Source: Bacteroidales bacterium (GTDB lineage Bacteria; Bacteroidota; Bacteroidia; Bacteroidales; UBA3663). From it: DNA of 64,000 bases. The notes below the pieces were generated by a model that ran no database searches, was not told the origin of the DNA, and was given only the letters and a program-made list of their open reading frames with translations. Of the stretch, positions 1-64,000 are shown one piece after another. The translations under genes were made by a program, and so were the position numbers. The DNA lies in the NCBI GenBank assembly GCA_017618715.1, contig JAFZTS010000037.1, positions 11,849 to 75,848 of the forward strand, given 5' to 3'. Each line of letters starts with the position of its first letter. The first letter of the stretch is position 1.

Positions 1-438
1 CGTCTTCCCATCGTCGATCTGACAAGCGAAGATGCTGTCGCGACGCTGGAAGAAGAGTTCACGGGTAGCAGGGCAGACGATTTCGGTTGATACGCCTTGG
101 GGTTCGTGGGTAACCTGACGGATGTCGAGCGTCTTAAGGTTGACGGCGTACATTTGCTTGATGACACCCCGTGTGCCATTGCCTGCCAGCATGTCGGTCG
201 AAGCTTGTACCACGTCGCTACCTATGAAGAGCATCTCGTCGCCGACGAAAGGATGATTGTGGAAGTAGAATGAGCGGTTGGCGCCATCGCGACGTGTGAG
301 CTTGATGATTCGATGGCCGGTGTCAATGTCAATCCATTCGTCAGGCATGGCTTTACCACCGGTTTCAATGACGGGGATGCCTTGACTGGAAAGGGCAACA
401 GGTACTAATAGGAGGAGGGAGAGTAAAAGATGTTTCAT
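1..438 (-). CDS. Secreted protein, N-terminal 146 aa only (gene runs off the left edge). It resembles Bacteroidales TolB-like / oligogalacturonate-lyase-family beta-propeller proteins.
   Basis: Hand translation of the reverse strand from the ATG (complement of 436-438) gives MKHLLLSLLLLVPVALSSQGIPVIETGGKAMPDEWIDIDTGHRIIKLTRRDGANRSFYFHNHPFVGDEMLF..., open to position 1. The start looks like a signal peptide. It is absent from the ORF track because it is truncated. The family call is from memory only. Confidence 0.45.
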   Translation of the reverse strand, partial: MKHLLLSLLLLVPVALSSQGIPVIETGGKAMPDEWIDIDTGHRIIKLTRRDGANRSFYFHNHPFVGDEMLFIGSDVVQASTDMLAGNGTRGVIKQMYAVNLKTLDIRQVTHEPQGVSTEIVCPATRELFFQRRDSIFACQIDDGKT

Positions 439-474
439 GGAAGGATAGAAGGGATAGTGTGAATAGAAATCAAG

Positions 475-511
475 AACTGCTATGGCCATCTTGAATGTGG
501 CCATAGCAGTT
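475..511 (-). terminator. Stem-loop downstream of the flotillin gene, a putative intrinsic terminator
   Basis: Perfect 13-14 bp inverted repeat AACTGCTATGGCCA (475-488) / TGGCCATAGCAGTT (498-511) with a 9-nt loop, lying 18 nt past the flotillin stop codon (529-531). Confidence 0.65.
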
Positions 512-528
512 GGATTAATCAAAAGGAA

Positions 529-2034
529 TTATGCCTCAGGCTCGGTTTCGGTGTCCTTGGGAGCATCGTTCTTGGTGCCCAAGTAATCGGGAAGTTTCAT
601 GCCGGCCTGGTTGAAGAGTTCCTGCAAGGGCGGAATGCTCTTATAGAGGCCCGATACGAAGTTGGCTGTCGAAGACTTGCCATCGCCACCATTGCCTGTA
701 TCCCAAACGGTAACCTTGTCGATGTTGATGCCCTTGATGGCATCGACCTGAGTCTTGACGAGTTCGGGGAGTTTCTCAAGGATGAGAAGGGTGTAAGCCT
801 TGTTGGCATCGCCTGCAGCCTGGATCATCTTGTCGTAACCCGAAGCCTGCTTGGTGAGTACCTCAAAGAGACCCTTGGCTTCAGCTTCCATCTTGGCGAA
901 GATGGCTTGTGCCTCGCCCTTGGCGCGGGTGGCGGCAGCGATACCTTCACCTTCAGCCTTGATCTTAATGGCGTCAGCGTCACCTTGTGCTCGGAATGCC
1001 ACGCTGTCTGCTTCACCTTTTGCATTGACACGCTTGCGTTCGGCTTCTGCCTCGGCAGCCACGATCATACGCTGCTTCTCGATTTCCTGAGCAACGATGA
1101 CATTGGCCTTCTGAGTGGCCTGTTCACGCTCGGCACGTGCCAACTCGGCTTTCTGCTCAGCAACGTATGACTCCTCGAGAGCCTTGGCAGCTGCAATCTT
1201 CTCGGCGGCAGTGGCACGGCGCTGTGCCTCAGCTTCACGTTCACGCAGGTCGGCCTGTGAATTGGCAATTTCAACTTTGGCGTTGTTCTCGCCCTTGATG
1301 GCTTCTGCATTGGCGGCAGCCACGGCCTTACGTGTTTCCATCTGGAAGTGAGCCTTGCCGGTCTCACCCGACATTTCCTGTTCGGCAACCTTGGCCTTGG
1401 CCTCGTTCTCCTTCTCGGCAACCTTAACCTTGGCCTCGTTGATAGCCTTGGCTGCGGCTTCCTGTCCGAGGGCCTCGATGTAGCCCGACTCGTCCTTGAT
1501 ATCGGTGATGTTGACGTTGATGAGCTTCAGACCAATCTTCTTGAGCTCTATTTCGACGTTCTTCTTGATGTTCTCCTGGAACACATCGCGGTCCTGGTTG
1601 AGTTCCTCGATTGACATGGAAGCGATGACGAGACGGAGCTGACCGAAGAGGATATCGCGTGCCATGTCCTGGATGTCGTTGGCTGACAGACCCAACAGAC
1701 GTTCAGCGGCATTGTTCATCGAATCAGACTCGGTGCTGATACCTACGGTGAAGCGGCAAGGCACATCGACGCGGATGTTCTGGCGCGAGAGGGCGTTGGT
1801 GAGGTTGGCCTCAATGGAGATAGGGGTGAGGTTGAGGTAAGCGTAGTCCTGGATGATAGGCCAAACGAAGACACCACCACCATGTACGCACTTGGCTGAA
1901 CCTTTACCGGTGGAACCATATACAACAAGAATCTTGTCGGAAGGACAACGGCGGTAACGCTTGAGCAGGGCTGCCACAAGGACAATCACCACGAGGATGA
2001 GAATCAATGGGAGTAGGGAGGGATCAAATAGCAT
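529..2034 (-). CDS. Flotillin family protein (SPFH/band-7, YqiK/FloT-like)
   Basis: 501-aa ORF with an N-terminal TM segment (LLPLILILVVIVLVAALL), then an SPFH-like domain and a long Ala/Glu/Lys-rich coiled-coil (EAKAKVAEQE..., AEAQRRATAAEKIAAAKALEE) typical of flotillins. Confidence 0.9.
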   Translation of the reverse strand: MLFDPSLLPLILILVVIVLVAALLKRYRRCPSDKILVVYGSTGKGSAKCVHGGGVFVWPIIQDYAYLNLTPISIEANLTNALSRQNIRVDVPCRFTVGISTESDSMNNAAERLLGLSANDIQDMARDILFGQLRLVIASMSIEELNQDRDVFQENIKKNVEIELKKIGLKLINVNITDIKDESGYIEALGQEAAAKAINEAKVKVAEKENEAKAKVAEQEMSGETGKAHFQMETRKAVAAANAEAIKGENNAKVEIANSQADLREREAEAQRRATAAEKIAAAKALEESYVAEQKAELARAEREQATQKANVIVAQEIEKQRMIVAAEAEAERKRVNAKGEADSVAFRAQGDADAIKIKAEGEGIAAATRAKGEAQAIFAKMEAEAKGLFEVLTKQASGYDKMIQAAGDANKAYTLLILEKLPELVKTQVDAIKGINIDKVTVWDTGNGGDGKSSTANFVSGLYKSIPPLQELFNQAGMKLPDYLGTKNDAPKDTETEPEA

Positions 2035-2083
2035 AGTTGTATTGTTTTAGTAGTTGATAGTAGCTATAAATTATTCTTTGTAA

Positions 2084-2119
2084 CTATAGTGACTATATTA
2101 GCTATAGTACCTATAGGGA
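2084..2119. repeat. 4 x 9-bp degenerate tandem repeat (CTATAGTGA CTATATTAG CTATAGTAC CTATAGGGA) in the DUF805-flotillin spacer
   Basis: Read directly from the sequence. The period of 9 was counted by hand. Confidence 0.8.
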
Positions 2120-2132
2120 GACGATGACCTTC

Positions 2133-2657
2133 TTAGAAGTTGGTAGATGTGGCTTCTTCTAGACCCTTGGGGTTGGGGCCATAAACGTTGTCGCCTGGGG
2201 TGGAATCCTGACAGGCAAGATAGATGAACCAGATGGTGCCGATGATGAAGATCGTATAGGAGATCATCGTTGGAATGAAGGGTGCATACATCAGGAGTAC
2301 ACCTGTCCAGTAGGTCATCGACCACCAGCCCGAACGTCCGATGTCGTGCATGCGACGAATCTGTACGGCGATGGTGGGAAGCAGGGTGCCTACCCAGAAG
2401 ATAAGCAGGACGATGGAAGAGGGGGAGACCCTGTATGAGTTGACGACTTCGGCGATGGCTTCTTTATCATTGGGGTCACCACCCTCTGAAATATACTCCA
2501 TCACTGGACCCATGATAGTTGATCCGAGCCAGATTACGAGAACAATCATTACCAGGATGATGAAGAGGAAGAAGTACCAGTGCTCGGAGCGACGTGCGCG
2601 CCCACTGAAAGTAACATACTTGGCAAAGCAGGTCTTGATAGCTTCAATAAAAGACAT
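2133..2657 (-). CDS. DUF805 domain-containing inner-membrane protein
   Basis: 174 aa with the characteristic N-terminal FSGRARRSEHWYFFLF motif and several TM segments. Confidence 0.8.
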   Translation of the reverse strand: MSFIEAIKTCFAKYVTFSGRARRSEHWYFFLFIILVMIVLVIWLGSTIMGPVMEYISEGGDPNDKEAIAEVVNSYRVSPSSIVLLIFWVGTLLPTIAVQIRRMHDIGRSGWWSMTYWTGVLLMYAPFIPTMISYTIFIIGTIWFIYLACQDSTPGDNVYGPNPKGLEEATSTNF

Positions 2658-2683
2658 AGTGATATTATTTAAAGTTTTAGAAT

Positions 2684-2755
2684 GATATCGGAGTGATCGG
2701 AGTGATCGGAGTGATCAGAGTAATCGGAGTATTCCGAGTAATCCGAATAATCAGA
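2684..2755. repeat. 8 x 9-bp degenerate tandem repeat (GTGATCGGA core, decaying to GTAATCCGA / ATAATCAGA)
   Basis: Units counted by hand: 2684-2692, 2693-2701, 2702-2710, 2711-2719, 2720-2728, 2729-2737, 2738-2746, 2747-2755. The last unit contains the stop codon (2751-2753, minus strand) of the NfeD-like gene. Confidence 0.85.
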
Positions 2756-3338
2756 TTTGCTCGACCAGAACGGTTTCGCCTTGGACGATCTCCTTGATGC
2801 GGACCTTGGCACCCGTGGGAACCTCAGTGTCGCAAAGAGCTTCGAGTTCGTGGGTGGAGCCGTTAAGCGAAACGGTGATCTTGCCGGTCTGCTTGCGGTC
2901 AGCTGGGATGCGCAGATAGACATCGGCGGGAAGGCCGACAACCTGCTCGACGCGGAAGGTGTTATCGCGGTTGAGTTTCATCATCTGGAAGAGCAGGAAA
3001 GCGATGACCGACATGAAGACGAGACCCACTGCGGCAGCCAAAAGACCAAGCAAAAAGTGGTTGGGAACCATGTCCCAGCATAGCACGCCTGTCCAACCGA
3101 AACCGAGGATAAAACAGATGATCGACTTGACCGAGACGAGGTGGAAACCTGCGGCATCGAAAGCGGCATCGCCACCATCGGGTATCTGGTCGGGAGCGGT
3201 GGACATATCAACATCACTGTCGGCATCGAAGCCAACAAAGGTCATGATGGCCTGAATGATGAAGATGATACTCGAGATTGCTGCGAGGACCCAATAAACT
3301 TGCAGCATGCCATCCATTGATTTAAAAGTTTCAATCAT
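2751..3338 (-). CDS. NfeD-like / YqiJ-like membrane protein with a C-terminal OB-fold
   Basis: The ORF track gives 2751-3437. I prefer the internal ATG at 3338 (MIETFKSMDGMLQVYWVLAAISS...) because a TAnnTTTG -7 box lies at 3377-3384 inside the longer ORF. It has TM helices plus an NfeD-type C-terminus (GKITVSLNGSTHELEALCD...KVRIKEIVQGETVLVEQI). The position upstream of a flotillin gene mirrors E. coli yqiJ-yqiK. Confidence 0.7.
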   Translation of the reverse strand: MIETFKSMDGMLQVYWVLAAISSIIFIIQAIMTFVGFDADSDVDMSTAPDQIPDGGDAAFDAAGFHLVSVKSIICFILGFGWTGVLCWDMVPNHFLLGLLAAAVGLVFMSVIAFLLFQMMKLNRDNTFRVEQVVGLPADVYLRIPADRKQTGKITVSLNGSTHELEALCDTEVPTGAKVRIKEIVQGETVLVEQI

Positions 3339-3376
3339 AGCAGTAGTTGTATTAGTGTTATTGTTTTTCTGTACGG

Positions 3377-3384
3377 CAAAGATA
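3377..3384 (-). promoter_or_regulatory. Candidate Bacteroidetes -7 box (TATCTTTG on the minus strand) for the NfeD-DUF805-flotillin operon
   Basis: Matches the TAnnTTTG consensus and lies 39 nt upstream of the ATG at 3338. Confidence 0.4.
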
Positions 3385-3535
3385 AGACCATTGGATAAAA
3401 GAACGTATCTTTTGACAACGTTGTCGAGAAAAAACAATAATTTTGCTTATTGCGGTGTAAAGATAGTAAGTTTTTAGGGTATCTTTCCTAATTTTTTTCA
3501 CTTTTTGGTGTCATACACTTGCATTTCTACAAAAA

Positions 3536-4429
3536 ATGATGTTACTTTGCAACATGAAAGTGTCGAAAATGCCCCCTTCTCCTTGTGTGATGGGCATCAT
3601 CAATGTAACTCCTGACTCGTTCTATGAGGCCAGTCGCGTACAAGAGCAATTTGCTTTACGCAAGCGTGTGCGCACAATCTTAGACGAGGGAGGAGCGATT
3701 ATTGATGTGGGTGCATATTCGACACGCCCAGGTGCTCATGATATCACGGCCGAAGAGGAAAAGGAAAGGCTTCGTTGGGCATTGCCGATTGTCATTGAAG
3801 AGGCAAGGAAGTGGCATGACGAACGAGGAGTGGATGCTTTGCAACCTTTGATTAGCGTCGATACCTTTCGTGCCAGTGTGGCCGAGATGTGCGTTACCGA
3901 ACTTGGAGCAGACATCATTAACGACATCTCAGGTGGAACGCTTGATGAGGCCATGTTTGATGTCGTGGCTCGTACCCGTGCTTTATATATTATGATGCAC
4001 AGTCGTGGCACCCCGAAGGATATGCAGCAGCGCACTGATTATCCCAATGGGGTGGTGGAAGAGGTGATTCGATTCTTCAAGGAGCAGTTGGATAAATTGT
4101 GTAAAAGGTTTGAAGAGTTTGAAGGGTTTGAAAGGCTCGAAAACGTGATCCTCGATCCTGGTTTTGGTTTTGCCAAGACATTGGAGCAGAATTATACATT
4201 GTTGAAAGGACTTGATAGGATACGCGAGGCCTTGCCCGACTATCCGCTGTTGGTAGGCATCAGCCGAAAGTCGATGATTTATAAACTGTTTGAGACGGAT
4301 GCTGTGCATGCTTTGAACGGTACGACGGTGCTCAACACCTACGCACTGTTGCATGGAGCCTCCATCCTTAGAGTACATGACGTAAAAGAGGCCGCTGAGG
4401 CCATAAGAATATGTGGGATTTTGGCATAA
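3536..4429 (+). CDS. folP: Dihydropteroate synthase
   Basis: Contains MGIINVTPDSFYEAS, IIDVGAYSTRPG, ISVDTF, IINDISGG, ILDPGFGFAKT and ILRVHDV motifs. The start is uncertain, with in-frame ATGs at 3536, 3539, 3554, 3569 and 3590. Confidence 0.92.
   Translation: MMLLCNMKVSKMPPSPCVMGIINVTPDSFYEASRVQEQFALRKRVRTILDEGGAIIDVGAYSTRPGAHDITAEEEKERLRWALPIVIEEARKWHDERGVDALQPLISVDTFRASVAEMCVTELGADIINDISGGTLDEAMFDVVARTRALYIMMHSRGTPKDMQQRTDYPNGVVEEVIRFFKEQLDKLCKRFEEFEGFERLENVILDPGFGFAKTLEQNYTLLKGLDRIREALPDYPLLVGISRKSMIYKLFETDAVHALNGTTVLNTYALLHGASILRVHDVKEAAEAIRICGILA
4106..4141 (+). repeat. 4 x 9-bp tandem repeat in frame inside folP (AGGTTTGAA GAGTTTGAA GGGTTTGAA AGGCTCGAA, encoding RFE EFE GFE RLE)
   Basis: Read directly. 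(4106-3536) is divisible by 3, so the units are codon-phased. The unit GGGTTTGAA is the exact reverse complement of the unit at 13992-14000. Confidence 0.85.
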
Positions 4430-5190
4430 TAGACTTGTTAGACATCTTGGGTGTAGCTGCCATGATGTTCTATCTATACCGTTGGTCGAAGGGAAATGGC
4501 ACCATTGTCATTTTCAAGGGCCTTATTGCCGTCATCGTGCTATGGGTGGGCTTGCGATACTTCGAGTTCCGACTGCTGGGTGGCATCTTTGATCTGGCGG
4601 TTTCGGTCTCAATGATTGTTCTTGTCATTCTCTTTCAGAACGAGATACGCCAGGCATTGATTCGTCTGGGTTCGCGTCATAGGTGGAGCAGCATGCTGCG
4701 CTTTTTCGGCAAGGAGGAGTTGGCAAAGAATGACGATACCAAGTGGGTCGATGCCGTCATCTTGGCTTGTCAGCACATGTCGGAGCACAAGGTTGGTGCC
4801 CTGATTGTAGTGCAGCGCTACGACGATGTCGAGCCCTTGATTTCGCCTCCAGGCTGTGAGATGGATGCCATCGTGTCGGCACGCCTCATCGAACAGGTCT
4901 TCTTCAAGAATTCTCCACTCCACGATGGTGCGATGCTGATACGCAACGGACGCATAGCACAGGCGGCAGGTGTATTGCCCACTAGTCGAAACCGGCGCAT
5001 CCCCGCCGAGTTGGGCTTGCGCCATCGCAGCGCTTTGGGTATTTCGGAGATTTGTGACGCGCAGGTTGTCGTGGTGAGCGAAGAAACGGGCGACATCTCG
5101 CTCTGCTATCGTGGTCGCATCACACGTGGCATCTCGCAGGCCAAGTTGCAGAAACAACTGCTGGACGGGACGCCGCAAATAAAAAAATAA
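4411..5190 (+). CDS. cdaA: Diadenylate cyclase CdaA (DisA_N/DAC domain, membrane-anchored)
   Basis: Three N-terminal TM segments, then GALIVVQR, DGAMLIRNGRI, ELGLRHRSALGISE and VVVVSEETGDISL motifs. It overlaps the end of folP by 19 nt. Confidence 0.9.
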   Translation: MWDFGIIDLLDILGVAAMMFYLYRWSKGNGTIVIFKGLIAVIVLWVGLRYFEFRLLGGIFDLAVSVSMIVLVILFQNEIRQALIRLGSRHRWSSMLRFFGKEELAKNDDTKWVDAVILACQHMSEHKVGALIVVQRYDDVEPLISPPGCEMDAIVSARLIEQVFFKNSPLHDGAMLIRNGRIAQAAGVLPTSRNRRIPAELGLRHRSALGISEICDAQVVVVSEETGDISLCYRGRITRGISQAKLQKQLLDGTPQIKK

Positions 5191-5230
5191 TCAATTGACT
5201 TACATTTTCATAAATATTTAAATCTGTCCG

Positions 5231-6526
5231 ATGGACTTAGACAGTATTCATCTTTTTGCTCCTACTGTTGCAGCAATCGTTTCGCTTGTGATTGCTGTCG
5301 TACTACTTTTTGCTTCGGCGTGCATATCGGCATCTGAGGTGGCCTTTTTTTCTCTTTCTCCTCGCGATCTCGACAAACTCGATGAGGACGAAAACCATCG
5401 CGATGGACTCATCCAGGATTTGCTTGAAAAGCAGGAGAACCTGATGGCCGCCATCTTGATAGGCAACAACTTCGTTAACGTTGCCATCATCATGCTCTTC
5501 AGTTATTTCTTTGCCCAGGTGATGCCGGTGAGCGACAATCCTGCCTGGCTGATTTTTTTGAGTCAGACCATCATTCTGACCTTCCTGTTGTTGCTTTTCG
5601 GCGAAATATTGCCCAAAGTATATGCCTCGCATCATGCGCTCTCGTTCAGTCGCACAGTGAGCCCAGTTATGAAGATACTCACCAGCATTTTCCATCCCTT
5701 CATCCTATTGCTTGTCAAGAGCATGGGTGGATTGAATCGTCATCTTGCCGACAAGATGACCGACGACGTGACGATGGATGACCTTAGCGATGCGCTGAAA
5801 GTGACTACACAGGTACACACTGACGAAAAGAAAATGCTGGAAGGCATCATCGAATTCGGCGACAAGACGGTGAAGGATGCCATGACCACACGCTCCGAGA
5901 TGGTCACCATTGACGTGGATACACCTTTCAGCAAAGTTTTGTCTATGGTCGTTGACCAGAAGTACAGTCGTATGCCAGTCATTGAGGATACTGAAGATCA
6001 TATCAAGGGTATTTTGTACATTAAGGATTTGTTGCCCTATTTGAACCGAGACGACAAGTTCGAATGGCAGAGTCTCATCCGTGAACCTTATTACGTGCCC
6101 GAAAACAAGCCTATTGATGACTTGCTCGATGACTTCCGTCAGAAACGTCTTCACATGGCTATCGTGGTGGATGAGTTTGGCGGCACGTCGGGACTGATTA
6201 CCATGGAGGATGTTCTCGAGGAAATCGTGGGAGAGATACACGACGAATATGATGAGGATGTTCAGACATGGCAGAAAGTGGGGCAGAAAGAGTGGATTTT
6301 CGAGGCTCGTACTTCAATCACTGATTTCTGCAAGGTAACGGGTCTGGATCAGGATGATGACCTTGGCGACAAGGCCGACAACTGCGAATCGATTGGAGGG
6401 TTGCTGCTTGAAATAAAACAAAACTTCCCGCGCACCCATGAAGTTATACGTTTCCGAGGGATAGAGTTTACGATTTTGTCGATGGACAAGCGTCGTATCG
6501 ATCGTGTCCGAATAAAATTGCCGTAA
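5231..6526 (+). CDS. gldE: CNNM/CorC-family membrane protein (DUF21 + tandem CBS + CorC_HlyC), the GldE type
   Basis: 431 aa with an N-terminal DUF21-like TM region (GNNFVNV, GEILPK), a CBS pair (VKDAMTTRSEMVTID, YSRMPV) and a C-terminal transporter-associated domain. Confidence 0.8.
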   Translation: MDLDSIHLFAPTVAAIVSLVIAVVLLFASACISASEVAFFSLSPRDLDKLDEDENHRDGLIQDLLEKQENLMAAILIGNNFVNVAIIMLFSYFFAQVMPVSDNPAWLIFLSQTIILTFLLLLFGEILPKVYASHHALSFSRTVSPVMKILTSIFHPFILLLVKSMGGLNRHLADKMTDDVTMDDLSDALKVTTQVHTDEKKMLEGIIEFGDKTVKDAMTTRSEMVTIDVDTPFSKVLSMVVDQKYSRMPVIEDTEDHIKGILYIKDLLPYLNRDDKFEWQSLIREPYYVPENKPIDDLLDDFRQKRLHMAIVVDEFGGTSGLITMEDVLEEIVGEIHDEYDEDVQTWQKVGQKEWIFEARTSITDFCKVTGLDQDDDLGDKADNCESIGGLLLEIKQNFPRTHEVIRFRGIEFTILSMDKRRIDRVRIKLP

Positions 6527-6528
6527 AA

Positions 6529-7164
6529 ATGTCTGCCCCCGACTATATCGTTTGGAAAATCACCGAAAGCGAGGATGAGTTGCGTGCCAGTCTGTCGCAT
6601 CCGGAGTATTTCGATGCCAAGATCAGAAACCTTAAGCCTGGCAGTCGCAGGGTAATGGAGATATTGGCCGTTCGCAGAGCCTTGAAGGAGCTATTGGGTG
6701 GTGAGGAAAAAAGGATCATCTACGATCGCTATGGCAAGCCCTCTATCGATGAGCCAAACGCTCCCTTTATTAGCTTCAGCCATACCAAACAGTATGTTGC
6801 CGTTATTGCCTCCGATGTGCCGGTCGGCATCGACATCGAGCGCAGGGGAGACCGTGTGCAGCGTGTCACCAAGCAGTTTTTGACGTCCGATGAGATTGCC
6901 GTGTTGGCCTTGACCCCCGATATCGATCTGGCCTTTCATTTAGCGTGGAGTGGAAAGGAGTCGGCTTTCAAGGTTCTGGGTCAATCGTTCTACGACCTTA
7001 AGAAGTTGACCTCCATCGTACATGTAGATATGGAGCAGAAATTGGTCCTGCTGCGTGTGGAAGGAAGGGATATACCTATGCACATCCATTTCGATTATAC
7101 AGAAGACTACGTCCTGACATGGGTACAGGATGATGTTGATTGTCAATTAACAATTAACAGTTAA
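6529..7164 (+). CDS. 4'-phosphopantetheinyl transferase superfamily protein
   Basis: Contains the VGIDIE and WSGKESAFK motifs. It starts 3 nt after the gldE-like stop. Confidence 0.8.
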   Translation: MSAPDYIVWKITESEDELRASLSHPEYFDAKIRNLKPGSRRVMEILAVRRALKELLGGEEKRIIYDRYGKPSIDEPNAPFISFSHTKQYVAVIASDVPVGIDIERRGDRVQRVTKQFLTSDEIAVLALTPDIDLAFHLAWSGKESAFKVLGQSFYDLKKLTSIVHVDMEQKLVLLRVEGRDIPMHIHFDYTEDYVLTWVQDDVDCQLTINS

Positions 7165-7193
7165 GAAATAACAATTATCAATTACAATTGAGA
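7145..7193. repeat. 7 x 7-bp degenerate tandem repeat (AATTAAC AATTAAC AGTTAAG AAATAAC AATTATC AATTACA ATTGAGA)
   Basis: Counted by hand. The tract spans the PPTase stop codon and the TTG start (7188) of the HmuY-like gene. The unit is the reverse complement of the GTTAATT tract at 17187-17221. Confidence 0.85.
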
Positions 7194-8018
7194 GATATTA
7201 TTCCCATTTTCAGCCTATTGTTGTGGGCTGCGATGCTGACCAGTTGTGAAGGAATCCTGAGCGGCATTTACGACGAACCTTTCGATAAGGGTTCGTCTGT
7301 TGATGTGCGAGGTGACACCATCAGCGGGTCGCTTTACATCGAAGCCAACGAATGGGACGAATGGTTCTACGTAGATCTGCATGCCATCCGTGAAGCGGTG
7401 ACTGCGGCCAACGATGGTGAGCCGATGGATTCCTCTTGCTTGCATTTCGAACCCTACAAGGTGCCGCTGACCTTGACTGAGGAGTGGGATGGAACGTCGA
7501 GGATCTACACCTATCTGTTCCGTGTCCTCACCGGCCAGGGTTTGGATGACAACGAACTGTTGCAGGTTGTTGAAACCGATACGCAGCCCGAAGCACCTTC
7601 GTGGGACTTCGCCATCCATCGAAACAATAACCGCACGAATGGTGGAGCTGTACTTGAGACCTCCTTTTCGAGTTTGGACGAATTGCCAATAAGTTCGACG
7701 ACACTCTTGAATCAAATGGTTTCGGAAGGGAAGGACACCGCGTTTGTGTCCGATACCTATTCAGACAAGGTTGTTTGGGTCGATCAAACCATGATGCTAC
7801 AGGAGATCATTCCCTGCCAGGGCATCATGGTCAACGAAGTGTTGTCTCGTTGGATGATCGTGGAATTAACCACCCCGCCGCCGATTTTCCACCACAATGG
7901 ACACGTCTTCCTGCTCAGGATGAACGACGGCACCATAGCCGCCTTGCGTTGTGCAAACTACATCAGTGCCAGGAACGTGAAATGTTGCTTGACCATCGAA
8001 TACCTTTATCCCTATTGA
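7188..8018 (+). CDS. hmuY: HmuY-family lipoprotein (putative heme-binding)
   Basis: Lipoprotein-like signal (LLLWAAMLTSC). It has WDFAIHRNNNRTNGGAV and a C-terminal HVFLLRMNDGTIAALRCANY...TIEYLYPY, which match the layout of P. gingivalis HmuY as I remember it. It lies directly upstream of a TonB-dependent receptor. The TTG start was taken from the ORF track because no in-frame ATG leaves a signal peptide. Confidence 0.65.
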   Translation: MRDIIPIFSLLLWAAMLTSCEGILSGIYDEPFDKGSSVDVRGDTISGSLYIEANEWDEWFYVDLHAIREAVTAANDGEPMDSSCLHFEPYKVPLTLTEEWDGTSRIYTYLFRVLTGQGLDDNELLQVVETDTQPEAPSWDFAIHRNNNRTNGGAVLETSFSSLDELPISSTTLLNQMVSEGKDTAFVSDTYSDKVVWVDQTMMLQEIIPCQGIMVNEVLSRWMIVELTTPPPIFHHNGHVFLLRMNDGTIAALRCANYISARNVKCCLTIEYLYPY

Positions 8019-8023
8019 CGAAT

Positions 8024-10066
8024 ATGAAACGACAAATACTGATTATCGCTTTGTTGGCTACATGTTCGATTGCAGTCTTTGCACAGGGAGCCAAGGACAA
8101 ATACTTCAAAACCAGGGCCGCTGCCGATTCTGCTTATCACCATTGGGAAGAGGAACCCGTATGGATGGAGCAGGTGGTCGTGACAGGCACACGTACTCCG
8201 AAGAGCTTGAAGGATGTGCCCATACAGACGCGTCTTATCACGGCTCAGGATATCCAGAAAGTCGATGCGACCAACGTGGAAGACCTGCTTCAACAGGAGA
8301 TGCCCGGTGTGGAGTTCAGTTATGCCATGAACCAGCAGACCCACCTCAATTTCTCGGGTTTCGGTGGACAAAACGTGCTATTTCTCGTCGATGGAGAACG
8401 CCTGGCGGGAGAGACGATGGACGACGTAGATTTCACACGCCTCAACATGGCGAGTGTAGAGCGCATCGAGATAGTAAAGGGTGCAGCTTCCGCACTCTAT
8501 GGGTCGAGTGCAGCAGGTGGCGTGATCAATATCATCACCAAGGAACCGACAAAACCTTGGACACTCAATGTCAATACCCGCGTCTCGAAACACAACGAGT
8601 GGCGCTATGGGGCATCGTTGGGGTTGAATGGGTATCGTCTGCAGAACATGCTTTCGTACAATGCGACCACCATCGACAACTATAACTTTACAAACGGACC
8701 GAAACCTTTGGCCAGGACCGTGGTTAACTTCTTCGGCGACAATACTTTCAACGTTAAGGACCAATTGATTTGGAGACCTGTTCAGAACTTCCGACTCACG
8801 ACCAAGGTCGGTTATTTCTTCCGTGAGCAGGTGCGCACAGAGAGTGTTCCCGAGCATTATCGCGACTTTATGGTAGGATTGCGTGGCAATTGGGACATCA
8901 CGAAGCAAGACAATCTGGAGGTGAGCTATCACTTCGATCAGTACGACAAGTCGGACTTCCGCAAACTCGATGACCTCGAAGTACGCGATTACTCCAATGT
9001 ACAGAATTCCCTTCGCACGCTGTATAATCATAGCTTCGAACGAGGTGATGTCCTTACCGTAGGAACCGACTACATGCACGACTATTTGATGAACCTCAAC
9101 TTCGCGGGTGGCACACGAGAGGAGGATTCATTCGACTTCTTCGCTCAATATGACTGGGAAGCCTCCGACAAGTTGGAGGTGGTCAGTGCCTTGCGATATG
9201 ACTATTTCAGCGATGGCGACCAGCATCGTCTGACGCCTAAGTTGTCGGCTCGTTATCAGCCCATCAGCAGCTTGAATCTGCGTGCCAGCTACGGCATGGG
9301 ATTCCGTGCTCCGAAACTCAAGGAGAAATACTACAACTTCGACATGGCAGGCATCTGGATCATCCAAGGTTACGAAGGGTTGAAGTCAGAATTGAGCCAT
9401 AACTTCAATGCCTCGGTCGAGTATTCCAAACGCCACTATAATATAACGCTTGGTGGCTACTACAATGATGTTGAGAATCGTATTGCTACGGGATCTCCAT
9501 ACGTCGATGCAACAATCGACCCCACTCGTCCCGACCAACTCTATCTAAGCTATATCAATTTGAAGAACTATTCGACCTTCGGTTTCGACATGACCGCACA
9601 GGTCAAGTGGGAAAACGGAGTGGGAGTGAAGTTGAGCTATGCATTCGTGCATGAGGAGTTACCCCACGACGATCAGGGCGAGTCAATCAACAACCAGTAT
9701 ATTCCTGCCCGTTCGCATTCGCTGACGGCGCGTTGCGAATGGGATAGGCAGTTCACGGCACGTTATGGTCTGAATGTTTCGTTCAGTGGTCGTGCAATGA
9801 GCGGGGTTGATAATGACGAGTATGTCGATTATCGCACGAAGGACGCCAATGGCCATCTTTTGAAACGAACAATACATTACAATCCTTACTCAATCTGGAA
9901 GCTGTCGTTGGCCCAGCGCATCGGTCCAGCTATTCGGTTTACAATAGCTGCTGAGAACGTCTTCAACTACAAGCCCGACTACTACTATCTCAATGCTCCA
10001 CTGACCGACGGCATTTCCTTGCAGGTAGGTATGAGCATCGATGTCGAGAAGTTGTTCGAGAAGTGA
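8024..10066 (+). CDS. TonB-dependent outer-membrane receptor (HmuR-like position)
   Basis: The start was moved to the ATG at 8024 (MKRQILIIALLATCSIAVFAQ, a signal peptide). Plug-domain motifs are VVVTGTRTPKSLKDVPIQT and IEIVKGAASALYGSSAAGGVINIIT. There is a beta-barrel with a FRAP box. The track ORF 7775-10066 has an N-terminal extension that overlaps hmuY. Confidence 0.88.
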   Translation: MKRQILIIALLATCSIAVFAQGAKDKYFKTRAAADSAYHHWEEEPVWMEQVVVTGTRTPKSLKDVPIQTRLITAQDIQKVDATNVEDLLQQEMPGVEFSYAMNQQTHLNFSGFGGQNVLFLVDGERLAGETMDDVDFTRLNMASVERIEIVKGAASALYGSSAAGGVINIITKEPTKPWTLNVNTRVSKHNEWRYGASLGLNGYRLQNMLSYNATTIDNYNFTNGPKPLARTVVNFFGDNTFNVKDQLIWRPVQNFRLTTKVGYFFREQVRTESVPEHYRDFMVGLRGNWDITKQDNLEVSYHFDQYDKSDFRKLDDLEVRDYSNVQNSLRTLYNHSFERGDVLTVGTDYMHDYLMNLNFAGGTREEDSFDFFAQYDWEASDKLEVVSALRYDYFSDGDQHRLTPKLSARYQPISSLNLRASYGMGFRAPKLKEKYYNFDMAGIWIIQGYEGLKSELSHNFNASVEYSKRHYNITLGGYYNDVENRIATGSPYVDATIDPTRPDQLYLSYINLKNYSTFGFDMTAQVKWENGVGVKLSYAFVHEELPHDDQGESINNQYIPARSHSLTARCEWDRQFTARYGLNVSFSGRAMSGVDNDEYVDYRTKDANGHLLKRTIHYNPYSIWKLSLAQRIGPAIRFTIAAENVFNYKPDYYYLNAPLTDGISLQVGMSIDVEKLFEK

Positions 10067-10145
10067 ATTTAGTCTTCTCCAATTGTCTATTTCGGCCAAT
10101 AAAAGGTTTGAAATGAATCCGCAAAGCAGATTTTCGAGTCGAAAT

Positions 10146-10176
10146 TTTGTTTTGCGGTTTTTTTATTGTATATTTG
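10146..10176 (+). promoter_or_regulatory. Candidate Bacteroidetes promoter (-33 TTTG at 10146-10149; -7 TATATTTG at 10169-10176) for the GH3 gene
   Basis: 19-nt spacing, consistent with the TTTG-N19-21-TAnnTTTG consensus, and 31 nt upstream of the ATG at 10207. Confidence 0.45.
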
Positions 10177-10206
10177 CCCCAAATTTACTTTATTAATAAT
10201 AACGCG

Positions 10207-12873
10207 ATGAAATACAAATGTCTCACGATGCTGGCACTTGCCGGCCTTTGCAGCTTCGGTGTGGCCGAGGCCAAGAAAACTTTACCTTATCAGAATCCCG
10301 ATCTTTCGGCCGAGGTGCGTGCCAAGGACCTCTTGGGCCGTCTTTCCCTTGAACAGAAAGTCACCCTGATGATGAACGACGGTCGTGCCATCCCTGAGCT
10401 GGGTATTCAGGAATACAACTGGTGGAGCGAGGCTTTGCATGGTGCAGCCCGTAGTGGACTGGCCACCGTCTTCCCTCAGGCTATCGGCATGGCAGCATCT
10501 TTCGACCCCGATCTTTTGCAACAAGTGATGGACATTGCCAGTTCCGAACAACGCATCAAGTATATCCAGGCTCGTCGTGCGGGATTAGTGAAGCGTTATA
10601 GCGGATTGACGGTCTGGACACCCAACATCAATATCTTCCGTGACCCGCGTTGGGGACGTGGACAGGAAACCTACGGCGAGGATCCTTTCCTGACCCGAAT
10701 GATGGGTTATGCAGTTGTCATGGGCTTGCAGGGAGAACTCGAGCAGAAGGTCTATGAATACGCTGGCGTAGGCAAGTGGCGTCCATACGACAAGCTGCAC
10801 GCTTGTCTCAAGCATTATGCCGTGCACAGCGGCCCTGAATACGAGCGCCACAAGTTCAATGCCGCCAATATCAGCCAACGTGACCTTGCTGAAACCTATC
10901 TCTATGCATTCGAGAATATTGTCAAGACCACCGATGTGCACGAAGTAATGTGCGCCTACAATGCCTATGAGGGCAAACCATGTTGCGGCTCCGACCAGCT
11001 TCTTACTCAGATTTTACGCAATGAGTGGGGCTACAAGGGCATCGTTGTAAGCGACTGTGGAGCCATCAACGACTTCTATTCGCCTCGATACGAGAACCAC
11101 CAGATTTTCCCAGGCGATGCTGCAGCTTCTGCGGCCAATGCTGTGCTGAGTGGCACCGATGTGGAGTGCGGTAGTGTTTATCAGAACCTTACGGAGGCTG
11201 TCAGTCGTGGAGCCATAAGGGAAGCCGATATCGACGTGTCTGTATTGCGTCTGCTGACCGACCGTTTTCGTTTAGGCGAGATGGATCCCGACGAAATCGT
11301 TTCATGGAACTACATTCCTGAATCTTATTTAGCCAACGAGGAGAGCGATCAAGTGGCTCTTCAGATGGCTCGCGAATCGATGGTTTTGCTTAAGAACGAC
11401 GGCAACCTGCTCCCTCTGAAAGGCAAGAGGATTGCTGTGATCGGCGCCAATGCCATCGACAGTGTAGCCCAGTGGGGCAATTACTACGGTACTCCTCGTC
11501 ACACGGTGACCGTTCTCGATGCCATGCGTCAGACCTTTGGCCCTACCAACGTTACTTATACACGTGGCTCCAGCCTTGTCACCGACGATGTCTTCGAAAG
11601 TGCTTTCAGCCAATGTACCGGCTTGAACGGACAGAAGGGCTTCACGGTGAAGTACTGGAACAACCTCAAGAAGGAGGGCGAACCTGCAGTAGTACAAGAT
11701 CTCACATCACCTTGGCAACTCTGCACGGGTGGAAATACAGTTTTTGCTCCAGGCGTGAACCTTCGTGATTTCTCGGCCGAGTATGTCGCCACGTTCCATG
11801 CCGACAAAGACCAGCAGATTGTGCTCGACGGATTCATCTGCGGAGAGGGCTGCTACCTCGTCAATGGCGATACCGTGCAAACCTTCCGTACAGCTCATGG
11901 TCCGCGCCCCTTCAATAAGACCATCGACGTGGAAGCTGGCAAGGATTACCGCATCGTGATCGACTGGACTTACATTGCCGATGATGCGCAAATCAATTTC
12001 GATCTGGGTGTCTTCAATCCCGTAGATTATGATAAACTCGTCGCCGACACGCAGGATGCCGATGTCTATGTCTATGTGGGTGGTATTTCTCCGAAGCTCG
12101 AAGGTGAGGAGATGAAGGTGCCCTACGAAGGTTTCCGTGGTGGTGATCGCACCAGCATCCAGTTACCCAAAGTGCAGCGCGAGACTCTTAAGAAACTGCA
12201 TGAGACTGGCAAGCCCGTGGTATTCGTTTGTATGAGTGGCTCGGCCATAGGCCTCGAACCTGAAACCAAGACTTGCGATGCCATCCTCCAGGCATGGTAT
12301 GGCGGTCAGCAGGGCGGTCAGGCTGTGGCTGATGTCCTTTCGGGTGCTTACAATCCCGCAGGTCGTCTTCCAATCACCTTCTATCGAAGCGAAGACGAAC
12401 TGCCCGACTTCGGCGACTACAACATGAAGGGGCATACTTATCGTTACTTCAAGGGTGAGCCTCTCTTTGCCTTTGGCGAGGGCATGAGCTATAGCACCTT
12501 CAAATATCTTGGTTCCCGTTTGCGCAGTACAACCGCCAGAGTCGATGCTGACGTGGTTCAGCTTGGTTATTCGCTGATCGTCTCGGTGAAAAATACCAGC
12601 CAACGTGATGGCGAGGAGGTTGTTCAGGTCTATCTGAAGAACAACAATGATGCAGAGGGTCCGAATCTTGCCCTCCGTGGATTCAAACGCGTCTTCATCA
12701 AGGCTGGCGAGACCGTCGAAGTGGAAATTCCCATCGAGGATTTTCGTACATACAATCCCCAAACGTGCAAGATGGAGCTTGTTCCCGGCGAATATTCCCT
12801 CTTCTTTGGACCAAGTAGCCGCAAGAGGGATTTGCGCGAGATTAAATTCACTTTGGGTGAAAATAAAAAGTGA
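10207..12873 (+). CDS. Glycoside hydrolase family 3 (beta-glucosidase/beta-xylosidase type) with an inserted PA14-like domain
   Basis: The start was set at MKYKCLTMLALAGLCSFGVAEA (signal peptide). GH3 motifs are GRAIPELGI, NIFRDPRWGRGQETYGEDP and GIVVSDCGA. The insert GFTVKYWNN...GKDYRIVIDW is PA14-like. There is also a C-terminal FnIII-like domain. Confidence 0.88.
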   Translation: MKYKCLTMLALAGLCSFGVAEAKKTLPYQNPDLSAEVRAKDLLGRLSLEQKVTLMMNDGRAIPELGIQEYNWWSEALHGAARSGLATVFPQAIGMAASFDPDLLQQVMDIASSEQRIKYIQARRAGLVKRYSGLTVWTPNINIFRDPRWGRGQETYGEDPFLTRMMGYAVVMGLQGELEQKVYEYAGVGKWRPYDKLHACLKHYAVHSGPEYERHKFNAANISQRDLAETYLYAFENIVKTTDVHEVMCAYNAYEGKPCCGSDQLLTQILRNEWGYKGIVVSDCGAINDFYSPRYENHQIFPGDAAASAANAVLSGTDVECGSVYQNLTEAVSRGAIREADIDVSVLRLLTDRFRLGEMDPDEIVSWNYIPESYLANEESDQVALQMARESMVLLKNDGNLLPLKGKRIAVIGANAIDSVAQWGNYYGTPRHTVTVLDAMRQTFGPTNVTYTRGSSLVTDDVFESAFSQCTGLNGQKGFTVKYWNNLKKEGEPAVVQDLTSPWQLCTGGNTVFAPGVNLRDFSAEYVATFHADKDQQIVLDGFICGEGCYLVNGDTVQTFRTAHGPRPFNKTIDVEAGKDYRIVIDWTYIADDAQINFDLGVFNPVDYDKLVADTQDADVYVYVGGISPKLEGEEMKVPYEGFRGGDRTSIQLPKVQRETLKKLHETGKPVVFVCMSGSAIGLEPETKTCDAILQAWYGGQQGGQAVADVLSGAYNPAGRLPITFYRSEDELPDFGDYNMKGHTYRYFKGEPLFAFGEGMSYSTFKYLGSRLRSTTARVDADVVQLGYSLIVSVKNTSQRDGEEVVQVYLKNNNDAEGPNLALRGFKRVFIKAGETVEVEIPIEDFRTYNPQTCKMELVPGEYSLFFGPSSRKRDLREIKFTLGENKK

Positions 12874-12883
12874 TTAAAGAGAA

Positions 12884-13987
12884 GTGAACAGTCTTTTAGA
12901 AAAACTGGATGGCCTAAAGAGTCGGTTCGAGGAGGTTTCGCTTCTCGTGACCGACCCCAATGTCATTGCCGACCAGCAACGATACGTCAAGTTAACACGC
13001 GAATACCGCGAGCTCGAGCATATTCTTCAAGCTCGCAAGGAATATGTCGATGCCCTGTCGGGGCGTGACGAGGCACGCGAACTCATGCAGACCGAGGACG
13101 ATCCTGAAATGAAGGAGATGGCGCGTGAGCAACTGCAGGAGTGCGAGGCTCGTATCCCCGAACTCGAAGAGAAGATCAAGATGCTCCTCGTTCCCAAAGA
13201 TCCCGAGGATTCGAAAAATGCTGTGCTCGAGATACGAGGCGGTACGGGTGGTGATGAGGCTGCACTTTTTGCCGGCGACCTTTTCAAGATGTACCAGCGT
13301 TTCTGCGAGTCGAAGGGCTGGACGCTCTCCGTGCAGTCGTGCAGCGAAGGTGCCGTGGGCGGCTTCAAAGAGATTATCTGTATGGTGACCGGTGATTCGG
13401 TCTATGGAACCTTGAAGTACGAGTCGGGTGTGCATCGCGTACAGCGCGTGCCCGTCACTGAGACCCAGGGACGTGTCCATACGTCGGCTGCCACGGTGGC
13501 TGTGCTGCCTGAAGCCGACGAGTTCGAGGTTCACATCAACGAAGGCGAGATTAAGTGGGACACTTTCCGTAGTTCGGGAGCCGGCGGACAGAATGTCAAC
13601 AAGGTGGAGTCGGGTGTGCGTTTACGCTATATGTGGAAGAACCCCAATACTGGTGTTGTCGATGAGATTCTTATCGAATGTACTGAGACGCGCGACCAAC
13701 CGAAGAACAAGGAACGTGCTCTTTCTCGTCTGCGCTCCTATATCTACGACAAGGAGCATCAGAAGTATGTCGATGATATCGCCAACCGTCGCAAGACGCT
13801 TGTTTCGACGGGCGACCGCAGCGCGAAGATTCGCACCTACAATTTCCCGCAGGGACGTGTCACCGACCATCGCATCAATTATACGATTTACAATCTTCCC
13901 GCTTTCATGAACGGCGATATCCAGGATTGCATCGACCACCTCATCGTGGCCGAGAACGCAGAAAGAATGAAGGAGAGCGAGTTGTGA
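12884..13987 (+). CDS. prfA: Peptide chain release factor 1
   Basis: Has the GGQ motif (SSGAGGQNVNKVESGVRL) and the RF1-type tripeptide region RVQRVPVTETQGRVHTSAATV. GTG start at 12884 according to the ORF track. Confidence 0.92.
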   Translation: MNSLLEKLDGLKSRFEEVSLLVTDPNVIADQQRYVKLTREYRELEHILQARKEYVDALSGRDEARELMQTEDDPEMKEMAREQLQECEARIPELEEKIKMLLVPKDPEDSKNAVLEIRGGTGGDEAALFAGDLFKMYQRFCESKGWTLSVQSCSEGAVGGFKEIICMVTGDSVYGTLKYESGVHRVQRVPVTETQGRVHTSAATVAVLPEADEFEVHINEGEIKWDTFRSSGAGGQNVNKVESGVRLRYMWKNPNTGVVDEILIECTETRDQPKNKERALSRLRSYIYDKEHQKYVDDIANRRKTLVSTGDRSAKIRTYNFPQGRVTDHRINYTIYNLPAFMNGDIQDCIDHLIVAENAERMKESEL

Positions 13988-13991
13988 CCCC

Positions 13992-14027
13992 TTCAAACCC
14001 CTTAAACTCCTCAAACCCCTCATACCC
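13992..14027. repeat. 4 x 9-bp tandem repeat (TTCAAACCC CTTAAACTC CTCAAACCC CTCATACCC) in the prfA-HAD spacer
   Basis: Counted by hand. It begins 5 nt after the prfA stop. The reverse complement of unit 1 (GGGTTTGAA) is identical to a unit inside folP. Confidence 0.85.
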
Positions 14028-14039
14028 ATTAGAAAAATA

Positions 14040-14723
14040 ATGATCAAAAATATAATATTCGACTTTGGTGGCGTATTGCTCGACCTTCGTCCCGACCGTT
14101 GCATTGCAGAATACAAGAAGATCGGTATCCCCGAGATTGAACAGATGTTGAGTCTTGCCCACCAGCAGGGTGTACTCGATGGCATGGAGCGTGGCCAATA
14201 CACGCTCGAAGCATTCTGCGATGCAATGCGCGCTGCTCACACCGGCGCTTTTGAGCGAACGGGAAAGTTTCGCAGCATGATGCCTTTCATGAAGGACGGT
14301 TATCCTATTCCTGCCCCTACCAATCGTCAGATTGTTCAGGCTTTCAGCTCGATGTGCGATGGCATCCCTGCCTATCGCCTCGATTTCGTCAAACAATTGA
14401 AGAAGGAAGGCTTCCGAGTAAGTGCACTCTCCAACACCAATACGATCCACTGGGATTACTGCCTGCGCTACTTCATCGAGGCAGGGTATGATCCAAGTGA
14501 GTTGTTCGAATACACGTGGCTCTCATACGAGATGCATCTTGTCAAGCCTGATCCCGAGATCTTTAAGGCCATCCTCGACGAGTCGGGCTATCTGCCTGAA
14601 GAGACACTTTTTGTCGATGACAACAAGCACAACTGCGAGGTTGCAGAGTCGTTCGGCATTAGCACTTACTGTCCACCGATTCGCAGTGACTGGACCGTTC
14701 AAATACGACAGTATCTGAGATAA
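14040..14723 (+). CDS. HAD-superfamily hydrolase
   Basis: Motif I-like IIFDFGGVLLDL, LSNTN, and a C-terminal FVDDNKHNCEVAESFG. Confidence 0.7.
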   Translation: MIKNIIFDFGGVLLDLRPDRCIAEYKKIGIPEIEQMLSLAHQQGVLDGMERGQYTLEAFCDAMRAAHTGAFERTGKFRSMMPFMKDGYPIPAPTNRQIVQAFSSMCDGIPAYRLDFVKQLKKEGFRVSALSNTNTIHWDYCLRYFIEAGYDPSELFEYTWLSYEMHLVKPDPEIFKAILDESGYLPEETLFVDDNKHNCEVAESFGISTYCPPIRSDWTVQIRQYLR

Positions 14724-14756
14724 CCCCTCTTAATCCTTCAGCCTCATAATTACCCA

Positions 14757-15704
14757 ATGTCTGCTATTCTACCACAGCCACTCGGTGGCATTATTCCTCC
14801 ACTCGTCACTCCACTCAAGGACAACGAGACGCTTGACATTGCATCGCTCGAACGGCTGATCAATCACCTCGTTTATGGCGGTGTGCATGGCCTGTTTGTC
14901 CTGGGCACGACAGGCGAAGCACAATCGCTCTCCTACAAAGTGCGTCATCAGATGATTCGCGAGAGCTGTCGCATCAATGCCGGGCGACTCCCACTGCTTG
15001 CCTGCATTACCGATACCTCCATCGTCGAATCCATTAAGTTGGCCAATATTGCTGCCGAATGTGGAGCAGCGGGTCTCGTTTCCGCTCCGCCTTATTATTT
15101 CGCCACAGGTCAACCCGAACTGGCACAGTTCTACGAGGAGTTGGTGCCTCAGTTGCCCTTGCCGCTTTTCCTTTATAACATGCCCTCGCATGTAAAGGTC
15201 AACCTCGCACCCGACACTGTGGCACGTTTGGCTCAGATGCCGCAGGTGGTGGGTCTCAAGGACTCGTCGGCCAATGCCGTCTATTTCCAGAGCGTGACAT
15301 ACGCTGTTCGTCAGACGGGCCGAAAGGACTTTGCCATGTTGTGTGGACCCGAGGAGATTACGGGCGAATGTGTTCTGATGGGAGGCAATGGAGGCGTCAA
15401 TGGTGGTGCCAACATGTTCCCCGAACTCTATGTAGGTATGTACAATGCAGCCGAGCGTGGTGACCTCGTCGAACTGCGTCGTTTGCAGCAGTACATCATG
15501 CAGATTTCCTCGTCGATCTATAGCATCGGACATCATAGCTCCAGCTACCTCAAGGGCCTCAAGTGCGCTTGTTTGTTGCTCGGTGTCATCGATGACGATT
15601 TCGTGGCTTCGCCCTATTACAAGTTCAACCAACCCGAACGCGACAAGGTGCAGGCGGCGCTTGACCGCCTTCCCATCGTTGACGGTAAGCTGGATATTTT
15701 CTAA
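14757..15704 (+). CDS. Dihydrodipicolinate synthase-family (DapA/NanA-like) class I aldolase of unknown substrate
   Basis: Contains VLGTTGEAQSLS, LYNMPSHV and the Schiff-base lysine context VVGLKDSS. Confidence 0.8.
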   Translation: MSAILPQPLGGIIPPLVTPLKDNETLDIASLERLINHLVYGGVHGLFVLGTTGEAQSLSYKVRHQMIRESCRINAGRLPLLACITDTSIVESIKLANIAAECGAAGLVSAPPYYFATGQPELAQFYEELVPQLPLPLFLYNMPSHVKVNLAPDTVARLAQMPQVVGLKDSSANAVYFQSVTYAVRQTGRKDFAMLCGPEEITGECVLMGGNGGVNGGANMFPELYVGMYNAAERGDLVELRRLQQYIMQISSSIYSIGHHSSSYLKGLKCACLLLGVIDDDFVASPYYKFNQPERDKVQAALDRLPIVDGKLDIF

Positions 15705-17191
15705 TGAATATAATCGATTTCATCGTCTTCCTCGTCTTCACCGGCGGTATTGTCCTCTATGGATGCAGTTTCTTCGACAAAAAGGCTTCGTCGAAGGACT
15801 TCACCACAGCGGGCAAGAGCATTCCAGGGTGGGTGGTAGGCATGAGTATCTTTTCGACATACGTCAGCTCCATCAGTTACCTGGGCAATCCCGGCAAGTC
15901 GTATGCAGGCGATTGGAATCCATTTGTCTTCGGTCTTTCCATCCCCATCGCTTCCTACTTCGCCGCCAAGTACTTTGTACCTTTCTACCGCACGGGAGGG
16001 TCGGTGAGCGCCTATTCCTTCCTCGAAGATCGTTTTGGCGCTTGGGCGCGTTTCTATGCTTCGGCCTGCTATCTGCTTACCCAGATTGCTCGCATGGGCT
16101 CCATCCTGTTCCTGTTGGCCATGCCCATGAACATCCTGATGGGTTGGGATCTGCGCACCGTTATCATCATCACTTCAGCAGCCATCATCATCTATTCGAT
16201 GCTGGGAGGCATGAAGGCGGTGATTTGGACCGAGGCCATTCAGGGCTTCATTCTCATTGGTGGAGCATTGATTTGCCTTGGCGTGCTGCTCTTTTCGATG
16301 CCCGAGGGGCCGATGCAGACTTTCCGAATCGGATTCAGTACTTTGGATGAATTCGGGCGCTCCAAGTTCTCGCTCGGTTCCTTCTCCCTCACAGATCTGC
16401 GCCATTCCACGTTCTGGGTATGCCTGATCTATGGCATCTTCATTAACCTGCAGAACTATGGCATTGACCAGAATTACGTCCAGCGCTATCATACGGCCAA
16501 GACCGAACGTGAGGCGAAGCATGCCGCGCTTTTCGGTGGTTGGCTTTTCATACCCGTCAGCGCCGTCTTCTTTCTCATCGGCACGTCACTCTTTGCCTAT
16601 TATCAGGTCATGCCCGATGCGCAGGTGACTGCCTTTGATGCGGCCAATAAACCCGACTATGTCTTCCCCTATTTCATGGTGAATGTGCTGCCTACAGGTT
16701 TGACGGGACTCCTCATCGCCTCGGTATTTGCCGCAGGTATGTCCACGGTGGCCACTTCGGTTACTTCGTGCTCGACGATTATTCTGACCGACAATTGGAC
16801 CCGTCTGCGCCACCACGTCGGTGATCGCGAAAAACTCATCGTGCTCAAGACCGGTTCGGTTGCCATTGGCACACTTGGCATCATCGTGGCTTTGGCACTC
16901 GTCAATGTCGATTCTATCCTTGATGCCTGGTGGAAGCTCTCTTCCATCTTCTCGGGCGGCATGCTTGGCCTCTTCCTTTTGGGTTATATGGCACGTCGTG
17001 TCAAGAACATTCATGCCCTGTTGGGTGTCATTTGCGGCTTTGCTGTCATCGCTTGGATTTCAGCTTGGAAATGGCTCGGATTGCCCGACCCTGGCCTTCA
17101 CGAGTATCTCGCCATTGTCCTTGGCACGATGACCATCTTCCTCGTTGGCTTCTTCCTTGCCCTCCTTTTCAATCGAAAGAATAATTGTTAA
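15704..17191 (+). CDS. Sodium:solute symporter (SSS) family transporter
   Basis: 495 aa, polytopic, with SSS-like motifs (GGMKAVIWTEAIQG, MSTVATS). Its ATG overlaps the aldolase stop codon (TAATG). Confidence 0.85.
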   Translation: MNIIDFIVFLVFTGGIVLYGCSFFDKKASSKDFTTAGKSIPGWVVGMSIFSTYVSSISYLGNPGKSYAGDWNPFVFGLSIPIASYFAAKYFVPFYRTGGSVSAYSFLEDRFGAWARFYASACYLLTQIARMGSILFLLAMPMNILMGWDLRTVIIITSAAIIIYSMLGGMKAVIWTEAIQGFILIGGALICLGVLLFSMPEGPMQTFRIGFSTLDEFGRSKFSLGSFSLTDLRHSTFWVCLIYGIFINLQNYGIDQNYVQRYHTAKTEREAKHAALFGGWLFIPVSAVFFLIGTSLFAYYQVMPDAQVTAFDAANKPDYVFPYFMVNVLPTGLTGLLIASVFAAGMSTVATSVTSCSTIILTDNWTRLRHHVGDREKLIVLKTGSVAIGTLGIIVALALVNVDSILDAWWKLSSIFSGGMLGLFLLGYMARRVKNIHALLGVICGFAVIAWISAWKWLGLPDPGLHEYLAIVLGTMTIFLVGFFLALLFNRKNNC

Positions 17192-17221
17192 TTGTTATTT
17201 GTTAATTGTTAATTGACAATG
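17187..17221. repeat. 5 x 7-bp tandem repeat (GTTAATT GTTATTT GTTAATT GTTAATT GACAATG)
   Basis: Counted by hand. It covers the symporter stop codon (17189-17191) and runs into the queD start. Confidence 0.85.
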
Positions 17222-17554
17222 TACTACGTCGAAAAAACCATGGAGATCTCAGGCTCACACTTCCTGAGACTCTCACATCAAAGCAAGTGTGAGAACCTGC
17301 ATGGCCACAATTGGCTTGTGAAGGTTTATTGTAAGTCGCGCGAACTGGATGAGGACGGCATGGTGGTCGATTTCACGGAGGTGAAACGTATCGTCCACGG
17401 CACACTCGACCATCAGGATCTCAACGCCGTTCTGCCGTTCAATCCCACGGCAGAGAACATCGCCCGCTGGATAGTTGACAAGGTGCCTCATTGCTACAAG
17501 GCTTCCGTACAGGAAAGCAGCGGCAATGTCGCCATCTACGAACGTGACGAATGA
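17219..17554 (+). CDS. queD: 6-carboxy-5,6,7,8-tetrahydropterin synthase
   Basis: Has the CENLHGHNW zinc/catalytic motif and the size typical of QueD. I prefer the ATG at 17219 over the TTG at 17213 given in the track. Confidence 0.88.
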   Translation: MYYVEKTMEISGSHFLRLSHQSKCENLHGHNWLVKVYCKSRELDEDGMVVDFTEVKRIVHGTLDHQDLNAVLPFNPTAENIARWIVDKVPHCYKASVQESSGNVAIYERDE

Positions 17555-17569
17555 CGAATAATGATAAAT

Positions 17570-17602
17570 TTAATTGTTAGTTAATTGAAAGTTAAAGAGA
17601 TT
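17570..17602. repeat. TTAATTG-containing short tandem tract (about 11-bp period: TTAATTGTTAG TTAATTGAAAG TTAAAGAGATT)
   Basis: Read directly. It contains the only possible start (TTG at 17585, preceded by an in-frame TAA) of queE. Confidence 0.7.
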
Positions 17603-18187
17603 TTTTATTCGTTGCAGGGTGAAGGGCATTTCACGGGTACACCGGCTGTCTTCGTTCGGTTTGCAGGCTGTAACCTGCGTTGCTGGTTTTGCGATACTGA
17701 CTTTGAGAATGGTCAGGAGCTGAGCGAAGATGAGATTGTCGAGGCCGTCCTTCAATACCCTACTCGCTACGTGGTCATAACAGGCGGTGAACCCACGCTA
17801 CAGCTCACTGCCTCTCTGTGCGACAAACTACACGCCCAAGGTCGATACCTTATGATGGAGACCAATGGTACACGGCCTTTACCTGAAGGCTGTCAGGTTG
17901 ATTGGATCACCTGTTCCCCCAAACTCACCCCCTCTCTCTTGAAGAAGGACGGGATGGGGCTTCCCATCGGGCACATCGACGAACTCAAGGTCGTCTTCGA
18001 AGACAGCGAATCGCAGGACATTGCTCTCTACGAACAAATACCCGCCAGTGAATACCGGCTCCAACCTTGCGATACGCAAGACCCGCAACGCAATCAGGAA
18101 ATCATTGACAAGACAATAAATTATATACTTCAACATCCCCAATGGAAACTTTCACTTCAGACCCACAAGATACTGGGCGTCCGTTGA
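17585..18187 (+). CDS. queE: 7-carboxy-7-deazaguanine synthase (radical SAM)
   Basis: Contains IFYSLQGEGHFTGTPAVFVRFAGCNLRCWFCDTDF (the CxxxCxxC-type cluster motif of QueE). The TTG start is forced by an in-frame TAA at 17582-17584. Confidence 0.88.
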   Translation: MKVKEIFYSLQGEGHFTGTPAVFVRFAGCNLRCWFCDTDFENGQELSEDEIVEAVLQYPTRYVVITGGEPTLQLTASLCDKLHAQGRYLMMETNGTRPLPEGCQVDWITCSPKLTPSLLKKDGMGLPIGHIDELKVVFEDSESQDIALYEQIPASEYRLQPCDTQDPQRNQEIIDKTINYILQHPQWKLSLQTHKILGVR

Positions 18188-18771
18188 TACAACAGGCCTC
18201 GCCTGTCACTGATGAGCAGCTCCAGGATGCCATTCGCACTGTTCTAAAGGCTATCGGCGAAGAACCTTCACGAGAAGGTTTGGTCGATACGCCCGACCGT
18301 ATTGTTCGCATGTGGCGTGAATTGTTCCGAGGATACGATCCCACACAGAAACCAAAGATAACCACCTTCGAGAACGATGCGCACAATACCGAAATGGTCT
18401 TCGATACGGGCGACTTCTACTCGATGTGCGAACATCACTGCATGCCGTTCTTCGGACAGTATTATTTTGCCTACATCCCTCAGGACGATGGGCGCATCCT
18501 CGGCATTTCGAAGATTGCCCGCGTGGTGGGCTATTGTTCTGCACGCCTCCAGCTCCAGGAGCGTTTGGCCCATGACATCATCGAGATGCTCAGCGATGCC
18601 CTCGACAACCAGGTACAAGGCTTCGCCATCGTTTTGAAAGGAATGCACACTTGCAAGACGATGCGAGGTGTGAAGAACAAGGGAAACATGTGTGTCAGCT
18701 ATTTCACCGGCGTTTTCCGCACCAATCCCTCCCTTCGCGAAGAGTTCTATCATTTGATCAACATGCAGTAA
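18142..18771 (+). CDS. folE: GTP cyclohydrolase I
   Basis: Contains LVDTPDRIVRMW, the CEHHCMPFFG zinc motif and QVQERL-like LQLQERLAHD. The ATG at 18142 overlaps queE by 46 nt, and there is no later in-frame ATG before the conserved region. Confidence 0.9.
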   Translation: METFTSDPQDTGRPLIQQASPVTDEQLQDAIRTVLKAIGEEPSREGLVDTPDRIVRMWRELFRGYDPTQKPKITTFENDAHNTEMVFDTGDFYSMCEHHCMPFFGQYYFAYIPQDDGRILGISKIARVVGYCSARLQLQERLAHDIIEMLSDALDNQVQGFAIVLKGMHTCKTMRGVKNKGNMCVSYFTGVFRTNPSLREEFYHLINMQ

Positions 18772-18829
18772 AGCACAGTTCACTTGCCATTTTACACTTT
18801 CAAGAGTAACGACCATAAACGATAAATCG

Positions 18830-20482
18830 ATGAACCGATTGTCTTTCCTTCGGTCCGCACTATTGCTGCTTCTGTTGATTTCAGGAGCGGCATTGTCATA
18901 TGCTCAGACACCAAGACAGCTCGATTCTATCTTACAAGTACTAGACAAGACAATACAGGAAAAGCCTGTTTACGATCGACAGAAGAGAATTAATATACAG
19001 GACCTGCAGCAGCAATTGCTTCACACAGAAGAAGTTTCTGAAAAACGTCGTCTTATGCATGAGCTCTTCAGCATCTATCGCAGTTTTCGTCTGGACAGCG
19101 CCCTCTATTATGCTCGGCTGGAATCCTCGCTTATCGATCCTAATGATGAAGCATCGAAGGTTCGCAATGACCTCGATATTGCTGAGGCTCTCAAAGGGTT
19201 GGGCTATTATTCCCAGGCAAGGAAAAGACTTGATACCAATCGTGGAAAGGTAAGAACGGAAGATATGGTGTATTATTATCACCTTTATTATTCCATCTAC
19301 CATTCGATGCACCAGAACTCTCAGCTCGAGGAAGATCGCCAGCGGTTTAGAGATTCCTTGCTGTTCTATCGCAAGCAGTTGCAGTCAGTCCTTCCTCCCG
19401 AAGATATAGGGCATGATATTGGAGAGGCGTATCTGTTGTTGTTCGAAAACAAGCCACAGGAAGCCCTGCATCTAATGAAGGAACGAATGGCCCGCGAGGA
19501 TGGTGATCTGAGCGAATCGCTTCTTGCTGTTACCTTTGCTGAGGTTTACGAAGCCTTAGGGATGAACCAGGAGGCAAAGTATTATTACGCTGTCAGTGCA
19601 GTGGGCGACCTGCAGCGTGCCACAAAGAAATACACGGCATTGCAACAATTGGCCATTCTGATGTTTCGTGATGGCGATGTGGATCGTGCATACCATTATC
19701 TGGCTTGTGCGCTCGAAGATGTCACCTTCAGCCGCATTCATTGTCGCATCACGCAGATTGCACAATTCCTGCCTATTATCACAAGCGCCTACGAACGCAA
19801 GAGTGAGACGGCATCACAACGTAAGCTATGGCTTGCCATCGCCCTTGGGTTGCTTTTGTTCATTGCTGTCCTCGGTGTATGGATTTTGCACCGACGCAGT
19901 ATGCAGCTTAGGCGCCTCAATGGCAAGTTGCATGGCCTCTATCAGGAAATTGCCGATGCCAATCGGCAGTTATTGAATACCAATGCACAAGTGGAGGCTG
20001 CCAACGGACAACTTGCCGATGCCAATCGTATCAAGGAAGAGTACATCGGACAGGTTTTCAATCTTTGTTCTGCCTACATGGACAAACAGGAGTTCCTGCG
20101 TCGTTCTATATATAATAAGGTAAAGGGAAATCAGCTTTCCGAAGTCATCAAGCTAGTGGGTGACAAGAGCCAGCAACAGGAGGACTTGCGTGATTTCTTT
20201 CGGAACTTCGATGCCATTTTCCTATCGCTCTTTCCGGATTTCATTAAGGAGTTCAATGCATTGTTGCGTCCGGACGAGCATGTGAGCGTCAAGGAAGGAG
20301 AGCTGCTGAGTCCCGAACTCCGCATCTATGCCTTGGTTCGCTTGGGTATCAACGATAGCACAAGGATTGCCTCTTTCCTGCATTTCTCACCACAGACCGT
20401 CTATAACTATCGGCTCAAGATGAGAGCACGCACCGATCTGTCACGTGAAGAGTTTGTTGCAGCTGTCCAAAGCCTCAAATAA
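18830..20482 (+). CDS. Transmembrane one-component regulator (DUF6377-type): periplasmic TPR-like region, one TM helix, a coiled coil and a C-terminal HTH
   Basis: Signal peptide (LLLLLLISGAALSYAQ), helical repeats, TM segment LWLAIALGLLLFIAVLGVWIL, coiled coil (ANRQLLNTNAQVEAANGQLADANRIKEE) and a LuxR-like HTH (ELRIYALVRLGINDSTRIASFLHFSPQTVYNYRLKMRAR). It sits directly upstream of susC/susD. Confidence 0.75.
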   Translation: MNRLSFLRSALLLLLLISGAALSYAQTPRQLDSILQVLDKTIQEKPVYDRQKRINIQDLQQQLLHTEEVSEKRRLMHELFSIYRSFRLDSALYYARLESSLIDPNDEASKVRNDLDIAEALKGLGYYSQARKRLDTNRGKVRTEDMVYYYHLYYSIYHSMHQNSQLEEDRQRFRDSLLFYRKQLQSVLPPEDIGHDIGEAYLLLFENKPQEALHLMKERMAREDGDLSESLLAVTFAEVYEALGMNQEAKYYYAVSAVGDLQRATKKYTALQQLAILMFRDGDVDRAYHYLACALEDVTFSRIHCRITQIAQFLPIITSAYERKSETASQRKLWLAIALGLLLFIAVLGVWILHRRSMQLRRLNGKLHGLYQEIADANRQLLNTNAQVEAANGQLADANRIKEEYIGQVFNLCSAYMDKQEFLRRSIYNKVKGNQLSEVIKLVGDKSQQQEDLRDFFRNFDAIFLSLFPDFIKEFNALLRPDEHVSVKEGELLSPELRIYALVRLGINDSTRIASFLHFSPQTVYNYRLKMRARTDLSREEFVAAVQSLK

Positions 20483-20527
20483 CCACTTACTCAAAAAGAA
20501 GGGGTAAAATCGTACAAGTGATTGAAT

Positions 20528-20565
20528 GCCAATGGGGATATGTCCTCATTGGCTTACTTTTTTTC
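20528..20565 (+). terminator. Putative intrinsic terminator after the regulator gene
   Basis: 10-bp stem GCCAATGGGG / CCTCATTGGC with one mismatch, followed by the T-rich run TTACTTTTTTTC. Confidence 0.55.
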
Positions 20566-20608
20566 TTACTTTGTCCCGTCGATTCGGCATTGTTCAAAAA
20601 AAACTTAA

Positions 20609-20633
20609 TAACTTTGCAGCGCAAACTGCAAAG
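20609..20633 (+). promoter_or_regulatory. Candidate -7 box (TAACTTTG, 20609-20616) overlapping a perfect 8-bp inverted repeat CTTTGCAG-N6-CTGCAAAG (20612-20633) upstream of susC
   Basis: Read directly. It lies 84 nt upstream of the susC ATG. Confidence 0.4.
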
Positions 20634-20699
20634 CGATGAAAAACTTTTACTAACCGAATTCTTGCTAATACTATTCCACATTATTAATAATATTTTTCT

Positions 20700-23666
20700 A
20701 TGATCAAGATCGCTAACACCGTATTACGCAGAATGCTTCCTCTGGCAGGAATGCTGCTGTGTTTTGCTGCCGTTGGTCAGAATGTCACCGTACAAGGACG
20801 GGTCGTTGACCAGACAGGCGAAGCAATTCCTGGAGCCAACGTCGTGGTCAAGGGAACTACTACAGGTACCCTAACTGACGCTGATGGCAATTATTCTCTT
20901 ACGATTCCCAACCGGAACTCCACCCTCGTCTTCAGTTTCCTGGGCTATCAGACACAGGAACTTAGTGCCGATGGCCGATCGATGACTGTGACCATGCACG
21001 AAGACAGCCAGTTGCTCGACGATGTCGTGGTGATTGGTTATGGTCAGGTTAAGAAACGTGATGCCACAGGCTCCGTACTCAGTGTCAAGGCTGAGGAACT
21101 CAACAAGGGTAGTCTCGTCAGCGCTCAGGACGCATTGATGGGCAAGGTGGCTGGTGTCAATGTCACCCCGTCTTCTGGTGCGCCAGGATCTGGTGCCACG
21201 ATTCGCGTGCGTGCAGGTTCATCACTCTCTGCTTCCAACGACCCACTTATCGTCATCGATGGCGTCCCTGTCGATAACAGTTCTATCAATGGCTCGAGCA
21301 ATATCATCGGCTCTATTAACCCAGCCGATATCGAGTCGTTTACCGTCCTCAAGGATGCGTCGTCCACCGCAATTTATGGTTCTCGTGCTTCGAATGGTGT
21401 CATCATCATCACAACCAAAAAGGGCAAGGTCGGTAGTCACAAGCCCTCGGTCAATTATACCAACAACTTCACCATCAGTCAGGTCATCAAGACCCTCGAC
21501 GTCTTGAATGCCTCCGATTACAAAGCCGCATTCTCCAAATACGCCAATGCCCCTGCCGAGTTCGTTCTTGGCAACGACGATGTCGATTATCAGAAGGAGA
21601 TCTATCAGAACGCCTTTGGTCAGGAACACAATGTCTCCGTCAGCGGCGCTCTCGGCAACATGCCTTATCGTGCCAGCGTGGGCTACACCAATCAGGATGG
21701 TATCATTAAGACCAATAATTATCAGCGCACCAGCGCCTCCGTCGGCCTGTCGCCACGTTTCCTGCAAGATCATCTTACCTTCGACATCAACGTCAAGGGC
21801 TCTTATGAGGACAACAAGCCCGTGACAAGCAGTGTGGTTGGCGCAGCTATTGCTGCCGATCCTACACGTCCTATCCATGCAACCTACCCTGGAGGCATTG
21901 GTTGCGGCTACTTCACCTGGATGAATGGTGATGCACCTATGGCCATCGCTCCCGATAATGCTTTGGCACTCATCGAGCTCGACGATCGCGAGAACAAGGT
22001 GACGCGCTCCATCGGTAATATGGCCATCGATTACAAGATTCATGGCTTTGAGGACCTTCGTTTTAACCTCAACCTCGGCTATGATGTGCTCAAGTCAACC
22101 TACGACCGCTCCGTTCCACAATTTGCTCCCCAAATGTACACCAGCAACCAGAAGGACGGCACAGGCCTCGAATATACCTCTAAACAGAACAAGCGCAACA
22201 CGTTGCTCGACTTCTATACCAACTATACCCACACCTTCGCCCACGAGCAACACCTTGACGTCATGGCAGGCTACGGTTGGCAACGTTTCTGGAAGAAGTT
22301 CAACGACGAGAACCTCGACCCGAAGGGCGTCGAACTCTCTTCTCCCACCCATTCCGAGAGCGAGTACTACCTTCTTTCTTGGTATGGCCGTCTGAACTAT
22401 AGCTTTGCCGATCGTTACCTCCTCACCGCCACCTTCCGTGCCGATGCCTCCTCGCGTTTCCGCAAGGAGAATCGCTGGGGCTACTTCCCCTCGCTGGCCT
22501 TTGCTTGGAAGCTCAAGAACGAAGCTTTCCTCCGCGACGTTGAGTCACTCGACGATCTGAAGATTCGTCTGTCGTATGGTCAGACCGGTCAGCAGGATAT
22601 CGGCTCCGACTATCCCGCCCTTTCCACCTATACCGCCTCCTACGATGAGTCGCGCTACCGCTTCGGCAACACTTGGTACACAACATATCGTCCCGATGGC
22701 TACGACCCGAACATCAAGTGGGAGACCACATCGACCTATAACGTCGGTCTCGACTGGGCCGTCCTCGACAGCCGCCTCGGTGGCTCCGTCGATTACTACT
22801 ACCGCGAGACCAAGGACCTCCTCAACAACATTGCCGTGCCCGCAGGTGCCAACTTCACCAACGTCATCTACACCAACATCGGTTCGATGGAGAACAAGGG
22901 CCTTGAGATAGCACTCAATGCCGTACCTGTCAAGACGCGTGACTTCGAGTGGCGCATGGGTGTCAACTTCACCTGGAATGACAGCAAGATCACCAAGCTC
23001 AACACCATCGATACCGAGGACAATTACGTGAAGACCGGCAACGCCGGTGGTACTGGCAAGTATCTGCAGGTGCAAATGGTCGATGAGACGCCTTATACCT
23101 TCTTCCTATTGCGTCAGGCCTACAATGAGGATGGCACTCCCAAGGATGGTATCTATCTCACCGAAAGCGGTGAAGAGACCACCTCCGAGGAGGATGCCTT
23201 CAAATATGTCACAGGCCACAGCTCGCAGGCTCCTTGTTTTGCTGGCCTGAACATGAAGTTCCTCTATAAGGATTGGGACCTCGGTTTCAATGGTCATGGC
23301 TCGTTCGGCAACTACGTCTTCAACTACGTCAAGGCTAGCGAGTCGCTCGACGACCTCTACAGTTCGCAGGGCACTTCGTCCAACATCCAGAAGGCTACGC
23401 TCGAAACGGCATTTACCCAACAGCGTCTCTACACCGACTACTTCCTCGAGGACGCTTCGTTCTTCCGTCTCGACAACATTACGCTCGGCTATTCCTTCCG
23501 TCATCTCTGGAACAAGACCAGCTCGCTGCGTCTCTCTCTCGCCGTCCAGAACGTGTTCACCATCACCGGCTACAGCGGCATGGATCCCGAAATCTATAAC
23601 GGCATCGACAAGAATGTCTATCAGCGTCCTCGCGTATATATGTTCGGCATGTCACTCAACTTCTGA
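20700..23666 (+). CDS. susC: SusC/RagA-family TonB-linked outer-membrane protein
   Basis: 988 aa with an N-terminal CarboxypepD_reg-like domain (VTVQGRVVDQTGEAIPGANVVVKGTTTGTLTDADGNYSL), a TonB-box/plug (DDVVVIGYGQVKKRD, SFTVLKDASSTAIYGSRASNGVIIITTKKG) and a C-terminal ...MFGMSLNF. I did not recognise an N-terminal STN domain. Confidence 0.95.
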   Translation: MIKIANTVLRRMLPLAGMLLCFAAVGQNVTVQGRVVDQTGEAIPGANVVVKGTTTGTLTDADGNYSLTIPNRNSTLVFSFLGYQTQELSADGRSMTVTMHEDSQLLDDVVVIGYGQVKKRDATGSVLSVKAEELNKGSLVSAQDALMGKVAGVNVTPSSGAPGSGATIRVRAGSSLSASNDPLIVIDGVPVDNSSINGSSNIIGSINPADIESFTVLKDASSTAIYGSRASNGVIIITTKKGKVGSHKPSVNYTNNFTISQVIKTLDVLNASDYKAAFSKYANAPAEFVLGNDDVDYQKEIYQNAFGQEHNVSVSGALGNMPYRASVGYTNQDGIIKTNNYQRTSASVGLSPRFLQDHLTFDINVKGSYEDNKPVTSSVVGAAIAADPTRPIHATYPGGIGCGYFTWMNGDAPMAIAPDNALALIELDDRENKVTRSIGNMAIDYKIHGFEDLRFNLNLGYDVLKSTYDRSVPQFAPQMYTSNQKDGTGLEYTSKQNKRNTLLDFYTNYTHTFAHEQHLDVMAGYGWQRFWKKFNDENLDPKGVELSSPTHSESEYYLLSWYGRLNYSFADRYLLTATFRADASSRFRKENRWGYFPSLAFAWKLKNEAFLRDVESLDDLKIRLSYGQTGQQDIGSDYPALSTYTASYDESRYRFGNTWYTTYRPDGYDPNIKWETTSTYNVGLDWAVLDSRLGGSVDYYYRETKDLLNNIAVPAGANFTNVIYTNIGSMENKGLEIALNAVPVKTRDFEWRMGVNFTWNDSKITKLNTIDTEDNYVKTGNAGGTGKYLQVQMVDETPYTFFLLRQAYNEDGTPKDGIYLTESGEETTSEEDAFKYVTGHSSQAPCFAGLNMKFLYKDWDLGFNGHGSFGNYVFNYVKASESLDDLYSSQGTSSNIQKATLETAFTQQRLYTDYFLEDASFFRLDNITLGYSFRHLWNKTSSLRLSLAVQNVFTITGYSGMDPEIYNGIDKNVYQRPRVYMFGMSLNF

Positions 23667-23701
23667 TCCTGGAATGTAAACATTGAACAATTAGAAACAT
23701 T

Positions 23702-25399
23702 ATGAAACGCTATATCAAACTCTTCTGTGTCGCCGTTTCGCTTATCTTCGCCACCTCCTGCACCAGCGATCTCGACACCCTTCCGCTCGACGACAACCAG
23801 CTCACGAGCAACGATGTTTATGGTACCGTCAATGGTTATCGCGGCATGTTGGCCAAGTGCTACGCTTCGCTCATCCAGACAGGTCAGAAAGGCGGTGATG
23901 GCGGCGACGGCGATGTTAACGGCATCGACGAAGGCTACTCCGGCTACACCCGCTGTCTCTTCTACCTGCAGGTAGCCTCCACCGATGAGGTGCTCTTCCA
24001 CGCAGGTGGCGGTCATGGCACTCTGTCCATGTATCAGATGAACTGGAACTCCTCGGTCAAGGTCATCAGCTATCCCTACTATCGTCTATACATGGCAATC
24101 AACTACTGCAACGAGTTTCTGCGCAACAGCACTGAGGCAAAACTCCAGGAGAATGGTGTCTATGACGAACTCAAGAACGATTATCTCACCTATCGTGCCG
24201 AGGCACGTCTCATCCGCGCCTATTGCTACAGTATGATCTGCGACCTCTACGGTTCGGCACCTTTCGTCGATGATAGCCAGGACCTTGGCGTCATTCCAGA
24301 ACAGAAGACGCGTCGCGAGCTCTTCGACTATGTCGTCAGCGAAGTCACCGACCTCATGAACGATCTTCCCGCAGCAGGCAAGAAGGAATACGGACGTGTC
24401 GATCAGGCAGCTGCATGGTTCCTCCTCGCTCGTCATTACCTCAATGCCGAAGTCTGGACAGGCACCGCTCAGTACGACAAGGCCTATCAATATGCCAAGA
24501 TGATCATCGACTCGGGCGCTTATCCCTTGGCCAGCGACTGGCGTCACATTTTCCTTGCCGACAACGACACCTGTCCCGAAATCATTTGGGGCCTCGTGCA
24601 GGATGCTGATAATGCACAGGGTTCGGCAGGTACCAACTTCCTTATTAAGGCGCTCGCCAATGGTGCTATGAACAATTGGTATGCTACCGGCATCGGTACA
24701 CGTGGCTGGGGCAACGGTCGCGCGAAGGTGTCGCTCGTCGATAAGTTCGACTTGCATGACCAGACTTTCGACCCCGACGATCCGTGGGGCGACAACAAGT
24801 ACGACAAGCGTGCACAATTCTTCGACAAACTCGATGGACAGCAGAAGGAGACATGGACCGAAGGCAAGGGCTTTGAAAAGACCTTCACCAAGGGTTACAG
24901 CATCATCAAGTGGCGTAGCGTGAAGAAGGATCGTTCGCAGGTAGCTGGCGACCCAGGCACCGTTTATTCCAGCATCGATTATCCACTCTTCCGTACTGCC
25001 GATGCCTACCTGATGGCAGCTGAGGCCATCCTGCGTAATGGCGGCGGTTCGAAGGACGAGGCACTCCGTTACGTCAACGAGGTGCGTGAGCGTGCCTATA
25101 TGTCGGGCAAGTACGGCACAAGTGCCGTGAGTGGTGACATCACAGCCGATCAGCTCACCCTCAACTTCATTTGCGACGAGCGTGCCCGCGAACTCTATAC
25201 CGAGAATGTGCGTCGTACTGACCTCATCCGCTTCGGCAAATATACCAAGGGCTACAATTGGGACTGGAAGGGCTCCGATGGTGCTGCAGGTCACTATCAG
25301 GGCCAGGATGTGGATGACAAGTACAAGCTCTTCCCGATTCCGCAGGATGAGTTCACTGTCAACCCCAACCTGACGCAGAATCCTGATTTTGCCAACTGA
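23702..25399 (+). CDS. susD: SusD/RagB-family nutrient-binding outer-membrane lipoprotein
   Basis: Lipoprotein signal (LIFATSC) and SusD-like motifs (RAEARLIRAYCY, FLLARHYLNAEVW, PLFRTADAYLMAAEA, ERARELYTENVRRTDLIRF, LFPIPQDE). It immediately follows susC. Confidence 0.93.
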   Translation: MKRYIKLFCVAVSLIFATSCTSDLDTLPLDDNQLTSNDVYGTVNGYRGMLAKCYASLIQTGQKGGDGGDGDVNGIDEGYSGYTRCLFYLQVASTDEVLFHAGGGHGTLSMYQMNWNSSVKVISYPYYRLYMAINYCNEFLRNSTEAKLQENGVYDELKNDYLTYRAEARLIRAYCYSMICDLYGSAPFVDDSQDLGVIPEQKTRRELFDYVVSEVTDLMNDLPAAGKKEYGRVDQAAAWFLLARHYLNAEVWTGTAQYDKAYQYAKMIIDSGAYPLASDWRHIFLADNDTCPEIIWGLVQDADNAQGSAGTNFLIKALANGAMNNWYATGIGTRGWGNGRAKVSLVDKFDLHDQTFDPDDPWGDNKYDKRAQFFDKLDGQQKETWTEGKGFEKTFTKGYSIIKWRSVKKDRSQVAGDPGTVYSSIDYPLFRTADAYLMAAEAILRNGGGSKDEALRYVNEVRERAYMSGKYGTSAVSGDITADQLTLNFICDERARELYTENVRRTDLIRFGKYTKGYNWDWKGSDGAAGHYQGQDVDDKYKLFPIPQDEFTVNPNLTQNPDFAN

Positions 25400-25414
25400 T
25401 AAGTTTTCACTATT

Positions 25415-26677
25415 ATGAGAATGCTCATAATAACCCTCATCTCCCTCCTCGTAGTGGGTGCTTCGGCACAAACCACTTTCGAGGAGGTAGCTGCCACACC
25501 TGAAAAAAGCGGTGGTGTGTATTTTGCCTATCCGCTCGATTTCGCTCCACAGACCCCCGCACCCAAGGGTTATAAGCCCGTCTATATCAGTCATTATGGC
25601 CGTCATGGCTCACGTTATCTGTTGAATGACCGTGATTACAAGTGGGTGATTGACCTTCTTCAACAAGCCGCCGATGTGCAAGTGCTCAGTCCGTTGGGTC
25701 ATAGTGCTCTCGAGCGCTTGCAGGAAGTGTGGAAGGAGGCCGAGTTCCATGGTGATGAACTGGCACCATTAGGCGAAAGGCAACATCGTGGCATTGCCGA
25801 ACGTATGTTTACCTCGTTCCCCGAAGTCTTCAAAGGTTATGGTCGCGTCTTTGCCCGTAGTACCACGTCCATGCGTTGCCGCAACTCGATGGATGCTTTC
25901 GTCGATCGTTTGCGTGAACTCAATCCCCGCTTGCAGATACGCCATGAGACCAAGCGTGTTTATATGAGTTATCTGAACTATCATTCACCCGAACATATAG
26001 CATTCAACGATGGACCGTGGAAGGAACTTTACCGCAAGTTCCAAGCTGAGCACACTCATCCCGAACGGATGATGGAAGCGCTCTTTACCGATGCCTCGTG
26101 GGTGCGTTGGAACGTCAACCCCGACGAGCTGATGTGGGGCTTCTATTGGATAGCCAGTGATGTGCAGGACATGGAGTGTGATATCTCGTTCTACGACATC
26201 TTTACGCCTCAGGAGCTGTTTGACTTGTGGCAATGCTTCAACTTCCGCTTCTATGCAGCTGATGCCGACTGGACCGACAACCATGGCCTGGCGCTTCGCA
26301 GTTGTCATCCCTTGCTTCGCAACTTTTTGGAGTGTGCCGACGCGGCACTCGATCCTAACAATGCCGATAGGGTAGTGGCAGACTTGCGCTTCGGACATGA
26401 TGGCAACGTCATTCCGCTCTGCGCCTTGCTAGGTCTGGATGGGTGCACAGCCTCGACGTCCGACCCGGATGACTTTTATAAGGTGTGGAGCGACTTCAAG
26501 GTGTCGCCGATGGGTGCCAACGTCCAGCTGATCTTCTACCGCGGTAAGTCAGCTGATGACGTGTTGGTGAAGTTCCTTCATAACGAACACGAAACCACGA
26601 TTCCTATCGTTACCGATTGTTCTCCTTATTATCACTGGAGCGATGTGCGCGCCTATTGGCTTTCGCTCCTTCAATAG
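25415..26677 (+). CDS. Histidine acid phosphatase (branch-2 histidine phosphatase, MINPP/phytase-like), secreted
   Basis: Signal peptide, the catalytic RHGSRY motif (nt 25601-25618) and a C-terminal proton-donor HD motif (LRFGHDGNVIPL). Confidence 0.85.
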   Translation: MRMLIITLISLLVVGASAQTTFEEVAATPEKSGGVYFAYPLDFAPQTPAPKGYKPVYISHYGRHGSRYLLNDRDYKWVIDLLQQAADVQVLSPLGHSALERLQEVWKEAEFHGDELAPLGERQHRGIAERMFTSFPEVFKGYGRVFARSTTSMRCRNSMDAFVDRLRELNPRLQIRHETKRVYMSYLNYHSPEHIAFNDGPWKELYRKFQAEHTHPERMMEALFTDASWVRWNVNPDELMWGFYWIASDVQDMECDISFYDIFTPQELFDLWQCFNFRFYAADADWTDNHGLALRSCHPLLRNFLECADAALDPNNADRVVADLRFGHDGNVIPLCALLGLDGCTASTSDPDDFYKVWSDFKVSPMGANVQLIFYRGKSADDVLVKFLHNEHETTIPIVTDCSPYYHWSDVRAYWLSLLQ

Positions 26678-26678
26678 T

Positions 26679-26705
26679 ACAGCCTTTCGGCTGTCAGTTT
26701 TGTTT
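26679..26705 (+). terminator. Putative intrinsic terminator 1 after the PUL
   Basis: Stem ACAGCC / GGCTGT with loop TTTC, then CAGTTTTGTTTC. Confidence 0.5.
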
Positions 26706-26726
26706 CTCATCTGTTTCGGTTTTTCG

Positions 26727-26757
26727 GGCCTCGGATTGCAAATCCGGGGCCTTTTTG
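26727..26757 (+). terminator. Putative intrinsic terminator 2 after the PUL
   Basis: 11-bp stem GGCCTCGGATT / AATCCGGGGCC with one mismatch, 3-nt loop, followed by TTTTT. Confidence 0.65.
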
Positions 26758-26775
26758 CGAAAAAATGTAATTATA

Positions 26776-26807
26776 TTTGGACGTTTCGAAAAATCTTGTT
26801 ATATTTG
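26776..26807 (+). promoter_or_regulatory. Candidate promoter for fucI (-33 TTTG at 26776-26779; -7 TATATTTG at 26800-26807)
   Basis: 20-nt spacing. A second TATATTTG at 26772-26779 could serve as an alternative -7 box. Confidence 0.4.
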
Positions 26808-26874
26808 CCGCGATATAATAAGGGAATCCCATGACTCCCAATACCTATAACTTATAAACCACACTATCCCAAAC

Positions 26875-28695
26875 ATGAGCAACTATCCAAAAATCGGTAT
26901 TCGTCCTACCATAGATGGACGACAGGGAGGCGTTCGCGAGAGCCTCGAAGAGAAGACAATGGCCTTGGCCCATGCTGTGGCCGAGCTTATAAGCAATAAT
27001 CTGCGTAATGGCGACGGAAGTCCCGTCGAGTGTGTCATCAGCGACACCACCATCGGTCGCGTGGGCGAATCGGCAGCATGTGCCGAGAAGTTCGAGCGCG
27101 AGGGTGTAGGCGCCACCATCACCGTCACCAGCTGCTGGTGTTATGGCTCTGAGACCATGGATATGGATCCCACCCATCCGAAGGCTGTGTGGGGCTTCAA
27201 TGGCACCGAACGTCCGGGAGCAGTCTATTTGGCAGCCGTCCTTGCAGCCCATGCGCAGAAGGGTCTGCCTGCTTATGGCATCTATGGCCATGATGTGCAG
27301 GACGTGACTGATAACGTGATTCCAGCCGATGTGGCTGAGAAGATCTTGCGCTTTGCACGTGCAGCACAGGCCGTGGCAACCATGCGCGGCAAGTCCTACC
27401 TGAGTCTCGGCAACACCTGCATGGGTATTGCCGGTTCAATCGTCAATGCTGACTTCCTGCAGCAATATCTGGGTATGCGTACCGAGTACGTCTCTCTCGT
27501 CGAGATTCTGCGTCGTGTCGATTTCGGCATCTATGACCTTGAGGAGTTCGAGCGCGCCATGACTTGGGTCGAGAAGTACTGCAAGCCCAACGAGGGACAT
27601 GACTACAACGAGGATCGTGCCATCCTTCCTGGCGTCCACATGACACCCTACAACGGCAAGGGAAAAGGCAAGAACCGCAAAGAAAAGGACGAGGACTGGG
27701 AGTTTACCGTCAAGTGTATGATGATCATCCGCGACCTGATGGAAGGCTCCAAGCGCTTGCTTGAGATGGGATACAAGGAGGAGGCCATTGGTCATAACGC
27801 CATCGTAGCAGGTGTGCAGGGTCAGCGCCAATGGACCGACTATAAGCCCAACTTTGACTTCCCCGAGTCACTCATGTGCACCAGCTTCGACTGGAACGGC
27901 ATCCGTGAGGCCAAGGTGCTTGCCACCGAGAATGACTTCCTCAATGGTATGTCGATGCTCTTCGGCCATCTGCTTACCAACCGTGGCGTGATGTTCTCAG
28001 ATATCCGTACCTATTGGAGCCCCGATGCCGTGGAGCGCGTTTCAGGCAAGCGTCCCGAGGGTGGTGCAGCAGGCGGTTTCATCCATCTCATCAATTCGGG
28101 TGCAACGACGCTCGACGCAACAGGTGCCATGAACGACAGCGAGGGCAAGCCCACCATGAAGGAGCCATGGAACATGACTTGCGAAGATGCTGAGGCATGC
28201 CTCAAGGCCACCAGCTGGATGCCCGCCGACCGTGACTACTTCCGAGGTGGTGGTTACTCGTCGCATTTCCTCACCCGTGGTGGCATGCCGATGACCATGC
28301 TGCGCCTCAACATCGTGGCTGGTTTGGGTCCCGTGCTCCAACTTGCAGAGGGATGGACTGTAGATCTCGACCCCGATGTGAACGAGATTCTCGACAAGCG
28401 CACCGACCCGACATGGCCCACTACCTGGTTTGCACCACGTCTCGACCCGACGAAGGATGCCTTCAAGGATGTCTATAGCGTGATGAACAACTGGGGTGCC
28501 AACCATGGTGCCATCTGCTATGGCCACGTGGGTGCCGATCTCATCACTCTCTGCGCGATGCTCCGTATCCCCGTCTGCATGCACAACGTGGCCGACAAGG
28601 ACATCTTCCGTCCCGCCTGCTGGAATGCCTTTGGCATGGACAAGGAAGGCGCCGACTACCGTGCATGTGCCAACTTCGGACCATTGTATAAATAA
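26875..28695 (+). CDS. fucI: L-fucose isomerase
   Basis: The N-terminus [25 protein letters not shown] closely parallels E. coli FucI ([25 protein letters not shown]). The length of about 600 aa also fits. Confidence 0.93.
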
Positions 28696-28701
28696 TAGAA
28701 T

Positions 28702-30093
28702 ATGAATCAACAAGAAAAATCGGGAGGCATCCTCCACTATGCAGGGCAGAACTTCCTGTTGCCCTTCATTCTCGTGACCAGTTGCTTTGCCCTCTGGGGT
28801 TTTGCCAACGACATTACCAACCCGATGGTGAAGGCTTTCTCGAAGATCTTCCGTATGTCGGTGGCCGACGGCACTTTGGTGCAGGTGGCCTTCTACGGAG
28901 GCTACTTCTGCATGGCGTTTCCAGCCGCCGCCTTCATCCGCAAGTATTCCTACAAGGCAGGCATCATGCTTGGCCTCGCGCTCTATGCTACGGGAGCCCT
29001 GCTGTTCTTCCCCGCTCGGCAGATTGGCTTGTTCGCACCGTTCCTTTTGGCTTACTTTATCCTCACCTGCGGCCTTTCGTTCCTCGAAACGTCTTGCAAT
29101 CCGTACATCCTCACGATGGGATCGCCCGAGACGGCCACACGTCGTCTCAACATGGCACAGGCATTCAATCCTATCGGTTCGCTCTGCGGTATGTTTGTGG
29201 CGATGAACTTCATCCAGAATCGTCTCAACCCCATGACCACGCAGGAACGTGCCACGCTGGGCGATACCGAGTTTGCAGCCTTGCGTGATGCCGATCTCGG
29301 TGTGCTCATCAAGCCTTATCTTATCATCGGTCTCGTCATTCTCGTAATGCTCATCATCTTTGCCATCTCGAAACTGCCGAAGAACGGAGAGACGGGCGAA
29401 AAGATGGATGCATTGTCGTCGATTCGCAGATTGTTCCACATCAAGCATTATCGTGAAGGCGTAATTGCCCAGTTCTTCTATGTGGGTGTGCAGATCATGT
29501 GCTGGACCTTCATCATCCAGTACGGCACACGCATCCTCCTGCAGGAGGGCAATTATACTGGATTGGAGCGCTTCATCGGTGGTCTGTTGGGTGTTGACGT
29601 GAGCGGTGGGATGACTGAGCGCAACGCCGAGGTATTGAGCCAGGGCTACAACATCATGGCCATGATCGGTTTCTGTACTTCGCGATTCATTTGCACCTAT
29701 CTGATGAAGTTCATCAATCCAGGCAGGCTTCTTAAAATTTTGGCCATTGTCGGCTTCATCTTCGTGATGGGTGTCATCGGCTTCGATTCGCGAATGGGAC
29801 TCTATTGCCTCGTTGGTGTTTCGCTCTGCATGAGTCTGATGTTCCCCACCATCTACGGCATTGCCCTCGACGGTTTGGGCGATGATGCCAAGTTCGGTGC
29901 TGCCGGTCTCATCATGGCTATCCTCGGTGGCTCGGTACTTCCGCCGCTTCAGGCCAACATCATCGACATGGGTACCATTGGTGGATTCCCCGCTGTCAAC
30001 CTCTCGTTCATCCTGCCCGCCATCTGCTTCATCGTCGTGATGATTTATGGACAGCGCAGCTATAACAGGACGAAGGGTGTCTTGACCCCTTGA
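28702..30093 (+). CDS. fucP: L-fucose:H+ symporter (MFS)
   Basis: Polytopic MFS protein with FucP-like motifs (FALWGFANDITNPMV, LFILTCGLSFLETSCNPY). It is adjacent to fucI. Confidence 0.88.
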   Translation: MNQQEKSGGILHYAGQNFLLPFILVTSCFALWGFANDITNPMVKAFSKIFRMSVADGTLVQVAFYGGYFCMAFPAAAFIRKYSYKAGIMLGLALYATGALLFFPARQIGLFAPFLLAYFILTCGLSFLETSCNPYILTMGSPETATRRLNMAQAFNPIGSLCGMFVAMNFIQNRLNPMTTQERATLGDTEFAALRDADLGVLIKPYLIIGLVILVMLIIFAISKLPKNGETGEKMDALSSIRRLFHIKHYREGVIAQFFYVGVQIMCWTFIIQYGTRILLQEGNYTGLERFIGGLLGVDVSGGMTERNAEVLSQGYNIMAMIGFCTSRFICTYLMKFINPGRLLKILAIVGFIFVMGVIGFDSRMGLYCLVGVSLCMSLMFPTIYGIALDGLGDDAKFGAAGLIMAILGGSVLPPLQANIIDMGTIGGFPAVNLSFILPAICFIVVMIYGQRSYNRTKGVLTP

Positions 30094-30127
30094 TACTATT
30101 ATTATTCCGAATTGGCATATTGTGGTT

Positions 30128-31240
30128 ATGAATACCCAGAATCGAATTGTCTTTGTTGATTACATCCGCGTGGTAGCTTGCTTCCTCGTGATGCTCGTCC
30201 ATGCAAGTGAGAACTTCTATGGTGCCGACACCTCAGGTCTGGCCGGCAATGTCTCGATGTTGGCCAACGAAGCCAATCGTTTCTGGGTAGCATTCTACGA
30301 TGGTGCGTTGGGACGCACCTGCGTGCCGTTGTTCATGGTAGTCAGTGCCTTCCTGCTTGTACCCATGAAGCCTGGGATGACCATGCATCAGTTCTACAAG
30401 CGCCGCTTCCTGCGCATCCTACCGCCGTTTATCATCTTCCAGCTGCTCTATACCTTTGTGCCAGCCATATTGGGGCAATGGTCGTGGGCAGAAGCCTGGG
30501 AGGGCTTCAAGATGCTGCCATGGAACTTCTCGCCTATGGGCGGTCACCTATGGTTCATGTATCCGCTCATTTCGCTCTACCTCATCATTCCCGTAGTATC
30601 GCCTTGGCTTGAAAGGGCATCGGCGAAGGACGAACTGACGTTCATCGGGCTCTTTGCCTTCTCAACACTCATCCCTTGGCTGCACCGGTTTGTGTCCGAT
30701 GAACTTTGGGGCGAATGTTTCTGGAATGGTTACACCATGTTGTGGTACTGCTCCGGCTATCTCGGCTATCTTGTTCTGGCACACTATATCCGTCGGCATC
30801 TGCAGTGGAGTAGGGGCAAGCGTCTGAAAGTCGGAGCCCTCTGCTTTCTCGTTGGAGCAGCGTTCACAGGTTGGTCATTTTGGTGGAAGGGTGTACCCAA
30901 TCAGCTCATCGAGACACCTATGCTCGAATGGTCGTGGGAATTCTGCACGCCCAATGTGCTGATGGCTACATTCGGCGCATTCCTCCTCTTCAGTTGCATT
31001 GAGCAGAAAGAGGCTCCAAGTCTTGTGTCCGGCCTCTCCAAACTGTCCTTCGGCATGTACCTCATGCACCTCTTCTTCCTTGCGCCCATTGCAGCTTACT
31101 TCGTGAATGGTAATCAGGCCGATCCACTCATTCCTGTCGGCCTTGCCATTCCCGTCATCGCCATCCTCACTTTCATCTGCAGCGCTCTCGTCAGCAAACT
31201 CATCTCCCTTGTCCCAGGTAGCAAATGGGTGATTGGTTGA
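30128..31240 (+). CDS. Acyltransferase family 3 (OafA/NolL-like) membrane protein
   Basis: Contains VDYIRVVACFLVMLVHASE and about 10 TM segments. I prefer the ATG at 30128 to the GTG at 30122. Confidence 0.8.
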   Translation: MNTQNRIVFVDYIRVVACFLVMLVHASENFYGADTSGLAGNVSMLANEANRFWVAFYDGALGRTCVPLFMVVSAFLLVPMKPGMTMHQFYKRRFLRILPPFIIFQLLYTFVPAILGQWSWAEAWEGFKMLPWNFSPMGGHLWFMYPLISLYLIIPVVSPWLERASAKDELTFIGLFAFSTLIPWLHRFVSDELWGECFWNGYTMLWYCSGYLGYLVLAHYIRRHLQWSRGKRLKVGALCFLVGAAFTGWSFWWKGVPNQLIETPMLEWSWEFCTPNVLMATFGAFLLFSCIEQKEAPSLVSGLSKLSFGMYLMHLFFLAPIAAYFVNGNQADPLIPVGLAIPVIAILTFICSALVSKLISLVPGSKWVIG

Positions 31241-31281
31241 ATAGGCTGCGTTTTGTATTTACTCATCTTTCTGAATACAGT

Positions 31282-31749
31282 ATGAAATTCAAATTACTAC
31301 TGGTACTGTTTCTCAGCCTCTCAACAATGGCGAAGGGAAAGACTCATCTCGTCGTATGGACGAAAGATGGCGGTAAAGTTGCATACGCGCTGGCTGATGA
31401 GCCGAAGTTGACATTCGGCTTGAATTATATGTTTATTGATTCCAAAAATGTTTCGATAAGTTATAGGGTAGAGGACATGGCTCGCATCACTTACGAAACA
31501 TATTCAGATGATAATATCAGGAATCTTGTGGATGACGAAGCAACCTCGTTCATCTTCGATGGAGAATTGCTGATTTTCTCCCTCTTGAGGGCGGGCAGTA
31601 TTGTAACAATATATTCCCTTGGAGGAGAACTCGTATTCAGCAAGACAATTCAGACAGCAGGCGAATACTCATTTCCTGTGTCGCACCTCAATGCCGGTAT
31701 ATATTTGGTAACAGTGAATGGTATAACCCAAAGAATTATGAAGAGATGA
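31282..31749 (+). CDS. Small secreted protein with a T9SS C-terminal sorting-domain-like tail
   Basis: Start set at MKFKLLLVLFLSLSTMAKG. The C-terminus IVTIYSLGGELVFSKTIQTAGEYSFPVSHLNAGIYLVTVNGITQRIMKR fits the T9SS type-A CTD pattern. Confidence 0.65.
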   Translation: MKFKLLLVLFLSLSTMAKGKTHLVVWTKDGGKVAYALADEPKLTFGLNYMFIDSKNVSISYRVEDMARITYETYSDDNIRNLVDDEATSFIFDGELLIFSLLRAGSIVTIYSLGGELVFSKTIQTAGEYSFPVSHLNAGIYLVTVNGITQRIMKR

Positions 31750-32618
31750 AAAGGATGCATTTACTTCTACTCGGGCTTGCCATATTCTGTTCTCCTCTTT
31801 TTTCGCAGGAAGCCCTGCTCTTGTTCAGGAGTAATGCCAATCTTCCGTTGTTACTCGCAATGGATGAGATTATGTATATCCGGCAAGATGATTCTTTACA
31901 GACCATAGCATTGAAGGATAGTGTCGTAATAATCGAGACGCCTTTATCGGAAATTGATAGTCTGATTTTTGCAAAGTCGGAATCTCTGAAAAATTTCCAA
32001 TACATTTGTCTTGATTGTCCTGATGACAATCATCCGCATATCATCGACATGGGATTGCCTTCAGGCACCAAGTGGGCGTGCTGCAACATCAGTGCCTCCT
32101 TCCCTGAGGACTATGGAGGCCATTATGCATGGGGAGAGACGGCAAAGAAGAGTGACTATCGCACGGGAACGTATCAATATGCGTCTATGGATGATGAAAA
32201 CGGGTGGTGGTATGATGAAATGGATGGACATTATTACACATATAATAATATAGGTAATGATATAGGTGGCACTTCATACGACGTAGCTCATGTGAAGTGG
32301 GGTCGTTCATGGCGGATGCCCACTTTTGAACAAATCCTTGAATTATATGACTACAGCAAAAAGAAGTGGATAAATCAAAACGGAATTAATGGTTTTAGGG
32401 TCGAGGGCTTCAATGGCGGTGTACTCTTTCTGCCTGCTGGTGGTTGTTTCATGGATGAAAGCCTCAATGGAAAGGGAGAGGAAGGTCATTATTGGTCTTC
32501 ATCGACCAATCCCAATGATGAAGCCAGCGTCTATGGCCTCATGATTACTTCTCGCGGATGGGGATGGGGCAACTGTTACCGCTGTTATGGGCGGTCGGTG
32601 CGCGCTGTTTGTCCGTAG
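31746..32618 (+). CDS. Secreted protein of the Bacteroidales WGET...WRMPT...YWSS...GxSVRxV family (FISUMP/DUF1566-like), function unknown
   Basis: Signal peptide MKRMHLLLLGLAIFCSPLFSQ, plus the motifs GLPSGTKWACCN, YAWGETAKK, WGRSWRMPTFEQILEL, LFLPAGG, GHYWSSS and GRSVRAVC. Its ATG overlaps the stop of the preceding gene (ATGA). Confidence 0.7.
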   Translation: MKRMHLLLLGLAIFCSPLFSQEALLLFRSNANLPLLLAMDEIMYIRQDDSLQTIALKDSVVIIETPLSEIDSLIFAKSESLKNFQYICLDCPDDNHPHIIDMGLPSGTKWACCNISASFPEDYGGHYAWGETAKKSDYRTGTYQYASMDDENGWWYDEMDGHYYTYNNIGNDIGGTSYDVAHVKWGRSWRMPTFEQILELYDYSKKKWINQNGINGFRVEGFNGGVLFLPAGGCFMDESLNGKGEEGHYWSSSTNPNDEASVYGLMITSRGWGWGNCYRCYGRSVRAVCP

Positions 32619-32665
32619 CCTCAGAATGAGGCAGTTCTTTTCTCTGTTGTTTTTATTTTTTTAGA
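32618..32665 (+). terminator. Putative intrinsic terminator
   Basis: Stem GCCTCA / TGAGGC with loop GAA, followed by the long T-rich run AGTTCTTTTCTCTGTTGTTTTTATTTTTTT. Confidence 0.55.
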
Positions 32666-32666
32666 G

Positions 32667-32998
32667 GGATGACCAATCTTGGCCAAGAATGGTCATTCTT
32701 CGGTTGTAAATAGCACTCTGACGGCCGACATAGTGCTTCTTCCGATTGGACCATAACCAATCTTGGCCAAGAATGGTCATTCTTCGGTTGTAAATAGTAC
32801 TCTGACGGCCGACATAGTGCTTCTTCCGATTGGACCATGACCAATCTTGGCCAAGAATGGTCATTCTTCGGTTGTATAGAGCACTCTGACGGCCGACATA
32901 ATGCTTGCTCCGATTGCACCATAACCAATCTTGGCCAAGAATGGTCATTCTTCGATTGGACCATAACCAATCCTGGCCAAGATTGGTCATTCTTCAGT
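32667..32998. repeat. 84-bp tandem repeat array: three full units (32671-32754, 32755-32838, 32839-32922), one 42-bp short unit (32923-32964) and a terminal partial unit. Each full unit contains two GGCC-centred imperfect palindromes.
   Basis: Period and unit boundaries were counted by hand. Units 1 and 2 differ at 2 of 84 positions. Palindrome A is ATGACCAATCTTGG|CCAAGAATGGTCAT (13 of 14 arm positions pair). Palindrome B is GCACTCTGACGG|CCGACATAGTGC (10 of 12 pair). Confidence 0.9.
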
Positions 32999-33174
32999 TT
33001 TGGGAAGGTTTTCCCATATTCTGAATCATTTCTTTAGTTATGCAAACGATTTCTTATCGTTTTTGAAGGCCATTTTTTCAATATAATGGAAATAATATAC
33101 GACATTTTCTTTGGAGTTTTTCAAAAAATACCTATATTTGCACCGGATATATTAATATTTCAAGGCATACCACT

Positions 33175-33315
33175 ATGAAAAAACTCATTTTATTCTCTCT
33201 GCTGGCCCTACTGCAGTCATTGGCCAGTGCATTTGATGTGGAGATTGACGGTATCTATTATGATTTGAATTCCGACACGAAGCTTGCGAAGGTAATTTCT
33301 GGCAATACACAGTAG
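33175..33315 (+). pseudogene. Truncated N-terminal fragment (46 codons) of a BspA-type leucine-rich-repeat surface protein gene
   Basis: Hand translation gives MKKLILFSLLALLQSLASAFDVEIDGIYYDLNSDTKLAKVISGNTQ*. A signal peptide followed by the start FxVxIDGIYYxL...KxAxV is what I remember for Bacteroidales LRR (BspA-like) proteins. The ORF stops after 46 codons. A TATATTTG -7 box lies upstream at about 33133-33140. Confidence 0.45.
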
Positions 33316-33389
33316 ATAGATTTTGAAGTTGAAAAAAGTTGGGAAATAATATACAATTTTTCTTCAGTTTCAGTATGGTTAAATAAATG

Positions 33390-33425
33390 AGCCATGAGCA
33401 GTCGAATCAATGGCTACTCATGGCT
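33390..33425 (-). terminator. Stem-loop downstream of the restriction endonuclease gene (putative terminator of the R-M operon)
   Basis: Perfect 9-bp inverted repeat AGCCATGAG (33390-33398) / CTCATGGCT (33417-33425), 32 nt past the stop codon at 33457-33459, with A/T-rich flanks. Confidence 0.45.
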
Positions 33426-33456
33426 TGTATGAATATGAGGATTTACCGGTCAAACA

Positions 33457-34368
33457 TTATCTCGGTCCTATAAATTTATCTCCGTTCAAATGTATCATGT
33501 GGTCGGGCATGTCGGCAATCCAAACCTCTGTATCCCATGCCAATTTGTCTGAGAAAGACTTAAATGTCTTAAAATCCAGGAAGGCTGTTATATAAACTAT
33601 ACCAGCTGAAACATTACTTGTCATAGCTTTTAACTCAACAAGCCGCTTTCCGTCCATGGGTCCAACAGAGGTGACCGCTTCAATAAAATACAACCACTCC
33701 TTATCTCCTCTATAAAGAACAACATCTGGCATTTTGTCATGAACTGTAATCTCAAATCCAAGTTCTTTCAGTTTGGCTTCATTCTTTACCAAATCCTTAT
33801 CAGTTGTATCTCCTACGTACAGACATTCTGAATTTGGAGCGAAACGAGGAGCGAACTCTTCGATAATTGCCTTTTGTAGTTGGTTATGTTTCCCTGGGCC
33901 GAACGAATAGTCTGCACCATTTATCTTTACTGGCATTTTTTTGATGCTTCGCTTTGATGAGTAAAGATTAACCAGACTGAGATGTTGCTCTTTGAAGGAC
34001 AAGAGGGCATCGTTGTCATTGTCTATATTGCGTAACACACGAAGAAATTCGTCGGTGATACGCCAACGATAGTTAGGGCTGTTGGTCGCGACTCCGTTGT
34101 CTTCAACCATAGCGGCATTGCGGAAATTGTGTAGTGCTTGCTTGCGGAATGTCTCACGTGAGTTTTCAGCATAGCCAGCATAATAGTTCTTATTGGCAAA
34201 GGATATGATATCGTGAACGCGAAGCCAATCATTAGTGGCATTCTTCCACGGAGTTGTTTTCTTGATGTTGGCTAATGCCAGGATTGTGTATATACAGATG
34301 TTTGACTGCATTTGTTCGGGAAACTCAACCTTGTTGAGTATCTCTTTAAGGGCATCTACTTTATCCAT
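33457..34368 (-). CDS. Type II restriction endonuclease, BsuBI/PstI family
   Basis: 303 aa. The central ...ENSRETFRKQALHNFRNAAMVEDNGVATNSPNYRWRIT... and the C-terminal PDVVLYRGDKEWLYFIEAVTSVGPMDGKRLVELK match my memory of the BsuBI_PstI_RE N- and C-domains. It overlaps the upstream gamma-class N6-adenine methyltransferase by 13 nt. Confidence 0.7.
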   Translation of the reverse strand: MDKVDALKEILNKVEFPEQMQSNICIYTILALANIKKTTPWKNATNDWLRVHDIISFANKNYYAGYAENSRETFRKQALHNFRNAAMVEDNGVATNSPNYRWRITDEFLRVLRNIDNDNDALLSFKEQHLSLVNLYSSKRSIKKMPVKINGADYSFGPGKHNQLQKAIIEEFAPRFAPNSECLYVGDTTDKDLVKNEAKLKELGFEITVHDKMPDVVLYRGDKEWLYFIEAVTSVGPMDGKRLVELKAMTSNVSAGIVYITAFLDFKTFKSFSDKLAWDTEVWIADMPDHMIHLNGDKFIGPR

Positions 34369-35810
34369 TTGTCGGTAATAATATTGCAGTTTGTTTCATT
34401 GATTTCTGTATTCATAAGTTCTCTTCCCATTTCTCTGATTATTTCCTTGGAGGGGACGGGAATCGAATTCACTTCGGTTGAATTCACTTGTGTTGATCCG
34501 TTAAGCAGCCGATAGTATTCATCATATAGGGTGGAAGTAAAAAGGGCATAAAGTCCATAAACCACTTCTTCAGACTCACACATAATAAAGTTTACTTTGT
34601 TCTGTGTGCTGATATGCCGATACTCGGCGAAGTGTTTGCTGAGGTAAATGCCGCATTGAAGACGTCGATGCTCTTCTTTTGACGTCAGTCGCTTCACGAA
34701 CAAGTAATTTGTATTCTTTTGCAGGTGGGCGCTTTTGCTCGTCAGGATATATTCGCCGGGCCTTCCTTGTGGCCATACCACGGTGCCATTCTTTATATGA
34801 GAGGAATAGAACAACGGACAAGCTCCTTCTTCGTATTGGTCTCGTAGTTCCTCCTTGAGTCTGAAATCAACAATAAGACCCGTACACATCTTCATATTTA
34901 TCGAAGGAAGGGTATTGGTTAGTCTGTTAACTCGTTTCAGTACTTCCTCCTGCTTTTCGTCGGTAACAAGATACACGTAACCATCCTTGCCAACCACTGT
35001 GTCGTAGTCGGCATAATAGGTCGAAATATTGTCGAAATCAGATGTGGATGATGAAGTAATGAGAATCTTCTTTGGCTTTGCTTTAGAGTTCTTTACCTTA
35101 ACAATCATCGTTTCTTGCAGGATTGGCTCACTGTTGAACACCTTGTCACGGCTTTCAAACAGGTGAATCTGCTCTATCACACAGTTGCTAAACAAGTATT
35201 TGCGGAAGGCTTCAAAGTAAGCACCAGATGTCCATGACCTCGGTACGATATAGACCAATTCTCCTCCCCAGTTCAAACTGTTGATGCCCATTGCCATAAA
35301 GAGAAAATACATGTTGGGAGCCCCATGGCAGATTTCGCTCATCACTTGTACCTCCTTGGCATCCTTTCCCAATTTCATGTATGGAGGGTTGCCTATGATA
35401 TAATCATACGCTTCACTATCCATAACAAGCACCGGCTGAAGATTAAATTGCTGAGATGTGATGTAGTTCTCGGTTCTCAAATGATAGGTGACCCGATACT
35501 CTTTGTCCAGTGCCATCAGGTTTTCAGCCAGCAATGGGATTATCTTGCGGTCATTCTCAAAGCAGGTCAGTATAATCTCCCCTTGATAGCCCATGTTACG
35601 GATACGTTCAATCAAGGCTACAGATAGGATGCCTGATCCTGCTCCTGCATCAAGCAGTCGAATGCAATCGGTTTCAAGATTGATTTCGAACATCGATGCC
35701 ATGTAAATTGCAGACAGTTCTGACGTAAAGAATTGTCCGTATTTCTTCCGTTCCGTTCGTGTCACTGAGCTTAGGAAGGCTTCGGTGTTTTCTATGATTT
35801 GCTCTAACAT
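34356..35810 (-). CDS. N6-adenine DNA methyltransferase (gamma class, Eco57I/PstI-M type)
   Basis: KKYGQFFTS, motif I LLDAGAGSGILS and motif IV IIGNPPYMKLGKD appear in the order I then IV. At 484 aa, its size is comparable to M.PstI/M.BsuBI as I remember them. Confidence 0.88.
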   Translation of the reverse strand: MLEQIIENTEAFLSSVTRTERKKYGQFFTSELSAIYMASMFEINLETDCIRLLDAGAGSGILSVALIERIRNMGYQGEIILTCFENDRKIIPLLAENLMALDKEYRVTYHLRTENYITSQQFNLQPVLVMDSEAYDYIIGNPPYMKLGKDAKEVQVMSEICHGAPNMYFLFMAMGINSLNWGGELVYIVPRSWTSGAYFEAFRKYLFSNCVIEQIHLFESRDKVFNSEPILQETMIVKVKNSKAKPKKILITSSSTSDFDNISTYYADYDTVVGKDGYVYLVTDEKQEEVLKRVNRLTNTLPSINMKMCTGLIVDFRLKEELRDQYEEGACPLFYSSHIKNGTVVWPQGRPGEYILTSKSAHLQKNTNYLFVKRLTSKEEHRRLQCGIYLSKHFAEYRHISTQNKVNFIMCESEEVVYGLYALFTSTLYDEYYRLLNGSTQVNSTEVNSIPVPSKEIIREMGRELMNTEINETNCNIITDKWIK

Positions 35811-35857
35811 CGATTGAATAATCGTATTGTATTAATGGAATTTTGTGTCTTGAGTTG

Positions 35858-35865
35858 CAAAGATA
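35858..35865 (-). promoter_or_regulatory. Candidate -7 box (TATCTTTG on the minus strand) for the methyltransferase-endonuclease operon
   Basis: Matches TAnnTTTG and lies 48 nt upstream of the ATG at 35810. Confidence 0.35.
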
Positions 35866-36194
35866 CATATTTTCTTTCATTGAATGGTCATTTCATTGAG
35901 AAAAAATTTCTATTTGGATGGTTTTATTGTATTCAACCGATTGCGCAAAGGCAAAAGTCGGAGGATTTGTGTATAAGTTGCGGCATGATATGACCTTTTC
36001 CAGCGAGGAATCAAAACGATATCAAGAAGCTCGAAGAACTATAAGCATGCAGAGGAAAATAAAAAACATGGAAATTCGAAAAAAAATAGATTTTTCAGTT
36101 AACCTTTCCAAATGTCTTGTCACATAAAGATGGAAACGAAAATGTTTTTAAGATCAAGACAAGACGTTATTTATAGTATTTCAGACCAGTTGGG

Positions 36195-36229
36195 GAGGGC
36201 TTGGCAGGGATTGTCGAGCCCTCTTTTTT
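36195..36229 (+). terminator. Orphan intrinsic terminator on the plus strand, with no annotated gene upstream
   Basis: Stem GAGGGCT(TGGC) / (GTCG)AGCCCTC, 7 Watson-Crick pairs extendable to 11 with two G-U pairs, followed by TTTTTT (36224-36229). Confidence 0.6.
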
Positions 36230-36347
36230 GATTAAATAGTTATATTTCTGAAAAGTTGAGTTGGCAATAGAGCAACATCATATCAAGCATATTCTTATTA
36301 TTTTATTAAAATGTGAGAGCTTTAACTGTTTTTTCATGTATTTTACG

Positions 36348-36355
36348 TATTTTTG
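36348..36355 (+). promoter_or_regulatory. Candidate -7 box (TATTTTTG) for the giant-gene pair
   Basis: Matches TAnnTTTG and lies 97 nt upstream of the ATG at 36452 in an AT-rich region. I found no clean -33 TTTG at the expected spacing. Confidence 0.3.
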
Positions 36356-36451
36356 CAAAGCCAAATTGTATATTGTTCCAGTGATGGAACATATTATTTT
36401 GCTTTTTCCTTCCTAAACTTTGGATAAATTATTATTCTAATCCCCATAATC

Positions 36452-39400
36452 ATGAAACAGCAGATCTATCAATTGTGTAGAAGAATGCGACAGTCACAGC
36501 TGTGCCTATCGCGACTCTTCGCAATCATGTTATTGATGCTCCCTTATTGGAGTCTTGACAGTCTTGCCGATGACTACAATTACCCCGAGAACTATTTCAA
36601 GCTCGTAAGTTCCGGCAATGTGACCGTCAGCCAACCTTACGTTGACTTTGATGTGATGGTGGTCAACTACGATGGCACCGATGACTGTCTGAACACTTCA
36701 CCCATCTATATCGGCAACGGCTCCGAAGAAATCCTGGTGGGCTATGTCGATTACTATTACGACAGTTATTCTTATGTGCGCAATTTGGGAGACCTCTATT
36801 ATTACGGCTGGTTTCAGGTCATTGCTGACCGATATAAGGAAGGTCAGGATAGCGATTACAAGATAACCAAGTACCGCTATTATTTCGGAGACAAGGTGTT
36901 GCGTATGGCAGGCCTTAAGAAGACCCCCTTGGGTTATGTCCAGAACAACAAATATACCCTGAAGATGCGCATCGAGCAGCTTTGGGATTTCGATCACGAT
37001 GCTAAGGAGATTGTCACCAAGAAGGCGTGGTTCGTCTTGCCCGATGTGGTTACGGAATGGGGCCAGCAGTTCAGCTATACCGTGAAGCGCATTGACCGCA
37101 AGAAGGTGCAGGCTACAGTTAATGCACCTAACGCCGATCGTGCCCTTTCGCGTCGATTGATATTCCACAGTGAAGATTGTTATGTGGATCCCGGTTCGGC
37201 TAATTATGGCTTTTCCAAGTCGTTCTCGGCTTTGGCGAATACCTATTATGTCGATCTCCCAAAGGAGTTCGACCCTTCAAGGGAATATGACATCTGGTCG
37301 TATTGCAGCACCCTCTCTTCAGAGGGCGTTACCATTGGCCGTTTTAGTGGAGCGAATTTCAACTCACCACGTTTCAATTTCATCATTCCCGATTGCTGGC
37401 ACGCTTCGAATCTGGTAGCCACGCCCGACATGTGGAACAAGAGCGTGAACCTCACGTGGCAGGCCGAGTGCAGCCAGCCCTCGCTGGCCGAGACCGCCGG
37501 ATCGTGGTACATCTTCAAGTATGCAGGCGACCTGAACACCCGTGGCGCTACACCCAAGTATGTGGGAAAGGTGCCTTTCAAGGGTGTCAGGGATACTTAT
37601 TCCTTCACCGACCCCTGCGACAGCTATGACGCTCCATACGTCTATATCGTTAGTTTCGGCTTGAACGGATGGTCGGACCTCGAGAAGACGCCCGTCGATG
37701 AACTGGTCCGCAAAGTGGAGGTCAACAACCAGCGCGACTGGGATATGCAGCTCTATACCGAACGCCGACCCAGCTCGATTGTCCTGGAGTGGGAGCACGA
37801 GCGCGTCCCCGAGGCCAATGCTTCGCCTTTCTATGTGGAGCACCGCACCAGCCAAAGCGCTCCCTGGACAATCCTGGCCGAGGTGAACGAGCCCAATCTC
37901 ACGAAGCACTCCTGGCAGCATCGCGACCTGATTGATAAGGAGGCCGTCCACTACTATCGCATCCGCACCCATTTGCTCGACACAGACTTCACGGTCGAAG
38001 ATGTAAACACGACGCTCGGAACGAATGCCATCCGTTCGCTGGAGGCCTCGAAGGGTACTTTTGCGGGCGAGGTACACCTGTCGTGGGAATGCGAGATGAA
38101 CAATGACCGCGAGATGAACTTCGAGATCTTCCGCCGTCTGTCGGGCAGTGATGCCGCATGGGTACAGTTGGGCGAGATGCGCGGCACGGCCCAGACCTTT
38201 ACCTTCGTCGATGATACGCCGGTGCCCGGCAACTTCTACGACTACCGTGTGTCGTCAACATATCTGGAGGATGACGGCCACCGCACCAATCCCGTCTTCT
38301 GCTCGGCCAGCGGATTCAGCATGTCAACGGGCATCATCAGCGGTAAGGTGGCCTACGGCACCGGCACGGCTGTGGCTGGCGTGAAGATGAACCTCACCGT
38401 CGATAGTGACGACCCCACTCAGACACAACTCTATTCGATGCGCGTGCGTGACATCGGTGGTGGCCTGAAGGTTCTGCGCCCAACCGAGGAGCTGGTTTCG
38501 CTCTATACCAATCCGTTCACTGCGCAGCTTTGGGTCTATATTACTCCGAATGGGGGTACACCTGTCACACAGTGCTTCATCGACGCACAGCACGCCTTCA
38601 CCCTGCTGGCTATGCCACAGAACGACGGCACCTATCGCCTCGCGCTCGAAAAGGCCGACGGCGGCCAGTTGCTTAGCGACATCTACCTGCGTTCCTATTT
38701 ATATTATAATGTATCGGTGTCGTTCGACAACGGTAAGGTTACCCTGCATGCCATCGATTCGCGCGACAAGCAGTTGAAGTCGTGTGCGCTCGAAACGAGC
38801 TATCAGATGGCAGCATCCCAGTTTGAAGATGCTGACGAAATGATTTCGGTCATCTTCGGCGGAAAGCAGCAAGCGACGTCGGCTGGCCCCTACTTCACGG
38901 GATATATCGACGATGTGCGCTTGTGGCGCACTGCCCTCAGCGACAGCCTTATCCTGGCTTCGTACGACAAGGTGTTGTCGGGCCAGGAGACAGGCCTTGC
39001 CATGTATCTGCCGCTCGACGAGAATATCAGCGGGCAGCAGACGGCCTACGACTACAGCATGAATGCCAACGGCACACACAACGAATGGCATGCTGATGTA
39101 CTGCCGGGCACCAAACCCGACACCAACGTCCCGGACGGCTCGCTGTCGCTCTACACCACGACCGACGAAGTGGGCAACTACATTATCCGTGGCATACCCT
39201 ACACGGGCGAGGGCACTTACTATGTAGTGCGCCCGACAATGGGTCTGCATGAGTTCTCACCCTCGTTCGTCAGCCGTTACATCAGCCCCAACTCGCTGGT
39301 GCACAGTGGTGTCAACTTCAAGGATGTCTCGAGCATCCCCGTGAGCGGACAGGCATTCTACAGGGGCACGCGCTATCCTGTGGAGGGAGCAACCCTGTAT

Positions 39401-42400
39401 GTCGATGGACAAGCCTTGATGATCGATGGCGAACTGGCCCAGACCGATGTGGAGGGCAAGTTCCAGATTTCGGTGCCCATCGGCAAGCACTTCATCGAGA
39501 TTCGTAAGGATGGTCACACCTTTGAGAACGGTGGCCGTTATCCCGCCGACCCCAACGATGAGGTCACTACGTTCACTTTCGAAAAGGAGGTGACGGGCTT
39601 GCGTTTCACCGACGAAACGCTGGTAACCATAGCCGGACGCGTGTGCGGCGGTCCCACCGAGAGCGAGAAGCCTTTGGGCTTCGGCGACAGCAAGAACAAC
39701 ATCGGCCAGGCTCAGATCACCATCGACGCCGGCTATCCGATGAACATCGAGGAGGTGGTGGAGGACGGCATTATCGTGCCTTACCCTGTGGCCGACAATA
39801 TCGCGTTGACTTCGCCTACCGACCAGGTGGAGTCGAAGGCATACATTTCGGGCGGCAAGACGGCTGACGAGACACGCTACATACACGTCACCACTGACCG
39901 AAAGACGGGTGAGTTTGCCGTCAAACTGCCTCCCTGCGTCTATAACGTAACGGCTGTCAGCGTTCCGTCGAACAGCGAGATACAGTTCACTGAATTGCCC
40001 ACTATCGATGCCACCGAGCTCGATATTCTCACCGACTCGATCAGCTTCGACTCGATCAACGCCATGTACTTCAGGTATGCTGCTGCGCTGAAGCAGACCT
40101 ACCGCACGGCACCGAGGCTTGAAGTGACCGACATGTCGAATCGGGACAAGGGCGCCTATGGCGATCTGTGGGCTCCCTACATCCAACCTCTTGGGCAAGT
40201 GGATTCGGTGCAGGTCTATCAGACCAATAGCGATGCCATCAGCTACCTCTTTGGACATCCTTTGCTGACGATGAACAAGCGGTATGTCTATGCGTTGCGT
40301 GTCACCGAGGATTACCTGAACCATGACAATCCTTCCGATGTCGTCAGATACCAGGATCCGGTGCAGAATGCCATCATCCACATCAACAATGAGTTCAGCA
40401 ACAACAAGGCGTTCTATTTCAAGGGAAGCGAGCGCGGCAAGATGGTCGATGCACAGATGTCCGATACCGTACACACGGATGAGAATGGATTGGCATCGTA
40501 CATGTTCCGTGCAGGCATGCCCAACGTCCTCGATGACCATACGCTGGGACTCAACCTCACCTATGTGGTGGACGAGAAGACCTACGAATGGAACCAGAAC
40601 GGCAAGTTCAGGGTCATCGTTTTGGGCAATCTCACCTATGGAAACGACTTCATCACTAAGGGGCCTGACGAGGTGGATTTCGTCTTGAGAGACCCGCCGG
40701 GCTCCAACTCACACGCCACTTTCCGCAAGAAGAACATCCACAGCAACCAGTGGACCATCAAGGTCACAGGCGGCAGCACCCAGGACATCAGGAAGGGAAC
40801 CAAGAAGCACAACTTCTCCACCAATCTCCGCATCATTGAGAACATGGTGACTGTCGAGGCTCCCGTGGCTGGCGACAACACGCAAATAATTTCGAATCAT
40901 GATTTGGGCATAAAAGGCAGCAAGATGGAGTACACGGTAAGCACCGATGGTGTGACGCGCGCCATGAACAAGGCGCTGGGCACCGTCTTCAAGACCCTTG
41001 CATCCACCGGAGGAGCATTCACGCTCGATCAAATCAAGAGTACACCGGAGTATGAAGCGGAGTTCAAGAAGAACCTGCTGTTTGAGGGAGAGTCCGAACT
41101 CGACCTGGAGAACACCTGGGACACCTTCAACGAGGAGATTATGGTTCATTATAATACTAGCCTGTATGTGGAGGAGGTGGGTGGATTCTTCGACATCCTG
41201 CGTTCGGCCATCTACAGCGAGGACATCAACACCAGCGACCTGCCGGAATTCGTCGGCGCCCCTGCCGACCTATTCTTCGGCAGCAGCGAAAACATCATCA
41301 TCGGCGACGTGCAGAGCGTCATGATCGAAAAGAATGCAAGCGGAAGGTACGAGATTGTGGTCGAGGACGACAAGGCAGTGAGCAACAGTATCGACTCGCG
41401 TTTCGTCTATACGGCTGACCATGTGGAAAATGGGCTGATCCCGCAGATGGAGACCAACCGCATGGAGCTGCTCACCGTGGTCACTCCCGACCAGCTGACC
41501 TCGATGCGTGCGGCGGGCAACAACAGTGACAAGATCGTCTATCTTACCACGCTCAGCCCCTCAGACCCCCGTTTCGGCACGCAGAACACCGACCAGAGCG
41601 TCTGGGGAAAACTTGCCTCCGACAGCGCCAGTGTGAGCGACGGCCCGTCGTACACGGCACTTTGGCCCAGCAATCCCACCGAACCCCTTCAGGACATGGT
41701 GCTCTTCTACAACACCAACATCGACCGCTGGCGCAACGTCTTGCGCGATAACGAACGTGACAAGGTAGAGGCCATCCGCCAGAACACCCTGATACATAAC
41801 CTGTCGGTAAGTGCAGGCTCAGTACAGACCTACTCAGAGATGAAGTCCGAAGGCTCTTCCGGCGGATGGGTGGGCAACAATGACATCTATTACCTCTCTA
41901 CCACCGAGATAGAGAGGAACGTGCAAGGCACGGCTCCCATGCCCGCATCATATAAGTTTGTCAAGTCGGGCATCAGCACCCGTGTGAACAACATGAGTGG
42001 CGACTCAGAAGAAAAAGGCACTGCCTATACCCTCTATGACACCGACCCTACCGACGCGCTCAGCGTGGATGTCTTGAGATCCCCCAAGCAGTATGGCCCC
42101 ATCTTCCGAACCCGTGGCGGTGTTACATCTTCACCCTATGAGGATCAAGTCGTCACCAAGTACTACAACAAGGGAACGGTCATCTCCGAGGCTACCGTGC
42201 CAGTGGATGCGCCACACCTCACGTTCGACAAGTACAGCGTGAGCAATGTGCCCAATGGGCTGAAAGCACACTTCACCATGCACCTGCAGAATGACGGCAC
42301 CACCACCTACGACCGCTATTTCATCATCGGCGTGGTGGATTCGACCAATGTCAATGGTGCTCTTATCACAGTCGATGGCAAGCGGGGTGGTGGAACCTTC

Positions 42401-45400
42401 CTCGTGCCCGCCGGCAAGACGCTCGACCTCGACATGAGCTTCGAACAGACTAACCTGGAGGTACTCGAATACAACGACGTGGCTATCTACATGAGGGCAC
42501 AGTCGCAGGCCGACGAGACCAGCAAGTACGGTGTGCTTGAGAGTGTGGTGCCCATCAGTGTCACCTATACACCATCGAGCTCGCCCATCCAGCTTGTTGT
42601 CTCTACTCAGACCATCAACTGCAACAGCGACACCACGCTCGTGCTCACCCTGAAGGGCTTCAACCGCCACTATCGCGGTCTGCAGGGCATTCGCCTGCTC
42701 AGCAGGTATTCCGATCAGCCCAACTGGAATGTGCTCAAGGAGTGGACCTGCGACAGCACGAACACCGAGCTTGAATACCTGCCCGTGGATAAGGCTGAGC
42801 TTACCTACAAGCTCTCGATGCGCAACACCATCGACTTCCCCGACGGATACTATTACTTCCGAGCCGAGACCTATTGCCAGTATGGCGATGCCCCAGTTAG
42901 CGCATTCAGCGATGAGTTGGCTGTGGCCAAGGATGTCGCCAAGCCCAAGATTCTCGGATTGCCTGAACCTGCCGACGGCATACTCGACATCGGCGAGATG
43001 CTTTCGCTCCGCTTCAATGAAAATATTCGCGAGGTGAGTGACCCAGAATACAGCATCATCGTCAAGGGCGTGAAGAACGGCGTTTCGTATGAGCAGGGTA
43101 CAGCCTTGCAAATGAGCGGAGCCGACCAGACCGCATCGACTGAAGCTTCGATCAACTTCAATAGCCAACCTTTTGCCGGAGAGATGTGGCTGCGCTTGCG
43201 CAGCGCGGGCACCATCCTGCGGCATGGGCAGGGCAACCGCCATTTCGCGATCAGCGTCGATGAGGGCGGCCACCTTGTGGTCGATGTCAACGGTTCGGAG
43301 TTTGTCAGCCAGAACAGACTGCCGCTCGACGGAACCAAGACGTTCCTCAGCTACAGCTACAACTATAATCCCTATCAGAGCACATTATCGGCACAAGCTG
43401 CGGCAGATGACGCCACCATCCCGCTCTTCGAAGGCCAGCTCGTGCCTCAGTACAGTGCCGAGGGACGACTTGCCATCGGCCTTGGACTGAATGGCACCAT
43501 CCAGAACATGACGCTTTGGGACGTGGCACGCACACCGGACGAGGCTCTCCGGGAACGCAACCGCACGCATTCGGCAACCTCACGTGGACTGATAGGCTAT
43601 TGGAAGATGGACGAGGGCCATGGCAATGTCGTTCGCGACATCGTTCGCAGCCGTCACCTCATCGCCCCGGATGCCCTGTGGTATCTGCACAACAAGAATG
43701 AGGCAGCCCACTTCGACGGCACCTCCAAGCTTACTTTCCGTTCACCTGGCACACTCTATGAGGACGAGACGGCGAACTACGCCGTGGAGTTCTGGTTCCG
43801 TGGTGAGAAGGGGCAGCAGGTCAATACCAACCTGCTTGAAGCCGGATCGCAGAATTCAAAGGATTCGCTTGTCATCGTCCATAACGCTAATGGTCGCTTG
43901 CAATTAATTGCAGGAGGACGTACTACCACCGTTGGAACAACCGATTACTTCGACGGCCAGTGGCACCACCTGGCTCTGAATGTGCTCCGATTCGGGACGA
44001 CCAGCATCTCGATTGACGGCGAACGGATTGCCGAAACCTCATCGGCGAATGTTCCGACACTCGTAGGCAAGTTCGTCACTATGGGCAACAAATTCCATGG
44101 TGACATCGACGAGTTGAGATATTGGCGAGCCACCATGAGCCAGCAACTCTTGGCCAGCCGCATCTATGAGCGCGTCGATACCGCACAGGCCAAGCAGGAA
44201 GGCCTCGCCGTCTATCTGCCTTTCGAGGCAAGCAGCTACGACGACTACAACCAGCTTGTCACCGAGTTCTCGCTCGACAATCATAGCGGACACAAGATAG
44301 ACTTGACGGCCGAGAATGTATTGGCTGCCGTGAGTGCACCCAGCCTCAAGGAGGCTCCCGCCAACAGCGCGTGGCGGTTCAAGATGACGAAGAACGAGCG
44401 CGAGATCTACCTTGAGCTGACCGATGCCCTGAAGGACATCAACGGACAGCAAGTGACCGTCACCGTGCGCGAAGTCTATGACGAGCATGACAACTACTGT
44501 GATCCTATCAGTTGGACGACACTTGTCAACCAGAATCCGCTTGTTTGGGAAGACAAGTCGTTGGAATACTCCAGCACCCGCCGCGAAGGTGACATGAAGG
44601 CTTCCTTCCGCAACCTTAGTGGCACACAGCATCCATGGTTCATCACCCACCTGCCGGCTTGGCTTATTCCCGACAGGTCGCAGGGAACCATCGATCCGGG
44701 TGCAGGCCCACAGACTATCAACTTCACGCTGAGTCCCTCTCTTCCCATTGGTCACTATACCGACGTGATCTACCTCGTGAGCGAGGAGGGAATATACGAA
44801 CCATTGTCACTTGATGTCACTATCGAGGGAGAAAGACCCAATTGGTGGCCTTACACTTATACCAGCGATGTGATGAACATGATTGGGCAGATGAAGGTCG
44901 ATGGACGGATTCTGGAGGAGAACTCCTTGCTTGGTGCATTCACAGGCGATAAGTGTGTGGGTGCGGCTTCACCCATCTACAATAAGAACCATGACACCTG
45001 GTTTGTGATGCTCTCCATCTATTGTAACGATGCCGACAAGGGCAAGCCGCTTCAGTTCAAGATTTGGGATGGTTCAACGGGTATCACCTATCCGATGGTA
45101 CTTACTGAACAAGCCTATACTATCCAGAAGAATATGCTCTTCGGCTCGTTCGCCGATCCCGTCATTTGGGAAGCCTCGCACGAGGCCGAGCAGACACTCC
45201 ATATCTTCGGCGGGTGGAACTGGTCATCGCTCTACGTCATTCCTTCCGATCCACAGTTGACCAATCTCTTCGTTTCGCCGCAGGAGGGCAACCGCATCTT
45301 GAGCAGTGATGGATATGCTTCCTTCACCGATGGTCAGTGGCAAGGTAACCTTCAGACACTTGGAGTGGGCCAACTCTATAAGATTTATAGCCCCAACAGT

Positions 45401-46210
45401 ATGTACGATGAGTGTGAAATACCGCTTATCGGTTCGATCATCAATCCACAGGAACACGCTATCACCATCACCAACGGCTGGAATTGGATTGGTGTGAACA
45501 CCACCAACGTCATCAGTTGCGAGGATGCCTTCGCTGGACTTGACCCAGAGGAGGGCGACATGGTGAAGGGACTTGAGGGCTTCAATACCTATGTCAACAA
45601 CCGCTGGCGTGGTTTGCTGACTACCCTCACGCCTGGCAACGGATACCTCTACTTCTCGAAGTCAACGGCATCGAAGACGTTCTGTTATCCATCAGTGTCG
45701 TCATACACCAGCATGAGAAGCAAGCAACAGTCTACTGAACATCATGCAAGTGCTTTCGGTGTTGTAAACGCACGTAAGTATCCCAACAGCATGACAATGA
45801 TAGCTGAAGTTCACAAGGACGGTGCACTTATCAGCAATGGCGAGGTGGCAGTCTTCGTCGATGGCGAATGCCGCTTCATAACGTCGGATGCTGACGAGGA
45901 GTTGCTTCGCTACCTCAATGTGCCTGGACAGGGCGGTGGAAGAGTTGAAGTATTTGTAGCTCTCGATGGACTAATCTACACCACCGATGTCAGCGAGACC
46001 TACGTCGATAACAAGATGGTCGGTACGGTGACCACGCCGCTCATCATCCGTCTGGGCCAGCCTACCTCGCTCGAAGCCATCGGTTCCGATCGATCGAACG
46101 ATGAAGGCTACGTTTATGATGTGCTTGGCCGCCGCATCGACAATCAGTCGAAGAACGGCCAGCTGCCCAAGGGTATCTATATCCAGAATGGAAAGAAGGT
46201 AGTGAAGTGA
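36452..46210 (+). CDS. Giant secreted multidomain protein A (3,252 aa): signal peptide, FN3-like repeats, CarboxypepD_reg-like beta-sandwiches, three LamG-like jelly-roll domains, an unassigned central core and a T9SS C-terminal sorting domain
   Basis: Single uninterrupted ORF. Hydrophobic N-terminus LFAIMLLMLPYWSLDSLA. FN3-like modules (KGTFAGEVHLSWE...FYDYRVSS). CarboxypepD_reg-like motifs (GKVAYGTGTAVAGVKMNL; TDVEGKFQISVPIGKHFIEIRKDGHTF). LamG/Laminin_G_3-type signatures GYIDDVRLWRTALS, GTIQNMTLWDVARTPDEA and GDIDELRYWRATMSQQL. T9SS type-A-like tail YVYDVLGRRIDNQSKNGQLPKGIYIQNGKKVVK. Confidence 0.9.
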   Translation: MKQQIYQLCRRMRQSQLCLSRLFAIMLLMLPYWSLDSLADDYNYPENYFKLVSSGNVTVSQPYVDFDVMVVNYDGTDDCLNTSPIYIGNGSEEILVGYVDYYYDSYSYVRNLGDLYYYGWFQVIADRYKEGQDSDYKITKYRYYFGDKVLRMAGLKKTPLGYVQNNKYTLKMRIEQLWDFDHDAKEIVTKKAWFVLPDVVTEWGQQFSYTVKRIDRKKVQATVNAPNADRALSRRLIFHSEDCYVDPGSANYGFSKSFSALANTYYVDLPKEFDPSREYDIWSYCSTLSSEGVTIGRFSGANFNSPRFNFIIPDCWHASNLVATPDMWNKSVNLTWQAECSQPSLAETAGSWYIFKYAGDLNTRGATPKYVGKVPFKGVRDTYSFTDPCDSYDAPYVYIVSFGLNGWSDLEKTPVDELVRKVEVNNQRDWDMQLYTERRPSSIVLEWEHERVPEANASPFYVEHRTSQSAPWTILAEVNEPNLTKHSWQHRDLIDKEAVHYYRIRTHLLDTDFTVEDVNTTLGTNAIRSLEASKGTFAGEVHLSWECEMNNDREMNFEIFRRLSGSDAAWVQLGEMRGTAQTFTFVDDTPVPGNFYDYRVSSTYLEDDGHRTNPVFCSASGFSMSTGIISGKVAYGTGTAVAGVKMNLTVDSDDPTQTQLYSMRVRDIGGGLKVLRPTEELVSLYTNPFTAQLWVYITPNGGTPVTQCFIDAQHAFTLLAMPQNDGTYRLALEKADGGQLLSDIYLRSYLYYNVSVSFDNGKVTLHAIDSRDKQLKSCALETSYQMAASQFEDADEMISVIFGGKQQATSAGPYFTGYIDDVRLWRTALSDSLILASYDKVLSGQETGLAMYLPLDENISGQQTAYDYSMNANGTHNEWHADVLPGTKPDTNVPDGSLSLYTTTDEVGNYIIRGIPYTGEGTYYVVRPTMGLHEFSPSFVSRYISPNSLVHSGVNFKDVSSIPVSGQAFYRGTRYPVEGATLYVDGQALMIDGELAQTDVEGKFQISVPIGKHFIEIRKDGHTFENGGRYPADPNDEVTTFTFEKEVTGLRFTDETLVTIAGRVCGGPTESEKPLGFGDSKNNIGQAQITIDAGYPMNIEEVVEDGIIVPYPVADNIALTSPTDQVESKAYISGGKTADETRYIHVTTDRKTGEFAVKLPPCVYNVTAVSVPSNSEIQFTELPTIDATELDILTDSISFDSINAMYFRYAAALKQTYRTAPRLEVTDMSNRDKGAYGDLWAPYIQPLGQVDSVQVYQTNSDAISYLFGHPLLTMNKRYVYALRVTEDYLNHDNPSDVVRYQDPVQNAIIHINNEFSNNKAFYFKGSERGKMVDAQMSDTVHTDENGLASYMFRAGMPNVLDDHTLGLNLTYVVDEKTYEWNQNGKFRVIVLGNLTYGNDFITKGPDEVDFVLRDPPGSNSHATFRKKNIHSNQWTIKVTGGSTQDIRKGTKKHNFSTNLRIIENMVTVEAPVAGDNTQIISNHDLGIKGSKMEYTVSTDGVTRAMNKALGTVFKTLASTGGAFTLDQIKSTPEYEAEFKKNLLFEGESELDLENTWDTFNEEIMVHYNTSLYVEEVGGFFDILRSAIYSEDINTSDLPEFVGAPADLFFGSSENIIIGDVQSVMIEKNASGRYEIVVEDDKAVSNSIDSRFVYTADHVENGLIPQMETNRMELLTVVTPDQLTSMRAAGNNSDKIVYLTTLSPSDPRFGTQNTDQSVWGKLASDSASVSDGPSYTALWPSNPTEPLQDMVLFYNTNIDRWRNVLRDNERDKVEAIRQNTLIHNLSVSAGSVQTYSEMKSEGSSGGWVGNNDIYYLSTTEIERNVQGTAPMPASYKFVKSGISTRVNNMSGDSEEKGTAYTLYDTDPTDALSVDVLRSPKQYGPIFRTRGGVTSSPYEDQVVTKYYNKGTVISEATVPVDAPHLTFDKYSVSNVPNGLKAHFTMHLQNDGTTTYDRYFIIGVVDSTNVNGALITVDGKRGGGTFLVPAGKTLDLDMSFEQTNLEVLEYNDVAIYMRAQSQADETSKYGVLESVVPISVTYTPSSSPIQLVVSTQTINCNSDTTLVLTLKGFNRHYRGLQGIRLLSRYSDQPNWNVLKEWTCDSTNTELEYLPVDKAELTYKLSMRNTIDFPDGYYYFRAETYCQYGDAPVSAFSDELAVAKDVAKPKILGLPEPADGILDIGEMLSLRFNENIREVSDPEYSIIVKGVKNGVSYEQGTALQMSGADQTASTEASINFNSQPFAGEMWLRLRSAGTILRHGQGNRHFAISVDEGGHLVVDVNGSEFVSQNRLPLDGTKTFLSYSYNYNPYQSTLSAQAAADDATIPLFEGQLVPQYSAEGRLAIGLGLNGTIQNMTLWDVARTPDEALRERNRTHSATSRGLIGYWKMDEGHGNVVRDIVRSRHLIAPDALWYLHNKNEAAHFDGTSKLTFRSPGTLYEDETANYAVEFWFRGEKGQQVNTNLLEAGSQNSKDSLVIVHNANGRLQLIAGGRTTTVGTTDYFDGQWHHLALNVLRFGTTSISIDGERIAETSSANVPTLVGKFVTMGNKFHGDIDELRYWRATMSQQLLASRIYERVDTAQAKQEGLAVYLPFEASSYDDYNQLVTEFSLDNHSGHKIDLTAENVLAAVSAPSLKEAPANSAWRFKMTKNEREIYLELTDALKDINGQQVTVTVREVYDEHDNYCDPISWTTLVNQNPLVWEDKSLEYSSTRREGDMKASFRNLSGTQHPWFITHLPAWLIPDRSQGTIDPGAGPQTINFTLSPSLPIGHYTDVIYLVSEEGIYEPLSLDVTIEGERPNWWPYTYTSDVMNMIGQMKVDGRILEENSLLGAFTGDKCVGAASPIYNKNHDTWFVMLSIYCNDADKGKPLQFKIWDGSTGITYPMVLTEQAYTIQKNMLFGSFADPVIWEASHEAEQTLHIFGGWNWSSLYVIPSDPQLTNLFVSPQEGNRILSSDGYASFTDGQWQGNLQTLGVGQLYKIYSPNSMYDECEIPLIGSIINPQEHAITITNGWNWIGVNTTNVISCEDAFAGLDPEEGDMVKGLEGFNTYVNNRWRGLLTTLTPGNGYLYFSKSTASKTFCYPSVSSYTSMRSKQQSTEHHASAFGVVNARKYPNSMTMIAEVHKDGALISNGEVAVFVDGECRFITSDADEELLRYLNVPGQGGGRVEVFVALDGLIYTTDVSETYVDNKMVGTVTTPLIIRLGQPTSLEAIGSDRSNDEGYVYDVLGRRIDNQSKNGQLPKGIYIQNGKKVVK

Positions 46211-46242
46211 AATAATAACGCAAACAAAAGTCATATCCAAAT

Positions 46243-49200
46243 ATGAAATCAACCAAATTGTTCTTATTGTTGACGCTCTTGATGGTGTCCCTTCCCACTG
46301 TTGTGAAGGCCAATGACAACGACAACATCGAGTTCTACTTCGAGGTGGTCAGCTATAATGATGTGAGTCCGGTGCAGCCATACGTTGACCTGAAGATACC
46401 TTTCATCAACTACAGTGGCATCAATGATGTGCTCTATCCCTCCAAACTCTATCTTTCGACGGCAACTGCGATGTCGAATTTCATGGGCGAAGAGTCAGAG
46501 GACATCGAAATCGCCTCTCTCAAAGGCGTCGATGGCGACGGGCTTGACCCGGGCTTCGGCAACGATGAGATTGCGTTCAGCGACATAAAGTCGGAGTATG
46601 TCACCCTCAAACCCATCTATTTTGAGGAGGAGAGCGACATCGCCATGGAGGTTGTACGTGTGTTCTTCACACAGAATGCCATCAAACTGGGTGTCACCTC
46701 CATCAAACTGATTGGATTCTGGGATACCGACAACAACGGCATCTATGACAAGCCGCTTTCGCTGGTCTCTGAGCTGCCCGACCTCCGCTATACCACGGCG
46801 CATGGTCTGCCCAATTGGAAAAACTTCTCAGTGTCGCGTCCCAAGGATGGGAAAGCCAGCATCACAGCCCAAAGGCCGGAATGGAAGCAATACAACAACT
46901 ATGATTCATACAGTTACTTGAATGGCCTTTGGAAGAAGACCAACTTCTACAATGTCCAGACTGACAAGAGTGTCGATGCAGCCGACGTGCGCAAGGCTAT
47001 TGACTTGCACGACCACTACGATTACCATCGCTACTATATCTTCCATTCGGCCGAGCAGCTTCCCGCATCGAAGACAGGCGATTTCGGCGTCTATCCTGTA
47101 GGTGCCGAGACGGCAGGTCGCGACAGCATGCTGCTGAGCCACACAGTGAGCAACCGCGACGAGATTGTCGTCTATTACACCGGTGGCATCGACATCGATG
47201 CTCACAACTTCGTCTATAACGAGGAGGCCTACAATACCTATGCCCTTCGCACCTTTGTGGACGAAGGCGGCCATTACGATACCAAGCTTTTCGATTATGC
47301 AGAGAATTATGAAATGGGCGTAGGGGCTACGCAGATTAAGACGTGTCTCTACAGCGAGCCCGAGGAGATTGTCATCCCCGGCTGCTACTATCCCGACATG
47401 GTCGATGCCACACCCGACATGTGGACCAGAAGCTTCAAGCTGAAGTGGTATCCGATGTCGGAGTCGGGGCGCAACGGCTTCAAGGATGGACGGTGGTATA
47501 TCTTCCGCTATGCCAAGGAGCAGGGCGAAAACACGCGCAAACTCGTGACTTCCTGCCCCTTCGACCAGACTACCTACACCGATGTGGTTGATGATGCCAA
47601 CTTCACCTACGTCTATGAGGTGTGCTTCTCGCGCGATGCCTGGGGTACTCCCGCGCAACCCATCGGCGACCTGACGGCTAAGGTCGAGGAGCGTATAGTC
47701 CGCGAATTCCCCATCGACCTTGAGGCCGAATCGGGCGCCGACCGTGTGATACTGAAATGGAGCCACTCGCGCATCAAGACCGGTTCGACGGCCTTCACCG
47801 TCTGGCACCGTCTTGATCCCGAAGCCAGCTGGGAGAAGCTGGCCACCGTCGATGAGTCGAGCAAGCTGCGTCACACCTATTCCCACGTCATTGAAGGTGT
47901 GCTCGACAAGGAGCAGCCCCATTATTATAAGGTGGATATAGCACTCATCGATACCGTCTTCACCGAGGAGGCCAACGCCAAGATCCTCGGTGGCAGCTGT
48001 GTCAAGACATTCAGCGCCTCGAAGGGACTTTATGCCGGCGAAGTGCGATTGAGTTGGGAAAGCGAAATCAACTCCGACCAACTGGTTGACTATACCATCG
48101 AGCGCCGGCTCTTGGGTACCAACGATGCCTTCGAGAAGATCCACGAGATGAACGGCGTAGGCACCTTCTTCTCTTATAGCGACAAGAATGTGCGGGCAGG
48201 CAGCTACTACGAATACCGCGTCACCTCGTGCTTCATCACCGAGACGGGTGAGATGAGCAGCCGTATTTCGCTCATCGATGTGGGCTTCAGCCAGAGCACT
48301 GGCACTGTTTCAGGACGTATCGTCTATGGCACGGGTCAGGCTGTCGAAGGTGTGAAAGTGCGTATGACAAAGAACGACGGCGACAGCGAGGAAGCACGCA
48401 CGCAGTATTATGCCATGCGTGTGAGCAACCAGGGAGCAGGTATGCAACTTACTCGTCCGGCCGATGACTTGAGACGGCTATACGCCAGTCCCTCGGGCTT
48501 TACGTCGCAGTTCTGGGTAAGATTGGATGAAAGAATTGCCGAGTCTCTTGGCACCTCAGTGAATATAATGCCCATGATCTGTGAGATGGAGGGTGGATAT
48601 AGCCTTTTTGCTTATTTGAAGAACGACGACACCTATGGACTTAGGCTGGGTGGTAACGAAGGAAAGATAATCGACACAGGACTCGCTATAGAACCTGACC
48701 GATACTACAATTTCGCCTTCGGACGCAATGCCAATGGATGGACAGTTCGTTTTGTCGATGCCGACAAGAAGGTTCAAGTGTTTGAAACGGTGTCCAGCGA
48801 TTCTCCTGCATTTTCTGCCGATAGTGCCAGTATTTATTTCGGTACAGATGCCAACAATACGCTGGAGAATACCTTCCTCGGATATTTCGACGAGGTAAGA
48901 ATCTGGAATCGCTACCTCACAGACGAGGAGCTGCTTTCCAACTACGACCATCCGCTCATCGGTACCGAGGCCGACCTGCAGATGTATTGGAGCCTCGACG
49001 AGAACGTTCCGAACCAGCGCACGGCCTACGACTACAGTTCGACCAACGGACGCCGCAACGAGTGGCACGGCCTGTTGAAGAACGGCACCTACACCACTGC
49101 AAGTGTAGTGCCTATCGACTACCTCGGACTCTATGCCTTCACCAACTCCGAGGGCAACTATGTCATCAAGGGCATCCCGTTCAAGGGCGACGGCACCAAC

Positions 49201-52200
49201 TATGTGGTGCGCCCCACGATGGGACTCCATGAGTTTGAGGATCATTTCCAGACGGTCTATATCAGCGGCACGTCGCTCGTCCACGATGGCGTCAACTTTA
49301 CCGATGTGAGCAGTTTCGCCGTGAAGGGACGTGTCATGTACGAAAATACCGATTATCCCGTCGAGGGCGTAAAGTTCTTCATCGACGGTGTCTCTGCCAA
49401 GCGAGGCGGCAAGGAGGTCGTTTCAGATGTGAACGGCAACTTCACACTCAGCGTGCCCATCGGCAACCACTACATCTCGGTATCAAAAGACGGACACACA
49501 TTCCTCAACGGCGGACGCTATCCCGCCGATCCTGACAGAGTGGGCACCACCCTGCTGGTGGAGGACAGCATCAGCGGACTCCTCTTCACCGATAAGACAC
49601 TGGTGAACATCAGTGGCCGTATCTGCGGCGGCACCGAGGAGAAAGCCAGGGACCTCGGCCTCGGCCTCAGCAAGAATAATATAGGCCAGGCGGTGGTGAC
49701 CCTCGCCTCCACACGTTCGCTCAATGTGGTGACTCGCCTCAACGAGGCTGGTGTGCCCGTGCAGGAGTATAATGACCAGCAGCGCATGGTCGAGAGTGCT
49801 ACGAAGGACGTCAACAGTCGTGCCTTTATCACGGGCGGAAAGAGCAACGATGCCACCAACCGCGTGGTGGTCACCACCGATTCGCTCACGGGCGAGTTCT
49901 CCATCATGGTGCCACCCGTGCGCTATCGCGTGGAAAGTATCGTCGTGCCGTCCAACAAGGACATTACATTCAACAACCTGCCCTACCTGAATCCCGATCC
50001 CACCATCTTCTTTACAGCCTACGACAGCCTGCAGGACAAGCAGTATATCTACAACCTGCCTTTCGTGCGCAGCTATCAGGCTCAACCCGTCTTCAAGGTG
50101 TCCGATAGACGTTACGACCGTAGGAAGATAGGTGCTTTCGGCGACAGCCTCTACAACTATGTGCCTCTTGAGGGCACCGATACCATCCCCATCGCCCTCT
50201 ATCAGCAGAAAGATGGCAAGATCGACTATACCTTCGGCTATCCGGTCTATCGTATGGGCGAACTTAGCCGCTTCGAGATTTCCGTGCAAGAGGAATACCG
50301 TAATTTTGACAATCCCGACTCCACCATCGTGAGCCGCGTGCCCGTCAAGGGTGCCGCCATCCAGATAGTCAACGAAGGCTCTGCAGCGGTCAGCGTAGGC
50401 TATGCCGACAGCAACCTCGGCAACCGGACCATGGCGAGCGATTCGCTGAAGACCGACTCGCTGGGTCTCGCCATCTACGAATGGGGCGTGGGACTGCCCA
50501 ATGTACACGCTCCGCACACCCTCGGCCTCAACATGACGATAACAATCGATGGCCGCACCTACGACTGGGAGCAGAACGGAGCGTTCAAGTACATCATTCT
50601 GGGCTTGCTGCAGACAGGCAATGACTTCGTCACCGACGGTCCCGACCATGTGTCGATGGTGCTGCGCGATCCTCCGGGAAGCAATTCCTTTGCAAAGATT
50701 GAGAAAGGTTCCACTTCAACCAAGACGCTCGTCTGGTCAGTACTGGGTTATATCAATAGAAGGAAGGTAAGCGGCAATTTCGGTTCGACGGTAACCCATG
50801 GCCCCGGCAACGTGCTGATGCTTACGTACAACCTCAATCGCCATCTGACAGGTTCGGATATCCTTGTCAACGATGGTTACAAGAATTCGAGCTTCCATTC
50901 GACCATATTGACCGAGGATGTGGCCACTGACAGCACGCGTCAGTTTGTGGGTGCATTGGGCGACCTCTTCATCGGACAAAGCACCAACTTCTCGGTGGGC
51001 GATGCACGGACGGTGGATATTCGCCGTAACGCTCAGGGCGCGTTTGTTGTCAACTGCGAGATTGAGCCATCTGTGTCGCAGGACTACAAGACCAGCTTCA
51101 CCTATACCACCTATTACATCACACATCATCTCCTGCCCGAACTCGAACGCCTTCGCAACGCCTTGCTTCAGACAGTGTCCGATCCTGCTGCTCAGAAGGG
51201 TAATGCCTCTGATCACAACCTCTACTATACATCTCTTAGCCAGGAGGATGAGCGGTTCGGCTCCAGCAACCACGATAAGGAGATCTGGGGTGCATCGGCA
51301 ACGGATGAGGATGTCGTAGGTGGCGGCCCAAGCTATTGGGTGGTTTATCCCGATGTAATGGAGAAAGGCAAGTTCTATCAGGATAGGGTACAGTATTACA
51401 ACGACTGTATCACCAACTGGAAGAACATCCTTGCCGGCAACGAGGAAGACAAGAAGCGCAGCATCTCAAGGGGAAGCTATTACGAGGACGACGATGACTT
51501 CAAAAGCTCCGACCACAATCTGTCAATCTCAGGCGGCACGAGCATCACCAAGTCCTTCACACGCGATACGGTTGATACGAAAGGCGGCTCGGTTCATGTG
51601 TTGTTATCTGGCGGACTTGAGGATGACTACGGTTTGCGAAGAGGGGATGTCTATCGTGTGAACTACTTTGTCACAGGCATAGAGACCGACGATTCGTACT
51701 CCTGGACCTCCAAAGGTCATCAGACTACGTCGTTCACCTTGCGCGATGATGATCCCACCGATGCCCTGACCGTCGATGTGCTTAAGTCGCAGAGCGGCTG
51801 GGGTCCCGTGTTCCGCACCCGTGGCGGTCGCACCAGTGCCCCATACGAGGATGAGGTCATCGCCGAGTACTTCGATGGTAAGTCGGTGCTCAGCGAGAAG
51901 ACCATCGCCGTCGAGCAGCCCCACCTCTGGTTCGACAAGACTTCGGTAGTGAATGTGCCAGGCGGACAGCGCGCTGTCTTCCAGGCTCATGCCCAGAACG
52001 CTTCGCCCACAGGCTATGACCGCTACTTTGAGATTGGCGTCAAGGAAGGCTCCAACCCGAACAACGCCAAGATATTTGTGGCAGGAAAGGAGGGAGGCGG
52101 CACCTTCCTCGTCCCTGCTGATCATGCTTTGGATTTGCAGTTGCTGGTTGAGCAGACCAATCCCGCCATCATCGAGTATAATGACTTGCAGATCTATCTG

Positions 52201-55200
52201 CGCTCCGTAGTGCAGGGTGACCCCACTGGCACCTATCCCGTTATCGAGGATGTGGTACCTATCAGCGTCACCTTCACCAAAGCTTCCACGCCTGTCACTA
52301 TCTACACCAGTAGCTCGGTGCTTAACACCAACAGTGATTCCACATTTGTGGTGGGAGCCAAGGATTTCGATCGCGATTTCAAAGGTTTGCAGGGAGTTGA
52401 TCTTCTCTACAGGGTATCCGAGAGTCCCGAATGGCATCTGCAGCACGGATGGGTCACCGACTCGACGAAAGTTGATGCCCAGCACGAATACCTGCCCGAG
52501 GGTGTGAGCGACGTGTCGGTAAGTTTCAACATCACCAACCCACGGCTCTTCCCCGACGGTCCTTATTATTTCAAGGCCGTCACAAAGGCAGACTTTGGTG
52601 ATACTCCCGTCACTGCCGAGAGTGAAGTGAAAACCGTCATCAAGGACCTTTCGAAGCCCAAGGTGATGGGTTATCCTGAGCCAGCCGATGGTGTTCTTGG
52701 ATTGGGTGAGAGCATCTATCTCACCTTCAACGAAGACATCCAGCCGCTCACTTCACCCGAAATGAGTGTCATCGTCCAGGGTACCCGCAATGGCGAGGAC
52801 TTCGAGCAGAAAACCGCACTCCAGATGACAGGAGCCGACGAGACTGCCTCCACCGAGTCGAGCATTTCGATCGACAAGCAATCGTTTGCTGGTGAGTTCT
52901 GGGTACGCTTGCAGAGTGCAGGCATTATCCTGCAGCATGGCGCAGATGCCAATGGCTTCTCGCTCTCCACAACCGACGACGGACAAATCAGCTTGACTAT
53001 GCGCAACAAGGTTTATTCTGCGGCCAACCGTGTGCCCATGAATGAGAAGATCTTCATCGCATGGTCCTACGATGCCGACCAAACCACGTTCTCCGCACTG
53101 GCACTCAGTGCTAACCGTACCATTCCGCTCTTCCAGAACGAGAAGGTGGGTGCTTACTCCGGCTTCGGAAAGATTATCGTGGGCAACAAGCTCAAGGGTA
53201 CCATCCAGAACCTCTCGCTTTGGAACATCGCTCGCGATATCGAGACGGCTGCCGAACAGCGCAATTGGAGTCGCACTACCCTCACACCCAACCTTATCGG
53301 ACACTGGAAGATGGACGAGGGTCATGGCGAATTGCTACACGACATTGTGCTCGGTCGTCATCTGCGAGCCAAGAATGCCAACTGGTGGCTCGACAATGTG
53401 AACTACTCTGCACGTGTCGATGATGGAAAATATATCACCATGCTGTCTCCAGGCTCGCTCTACGACGATGAGTCCAGCGATTACGCTTTCGAATACTGGT
53501 TCCGTGGCGAACCTGAGCAGCCCGACTCAGTGGCTACTCTGTTCTCCACTTCCGATGGTTCAATGCAGCTGATGTATCACGTCGATTCGAAGTCGCTCGT
53601 GATGGTATCGGACAGCACCGTTGCAGTCATCAGCCAAGGTGATGTATTCGAAGGTGCTTGGCACCATATTGCACTCAATGTTCGCAGGACAGGTGTTTCG
53701 GCCATCTATCTCGATGGTGAGCGGTTGATTGAAATCAACCAGCACTTCATCCCGTCGCTGAAGGGCAAGACCTTTACATTGGGAGCAGAGCGCATCTTCA
53801 CGGGTTACGATGACAAGAACGTAGCGCAATATGATACCCGCTTCCCCATGCGCGGAAACATTGACGAAGTGCGCTATTGGCGTGCTACGATGGATAATCG
53901 CCTCGTGGATAACCGCTATAGTCGTATGGACTCTTTGCAGTCCAAGTATTTGGGATTGGCACTCTACCTGCCTTTCGAAGAGGGCATCTTCGATGAGTAC
54001 AACCAGCAAGTCATCCGTTTCTCGACCGACGACAAGAGCGGCAATGATTGTCGGACCATCGCAGCAACCGTCACCGAGGATACAAATGCTCCTGGACTGA
54101 AAGAGATGACACGCCAGACGGCCCTCGAATACAACCTTACACAAAGCGATCGTCAGATTTATATCACGCTCAATGAGCAACTTTCGCTTGTCGAAGGCAC
54201 CACTGCCTACGTCACTGTCCGCAACGTCACCGACAGCCATGGCAATATCTCCGACCCCATTACCTGGCCGGTATTTATCCGACAGAACGGTTTGAGGTGG
54301 AATGTTAGCAATATACATCTCGCTACAGGTGGTAAGGATTACGAGTGGGTAAAAGAGGCCTCGTTCACCAACCACGGCTCCAAGACTGAGACATGGCACC
54401 TTGAAAACGTTCCCGATTGGCTCGAAATGTATGAACCTGAAGGAAGACTTGATGCTCAACAGACAGGCTCCATATCGTTCTACATCAGTAGTAGCGCATC
54501 TGTCGGTGAGTATGAGACCATCATTTATCTTGTGGGCGAAAGTGGCATTTACGAGCCGCTGTTAATCACCGCTACCGTTTCGGGCGAAATGCCGCTCTGG
54601 GCTTACAAAGATATTGAGCGTGGATCGGAGACGATGACAATGACCGGACAGATCAAGCAGGACGGTAAGTTGCTCTCCAATACCAATTCGTTACTCGCCG
54701 CCTTCCGTGGCGACAAGTGCGTGGGCAGGACCAATCCTGTATATAACGCCGAGTTCGATACCTATTTCACTTACCTCACTATCTTCGGTGAACCCGAGAA
54801 TGAGGGCGAGCCTCTGAAGTTCAGAATCTGGAATGCCGCTACCGGCATTGATCATCCCGATGTCATTTGCTCTGTGCCGAATGTCGCATTCTCAGTCAAT
54901 GCTCATCATGGTACACACTCCGATCCTGTGCAATGGAATGCCACAGAGTCTGCATCCCAGGCACTGGCTTTGAACGAGGGTTGGAACTGGATATCGTTCT
55001 TCGTTGATCCGTACGACAAGAAGATTGCTTCAATCTTCGGATCCGACCGATCCATCACCGAGGTGAAGGGCATCAGCTCATTTGCTCGCAGCTCCGGCAC
55101 CAAGTGGGTAGGTCAGCTCAAGGAGGTGAAGATAGGTGATATGTACAAGGTGAATGCCAACAAAGAGAAGGACCTGAGTGTCGATGGAATGATTCGCTCG

Positions 55201-55962
55201 GCTGGCGAAGTGAGTGTGAAACTCAATCACCAGTGGAGCTGGATAGGCCTGACCACTCCATATACCACCGACGTTAAGACAGCTTTGGCTGATGCCAATC
55301 CTCAAAATGGTGACATCGTAAAGACCAATAATTCGTTTGCTGTCTATGATCACGGCGAGTGGTTCGGCGACCTCAAAGCCATCTATCCGGGTAGGGGCTA
55401 TCTCTACTACAACAATGCAGAAGAGAAGACCTTCCATTTCGGCACCTCGACAACCATCGATTCCAGCTATGCACCGCGAAGGGCCAAGGCGCAAAGCTTG
55501 TTCTCACCCGTGCCTGAAGGCACATATTCCGGCAATATGACCGTGATAGCTGTCATTATGCGAGGTGGTGAGATTGTCACCGACGGTGAGTTGGCAGCGT
55601 TCGTTGGCGATGAGTGCCGCACGGCTTCCACTTACGTGGAGGATGGCATGCGCTTCCTCACCATTCCTGGAGAAGGATCCGGATCTACCATCCGATTCTA
55701 CTTCTATGACGATACGCATCTGTTGTTGGCTGCCGAAACGCTCACTTACAACGATGACGATTTCATTGGCGGTATTGAAGACCCATTCGTCATCAATCTC
55801 GACAATGCGACAGTCGGCATCAGTGAAGTTGGCATATTGACTGGTGGAGTTGGTGAAGTCTTCGACGTATTCGGCAGGATGGTGCTTGACGCCAAGTCCA
55901 ATATCGAAGAATTGCCGAAGGGCGTATATCTCCGAAACGGCAAGAAGCTAATCATTAAGTAA
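46243..55962 (+). CDS. Giant secreted multidomain protein B (3,239 aa), an end-to-end paralog of protein A with the same architecture and a T9SS C-terminal sorting domain
   Basis: Signal peptide MKSTKLFLLLTLLMVSLPTVVKA. It is collinear with protein A from the N-terminus (YFEVVSYNDVSPVQPYVDLK vs YFKLVSSGNVTVSQPYVDFD), through the shared landmarks VLRDPPGSNS, GPVFRTRGGRTSAPYEDE, GYFDEVRIWNRYLTDEEL, GTIQNLSLWNIARD and GNIDEVRYWRATMDNRL, to the tail VFDVFGRMVLDAKSNIEELPKGVYLRNGKKLIIK. It is separated from gene A by only 32 nt. Confidence 0.9.
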   Translation: MKSTKLFLLLTLLMVSLPTVVKANDNDNIEFYFEVVSYNDVSPVQPYVDLKIPFINYSGINDVLYPSKLYLSTATAMSNFMGEESEDIEIASLKGVDGDGLDPGFGNDEIAFSDIKSEYVTLKPIYFEEESDIAMEVVRVFFTQNAIKLGVTSIKLIGFWDTDNNGIYDKPLSLVSELPDLRYTTAHGLPNWKNFSVSRPKDGKASITAQRPEWKQYNNYDSYSYLNGLWKKTNFYNVQTDKSVDAADVRKAIDLHDHYDYHRYYIFHSAEQLPASKTGDFGVYPVGAETAGRDSMLLSHTVSNRDEIVVYYTGGIDIDAHNFVYNEEAYNTYALRTFVDEGGHYDTKLFDYAENYEMGVGATQIKTCLYSEPEEIVIPGCYYPDMVDATPDMWTRSFKLKWYPMSESGRNGFKDGRWYIFRYAKEQGENTRKLVTSCPFDQTTYTDVVDDANFTYVYEVCFSRDAWGTPAQPIGDLTAKVEERIVREFPIDLEAESGADRVILKWSHSRIKTGSTAFTVWHRLDPEASWEKLATVDESSKLRHTYSHVIEGVLDKEQPHYYKVDIALIDTVFTEEANAKILGGSCVKTFSASKGLYAGEVRLSWESEINSDQLVDYTIERRLLGTNDAFEKIHEMNGVGTFFSYSDKNVRAGSYYEYRVTSCFITETGEMSSRISLIDVGFSQSTGTVSGRIVYGTGQAVEGVKVRMTKNDGDSEEARTQYYAMRVSNQGAGMQLTRPADDLRRLYASPSGFTSQFWVRLDERIAESLGTSVNIMPMICEMEGGYSLFAYLKNDDTYGLRLGGNEGKIIDTGLAIEPDRYYNFAFGRNANGWTVRFVDADKKVQVFETVSSDSPAFSADSASIYFGTDANNTLENTFLGYFDEVRIWNRYLTDEELLSNYDHPLIGTEADLQMYWSLDENVPNQRTAYDYSSTNGRRNEWHGLLKNGTYTTASVVPIDYLGLYAFTNSEGNYVIKGIPFKGDGTNYVVRPTMGLHEFEDHFQTVYISGTSLVHDGVNFTDVSSFAVKGRVMYENTDYPVEGVKFFIDGVSAKRGGKEVVSDVNGNFTLSVPIGNHYISVSKDGHTFLNGGRYPADPDRVGTTLLVEDSISGLLFTDKTLVNISGRICGGTEEKARDLGLGLSKNNIGQAVVTLASTRSLNVVTRLNEAGVPVQEYNDQQRMVESATKDVNSRAFITGGKSNDATNRVVVTTDSLTGEFSIMVPPVRYRVESIVVPSNKDITFNNLPYLNPDPTIFFTAYDSLQDKQYIYNLPFVRSYQAQPVFKVSDRRYDRRKIGAFGDSLYNYVPLEGTDTIPIALYQQKDGKIDYTFGYPVYRMGELSRFEISVQEEYRNFDNPDSTIVSRVPVKGAAIQIVNEGSAAVSVGYADSNLGNRTMASDSLKTDSLGLAIYEWGVGLPNVHAPHTLGLNMTITIDGRTYDWEQNGAFKYIILGLLQTGNDFVTDGPDHVSMVLRDPPGSNSFAKIEKGSTSTKTLVWSVLGYINRRKVSGNFGSTVTHGPGNVLMLTYNLNRHLTGSDILVNDGYKNSSFHSTILTEDVATDSTRQFVGALGDLFIGQSTNFSVGDARTVDIRRNAQGAFVVNCEIEPSVSQDYKTSFTYTTYYITHHLLPELERLRNALLQTVSDPAAQKGNASDHNLYYTSLSQEDERFGSSNHDKEIWGASATDEDVVGGGPSYWVVYPDVMEKGKFYQDRVQYYNDCITNWKNILAGNEEDKKRSISRGSYYEDDDDFKSSDHNLSISGGTSITKSFTRDTVDTKGGSVHVLLSGGLEDDYGLRRGDVYRVNYFVTGIETDDSYSWTSKGHQTTSFTLRDDDPTDALTVDVLKSQSGWGPVFRTRGGRTSAPYEDEVIAEYFDGKSVLSEKTIAVEQPHLWFDKTSVVNVPGGQRAVFQAHAQNASPTGYDRYFEIGVKEGSNPNNAKIFVAGKEGGGTFLVPADHALDLQLLVEQTNPAIIEYNDLQIYLRSVVQGDPTGTYPVIEDVVPISVTFTKASTPVTIYTSSSVLNTNSDSTFVVGAKDFDRDFKGLQGVDLLYRVSESPEWHLQHGWVTDSTKVDAQHEYLPEGVSDVSVSFNITNPRLFPDGPYYFKAVTKADFGDTPVTAESEVKTVIKDLSKPKVMGYPEPADGVLGLGESIYLTFNEDIQPLTSPEMSVIVQGTRNGEDFEQKTALQMTGADETASTESSISIDKQSFAGEFWVRLQSAGIILQHGADANGFSLSTTDDGQISLTMRNKVYSAANRVPMNEKIFIAWSYDADQTTFSALALSANRTIPLFQNEKVGAYSGFGKIIVGNKLKGTIQNLSLWNIARDIETAAEQRNWSRTTLTPNLIGHWKMDEGHGELLHDIVLGRHLRAKNANWWLDNVNYSARVDDGKYITMLSPGSLYDDESSDYAFEYWFRGEPEQPDSVATLFSTSDGSMQLMYHVDSKSLVMVSDSTVAVISQGDVFEGAWHHIALNVRRTGVSAIYLDGERLIEINQHFIPSLKGKTFTLGAERIFTGYDDKNVAQYDTRFPMRGNIDEVRYWRATMDNRLVDNRYSRMDSLQSKYLGLALYLPFEEGIFDEYNQQVIRFSTDDKSGNDCRTIAATVTEDTNAPGLKEMTRQTALEYNLTQSDRQIYITLNEQLSLVEGTTAYVTVRNVTDSHGNISDPITWPVFIRQNGLRWNVSNIHLATGGKDYEWVKEASFTNHGSKTETWHLENVPDWLEMYEPEGRLDAQQTGSISFYISSSASVGEYETIIYLVGESGIYEPLLITATVSGEMPLWAYKDIERGSETMTMTGQIKQDGKLLSNTNSLLAAFRGDKCVGRTNPVYNAEFDTYFTYLTIFGEPENEGEPLKFRIWNAATGIDHPDVICSVPNVAFSVNAHHGTHSDPVQWNATESASQALALNEGWNWISFFVDPYDKKIASIFGSDRSITEVKGISSFARSSGTKWVGQLKEVKIGDMYKVNANKEKDLSVDGMIRSAGEVSVKLNHQWSWIGLTTPYTTDVKTALADANPQNGDIVKTNNSFAVYDHGEWFGDLKAIYPGRGYLYYNNAEEKTFHFGTSTTIDSSYAPRRAKAQSLFSPVPEGTYSGNMTVIAVIMRGGEIVTDGELAAFVGDECRTASTYVEDGMRFLTIPGEGSGSTIRFYFYDDTHLLLAAETLTYNDDDFIGGIEDPFVINLDNATVGISEVGILTGGVGEVFDVFGRMVLDAKSNIEELPKGVYLRNGKKLIIK

Positions 55963-55970
55963 ATTATTCA

Positions 55971-56007
55971 AGAGTGGCACCTCATTTGGGGTGCCACTCT
56001 TTTTTTC
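55971..56007 (+). terminator. Strong rho-independent terminator after giant gene B
   Basis: Stem GAGTGGCACC / GGTGCCACTC with a short loop, followed by TTTTTTT, beginning 9 nt after the stop codon. Confidence 0.85.
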
Positions 56008-56167
56008 CCTATTTTTTTGCAAACCAGTTAACCTTTGTTTGAAAACCGACACATGAAGATGAAAAGACCCATTCCAATCCCCAAGCATAGGGGTGGAGAC
56101 TTTTCCCGACTGGCAAACAAGGGTAAATAAATATGGCGATTTTCTTGCATAATCACGGAAAATACTG

Positions 56168-56175
56168 TATCTTTG
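56168..56175 (+). promoter_or_regulatory. Candidate -7 box (TATCTTTG) for the ECF sigma factor gene
   Basis: Matches TAnnTTTG and lies 20 nt upstream of the ATG at 56195. Confidence 0.4.
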
Positions 56176-56194
56176 CACCCGAAAAATTACAATC

Positions 56195-56767
56195 ATGGCA
56201 AAGAACAATATCTTACCAAATGCAACCATCGCCACGCTGAATGCCTTTGCGGGTGAGCAGCGCGAGAAGACCATCTTATGGCTAAGCACAAAGGGCGTAA
56301 GCCAGAATGATGCGGAAGACCTCTTCCAGGATGCGTTCATCACGCTGTACGATCAGCTCACGACGGGCTACCTCGAAGAAATGCCCCGTTCGCTGGCAGC
56401 CTACTTCCACGGCATCGTTCAGAACAAGCTGAAGGAGCATCACAGGCTGGTGCAGAAGCTGCTCGACAATGAGGATGAGCGCGACGTGGCCGACTTCAAC
56501 GAGGACTTCCTCAACGAGGTGCTTGCCGAGGACGACTCACGGACAGTGGAACGCAAGGAGGCTGCTGTGCGACAAGTGGTGCGCAACTTGCCCGACCCTT
56601 GCAACAAGCTGCTTTGGGGTTATTATTTCGACAATCACTCCATGCAAGAGCTGGCCGACCTCTACGGATACAAGTCGACCAACAGCGTGAAGGTAATGAA
56701 GAGTCGCTGTATGGATAAGTTTGCAGCAGCTATGAAAGTAATATTTAATGAAATGTTCAATGATTAA
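56195..56767 (+). CDS. RNA polymerase sigma-70 family factor, ECF-like
   Basis: 190 aa. Region 2-like AEDLFQDAFITLYDQL and region 4 HTH LPDPCNKLLWGYYFDNHSMQELADLYGYKSTNSVKVMKSRCMDKF. Confidence 0.85.
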   Translation: MAKNNILPNATIATLNAFAGEQREKTILWLSTKGVSQNDAEDLFQDAFITLYDQLTTGYLEEMPRSLAAYFHGIVQNKLKEHHRLVQKLLDNEDERDVADFNEDFLNEVLAEDDSRTVERKEAAVRQVVRNLPDPCNKLLWGYYFDNHSMQELADLYGYKSTNSVKVMKSRCMDKFAAAMKVIFNEMFND

Positions 56768-56779
56768 TTCTACACGAAA

Positions 56780-57553
56780 ATGAAGAAGTTTGGCAATAAC
56801 AAAGAGACCAGTCCGCACGCAGAGATGGACGAACGCATCGCCCTGTTCTTGCGTGGACAGATGTCAGAGGCCGAGGCCGAAGCATTTCGTGCAGAGATGA
56901 AGGAGAATTCCAAGTTGCGCGAACGTGCCGTATTCATGGCACGTCTCATCAAGCAAATGCGCGAGGTGGGAGAGGAGCGTCAGCAGAACTTGGTTGATGC
57001 CATGCAGATGGTGGATAGGAAAACGATCGAGAAGATTGCACAAGGCAAGGGGAAGGAACTGATGAAGACGAAGAAGCCCTTTATGCGTCGTCTCGCCCCA
57101 TGGGTTGCCGCCGCTGCTGTTGTTCTTTGTCTGGTGTTTGTGGGACGAACCGTTTGGAATACAGAGTCACAGCGAATCCGCAATTACGCATACGAACTGC
57201 TTGCTCCAACGCCGGCCACCAAACCTGTGCAAGTGAAGCAACTGCCCAAGGATGTGGTTCGAGGCCAGCATAACAAGCTGGAGGAATTGGCCCTTCTGCG
57301 CGGCAAGGTGGAGATGGGATTGGACCTTGAAGCGACTACCAAAAGGCTACAGGCCATCTACGACGAGGCGAAACAATCGTCCGACACGCTTTACGAATCG
57401 TTCTTCAGCGATATTGCTCTCGCTCTGGCTCAAGGTTACAATAAGTTGGGTGACAAGGATGCCGAAACGTTGATTCTCGACGATCTGCTGAAGATACAGG
57501 ACAATACTTACCTGACTTCGCAAAAAGATTCCCTTTCCGAAGAAAATCTCTAA
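56780..57553 (+). CDS. Putative anti-sigma factor: single-pass membrane protein with a cytoplasmic N-domain and a helical periplasmic C-domain
   Basis: It starts 13 nt after the sigma gene. The N-terminal roughly 90 aa are charged and helical (ERIALFLRGQMSEAEAEAFRAEM), there is one TM segment (APWVAAAAVVLCLVFVG), and the C-terminal roughly 140 aa are helical. I recognised no FecR domain. The assignment rests on position and topology only. Confidence 0.4.
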   Translation: MKKFGNNKETSPHAEMDERIALFLRGQMSEAEAEAFRAEMKENSKLRERAVFMARLIKQMREVGEERQQNLVDAMQMVDRKTIEKIAQGKGKELMKTKKPFMRRLAPWVAAAAVVLCLVFVGRTVWNTESQRIRNYAYELLAPTPATKPVQVKQLPKDVVRGQHNKLEELALLRGKVEMGLDLEATTKRLQAIYDEAKQSSDTLYESFFSDIALALAQGYNKLGDKDAETLILDDLLKIQDNTYLTSQKDSLSEENL

Positions 57554-58347
57554 CTTAGTTGCTGTATCTTTTCGTTGGCAAATTCGCAATAAGTGATGAA
57601 CTCGTAGCCTCGTGCCTTGCAATCGAGGATGACTGACTTGAGGCGATCGTACATGCCTTGCCCTGCATTATGACGAATAATGTAGGGCATTTTGTATTCG
57701 GGATGCTCGCCGAGTGGATAGAATTCCCAGGGATGGAAGTATGTGTTGAAGTAGCCGTCGTGCCCGACGATGCGATGGAGCAGTTTCTTGTAAAGCCACA
57801 GCGGGAAGTTGTGGAGGGCAAGCCAGAACATTGGGATACGCAGCCAGGGTGATACCGAGGCGGGAATCTGTAGCAAACCTTCCTCCATGAAGCTGGTTCG
57901 TGGAGTAGTGAGGTGCATGTAGCGTCCTGGGATGAAGGCTGGATTGAGCGAAGCGTTATAGACGTAGCCCTGGCGCTTCAGTTCCTGCAGATTGACGGGG
58001 AACATGCGGGGCTGACGATAGCCTTTGATCTGATTGCCGAAATCGGCTTCGAGCATTTGCTTCGAGAGGATGACGTGCTCTGGTTTGGGTTGGAAATGGT
58101 CACAACCATGCGATGCCACCTCGTGACCTTCGGCGATGATACGTCGGATGATGTCGGGTGCATTGGTGGCGAAGTTCGTGGTGCAGAAGAACGTGGCACG
58201 CACCCCGCATTCCTTCAGGCAGTCGAGTATCCTTGTTGTTCCATACCTCGACACCTTCATCGATTCGTCCATCTTGATCTCAACACCGTGTTCGCGTGGA
58301 ACGTCGTATTCTTCGGTATCGAAACTCAGCATTATCTTTTTGCTCAT
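57550..58347 (-). CDS. Polysaccharide deacetylase (NodB-homology) family protein
   Basis: Start set at MSKKIMLSFDTEEYD (ATG complement at 58345-58347). It has a HEVASHGCDH metal-binding motif and RQPRMF. Its stop codon overlaps the stop of the convergent anti-sigma gene. Confidence 0.75.
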   Translation of the reverse strand: MSKKIMLSFDTEEYDVPREHGVEIKMDESMKVSRYGTTRILDCLKECGVRATFFCTTNFATNAPDIIRRIIAEGHEVASHGCDHFQPKPEHVILSKQMLEADFGNQIKGYRQPRMFPVNLQELKRQGYVYNASLNPAFIPGRYMHLTTPRTSFMEEGLLQIPASVSPWLRIPMFWLALHNFPLWLYKKLLHRIVGHDGYFNTYFHPWEFYPLGEHPEYKMPYIIRHNAGQGMYDRLKSVILDCKARGYEFITYCEFANEKIQQLS

Positions 58348-58426
58348 GATTCTGTCAAGTCCATTGGTTATTGTGTGTGCAAAGATAGCCCTTGTTGGCG
58401 AATAATCCAAATTTTCATGGAAATAA

Positions 58427-58458
58427 TTTGGCTATATTGGAAAATTTTGCTAAATTTG
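58427..58458 (+). promoter_or_regulatory. Candidate promoter (-33 TTTG at 58427-58430; -7 TAAATTTG at 58451-58458) for the esterase gene
   Basis: 20-nt spacing, 31 nt upstream of the ATG at 58489. Confidence 0.4.
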
Positions 58459-58488
58459 CGCCGCAAAATTTGAAAATAAACCAGTTAA

Positions 58489-59391
58489 ATGAATAAATTG
58501 ATGGAATGGTCAGGCTGGTTGCGTAGCCTGACCCTATTCGTTTTTGTGATATCGATGATGTTTGGATCATTGTCGGCTCAACGTATGATAGCGCATCGTG
58601 GCACCGTGAAGGATGCTTACAACTTCTGGTTCTATGCACCTCCAGTGATTGCGATGCCCGATAGTGCCGTGGTTCCACCTCTCGTCATCGATAGCCTCAA
58701 GGGTGAGGAAGGCGACCTTCTTGAAGCCATGGTTCGCAAACCATTGGTCATCTTTCTGCATGGTGCCAGCCTCCGTGGCACCAACTTGTCACAGGTGCGC
58801 CGTTATGGCACGCTCGATGCCCTTTCAAAAGGATTGAATCTCGATGCCTACGTCCTTGCTCCTCAACACCCGACAGGAGGATGGCAGCCCGAAAGGATCA
58901 ATAGGCTGGTGGATTGGGCCATGGAACGCTATGCCATCGATTCGACACGCATCTACGTGCTTGGCATGAGCATGGGCGGCTTTGGCACTATCGACTATGC
59001 GGCCGAATATCCAAATCGTGTTGCGGCTGCTTTGGCCCTCTGTGGCGGTGATACACCCAAGACGAACCACAAGAACCTGCTGAAGGTACCTCTTTGCATC
59101 CTTCATGGCACCAATGATCATTCCGTGCCGTGGGAATCTTCGCAGCGAGTGGTCGATTCGATGAGGGCTGTTGGCGATACCACACGCCTCATTTACCGTC
59201 TGTTGCCTGGACAGAATCACAGCATGTTGTCGCATTATTTCTATTTTAAGAGCGTTTATGACTGGCTCTTCCTGCATTCGACCACTGATAAATGGCGTCC
59301 TGTGAGGCGCAGATATGGTTTCATCGGACAGTTGGCTCAGAAGCATCCCAGTCCTTTTGAGAAAAGCGATAAGCAGATTACGATTAAATAG
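58489..59391 (+). CDS. Alpha/beta-hydrolase (carboxylesterase / prolyl-oligopeptidase-family serine hydrolase), secreted
   Basis: Signal-like N-terminus, the nucleophile elbow GMSMGG, and acid/His candidates HGTNDHSVP and GQNHSM. Confidence 0.75.
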   Translation: MNKLMEWSGWLRSLTLFVFVISMMFGSLSAQRMIAHRGTVKDAYNFWFYAPPVIAMPDSAVVPPLVIDSLKGEEGDLLEAMVRKPLVIFLHGASLRGTNLSQVRRYGTLDALSKGLNLDAYVLAPQHPTGGWQPERINRLVDWAMERYAIDSTRIYVLGMSMGGFGTIDYAAEYPNRVAAALALCGGDTPKTNHKNLLKVPLCILHGTNDHSVPWESSQRVVDSMRAVGDTTRLIYRLLPGQNHSMLSHYFYFKSVYDWLFLHSTTDKWRPVRRRYGFIGQLAQKHPSPFEKSDKQITIK

Positions 59392-59398
59392 GGTTTGT

Positions 59399-59827
59399 AT
59401 GAGTAGATATTTGAAGCATTATCCATTCACGTGGTTCATCTTCGCCATTGTGATGATACTTTCCTTCATGCCGGTGCCTGAGACACCGCTGAGCGATGTG
59501 GCATTTATCGACAAGTGGACACACATCGTGATGTATTTCGGACAGGCGGGAGCCATTTGGCTCGATCATCTGCGTTTGCATGGTCTTCGTTTTTCGCCCA
59601 TTCCTCATGGCTTGCGCGTCGGTGAGCTTCGTCCACGCCGACTTCGCATCGGCGCCCTCTATCTTCCCTCGCTACTGGGTGGTTTGGTGGAATTGGGACA
59701 AAAGTATTGCACCAATGGTTTGCGTTCGGGCGACTGGATTGACTGGGTGGCCGATATCGTTGGAGTGGTGATTGCTTGGGTGCTTTGCTTGGGCTATGTC
59801 AGACTGCTCGCCAATAAAAGGGGCTGA
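59399..59827 (+). CDS. VanZ-like family membrane protein
   Basis: Start set at MSRYLKHYPFTWFIFAIVMIL. It has the DKWTHIVMYFG motif typical of VanZ-like proteins and about 4 TM segments. Confidence 0.65.
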   Translation: MSRYLKHYPFTWFIFAIVMILSFMPVPETPLSDVAFIDKWTHIVMYFGQAGAIWLDHLRLHGLRFSPIPHGLRVGELRPRRLRIGALYLPSLLGGLVELGQKYCTNGLRSGDWIDWVADIVGVVIAWVLCLGYVRLLANKRG

Positions 59828-59837
59828 ATAAAAATAA

Positions 59838-59867
59838 CAATGCCTTCTCCAAACGGGGAAGGCATTG
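59838..59867. terminator. Bidirectional stem-loop between convergent genes
   Basis: Perfect 10-bp inverted repeat CAATGCCTTC / GAAGGCATTG with a 10-nt loop. There is no strong T-run. Confidence 0.5.
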
Positions 59868-59905
59868 TCGTAAATGTATAATTTGTAGTAGTTTAGGGCA
59901 AATGA

Positions 59906-61351
59906 TTAGAACTCGAAGTTGATGCCAATGCCAAGCACGCGGTTGGTGCGGCTGTAGGTGTCAGTCTTGGTCAAGCCGGGGGAGAGATAGTTCTGGGTCT
60001 CAACGGTGCGATCCTCGTAGAAGGTCTTCATGTAGCCGAGGTCGAGGTTGAGGTTGCTGGTGAGACGAACACGAGCACCGAAGCCCATGTTGTTCGAGCT
60101 GGTGACGAACGAAAGGTCGTTCATGTAAGCATCGCTCAAACCATACTGAGTGCGAACATAACCACCACTGATGGTCACCCACTTGTTGATTTCCCACTCT
60201 GCACCTGCGGTGAATTCCCAGGTGTCGTCATCGATGAGGTCCTGCTTGTTGCCATAGACGGTGGCCTGCTTGTCGCCATACCAGTGATAGCCGGCACGCA
60301 GACGAACGGCATCGATGGGGCGGTATTCCACACCAACGGTGAGGAGCGAAGGCACGTCGGTAGCTATCTTCGAACCATCCTTGAACTGGCCGAGGGTAGC
60401 GTTGGTTTCAGCCATCTCCTTGGTGAACTCGTTCATCTCTGACTTGTTCTCGACACGCAGACGGGTCTTGAACTCATACTTGGCAGCCACGTTCCAATGC
60501 TCGTTGATGCGCCAATCGACACCGAGAACGGGGGTGAAGCCCCAACCTGTCTGGTCGGCATTGAGCGAAAGCTCGCTGTTCACCACCTGGTCAACGGGCT
60601 GCTGGGTCGATGGGTTGACATAGACAGCGTGGATGTCCTCAACCCAACCATTGTAGTTGTTGGAGGCATAGATGGCACGTGCACCGAGGTAGAGGGAGAG
60701 ATTGTCCATGGCCTTGTAGGTGGTTCCCAAGGTAAGGCAGAAGTGGTACTGACGACCCTTGAGGTAGGAGTTGAGGCTGTAGCCCTGATAAGAGCTCTGT
60801 GCCATTGCCTGTGCACGGCTTACTGCTGTGGCCTGATCCAGACCTTGGGCGATAAGGGCTTGGGCAATATTAGTTGTGAGGCTGGTAAGTACCTCGCTGT
60901 AGATCTTGGCAGCATACATGCTCTCGAAAGTGCCCAGACCTGAATCGAACTCGGCCTTGCCGCCGCCACCACCAATAGCGAAGTTGGCATTGATGCTCCA
61001 CTTTTCCCAGTTATAGGAAGTCTGGAAGCTGGGGATGACGGGGGCATTTGCCTCGCCGTGGAACAAGCGTGTCGGATTGGAGTTAAAGCGATTGTACTGC
61101 ATCAGCGGGAAGGTGGTCTCGATGTCGCGATCCTGCTTAGCGTTCTGGATATTGAAGCTGATATGATAGCCGGGAGCGAGGAATGCAACACCTGCGGGAT
61201 TCATGTAAAGACCAGTGATGTCGATGATGGCCTCCTGGCTCATCTGTCGCAGATAGGCTGCATTCTGATTGGTGTTGGTGGTCAAGCCACCTGCAAAAAG
61301 CATGGCGCTTGGAATCATGGCGATCAGCGCCGAAAGGAATTTCTTGTTCAT
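59906..61351 (-). CDS. Outer-membrane beta-barrel protein, FadL/OMPP1/TodX-like
   Basis: Signal peptide, an N-terminal GGLTTNTNQNAAYLRQMSQEAIIDITGLYMNPAGVAFL, alternating beta-strand pattern and a C-terminal aromatic residue (GIGINFEF). Confidence 0.55.
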   Translation of the reverse strand: MNKKFLSALIAMIPSAMLFAGGLTTNTNQNAAYLRQMSQEAIIDITGLYMNPAGVAFLAPGYHISFNIQNAKQDRDIETTFPLMQYNRFNSNPTRLFHGEANAPVIPSFQTSYNWEKWSINANFAIGGGGGKAEFDSGLGTFESMYAAKIYSEVLTSLTTNIAQALIAQGLDQATAVSRAQAMAQSSYQGYSLNSYLKGRQYHFCLTLGTTYKAMDNLSLYLGARAIYASNNYNGWVEDIHAVYVNPSTQQPVDQVVNSELSLNADQTGWGFTPVLGVDWRINEHWNVAAKYEFKTRLRVENKSEMNEFTKEMAETNATLGQFKDGSKIATDVPSLLTVGVEYRPIDAVRLRAGYHWYGDKQATVYGNKQDLIDDDTWEFTAGAEWEINKWVTISGGYVRTQYGLSDAYMNDLSFVTSSNNMGFGARVRLTSNLNLDLGYMKTFYEDRTVETQNYLSPGLTKTDTYSRTNRVLGIGINFEF

Positions 61352-61365
61352 ATTAATAATAGTAG

Positions 61366-61401
61366 TTTTGGGTTTTTGAGTTTCGGGTTTTGGGTTTTAT
61401 A
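61366..61401. repeat. Degenerate 7/8-bp tandem repeat (TTTTGGG TTTTTGAG TTTCGGG TTTTGGG TTTTATA). On the minus strand it reads as an AAAACCC-type repeat in the 5' leader of the FadL-like gene.
   Basis: Counted by hand. It lies between the candidate -7 box (61427-61434) and the ATG (61351). Confidence 0.7.
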
Positions 61402-61426
61402 GACCGAAATAACCTGAAAACCGCTG

Positions 61427-61434
61427 CAAAGGTA
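61427..61434 (-). promoter_or_regulatory. Candidate -7 box (TACCTTTG on the minus strand) for the FadL-like gene
   Basis: Matches TAnnTTTG and lies 76 nt upstream of the ATG. Confidence 0.35.
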
Positions 61435-61581
61435 TAGTATTTGTAGAAACTGACCAACAAAAATCGGCAAATTTTGCACAAAACGGCACGTATTGGGCAT
61501 AATATTTGCTCAAAAATGCACATTCGCCCATATTGTGTGCATAGAAATTCACAAAAATTTGGAAAAATAGATAATATTCGT

Positions 61582-61589
61582 TAACTTTG
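61582..61589 (+). promoter_or_regulatory. Candidate -7 box (TAACTTTG) for the cyclophilin gene
   Basis: Matches TAnnTTTG and lies 38 nt upstream of the ATG at 61627. Confidence 0.4.
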
Positions 61590-61626
61590 CGGCGTTTTTT
61601 CGAAACGAACGAATACGAATTCAGAA

Positions 61627-62340
61627 ATGAAGAAGATAATCCTATTGCTTGCCTTGTTTGCAATGATACAGGCAAGCATGGCAGAAAAGAGGAATGAGGC
61701 CGCTGACGATCGTGCCGAAGTGACCATGCAGACCACGCAGGGCAAGATTGTGCTGGCTCTCTACAACGAGACGCCCATCCATCGCGACAACTTCCTTGCG
61801 CAAGTGCGTCGCGGCTACTACGACGGCTTGCTCTTCCATCGCATCATTGCCTCGTTCATGATCCAGTGCGGCGACTCTACCAGTCGCGATGTTGCAACGC
61901 AGGAGTTCAAGAATGCACGTGGCGACGATCCCTATCGACTTCCTGCCGAGATACGTTTCCCGCAGTTGTTCCATCGTCGCGGCGCCTTGGCGGCAGCTCG
62001 ACAGGGCGACCATATCAACCCCGAACGCAAGAGTTCGCCCTACGAGTTCTACATCGTCTGGGGCAAATATTTCGGACCCCGCGAGATGCAGGCCGAACAG
62101 GAAAAGGTGATGGAGCGTGAGGATTCAACCCGCCATTTCACCTTCCCACAGGAGTTGATCGATGCCTACGAGATAGAGGGTGGCACGCCGCATCTCGACA
62201 ATGAATATACGGTGTTCGGCGAGGTCATCAAGGGTCTCGATGTGGTAGGACAAATACAGGCGGCCAAGACTGATAGTCTGGACCGCCCGATAAAGGAAAT
62301 TCGTATCAAAAAAGCTTGGGTCTCGAAGGAAAGGCCTTAA
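61627..62340 (+). CDS. Peptidyl-prolyl cis-trans isomerase, cyclophilin type, secreted
   Basis: Signal peptide plus the cyclophilin motifs YDGLLFHRIIASFMIQCGD and YTVFGEVIKGLDVV. Confidence 0.9.
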   Translation: MKKIILLLALFAMIQASMAEKRNEAADDRAEVTMQTTQGKIVLALYNETPIHRDNFLAQVRRGYYDGLLFHRIIASFMIQCGDSTSRDVATQEFKNARGDDPYRLPAEIRFPQLFHRRGALAAARQGDHINPERKSSPYEFYIVWGKYFGPREMQAEQEKVMEREDSTRHFTFPQELIDAYEIEGGTPHLDNEYTVFGEVIKGLDVVGQIQAAKTDSLDRPIKEIRIKKAWVSKERP

Positions 62341-62352
62341 TATTGATAAAGA

Positions 62353-62381
62353 AGAAAGTCATGGCGTGGGCGTGACTTTCT
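62353..62381. terminator. Stem-loop between convergent genes, partly inside the DUF4286 3' end
   Basis: 9-bp inverted repeat AGAAAGTCA / TGACTTTCT with an 11-nt loop. Confidence 0.35.
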
Positions 62382-62688
62382 CGGTGACGTCCTTCATCGA
62401 GGTCGAGAACATCAAAATCTTTTCGCCAAATCGTTGGTGGAAGTTCGATTCCAGGGTGTGCCCTGTTTCGAGCTTCCACTTCTTTAATGTCTGCACATCT
62501 TCGACCTCGCACATCAGGGCATAGCCGAACAGACCTTCGCCCACGTCGGTGAGCAAACGCACAAAACGCGGATTGCGAAGGTAGTTGTTGCGAATGGTAG
62601 CAGGAACATAGACGTCGCGCATATAGGTCAGGAACGCAGCGACGTGCTGCTCGCCATCGACGTGGAAGGTCGTGTTGTAGATCAGCAT
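62359..62688 (-). CDS. DUF4286 family protein
   Basis: 109 aa. The N-terminus MLIYNTTFHVDGEQHVAAFLTYMRDVYVP fits my memory of the DUF4286 pattern. Confidence 0.6.
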   Translation of the reverse strand: MLIYNTTFHVDGEQHVAAFLTYMRDVYVPATIRNNYLRNPRFVRLLTDVGEGLFGYALMCEVEDVQTLKKWKLETGHTLESNFHQRFGEKILMFSTSMKDVTEKVTPTP

Positions 62689-62718
62689 GGCAAAACTTTT
62701 GATGACGTTGTCAGTGCC

Positions 62719-63135
62719 TTATTCCCAGGTGATTGTGCGGCTGCCGTCCTCACCCACGGTGATATTCACATGCACGGTGTCGCCGGGGAGGAGTTCATCG
62801 ACAATCTCGGGCCATTCGATGAAGCAGAGGGCCGACGACTCCATATAGTCCTCGAAGCCGAGGTCCAATGCCTCTTCAATTTTCTTCAGTCGGTAGCAAT
62901 CGAAGTGATAGATGAGCTCGGCAGTAGTAGCCGAACGGTATTCGTTGACGATGGCGAAAGTGGGAGAGTTCACCTCGTCCTCCACGCCAAGCACCAGGCA
63001 CAGCGCCTTGATGAAGGTGGTCTTACCTGCGCCCATCTCGCCATGGAAGGCAAAGACGGTGCGGTCATCCATGGCAGCCACGAAGTCGTGTGCAGCCTGA
63101 GGCAGCGCCTCAAGATTTGGTACGTTTAGTGTCAT
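62719..63135 (-). CDS. tsaE: tRNA threonylcarbamoyladenosine (t6A) biosynthesis ATPase TsaE
   Basis: Walker [25 protein letters not shown] and HFDCYRL motifs. Confidence 0.9.
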
Positions 63136-63150
63136 AATTTAAATAATGAA

Positions 63151-63858
63151 TCAATATTCTCGATGTCCGAAAATCGAGGTCCCGATGCGCACCATGTTCG
63201 AACCTTCCTCGATGGCCACCTTGTAGTCGTCGCTCATGCCGAACGAAAGGATGTCAAACTGTTCCTCCGTGATGCCCTGGGCTTTCAAAGGTCCATCGAG
63301 CAAGGCACGTTGGCAGGCCTTGATGGTGCGGAATTCCTTGCGCCAAAGGTCCTTATCATCCACAAACGACGCCATGCCCATCACTCCGCGCAGACGTACA
63401 TGCGGCCAACGCTCCTTGATGTTTACGCTGTCGAGGAGCTGCATGATTTCGTCGGGCGAGAAGCCCGACTTGGTCTCTTCGCGGGCCACATGGAGTTGAA
63501 GCAACACATCGATACAGGCATCGCCGAACCTTGCTTCGCGCTCCTTGCTGAAGCGTACGGCCTGGCGTTCCACCTCGTCGAGCAGTCGCTCCGAGTCAAT
63601 CGATTGTATCAGACTCACCAATGGGGCGATGTACTTCACCTTGTTGGTCTGCAGGTGTCCGATGAAGTGCCATTCGATATCCTGGGGCAGCGTGGCAGCC
63701 TTGGCCTTGAACTCGTTTTCGCGGCTCTCGCCAAAGATGCGCTGTCCCGCGTCGTAGGCCTCCTGCACGGCTTCGGCAGGGTGGAACTTGCTGACTGCCA
63801 CCAGAGTCACTCCTTGGGGTAGGGTGGCGCGGATGGATTGGAGGTTTTCTTTGATCAT
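63151..63858 (-). CDS. yggS: YggS-family pyridoxal-phosphate homeostasis protein
   Basis: Contains LVAVSKFHP (PLP lysine), HFIGHLQTNKVK and SFGMSDDYKVAIEEGSNMVRIGTSIFG. Confidence 0.9.
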   Translation of the reverse strand: MIKENLQSIRATLPQGVTLVAVSKFHPAEAVQEAYDAGQRIFGESRENEFKAKAATLPQDIEWHFIGHLQTNKVKYIAPLVSLIQSIDSERLLDEVERQAVRFSKEREARFGDACIDVLLQLHVAREETKSGFSPDEIMQLLDSVNIKERWPHVRLRGVMGMASFVDDKDLWRKEFRTIKACQRALLDGPLKAQGITEEQFDILSFGMSDDYKVAIEEGSNMVRIGTSIFGHREY

Positions 63859-63860
63859 GC

Positions 63861-64000
63861 TTAATCCTCCTTCACTTGGAGCCCATAGACATCCATGAGG
63901 GTGGTTTCGGCGATGGTGTTGATCTCCCAGTCGCTCATGGTGCCCTTCATGCCGTCGCAGAGGTTCTTCACAGCCTCCTCGAACGAACGAGCCTGTACGA
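63861..64000 (-). CDS. C-terminal 46 codons of an unidentified protein (gene continues beyond the right edge)
   Basis: Hand translation of the reverse strand gives ...VQARSFEEAVKNLCDGMKGTMSDWEINTIAETTLMDVYGLQVKED*. The stop is at 63861-63863, 2 nt from the yggS start. I did not recognise a family. Confidence 0.35.
   Translation of the reverse strand, partial: VQARSFEEAVKNLCDGMKGTMSDWEINTIAETTLMDVYGLQVKED

Follow-up and report, generated by a model that had tools for sequence, protein, structure and literature searches.

The ways in which Bacteroidota adhere to their surroundings, move over them and attack them are shaped by giant T9SS cargo proteins, few of which have been studied so far (SprB, RemA, GhpA and the gingipain complexes). 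RemA carries a lectin domain. GhpA is a heptameric T9SS cargo of 5,898 aa, with 52 Ig repeats and PorP/PorE partners (bioRxiv 10.1101/2024.01.29.577165). The secretion signal of T9SS cargo is C-terminal, and short C-terminal signals (CTDs) of 43-55 aa have been described in Prevotella intermedia, where mass spectrometry showed the cargo to be cleaved and glycosylated; this is the only species reported to have both CTD lengths (Ye et al. 2025, Open Biol, PMC11969387).

We analyzed a window of 64,000 nucleotides from a Bacteroidales genome, which contains two giant genes arranged head to tail, with A first. The pair and its immediate surroundings are as follows:

36348..36355, + strand: candidate Bacteroidetes-type -7 box, TATTTTTG = TAnnTTTG (motif scan)
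36452..46210, + strand: gene A, giant LamG protein (uninterrupted ORF, 3,252 aa)
46211..46242, + strand: A-B spacer (32 nt; no hairpin, no -7 box)
46243..55962, + strand: gene B, paralog of A (uninterrupted ORF, 3,239 aa)
55970..56008, + strand: intrinsic terminator just 3' of B (14-bp stem, 8 G-C pairs, T-run)
56195..56767, + strand: ECF-type sigma factor (TIGR02937, 53.6 bits; own -7 box at 56168)
56780..57553, + strand: probable anti-sigma factor (weakly matched by NF052375, E 4.9e-4, well short of the cut-off)

The ORF list and the translations agree with the two uninterrupted reading frames of 3,252 and 3,239 codons described in the initial annotation, and the translation of A is a 100% match to NCBI [quoted passage not shown]. 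The exact B sequence, adjoining A, is present in four independent assemblies; thus, the pair is not an assembly artefact. The hairpin-free spacer and the strong terminator after B alone, both noted earlier, were found again, and the terminator stem (55970-56001) is the strongest terminator-like site of the region and the sole strong one for the two genes. The -7 box at 36348 lies 104 nt 5' of the A start codon and is the sole TAnnTTTG in the 640-nt intergenic region; it should be noted that this motif has a background of 0.34 per kb on the + strand, hence the evidence from the box is weak. The motif scan found no TAnnTTTG in the 343 nt 5' of B, and there was no Rfam match 5' of A, so that the idea of a riboswitch was dropped. 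It is plausible that A and B are co-transcribed as one message: the layout (a lone -7 box before A and one terminator) fits the bicistronic transcript of about 19.5 kb proposed earlier, as far as such weak sequence cues can be read.

The GC content of the pair (0.47-0.57, compared to 0.47-0.55 for most of the window) is unremarkable, and the base composition matches the surroundings as previously stated, with the exception of a low-GC (0.42) restriction-modification island just upstream. Copies of the sigma factor at two other loci (L009 and L010) are 72% identical, and the adjoining anti-sigma copies are 65-68% identical. A candidate conserved partner gene was rejected, since the single-linkage neighbour cluster from which it came was held together by shared C-terminal modules and was not one partner family; no neighbour in the window belongs to this big cluster. 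Neighbours elsewhere in the family include Collar-domain and cadherin-cargo genes, which may form an operon.

A and B are colinear, real and diverged paralogs. BLASTP aligned them with 38.8% identity over 1,725 aa (A1583-3251 vs B1551-3237), and with 38.3% identity over a second block of 1,247 aa (A310-1526 vs B376-1592). The best 100-aa windows have 54-55% identity, in keeping with the earlier estimate that about half of the residues are identical in the best blocks. The proteins had also been said to align from start to end; this holds from residues of about 310 (A) and 376 (B) to the end, at 38-39% identity, and fails for the first residues, which are barely alignable (windows of 15-33% identity, and a single 49-aa BLAST match between the heads). 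The lowest identity is in the first 300-400 residues and at a hairpin-tip insertion, an extra stretch of about 100 aa in A (at about 1430-1590) that has no counterpart in any other member of the protein family described below. No internal repeat array was found in comparisons of A and B, the sole exception being the repeated LamG domain (one 45-aa match between LamG 1 and LamG 3). In a neighbor-joining tree, the A-clade and the B-clade are sister groups; these are 40% identical to one another in the centre, and at most 36% identical there to any other sequence. At least four related species-level genomes have A and B in intact form (orthologs 74-85% identical for A and 80-83% identical for B), which bears out the view of a full-length, maintained duplication. 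The pair is one old, lineage-specific tandem duplication within a rumen Bacteroidales lineage.

Two diverged surface-protein copies lie side by side, and exposure is probably greatest where they vary most, as would be expected if A and B were antigenic or phase-variable alternates of which a single one is expressed at any time. We regard this explanation as highly unlikely. No signature of an invertible promoter was seen: the inverted repeats around the region 5' of A are weak, and the best pair of these corresponds to two divergent -7 boxes, one belonging to A and one to the methylase operon. In addition, no recombinase adjoins the two genes, and B has no promoter motif of its own.

A and B belong to a widespread, uncharacterised, Bacteroidota-wide family of proteins of about 2,700-3,400 aa. 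A profile of the central region matched 1,545 clusters (50% identity) at E<=1e-30, nearly all of them at the same relative position, and at least 594 family loci are present in species-representative genomes. The homologs come from gut, rumen, marine, soil and wastewater Bacteroidota, and A and B are colinear end to end with relatives of 2,800-3,300 aa, at 23-34% identity. Pairing was counted in the best 80 of the at least 594 family loci. Among the 40 species-representative loci for which 2.5 kb or more can be seen to each side, 4 have a second family copy, and about 5 of 78 loci do so overall; i.e., about 90% of the loci examined are singletons. The A+B pair was found in close relatives only, and independent tandem arrangements of family members exist at two loci (L030 and L062). 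Pairing is therefore a local duplication and no feature of the family. The initial annotation had asked whether homologs are always paired and always lie beside an ECF sigma pair, and had named mostly singleton homologs as the outcome that would count against its proposal of two non-redundant partners. Singletons do dominate, and the sigma/anti-sigma pair is kept downstream of B in the closest relatives only; the data do not support the proposal that the pairing reflects two non-redundant partners.

In one form of the proposal, A and B are obligate partners that build one heteromeric surface structure or act as a receptor and its ligand. The adjacency of two intact copies in at least four related species, the short spacer with a common terminator, and the independent tandems elsewhere in the family are consistent with it. 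Conversely, the large excess of singleton loci implies that the family works without a paralogous partner, and this, together with the restriction of the pair to close relatives, weakens the idea. A and B also have the same architecture, each with its own signal peptide and secretion tail, and nothing complementary was found between them. We consider obligate partnership unlikely.

The following N-terminal signals and described domains were located in the two proteins (slash, cleavage site):

36452..36568, + strand: A signal peptide, LFAIMLLMLPYW, hydrophobic after a basic n-region, then SLA/DD (by eye)
38495..38947, + strand: A LamG 1, aa 682-832 (PF13385, 38.3 bits, E 1.9e-9)
39368..39520, + strand: A CarboxypepD_reg-like beta-sandwich, aa 973-1023 (PF13620, 24.4 bits, below the cut-off of 32.3)
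43118..43543, + strand: A LamG 2, aa 2223-2364, weak (PF13385, 22.8 bits, E 1.1e-4)
43718..44146, + strand: A LamG 3, aa 2423-2565 (PF13385, 47.5 bits, E 2.8e-12)
46243..46311, + strand: B signal peptide, MKSTKLFLLLTLLMVSLPTVVKA/ND (by eye)
48487..48930, + strand: B LamG 1, aa 749-896 (PF13385, 46.9 bits)
49321..49497, + strand: B CarboxypepD_reg-like domain, aa 1027-1085 (PF13620, 29.1 bits, below the cut-off of 32.3)
52837..53235, + strand: B LamG 2, aa 2199-2331, weak (PF13385, 19.1 bits, E 1.6e-3)
53467..53889, + strand: B LamG 3, aa 2409-2549 (PF13385, 41.7 bits)

At both N-termini, a basic n-region, a hydrophobic core and a small-residue cleavage site can be recognized by eye, in accord with the signal peptides annotated before; the true start of A may be Met12. 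The three LamG domains per protein were recovered as three PF13385 matches in each, with whole-protein scores of 80.3 (A) and 79.6 bits (B) compared to the gathering score of 27.6. LamG 2 scanned alone is below this cut-off (22.8 and 19.1 bits, respectively); the family profile has pentraxin-type PDB matches at its position. CarboxypepD_reg-like modules had been recognized as well: PF13620 gives weak matches in A and B, both under the cut-off, and is matched by 7 of 11 family members at E<0.01. The FN3-like modules of the initial annotation went unconfirmed: no FN3 model matched A or B in the Pfam scans. The residues without a nameable domain, put earlier at more than 1,000, are closer to 1,900 per protein, and about 60% of family residues have no match to any described domain. 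NCBIfam and PHROGs searches with A and B gave nothing informative, and a PDB sequence search with A alone gave no match. The Bacteroidota O-glycosylation motif D[ST][AILVMT] occurs 12 times in A and 18 times in B, compared to 12.9 and 13.7 expected by composition, and is uninformative.

PF13385 falls within the ConA-like lectin/glucanase superfamily, and T9SS is a route by which many carbohydrate-active enzymes leave the cell in rumen Bacteroidales. A and B might accordingly be giant secreted enzymes that degrade or modify glycans, with catalytic ConA-like domains or catalytic functions in the regions without a name, and BACON-type domains in 2 of the 11 relatives could be taken in the same sense. 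This is very unlikely in our opinion, as no glycoside hydrolase, lyase or esterase family was matched in A, B or the 11 relatives, and there are no polysaccharide-utilisation genes among the neighbours of the two genes.

Neither Pfam families nor PDB sequences match the conserved central region of about 1,000 aa, which contains the core module:

40592..42241, + strand: A core module, aa 1381-1930 (alignments; homologous to the modelled B core)
50566..51948, + strand: B core module, aa 1442-1902, with LRDPPGSNS and GPVFRTRGGRTSAPYE (AlphaFold2)

The family-invariant motifs LRDPPGSxS and GPxFxTRGGxTSxPYE are present in both proteins (in A, LRDPPGSNS at aa 1412-1420 and GPIFRTRGGVTSSPYE at aa 1882-1897, in addition to the A-specific insertion of about 100 aa); the usual Cys of TSCPYE is replaced by Ser in A and by Ala in B. 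A first AlphaFold model of B 1103-2134 (1,032 residues, 11 sequences) had a pLDDT of 62.7, and its Foldseek matches to A2M, complement C3/C5 and ciliary proteins were discarded as generic multi-beta-sandwich matches (TM about 0.1). The AlphaFold2 model of the B core, based on an alignment of 37 sequences, has a pLDDT of 71.6 and a pTM of 0.67. It consists of very long beta-hairpins and long helices, with seven strands, each 20-33 residues long, and two hairpin tips that are rich in Gly, partly amphipathic and modelled with low confidence. The invariant motifs LRDPPGS and TRGGxTSxPYE are at one end of the core, and the variable hairpin tips are at the other. Foldseek searches with the core ranked secretins first (InvG, GspD, PilQ and RcpA, E 3e-5 to 1e-3), with aerolysin-family toxins next (E about 0.02, probabilities of at most 0.25), with TM values of 0.08-0.16 (the threshold being TM >=0.5) and rmsd >20 A. 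The search of the core model against viral structures gave nothing meaningful. Similarly, the core profile matched nothing among PDB sequences, where the family profile gave LamG/pentraxin and T9SS CTD matches only.

The long strands, the Gly-rich tips and the order of the Foldseek matches would be compatible with an oligomerising beta-barrel or pore-forming module of the secretin or aerolysin kind, in which case A and B would be surface-delivered toxins or, like GhpA, multimeric appendages. An oligomeric T9SS cargo has a precedent (bioRxiv 10.1101/2024.01.29.577165), and the invariant motifs suggest a mechanism over mere spacing. However, the TM, rmsd and probability values above speak against such a fold, and we infer that the repetitive 3Di strings of long hairpins can inflate E-values. 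There is no Secretin, aerolysin or MACPF Pfam match in A, B or the 11 relatives, and no PDB sequence match. The lineage-specific tip insertion in A is ill-suited to a length-constrained membrane hairpin, and the architecture of GhpA, with its 52 Ig repeats, is different. On balance, a barrel or pore of a known kind is improbable. With equally little confidence, the core (about 430 residues) may be regarded as a new oligomerisation or membrane-active module, and the proteins as an unrecognised class of multimeric surface machines. Instead of passive adhesins, such machines could be pore-forming or contact-dependent effectors, or appendages that form rings or fibres, and A and B might co-assemble within this lineage.

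The combination of invariant motifs with a fixed, non-repetitive architecture throughout the phylum is unusual for a plain adhesin. Both features hint at a mechanistic role of the core that lies outside our preferred explanation.

Both proteins end in a putative secretion signal:

46067..46207, + strand: A short T9SS C-terminal signal, 47 aa, QPT/SLEAI...VYDVLGRRI...KGIYIQNGKKVVK (motifs compared to PMC11969387)
55813..55959, + strand: B short T9SS C-terminal signal, 49 aa, NAT/VGISEV...VFDVFGRMV...KGVYLRNGKKLIIK (motifs compared to PMC11969387)

The tails had been annotated as T9SS type-A tails. The curated models do not see them: neither PF18962 (E<=10) nor TIGR04183 (E<=1) matched the whole proteins or the isolated tails, and with a profile built from the long CTDs of relatives the tails reach about 1 bit. 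They do fit the short-CTD class, since at 47-49 aa they carry the cleavage-site motif, motif B (Y/F-x-x-x-G-R), motif D (G-x-Y-I/L) and motif E (K-K-x-x-K); by inspection, these are YDVLGRR, KGIYI and NGKKVVK in A, and FDVFGRM, KGVYL and NGKKLIIK in B. The tail of B has Phe in place of the strongly conserved Tyr of motif B. The tails occupy the position of the canonical CTDs in family members, 7 of 11 of which match PF18962, and the C-terminus of the family profile matches solved T9SS CTDs (8glk_D, E 6e-9; 8glj_D, E 2.5e-5). A long CTD is present in 70 of 133 full-length family representatives. The strict short-tail pattern was found in 12 of the 63 representatives without a long-CTD match, and YDLxGR...GVYI can be seen by eye in many more of these 63. 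The ORF at 31225-31749 of the window passes TIGR04183 (27.4 bits, cut-off 23), indicating that the organism makes T9SS cargo. These observations suggest that the tails of A and B are variants of the T9SS signal that belong to the short-CTD class.

Taken together, the explanation we prefer, and to which we give about an even chance, is that A and B are co-transcribed, T9SS-exported, surface-anchored binding proteins with diverged specificities. A message of about 19.5 kb would start at the promoter 5' of A, include both genes and end at the terminator after B. Each product would be exported by Sec and then recognized by T9SS via its C-terminal signal of 47-49 aa, where the PorU sortase would cut, and the new C-terminus would be attached to a surface glycolipid. 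Attachment by the C-terminus would place the variable N-terminal segment (about 350 residues) farthest from the cell. The resulting surface protein would consist of three LamG (concanavalin-A-like lectin) domains, a string of beta-sandwiches and the hairpin/helix core; judging from domain types only, its most probable job is the binding of glycans, other cells or particles. Since A and B differ most in the distal head and at a single exposed hairpin tip, the pattern suggests two binding specificities and not an obligate A+B complex.

As an instance of duplication and divergence, the tandem pair is modest. The family spans hundreds of species, among them Prevotellaceae of the rumen and gut and Flavobacteriia and Cytophagia of marine and soil habitats, with a fixed architecture of 3,000 residues; solving its core would give a function to thousands of "hypothetical" giant genes, and the same work would extend the short-CTD secretion signal beyond P. 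intermedia.

Compared to other members of their family, labelled by NCBI as "LamG-like jellyroll fold domain-containing protein" or "T9SS type A sorting domain-containing protein" (e.g., in Flavobacterium sp. LM4, F. artemisiae and Prevotellamassilia timonensis, a carrier available in culture as strain Marseille-P2831T, locus L015), A and B are colinear over nearly the whole length and share the order of modules: beta-sandwiches, LamG, CarboxypepD_reg-like, core (LRDPPGS, TRGGxTSxPYE), Ig-like, two LamG, C-terminal module and tail. They differ from the Flavobacteriia members in an extra N-terminal region of about 450 residues, they have a short CTD instead of a long one, and they are in tandem where most members are single. 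With the short-CTD cargo of P. intermedia they share a cleavage motif close to PT/GI, the Gly followed by a basic residue in motif B, GxY followed by Ile or Leu in motif D, and two basic residues in the C-terminal motif E, although in protein B the Tyr of this motif B is replaced by Phe; the P. intermedia signals are experimentally validated, whereas those of A and B are predicted from sequence, in an uncultured rumen Bacteroidales host. Alpha-2-macroglobulin and C3 resemble the central region in their strings of MG-like beta-sandwiches, and ranked first by E-value in the Foldseek search with the 1,032-residue model; however, A and B have neither the CxEQ thioester motif nor an A2M Pfam match. 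Secretins and aerolysin-type toxins have in common with the core model its very long antiparallel beta-hairpins, and differ in overall fold (TM 0.08-0.16), in sequence and Pfam families, and in domain context.

SprB and RemA of Flavobacterium johnsoniae and GhpA of the Aureispira grappling hook are, like A and B, very large, exported by Sec and T9SS, attached to the surface and built of many beta-sandwiches. A and B, which the initial annotation could not place in a named family such as SprB or BspA, are indeed neither: they have no Ig-like repeat array, and no PorP/PorE-like gene lies beside them in the window; GhpA was ruled out as a family match by its 52 Ig repeats and PorP/PorE partners. 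Ig-like units, repeated tens of times, dominate SprB and GhpA, each of which has a partner gene of the PorP/SprF type, whereas A and B, without either, are non-repetitive proteins with LamG domains and a unique core.

Two giant LamG surface-protein candidates, A and the downstream paralog B, lie head to tail in uninterrupted reading frames, as the initial annotation had described, with a 32-nt spacer free of secondary structure. The strongest terminator-like site of the 20-kb region stands directly after B.

36348-36355, plus strand: candidate Bacteroidetes-type -7 box TAnnTTTG, 104 nt 5' of A (motif scan)
36452-46210, plus strand: ORF A, uninterrupted, 3,252 aa
46243-55962, plus strand: ORF B, uninterrupted, 3,239 aa
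55970-56001, plus strand: terminator-like site directly 3' of B, 14-bp stem with 8 G-C pairs, T-run

The motif scan detected no TAnnTTTG box in the 343 nt 5' of B, and found a further one 5' of the gene after B. A box before A but not before B, together with the single terminator, is compatible with the bicistronic transcript proposed earlier; however, the motif has a background of 0.34 per kb, and therefore its pattern favors such a transcript only slightly. An assembly artefact can be dismissed, because B, identical in sequence and adjoining A, is present in four independent assemblies. A has the same sequence as a "hypothetical protein" that NCBI lists for a Bacteroidales MAG, and the nearest relatives belong to MAGs from sheep omasum and of other rumen-type origin.

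BLASTP identity is 38% for A310-1526 against B376-1592 and 39% for A1583-3251 against B1551-3237. The end-to-end alignment claimed previously thus holds from about residues 310 (A) and 376 (B) to the end, whereas the first 300-400 residues are only 15-33% identical; the best 100-residue windows reach 54-55%, in agreement with the original estimate that about half of the residues match in the best blocks.

A 682-832, 2223-2364 and 2423-2565, plus strand: three LamG domains (PF13385), Pfam scan
B 749-896, 2199-2331 and 2409-2549, plus strand: three LamG domains (PF13385), Pfam scan
A ~1430-1590 (window ~40739-41221), plus strand: A-specific insertion of ~100 residues, without counterpart in B and all other relatives

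The insertion changes fast among A orthologs, with 48-52% identity to the homologous protein P0004 versus 96% to P0002. Three LamG domains per protein had been recognized from the outset and were recovered, the middle one of each protein falling below the Pfam cut-off when scanned alone; a CarboxypepD_reg-like domain was seen below threshold, and the FN3-like modules were not confirmed in A or B. Searches of NCBIfam, PHROGs and PDB sequences matched nothing in the other ~1,900 residues of each protein, which bears out the statement that more than 1,000 residues lack a nameable domain. An explanation of the proteins as glycan-active enzymes appears improbable.

A and B are not orphans: full-length colinear homologs (2,700-3,400 aa, 23-34% identity to A/B) occur in Prevotella, Alloprevotella, Prevotellamassilia, Paludibacter, Porphyromonas cangingivalis, Muribaculaceae, Saccharicrinis, Prolixibacteraceae, Cyclobacteriaceae, Flammeovirgaceae, Flavobacterium and Aquimarina. 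Using the central ~1,000 residues as a profile query against clusters at 50% identity, we obtained 2,646 matching clusters at E<=1e-3 and 1,545 at E<=1e-30, with the match at one relative position in nearly all of them; the invariant motifs are present in at least 594 loci of species-representative genomes. One new result is that the pair belongs to a very large, phylum-wide family of fixed architecture. Taken by itself, the pair represents an ordinary duplication, specific to its lineage, of genes that are deposited but uncharacterised. Source names, where given, are only "LamG-like jellyroll fold domain-containing" or "T9SS type A sorting domain-containing", and full-text searches for T9SS or type IX secretion together with LamG found no paper on the family. 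It should be noted that one member (locus L012, contig CAVKDU010000072.1) is labelled Wujia chipingensis, Wujia being a Firmicutes genus, and is near-identical to the Prevotellamassilia/uncultured Prevotella loci L013-L015. The remaining 77 of the 78 loci listed carry Bacteroidota or unclassified labels, and the L012 contig is probably mis-binned.

Pairing is not a property of the family. Orthologous A+B pairs were found only in the closest relatives (loci L001-L003, L009 and L010; A 74-85% and B 80-83% identical). Of the 40 species-representative loci in which at least 2.5 kb can be seen to either side, 4 contain a second family copy; about 5 do so (L009, L010, L030, L062 and, partially, L046) among the 78 loci listed, out of at least 594. 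The initial annotation, which proposed two non-redundant partners, had itself named a prevalence of singletons as contrary evidence, and this proposal is weakened accordingly; an obligate A+B heteromer, although the foremost rival explanation, is unlikely. A neighbor-joining tree built on the central region places the A clade as sister to the B clade; identity between the two is 40%, versus at most 36% to any other member, which indicates one old duplication in this lineage. The two L062 copies are not sisters; thus, adjacency arose more than once, though rarely.

The ECF sigma/anti-sigma pair 3' of B, whose constant association with the homologs had been raised as a question, is kept only in L009 and L010. 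In L010, the closest relative, B and the ECF sigma gene are separated by a 499-aa gene (16628-18124) that has the C-terminal module of the giant in common; in L009 this position is a gap of ~1.4 kb (15199-16658), and the interval between B and the sigma gene in the window is only 233 nt (55963-56194). The 499-aa gene was either lost in the window lineage or gained in L010.

In Flavobacteriia/Cytophagia-type genomes, a ~300-aa phage-tail-collar-domain protein (PF07484, present in all five loci checked: L004, L008, L057, L066 and L078) precedes the giant gene, and the next gene after the giant often encodes either a T9SS cargo with cadherin repeats (800-1,100 aa) or a ~300-aa protein; the collar protein, giant and cadherin cargo may form a conserved three-gene surface module. 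A same-strand neighbor of ~300-355 aa precedes the giant gene in L004, L008, L057, L061, L066, L076-L079, L082 and L084 (Flavobacteriia, Cyclobacteriaceae, Prolixibacteraceae). In gut/rumen lineages, the gene that follows often encodes a 370-450-aa protein sharing the final ~130 residues of the giant, tail included. The unannotated C-terminal module of ~340 residues (A 2908-3243, B 2899-3188), with GWNW-type motifs, is shared with the gingipain-like C25 peptidases P0018 and P0021 (~2,000 aa), and so represents a portable module that T9SS cargo proteins carry ahead of the CTD. The neighbors described above (collar protein, cadherin cargo, ~300-aa protein and 370-450-aa protein) are absent from the window.

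The family core, also newly recognized here, has no match to any described domain or fold. Its invariant motifs are LRDPPGSxS and GPxFxTRGGxTS(C)PYE, with the Cys of TS(C)PYE replaced by Ser in A and Ala in B. An AlphaFold model of B 1103-2134 (pLDDT 62.7) contains confident beta-sandwich domains flanking a poorly resolved center; a second model, of B 1442-1902 with 37 diverse sequences (pLDDT 71.6, pTM 0.67), contains seven strands, each 20-33 residues long, and a pair of long helices. Its two hairpin tips are rich in Gly, partly amphipathic and modelled with low confidence. The A insertion maps to one of these tips, and the conserved motifs would lie opposite them, judging from secondary structure and strand order. 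A fold search with the core model returned secretins (E 3e-5 to 1e-3) and aerolysin-type toxins (E about 0.02), with TM-scores of only 0.08-0.16 and rmsd >20 A; we read these matches as reflecting long hairpins and rejected homology. An oligomeric barrel or pore module is slightly less credible than the heteromer, and it is similarly doubtful that A/B are a new multimeric or membrane-active surface machine. For the larger model, the matches were alpha-2-macroglobulin and proteins of complement, with TM about 0.1; the thioester motif is absent from A and B, and homology was rejected in favor of tandem beta-sandwiches. The core is best regarded as a module not described before.

Upstream of A, the following features were found.

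33457-34368, minus strand: BsuBI/PstI-type restriction endonuclease, low-GC island
34356-35810, minus strand: Eco57I/N6-type methyltransferase, low-GC island
36192-36226, plus strand: strong terminator-like hairpin (16 pairs, T-run) within the 640 nt of intergenic DNA 5' of A

The island (33457-35810), which adjoins A, has a GC content of 0.415-0.42 versus ~0.5 elsewhere and looks like a recently inserted restriction-modification cassette; aldo-keto reductase genes occupy its position in relatives L001 and L002. No plus-strand ORF of at least 100 aa ends just before the hairpin, which has no Rfam match and could be the end of a small RNA or short leader, or a terminator for the opposite strand. 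The best inverted repeat 5' of A (35855-35869 and 36344-36358) consists of two divergent TAnnTTTG boxes, the former serving the methylase operon on the minus strand and the latter serving A. Phase-variable alternates, for which the inverted-repeat and Rfam check 5' of A yielded nothing, are very improbable and rank last by confidence, after the heteromer, barrel or pore, and enzyme.

We give roughly even chances to the whole mechanism of a co-transcribed, T9SS-exported, anchored, ligand-binding pair with two specificities. A and B would be transcribed together and exported first by Sec, then by T9SS; cleavage would remove the short CTD, and the new C-terminus would be joined to a surface glycolipid. 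The proteins would extend outward from the cell, the variable N-terminal head being farthest from it, binding ligands through this head and the three LamG lectin-type domains, and the conserved core would be a rigid structural or mechanistic center. Post-duplication divergence, greatest in the head and hairpin tip, would have produced the two specificities.

The T9SS type-A tails assigned earlier remain probable, as a short variant, by length, motifs and position in the family, but the tails of A and B match neither PF18962 nor TIGR04183, even at permissive thresholds. At its far C-terminus, the family profile aligns with T9SS C-terminal domains of solved structure (8glk_D, E 6e-9; 8glj_D, E 2.5e-5), and PF18962 is matched by 7 of 11 aligned members. 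A canonical long CTD is present in 70 of 133 full-length representatives; the other 63 have mostly short tails, many shaped ...YDLxGR...KGVYIxNGKKxxK. The organism also makes canonical T9SS cargo, as indicated by the following ORF.

31225-31749, plus strand: 174-aa protein ORF, T9SS type A tail, passes TIGR04183

Its end runs into the beginning of the next gene, which encodes a 290-aa protein with a signal peptide and a weak Lcl_C-like domain (span of both 31225-32618, plus strand). The tails of A (47 residues) and B (49 residues) contain a cleavage-site-like motif (QPT|S and NAT|V, respectively), motif B (VYDVLGRR and VFDVFGRM), motif D (KGIYI and KGVYL) and motif E (NGKKVVK and NGKKLIIK). 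From their position, motifs and context, T9SS export of A and B is probable. By sequence, the tails are assigned to the "short CTD" class of 43-55 residues, and gut and rumen members of the family appear, as a further new result, to use this recently defined signal. In Prevotella intermedia, cleavage and C-terminal glycosylation of short CTDs were shown by mass spectrometry, and these CTDs were modelled as binding PorV in the manner of long CTDs (PMC11969387); the tails of A and B are alike to them in length and in motifs B, D and E.
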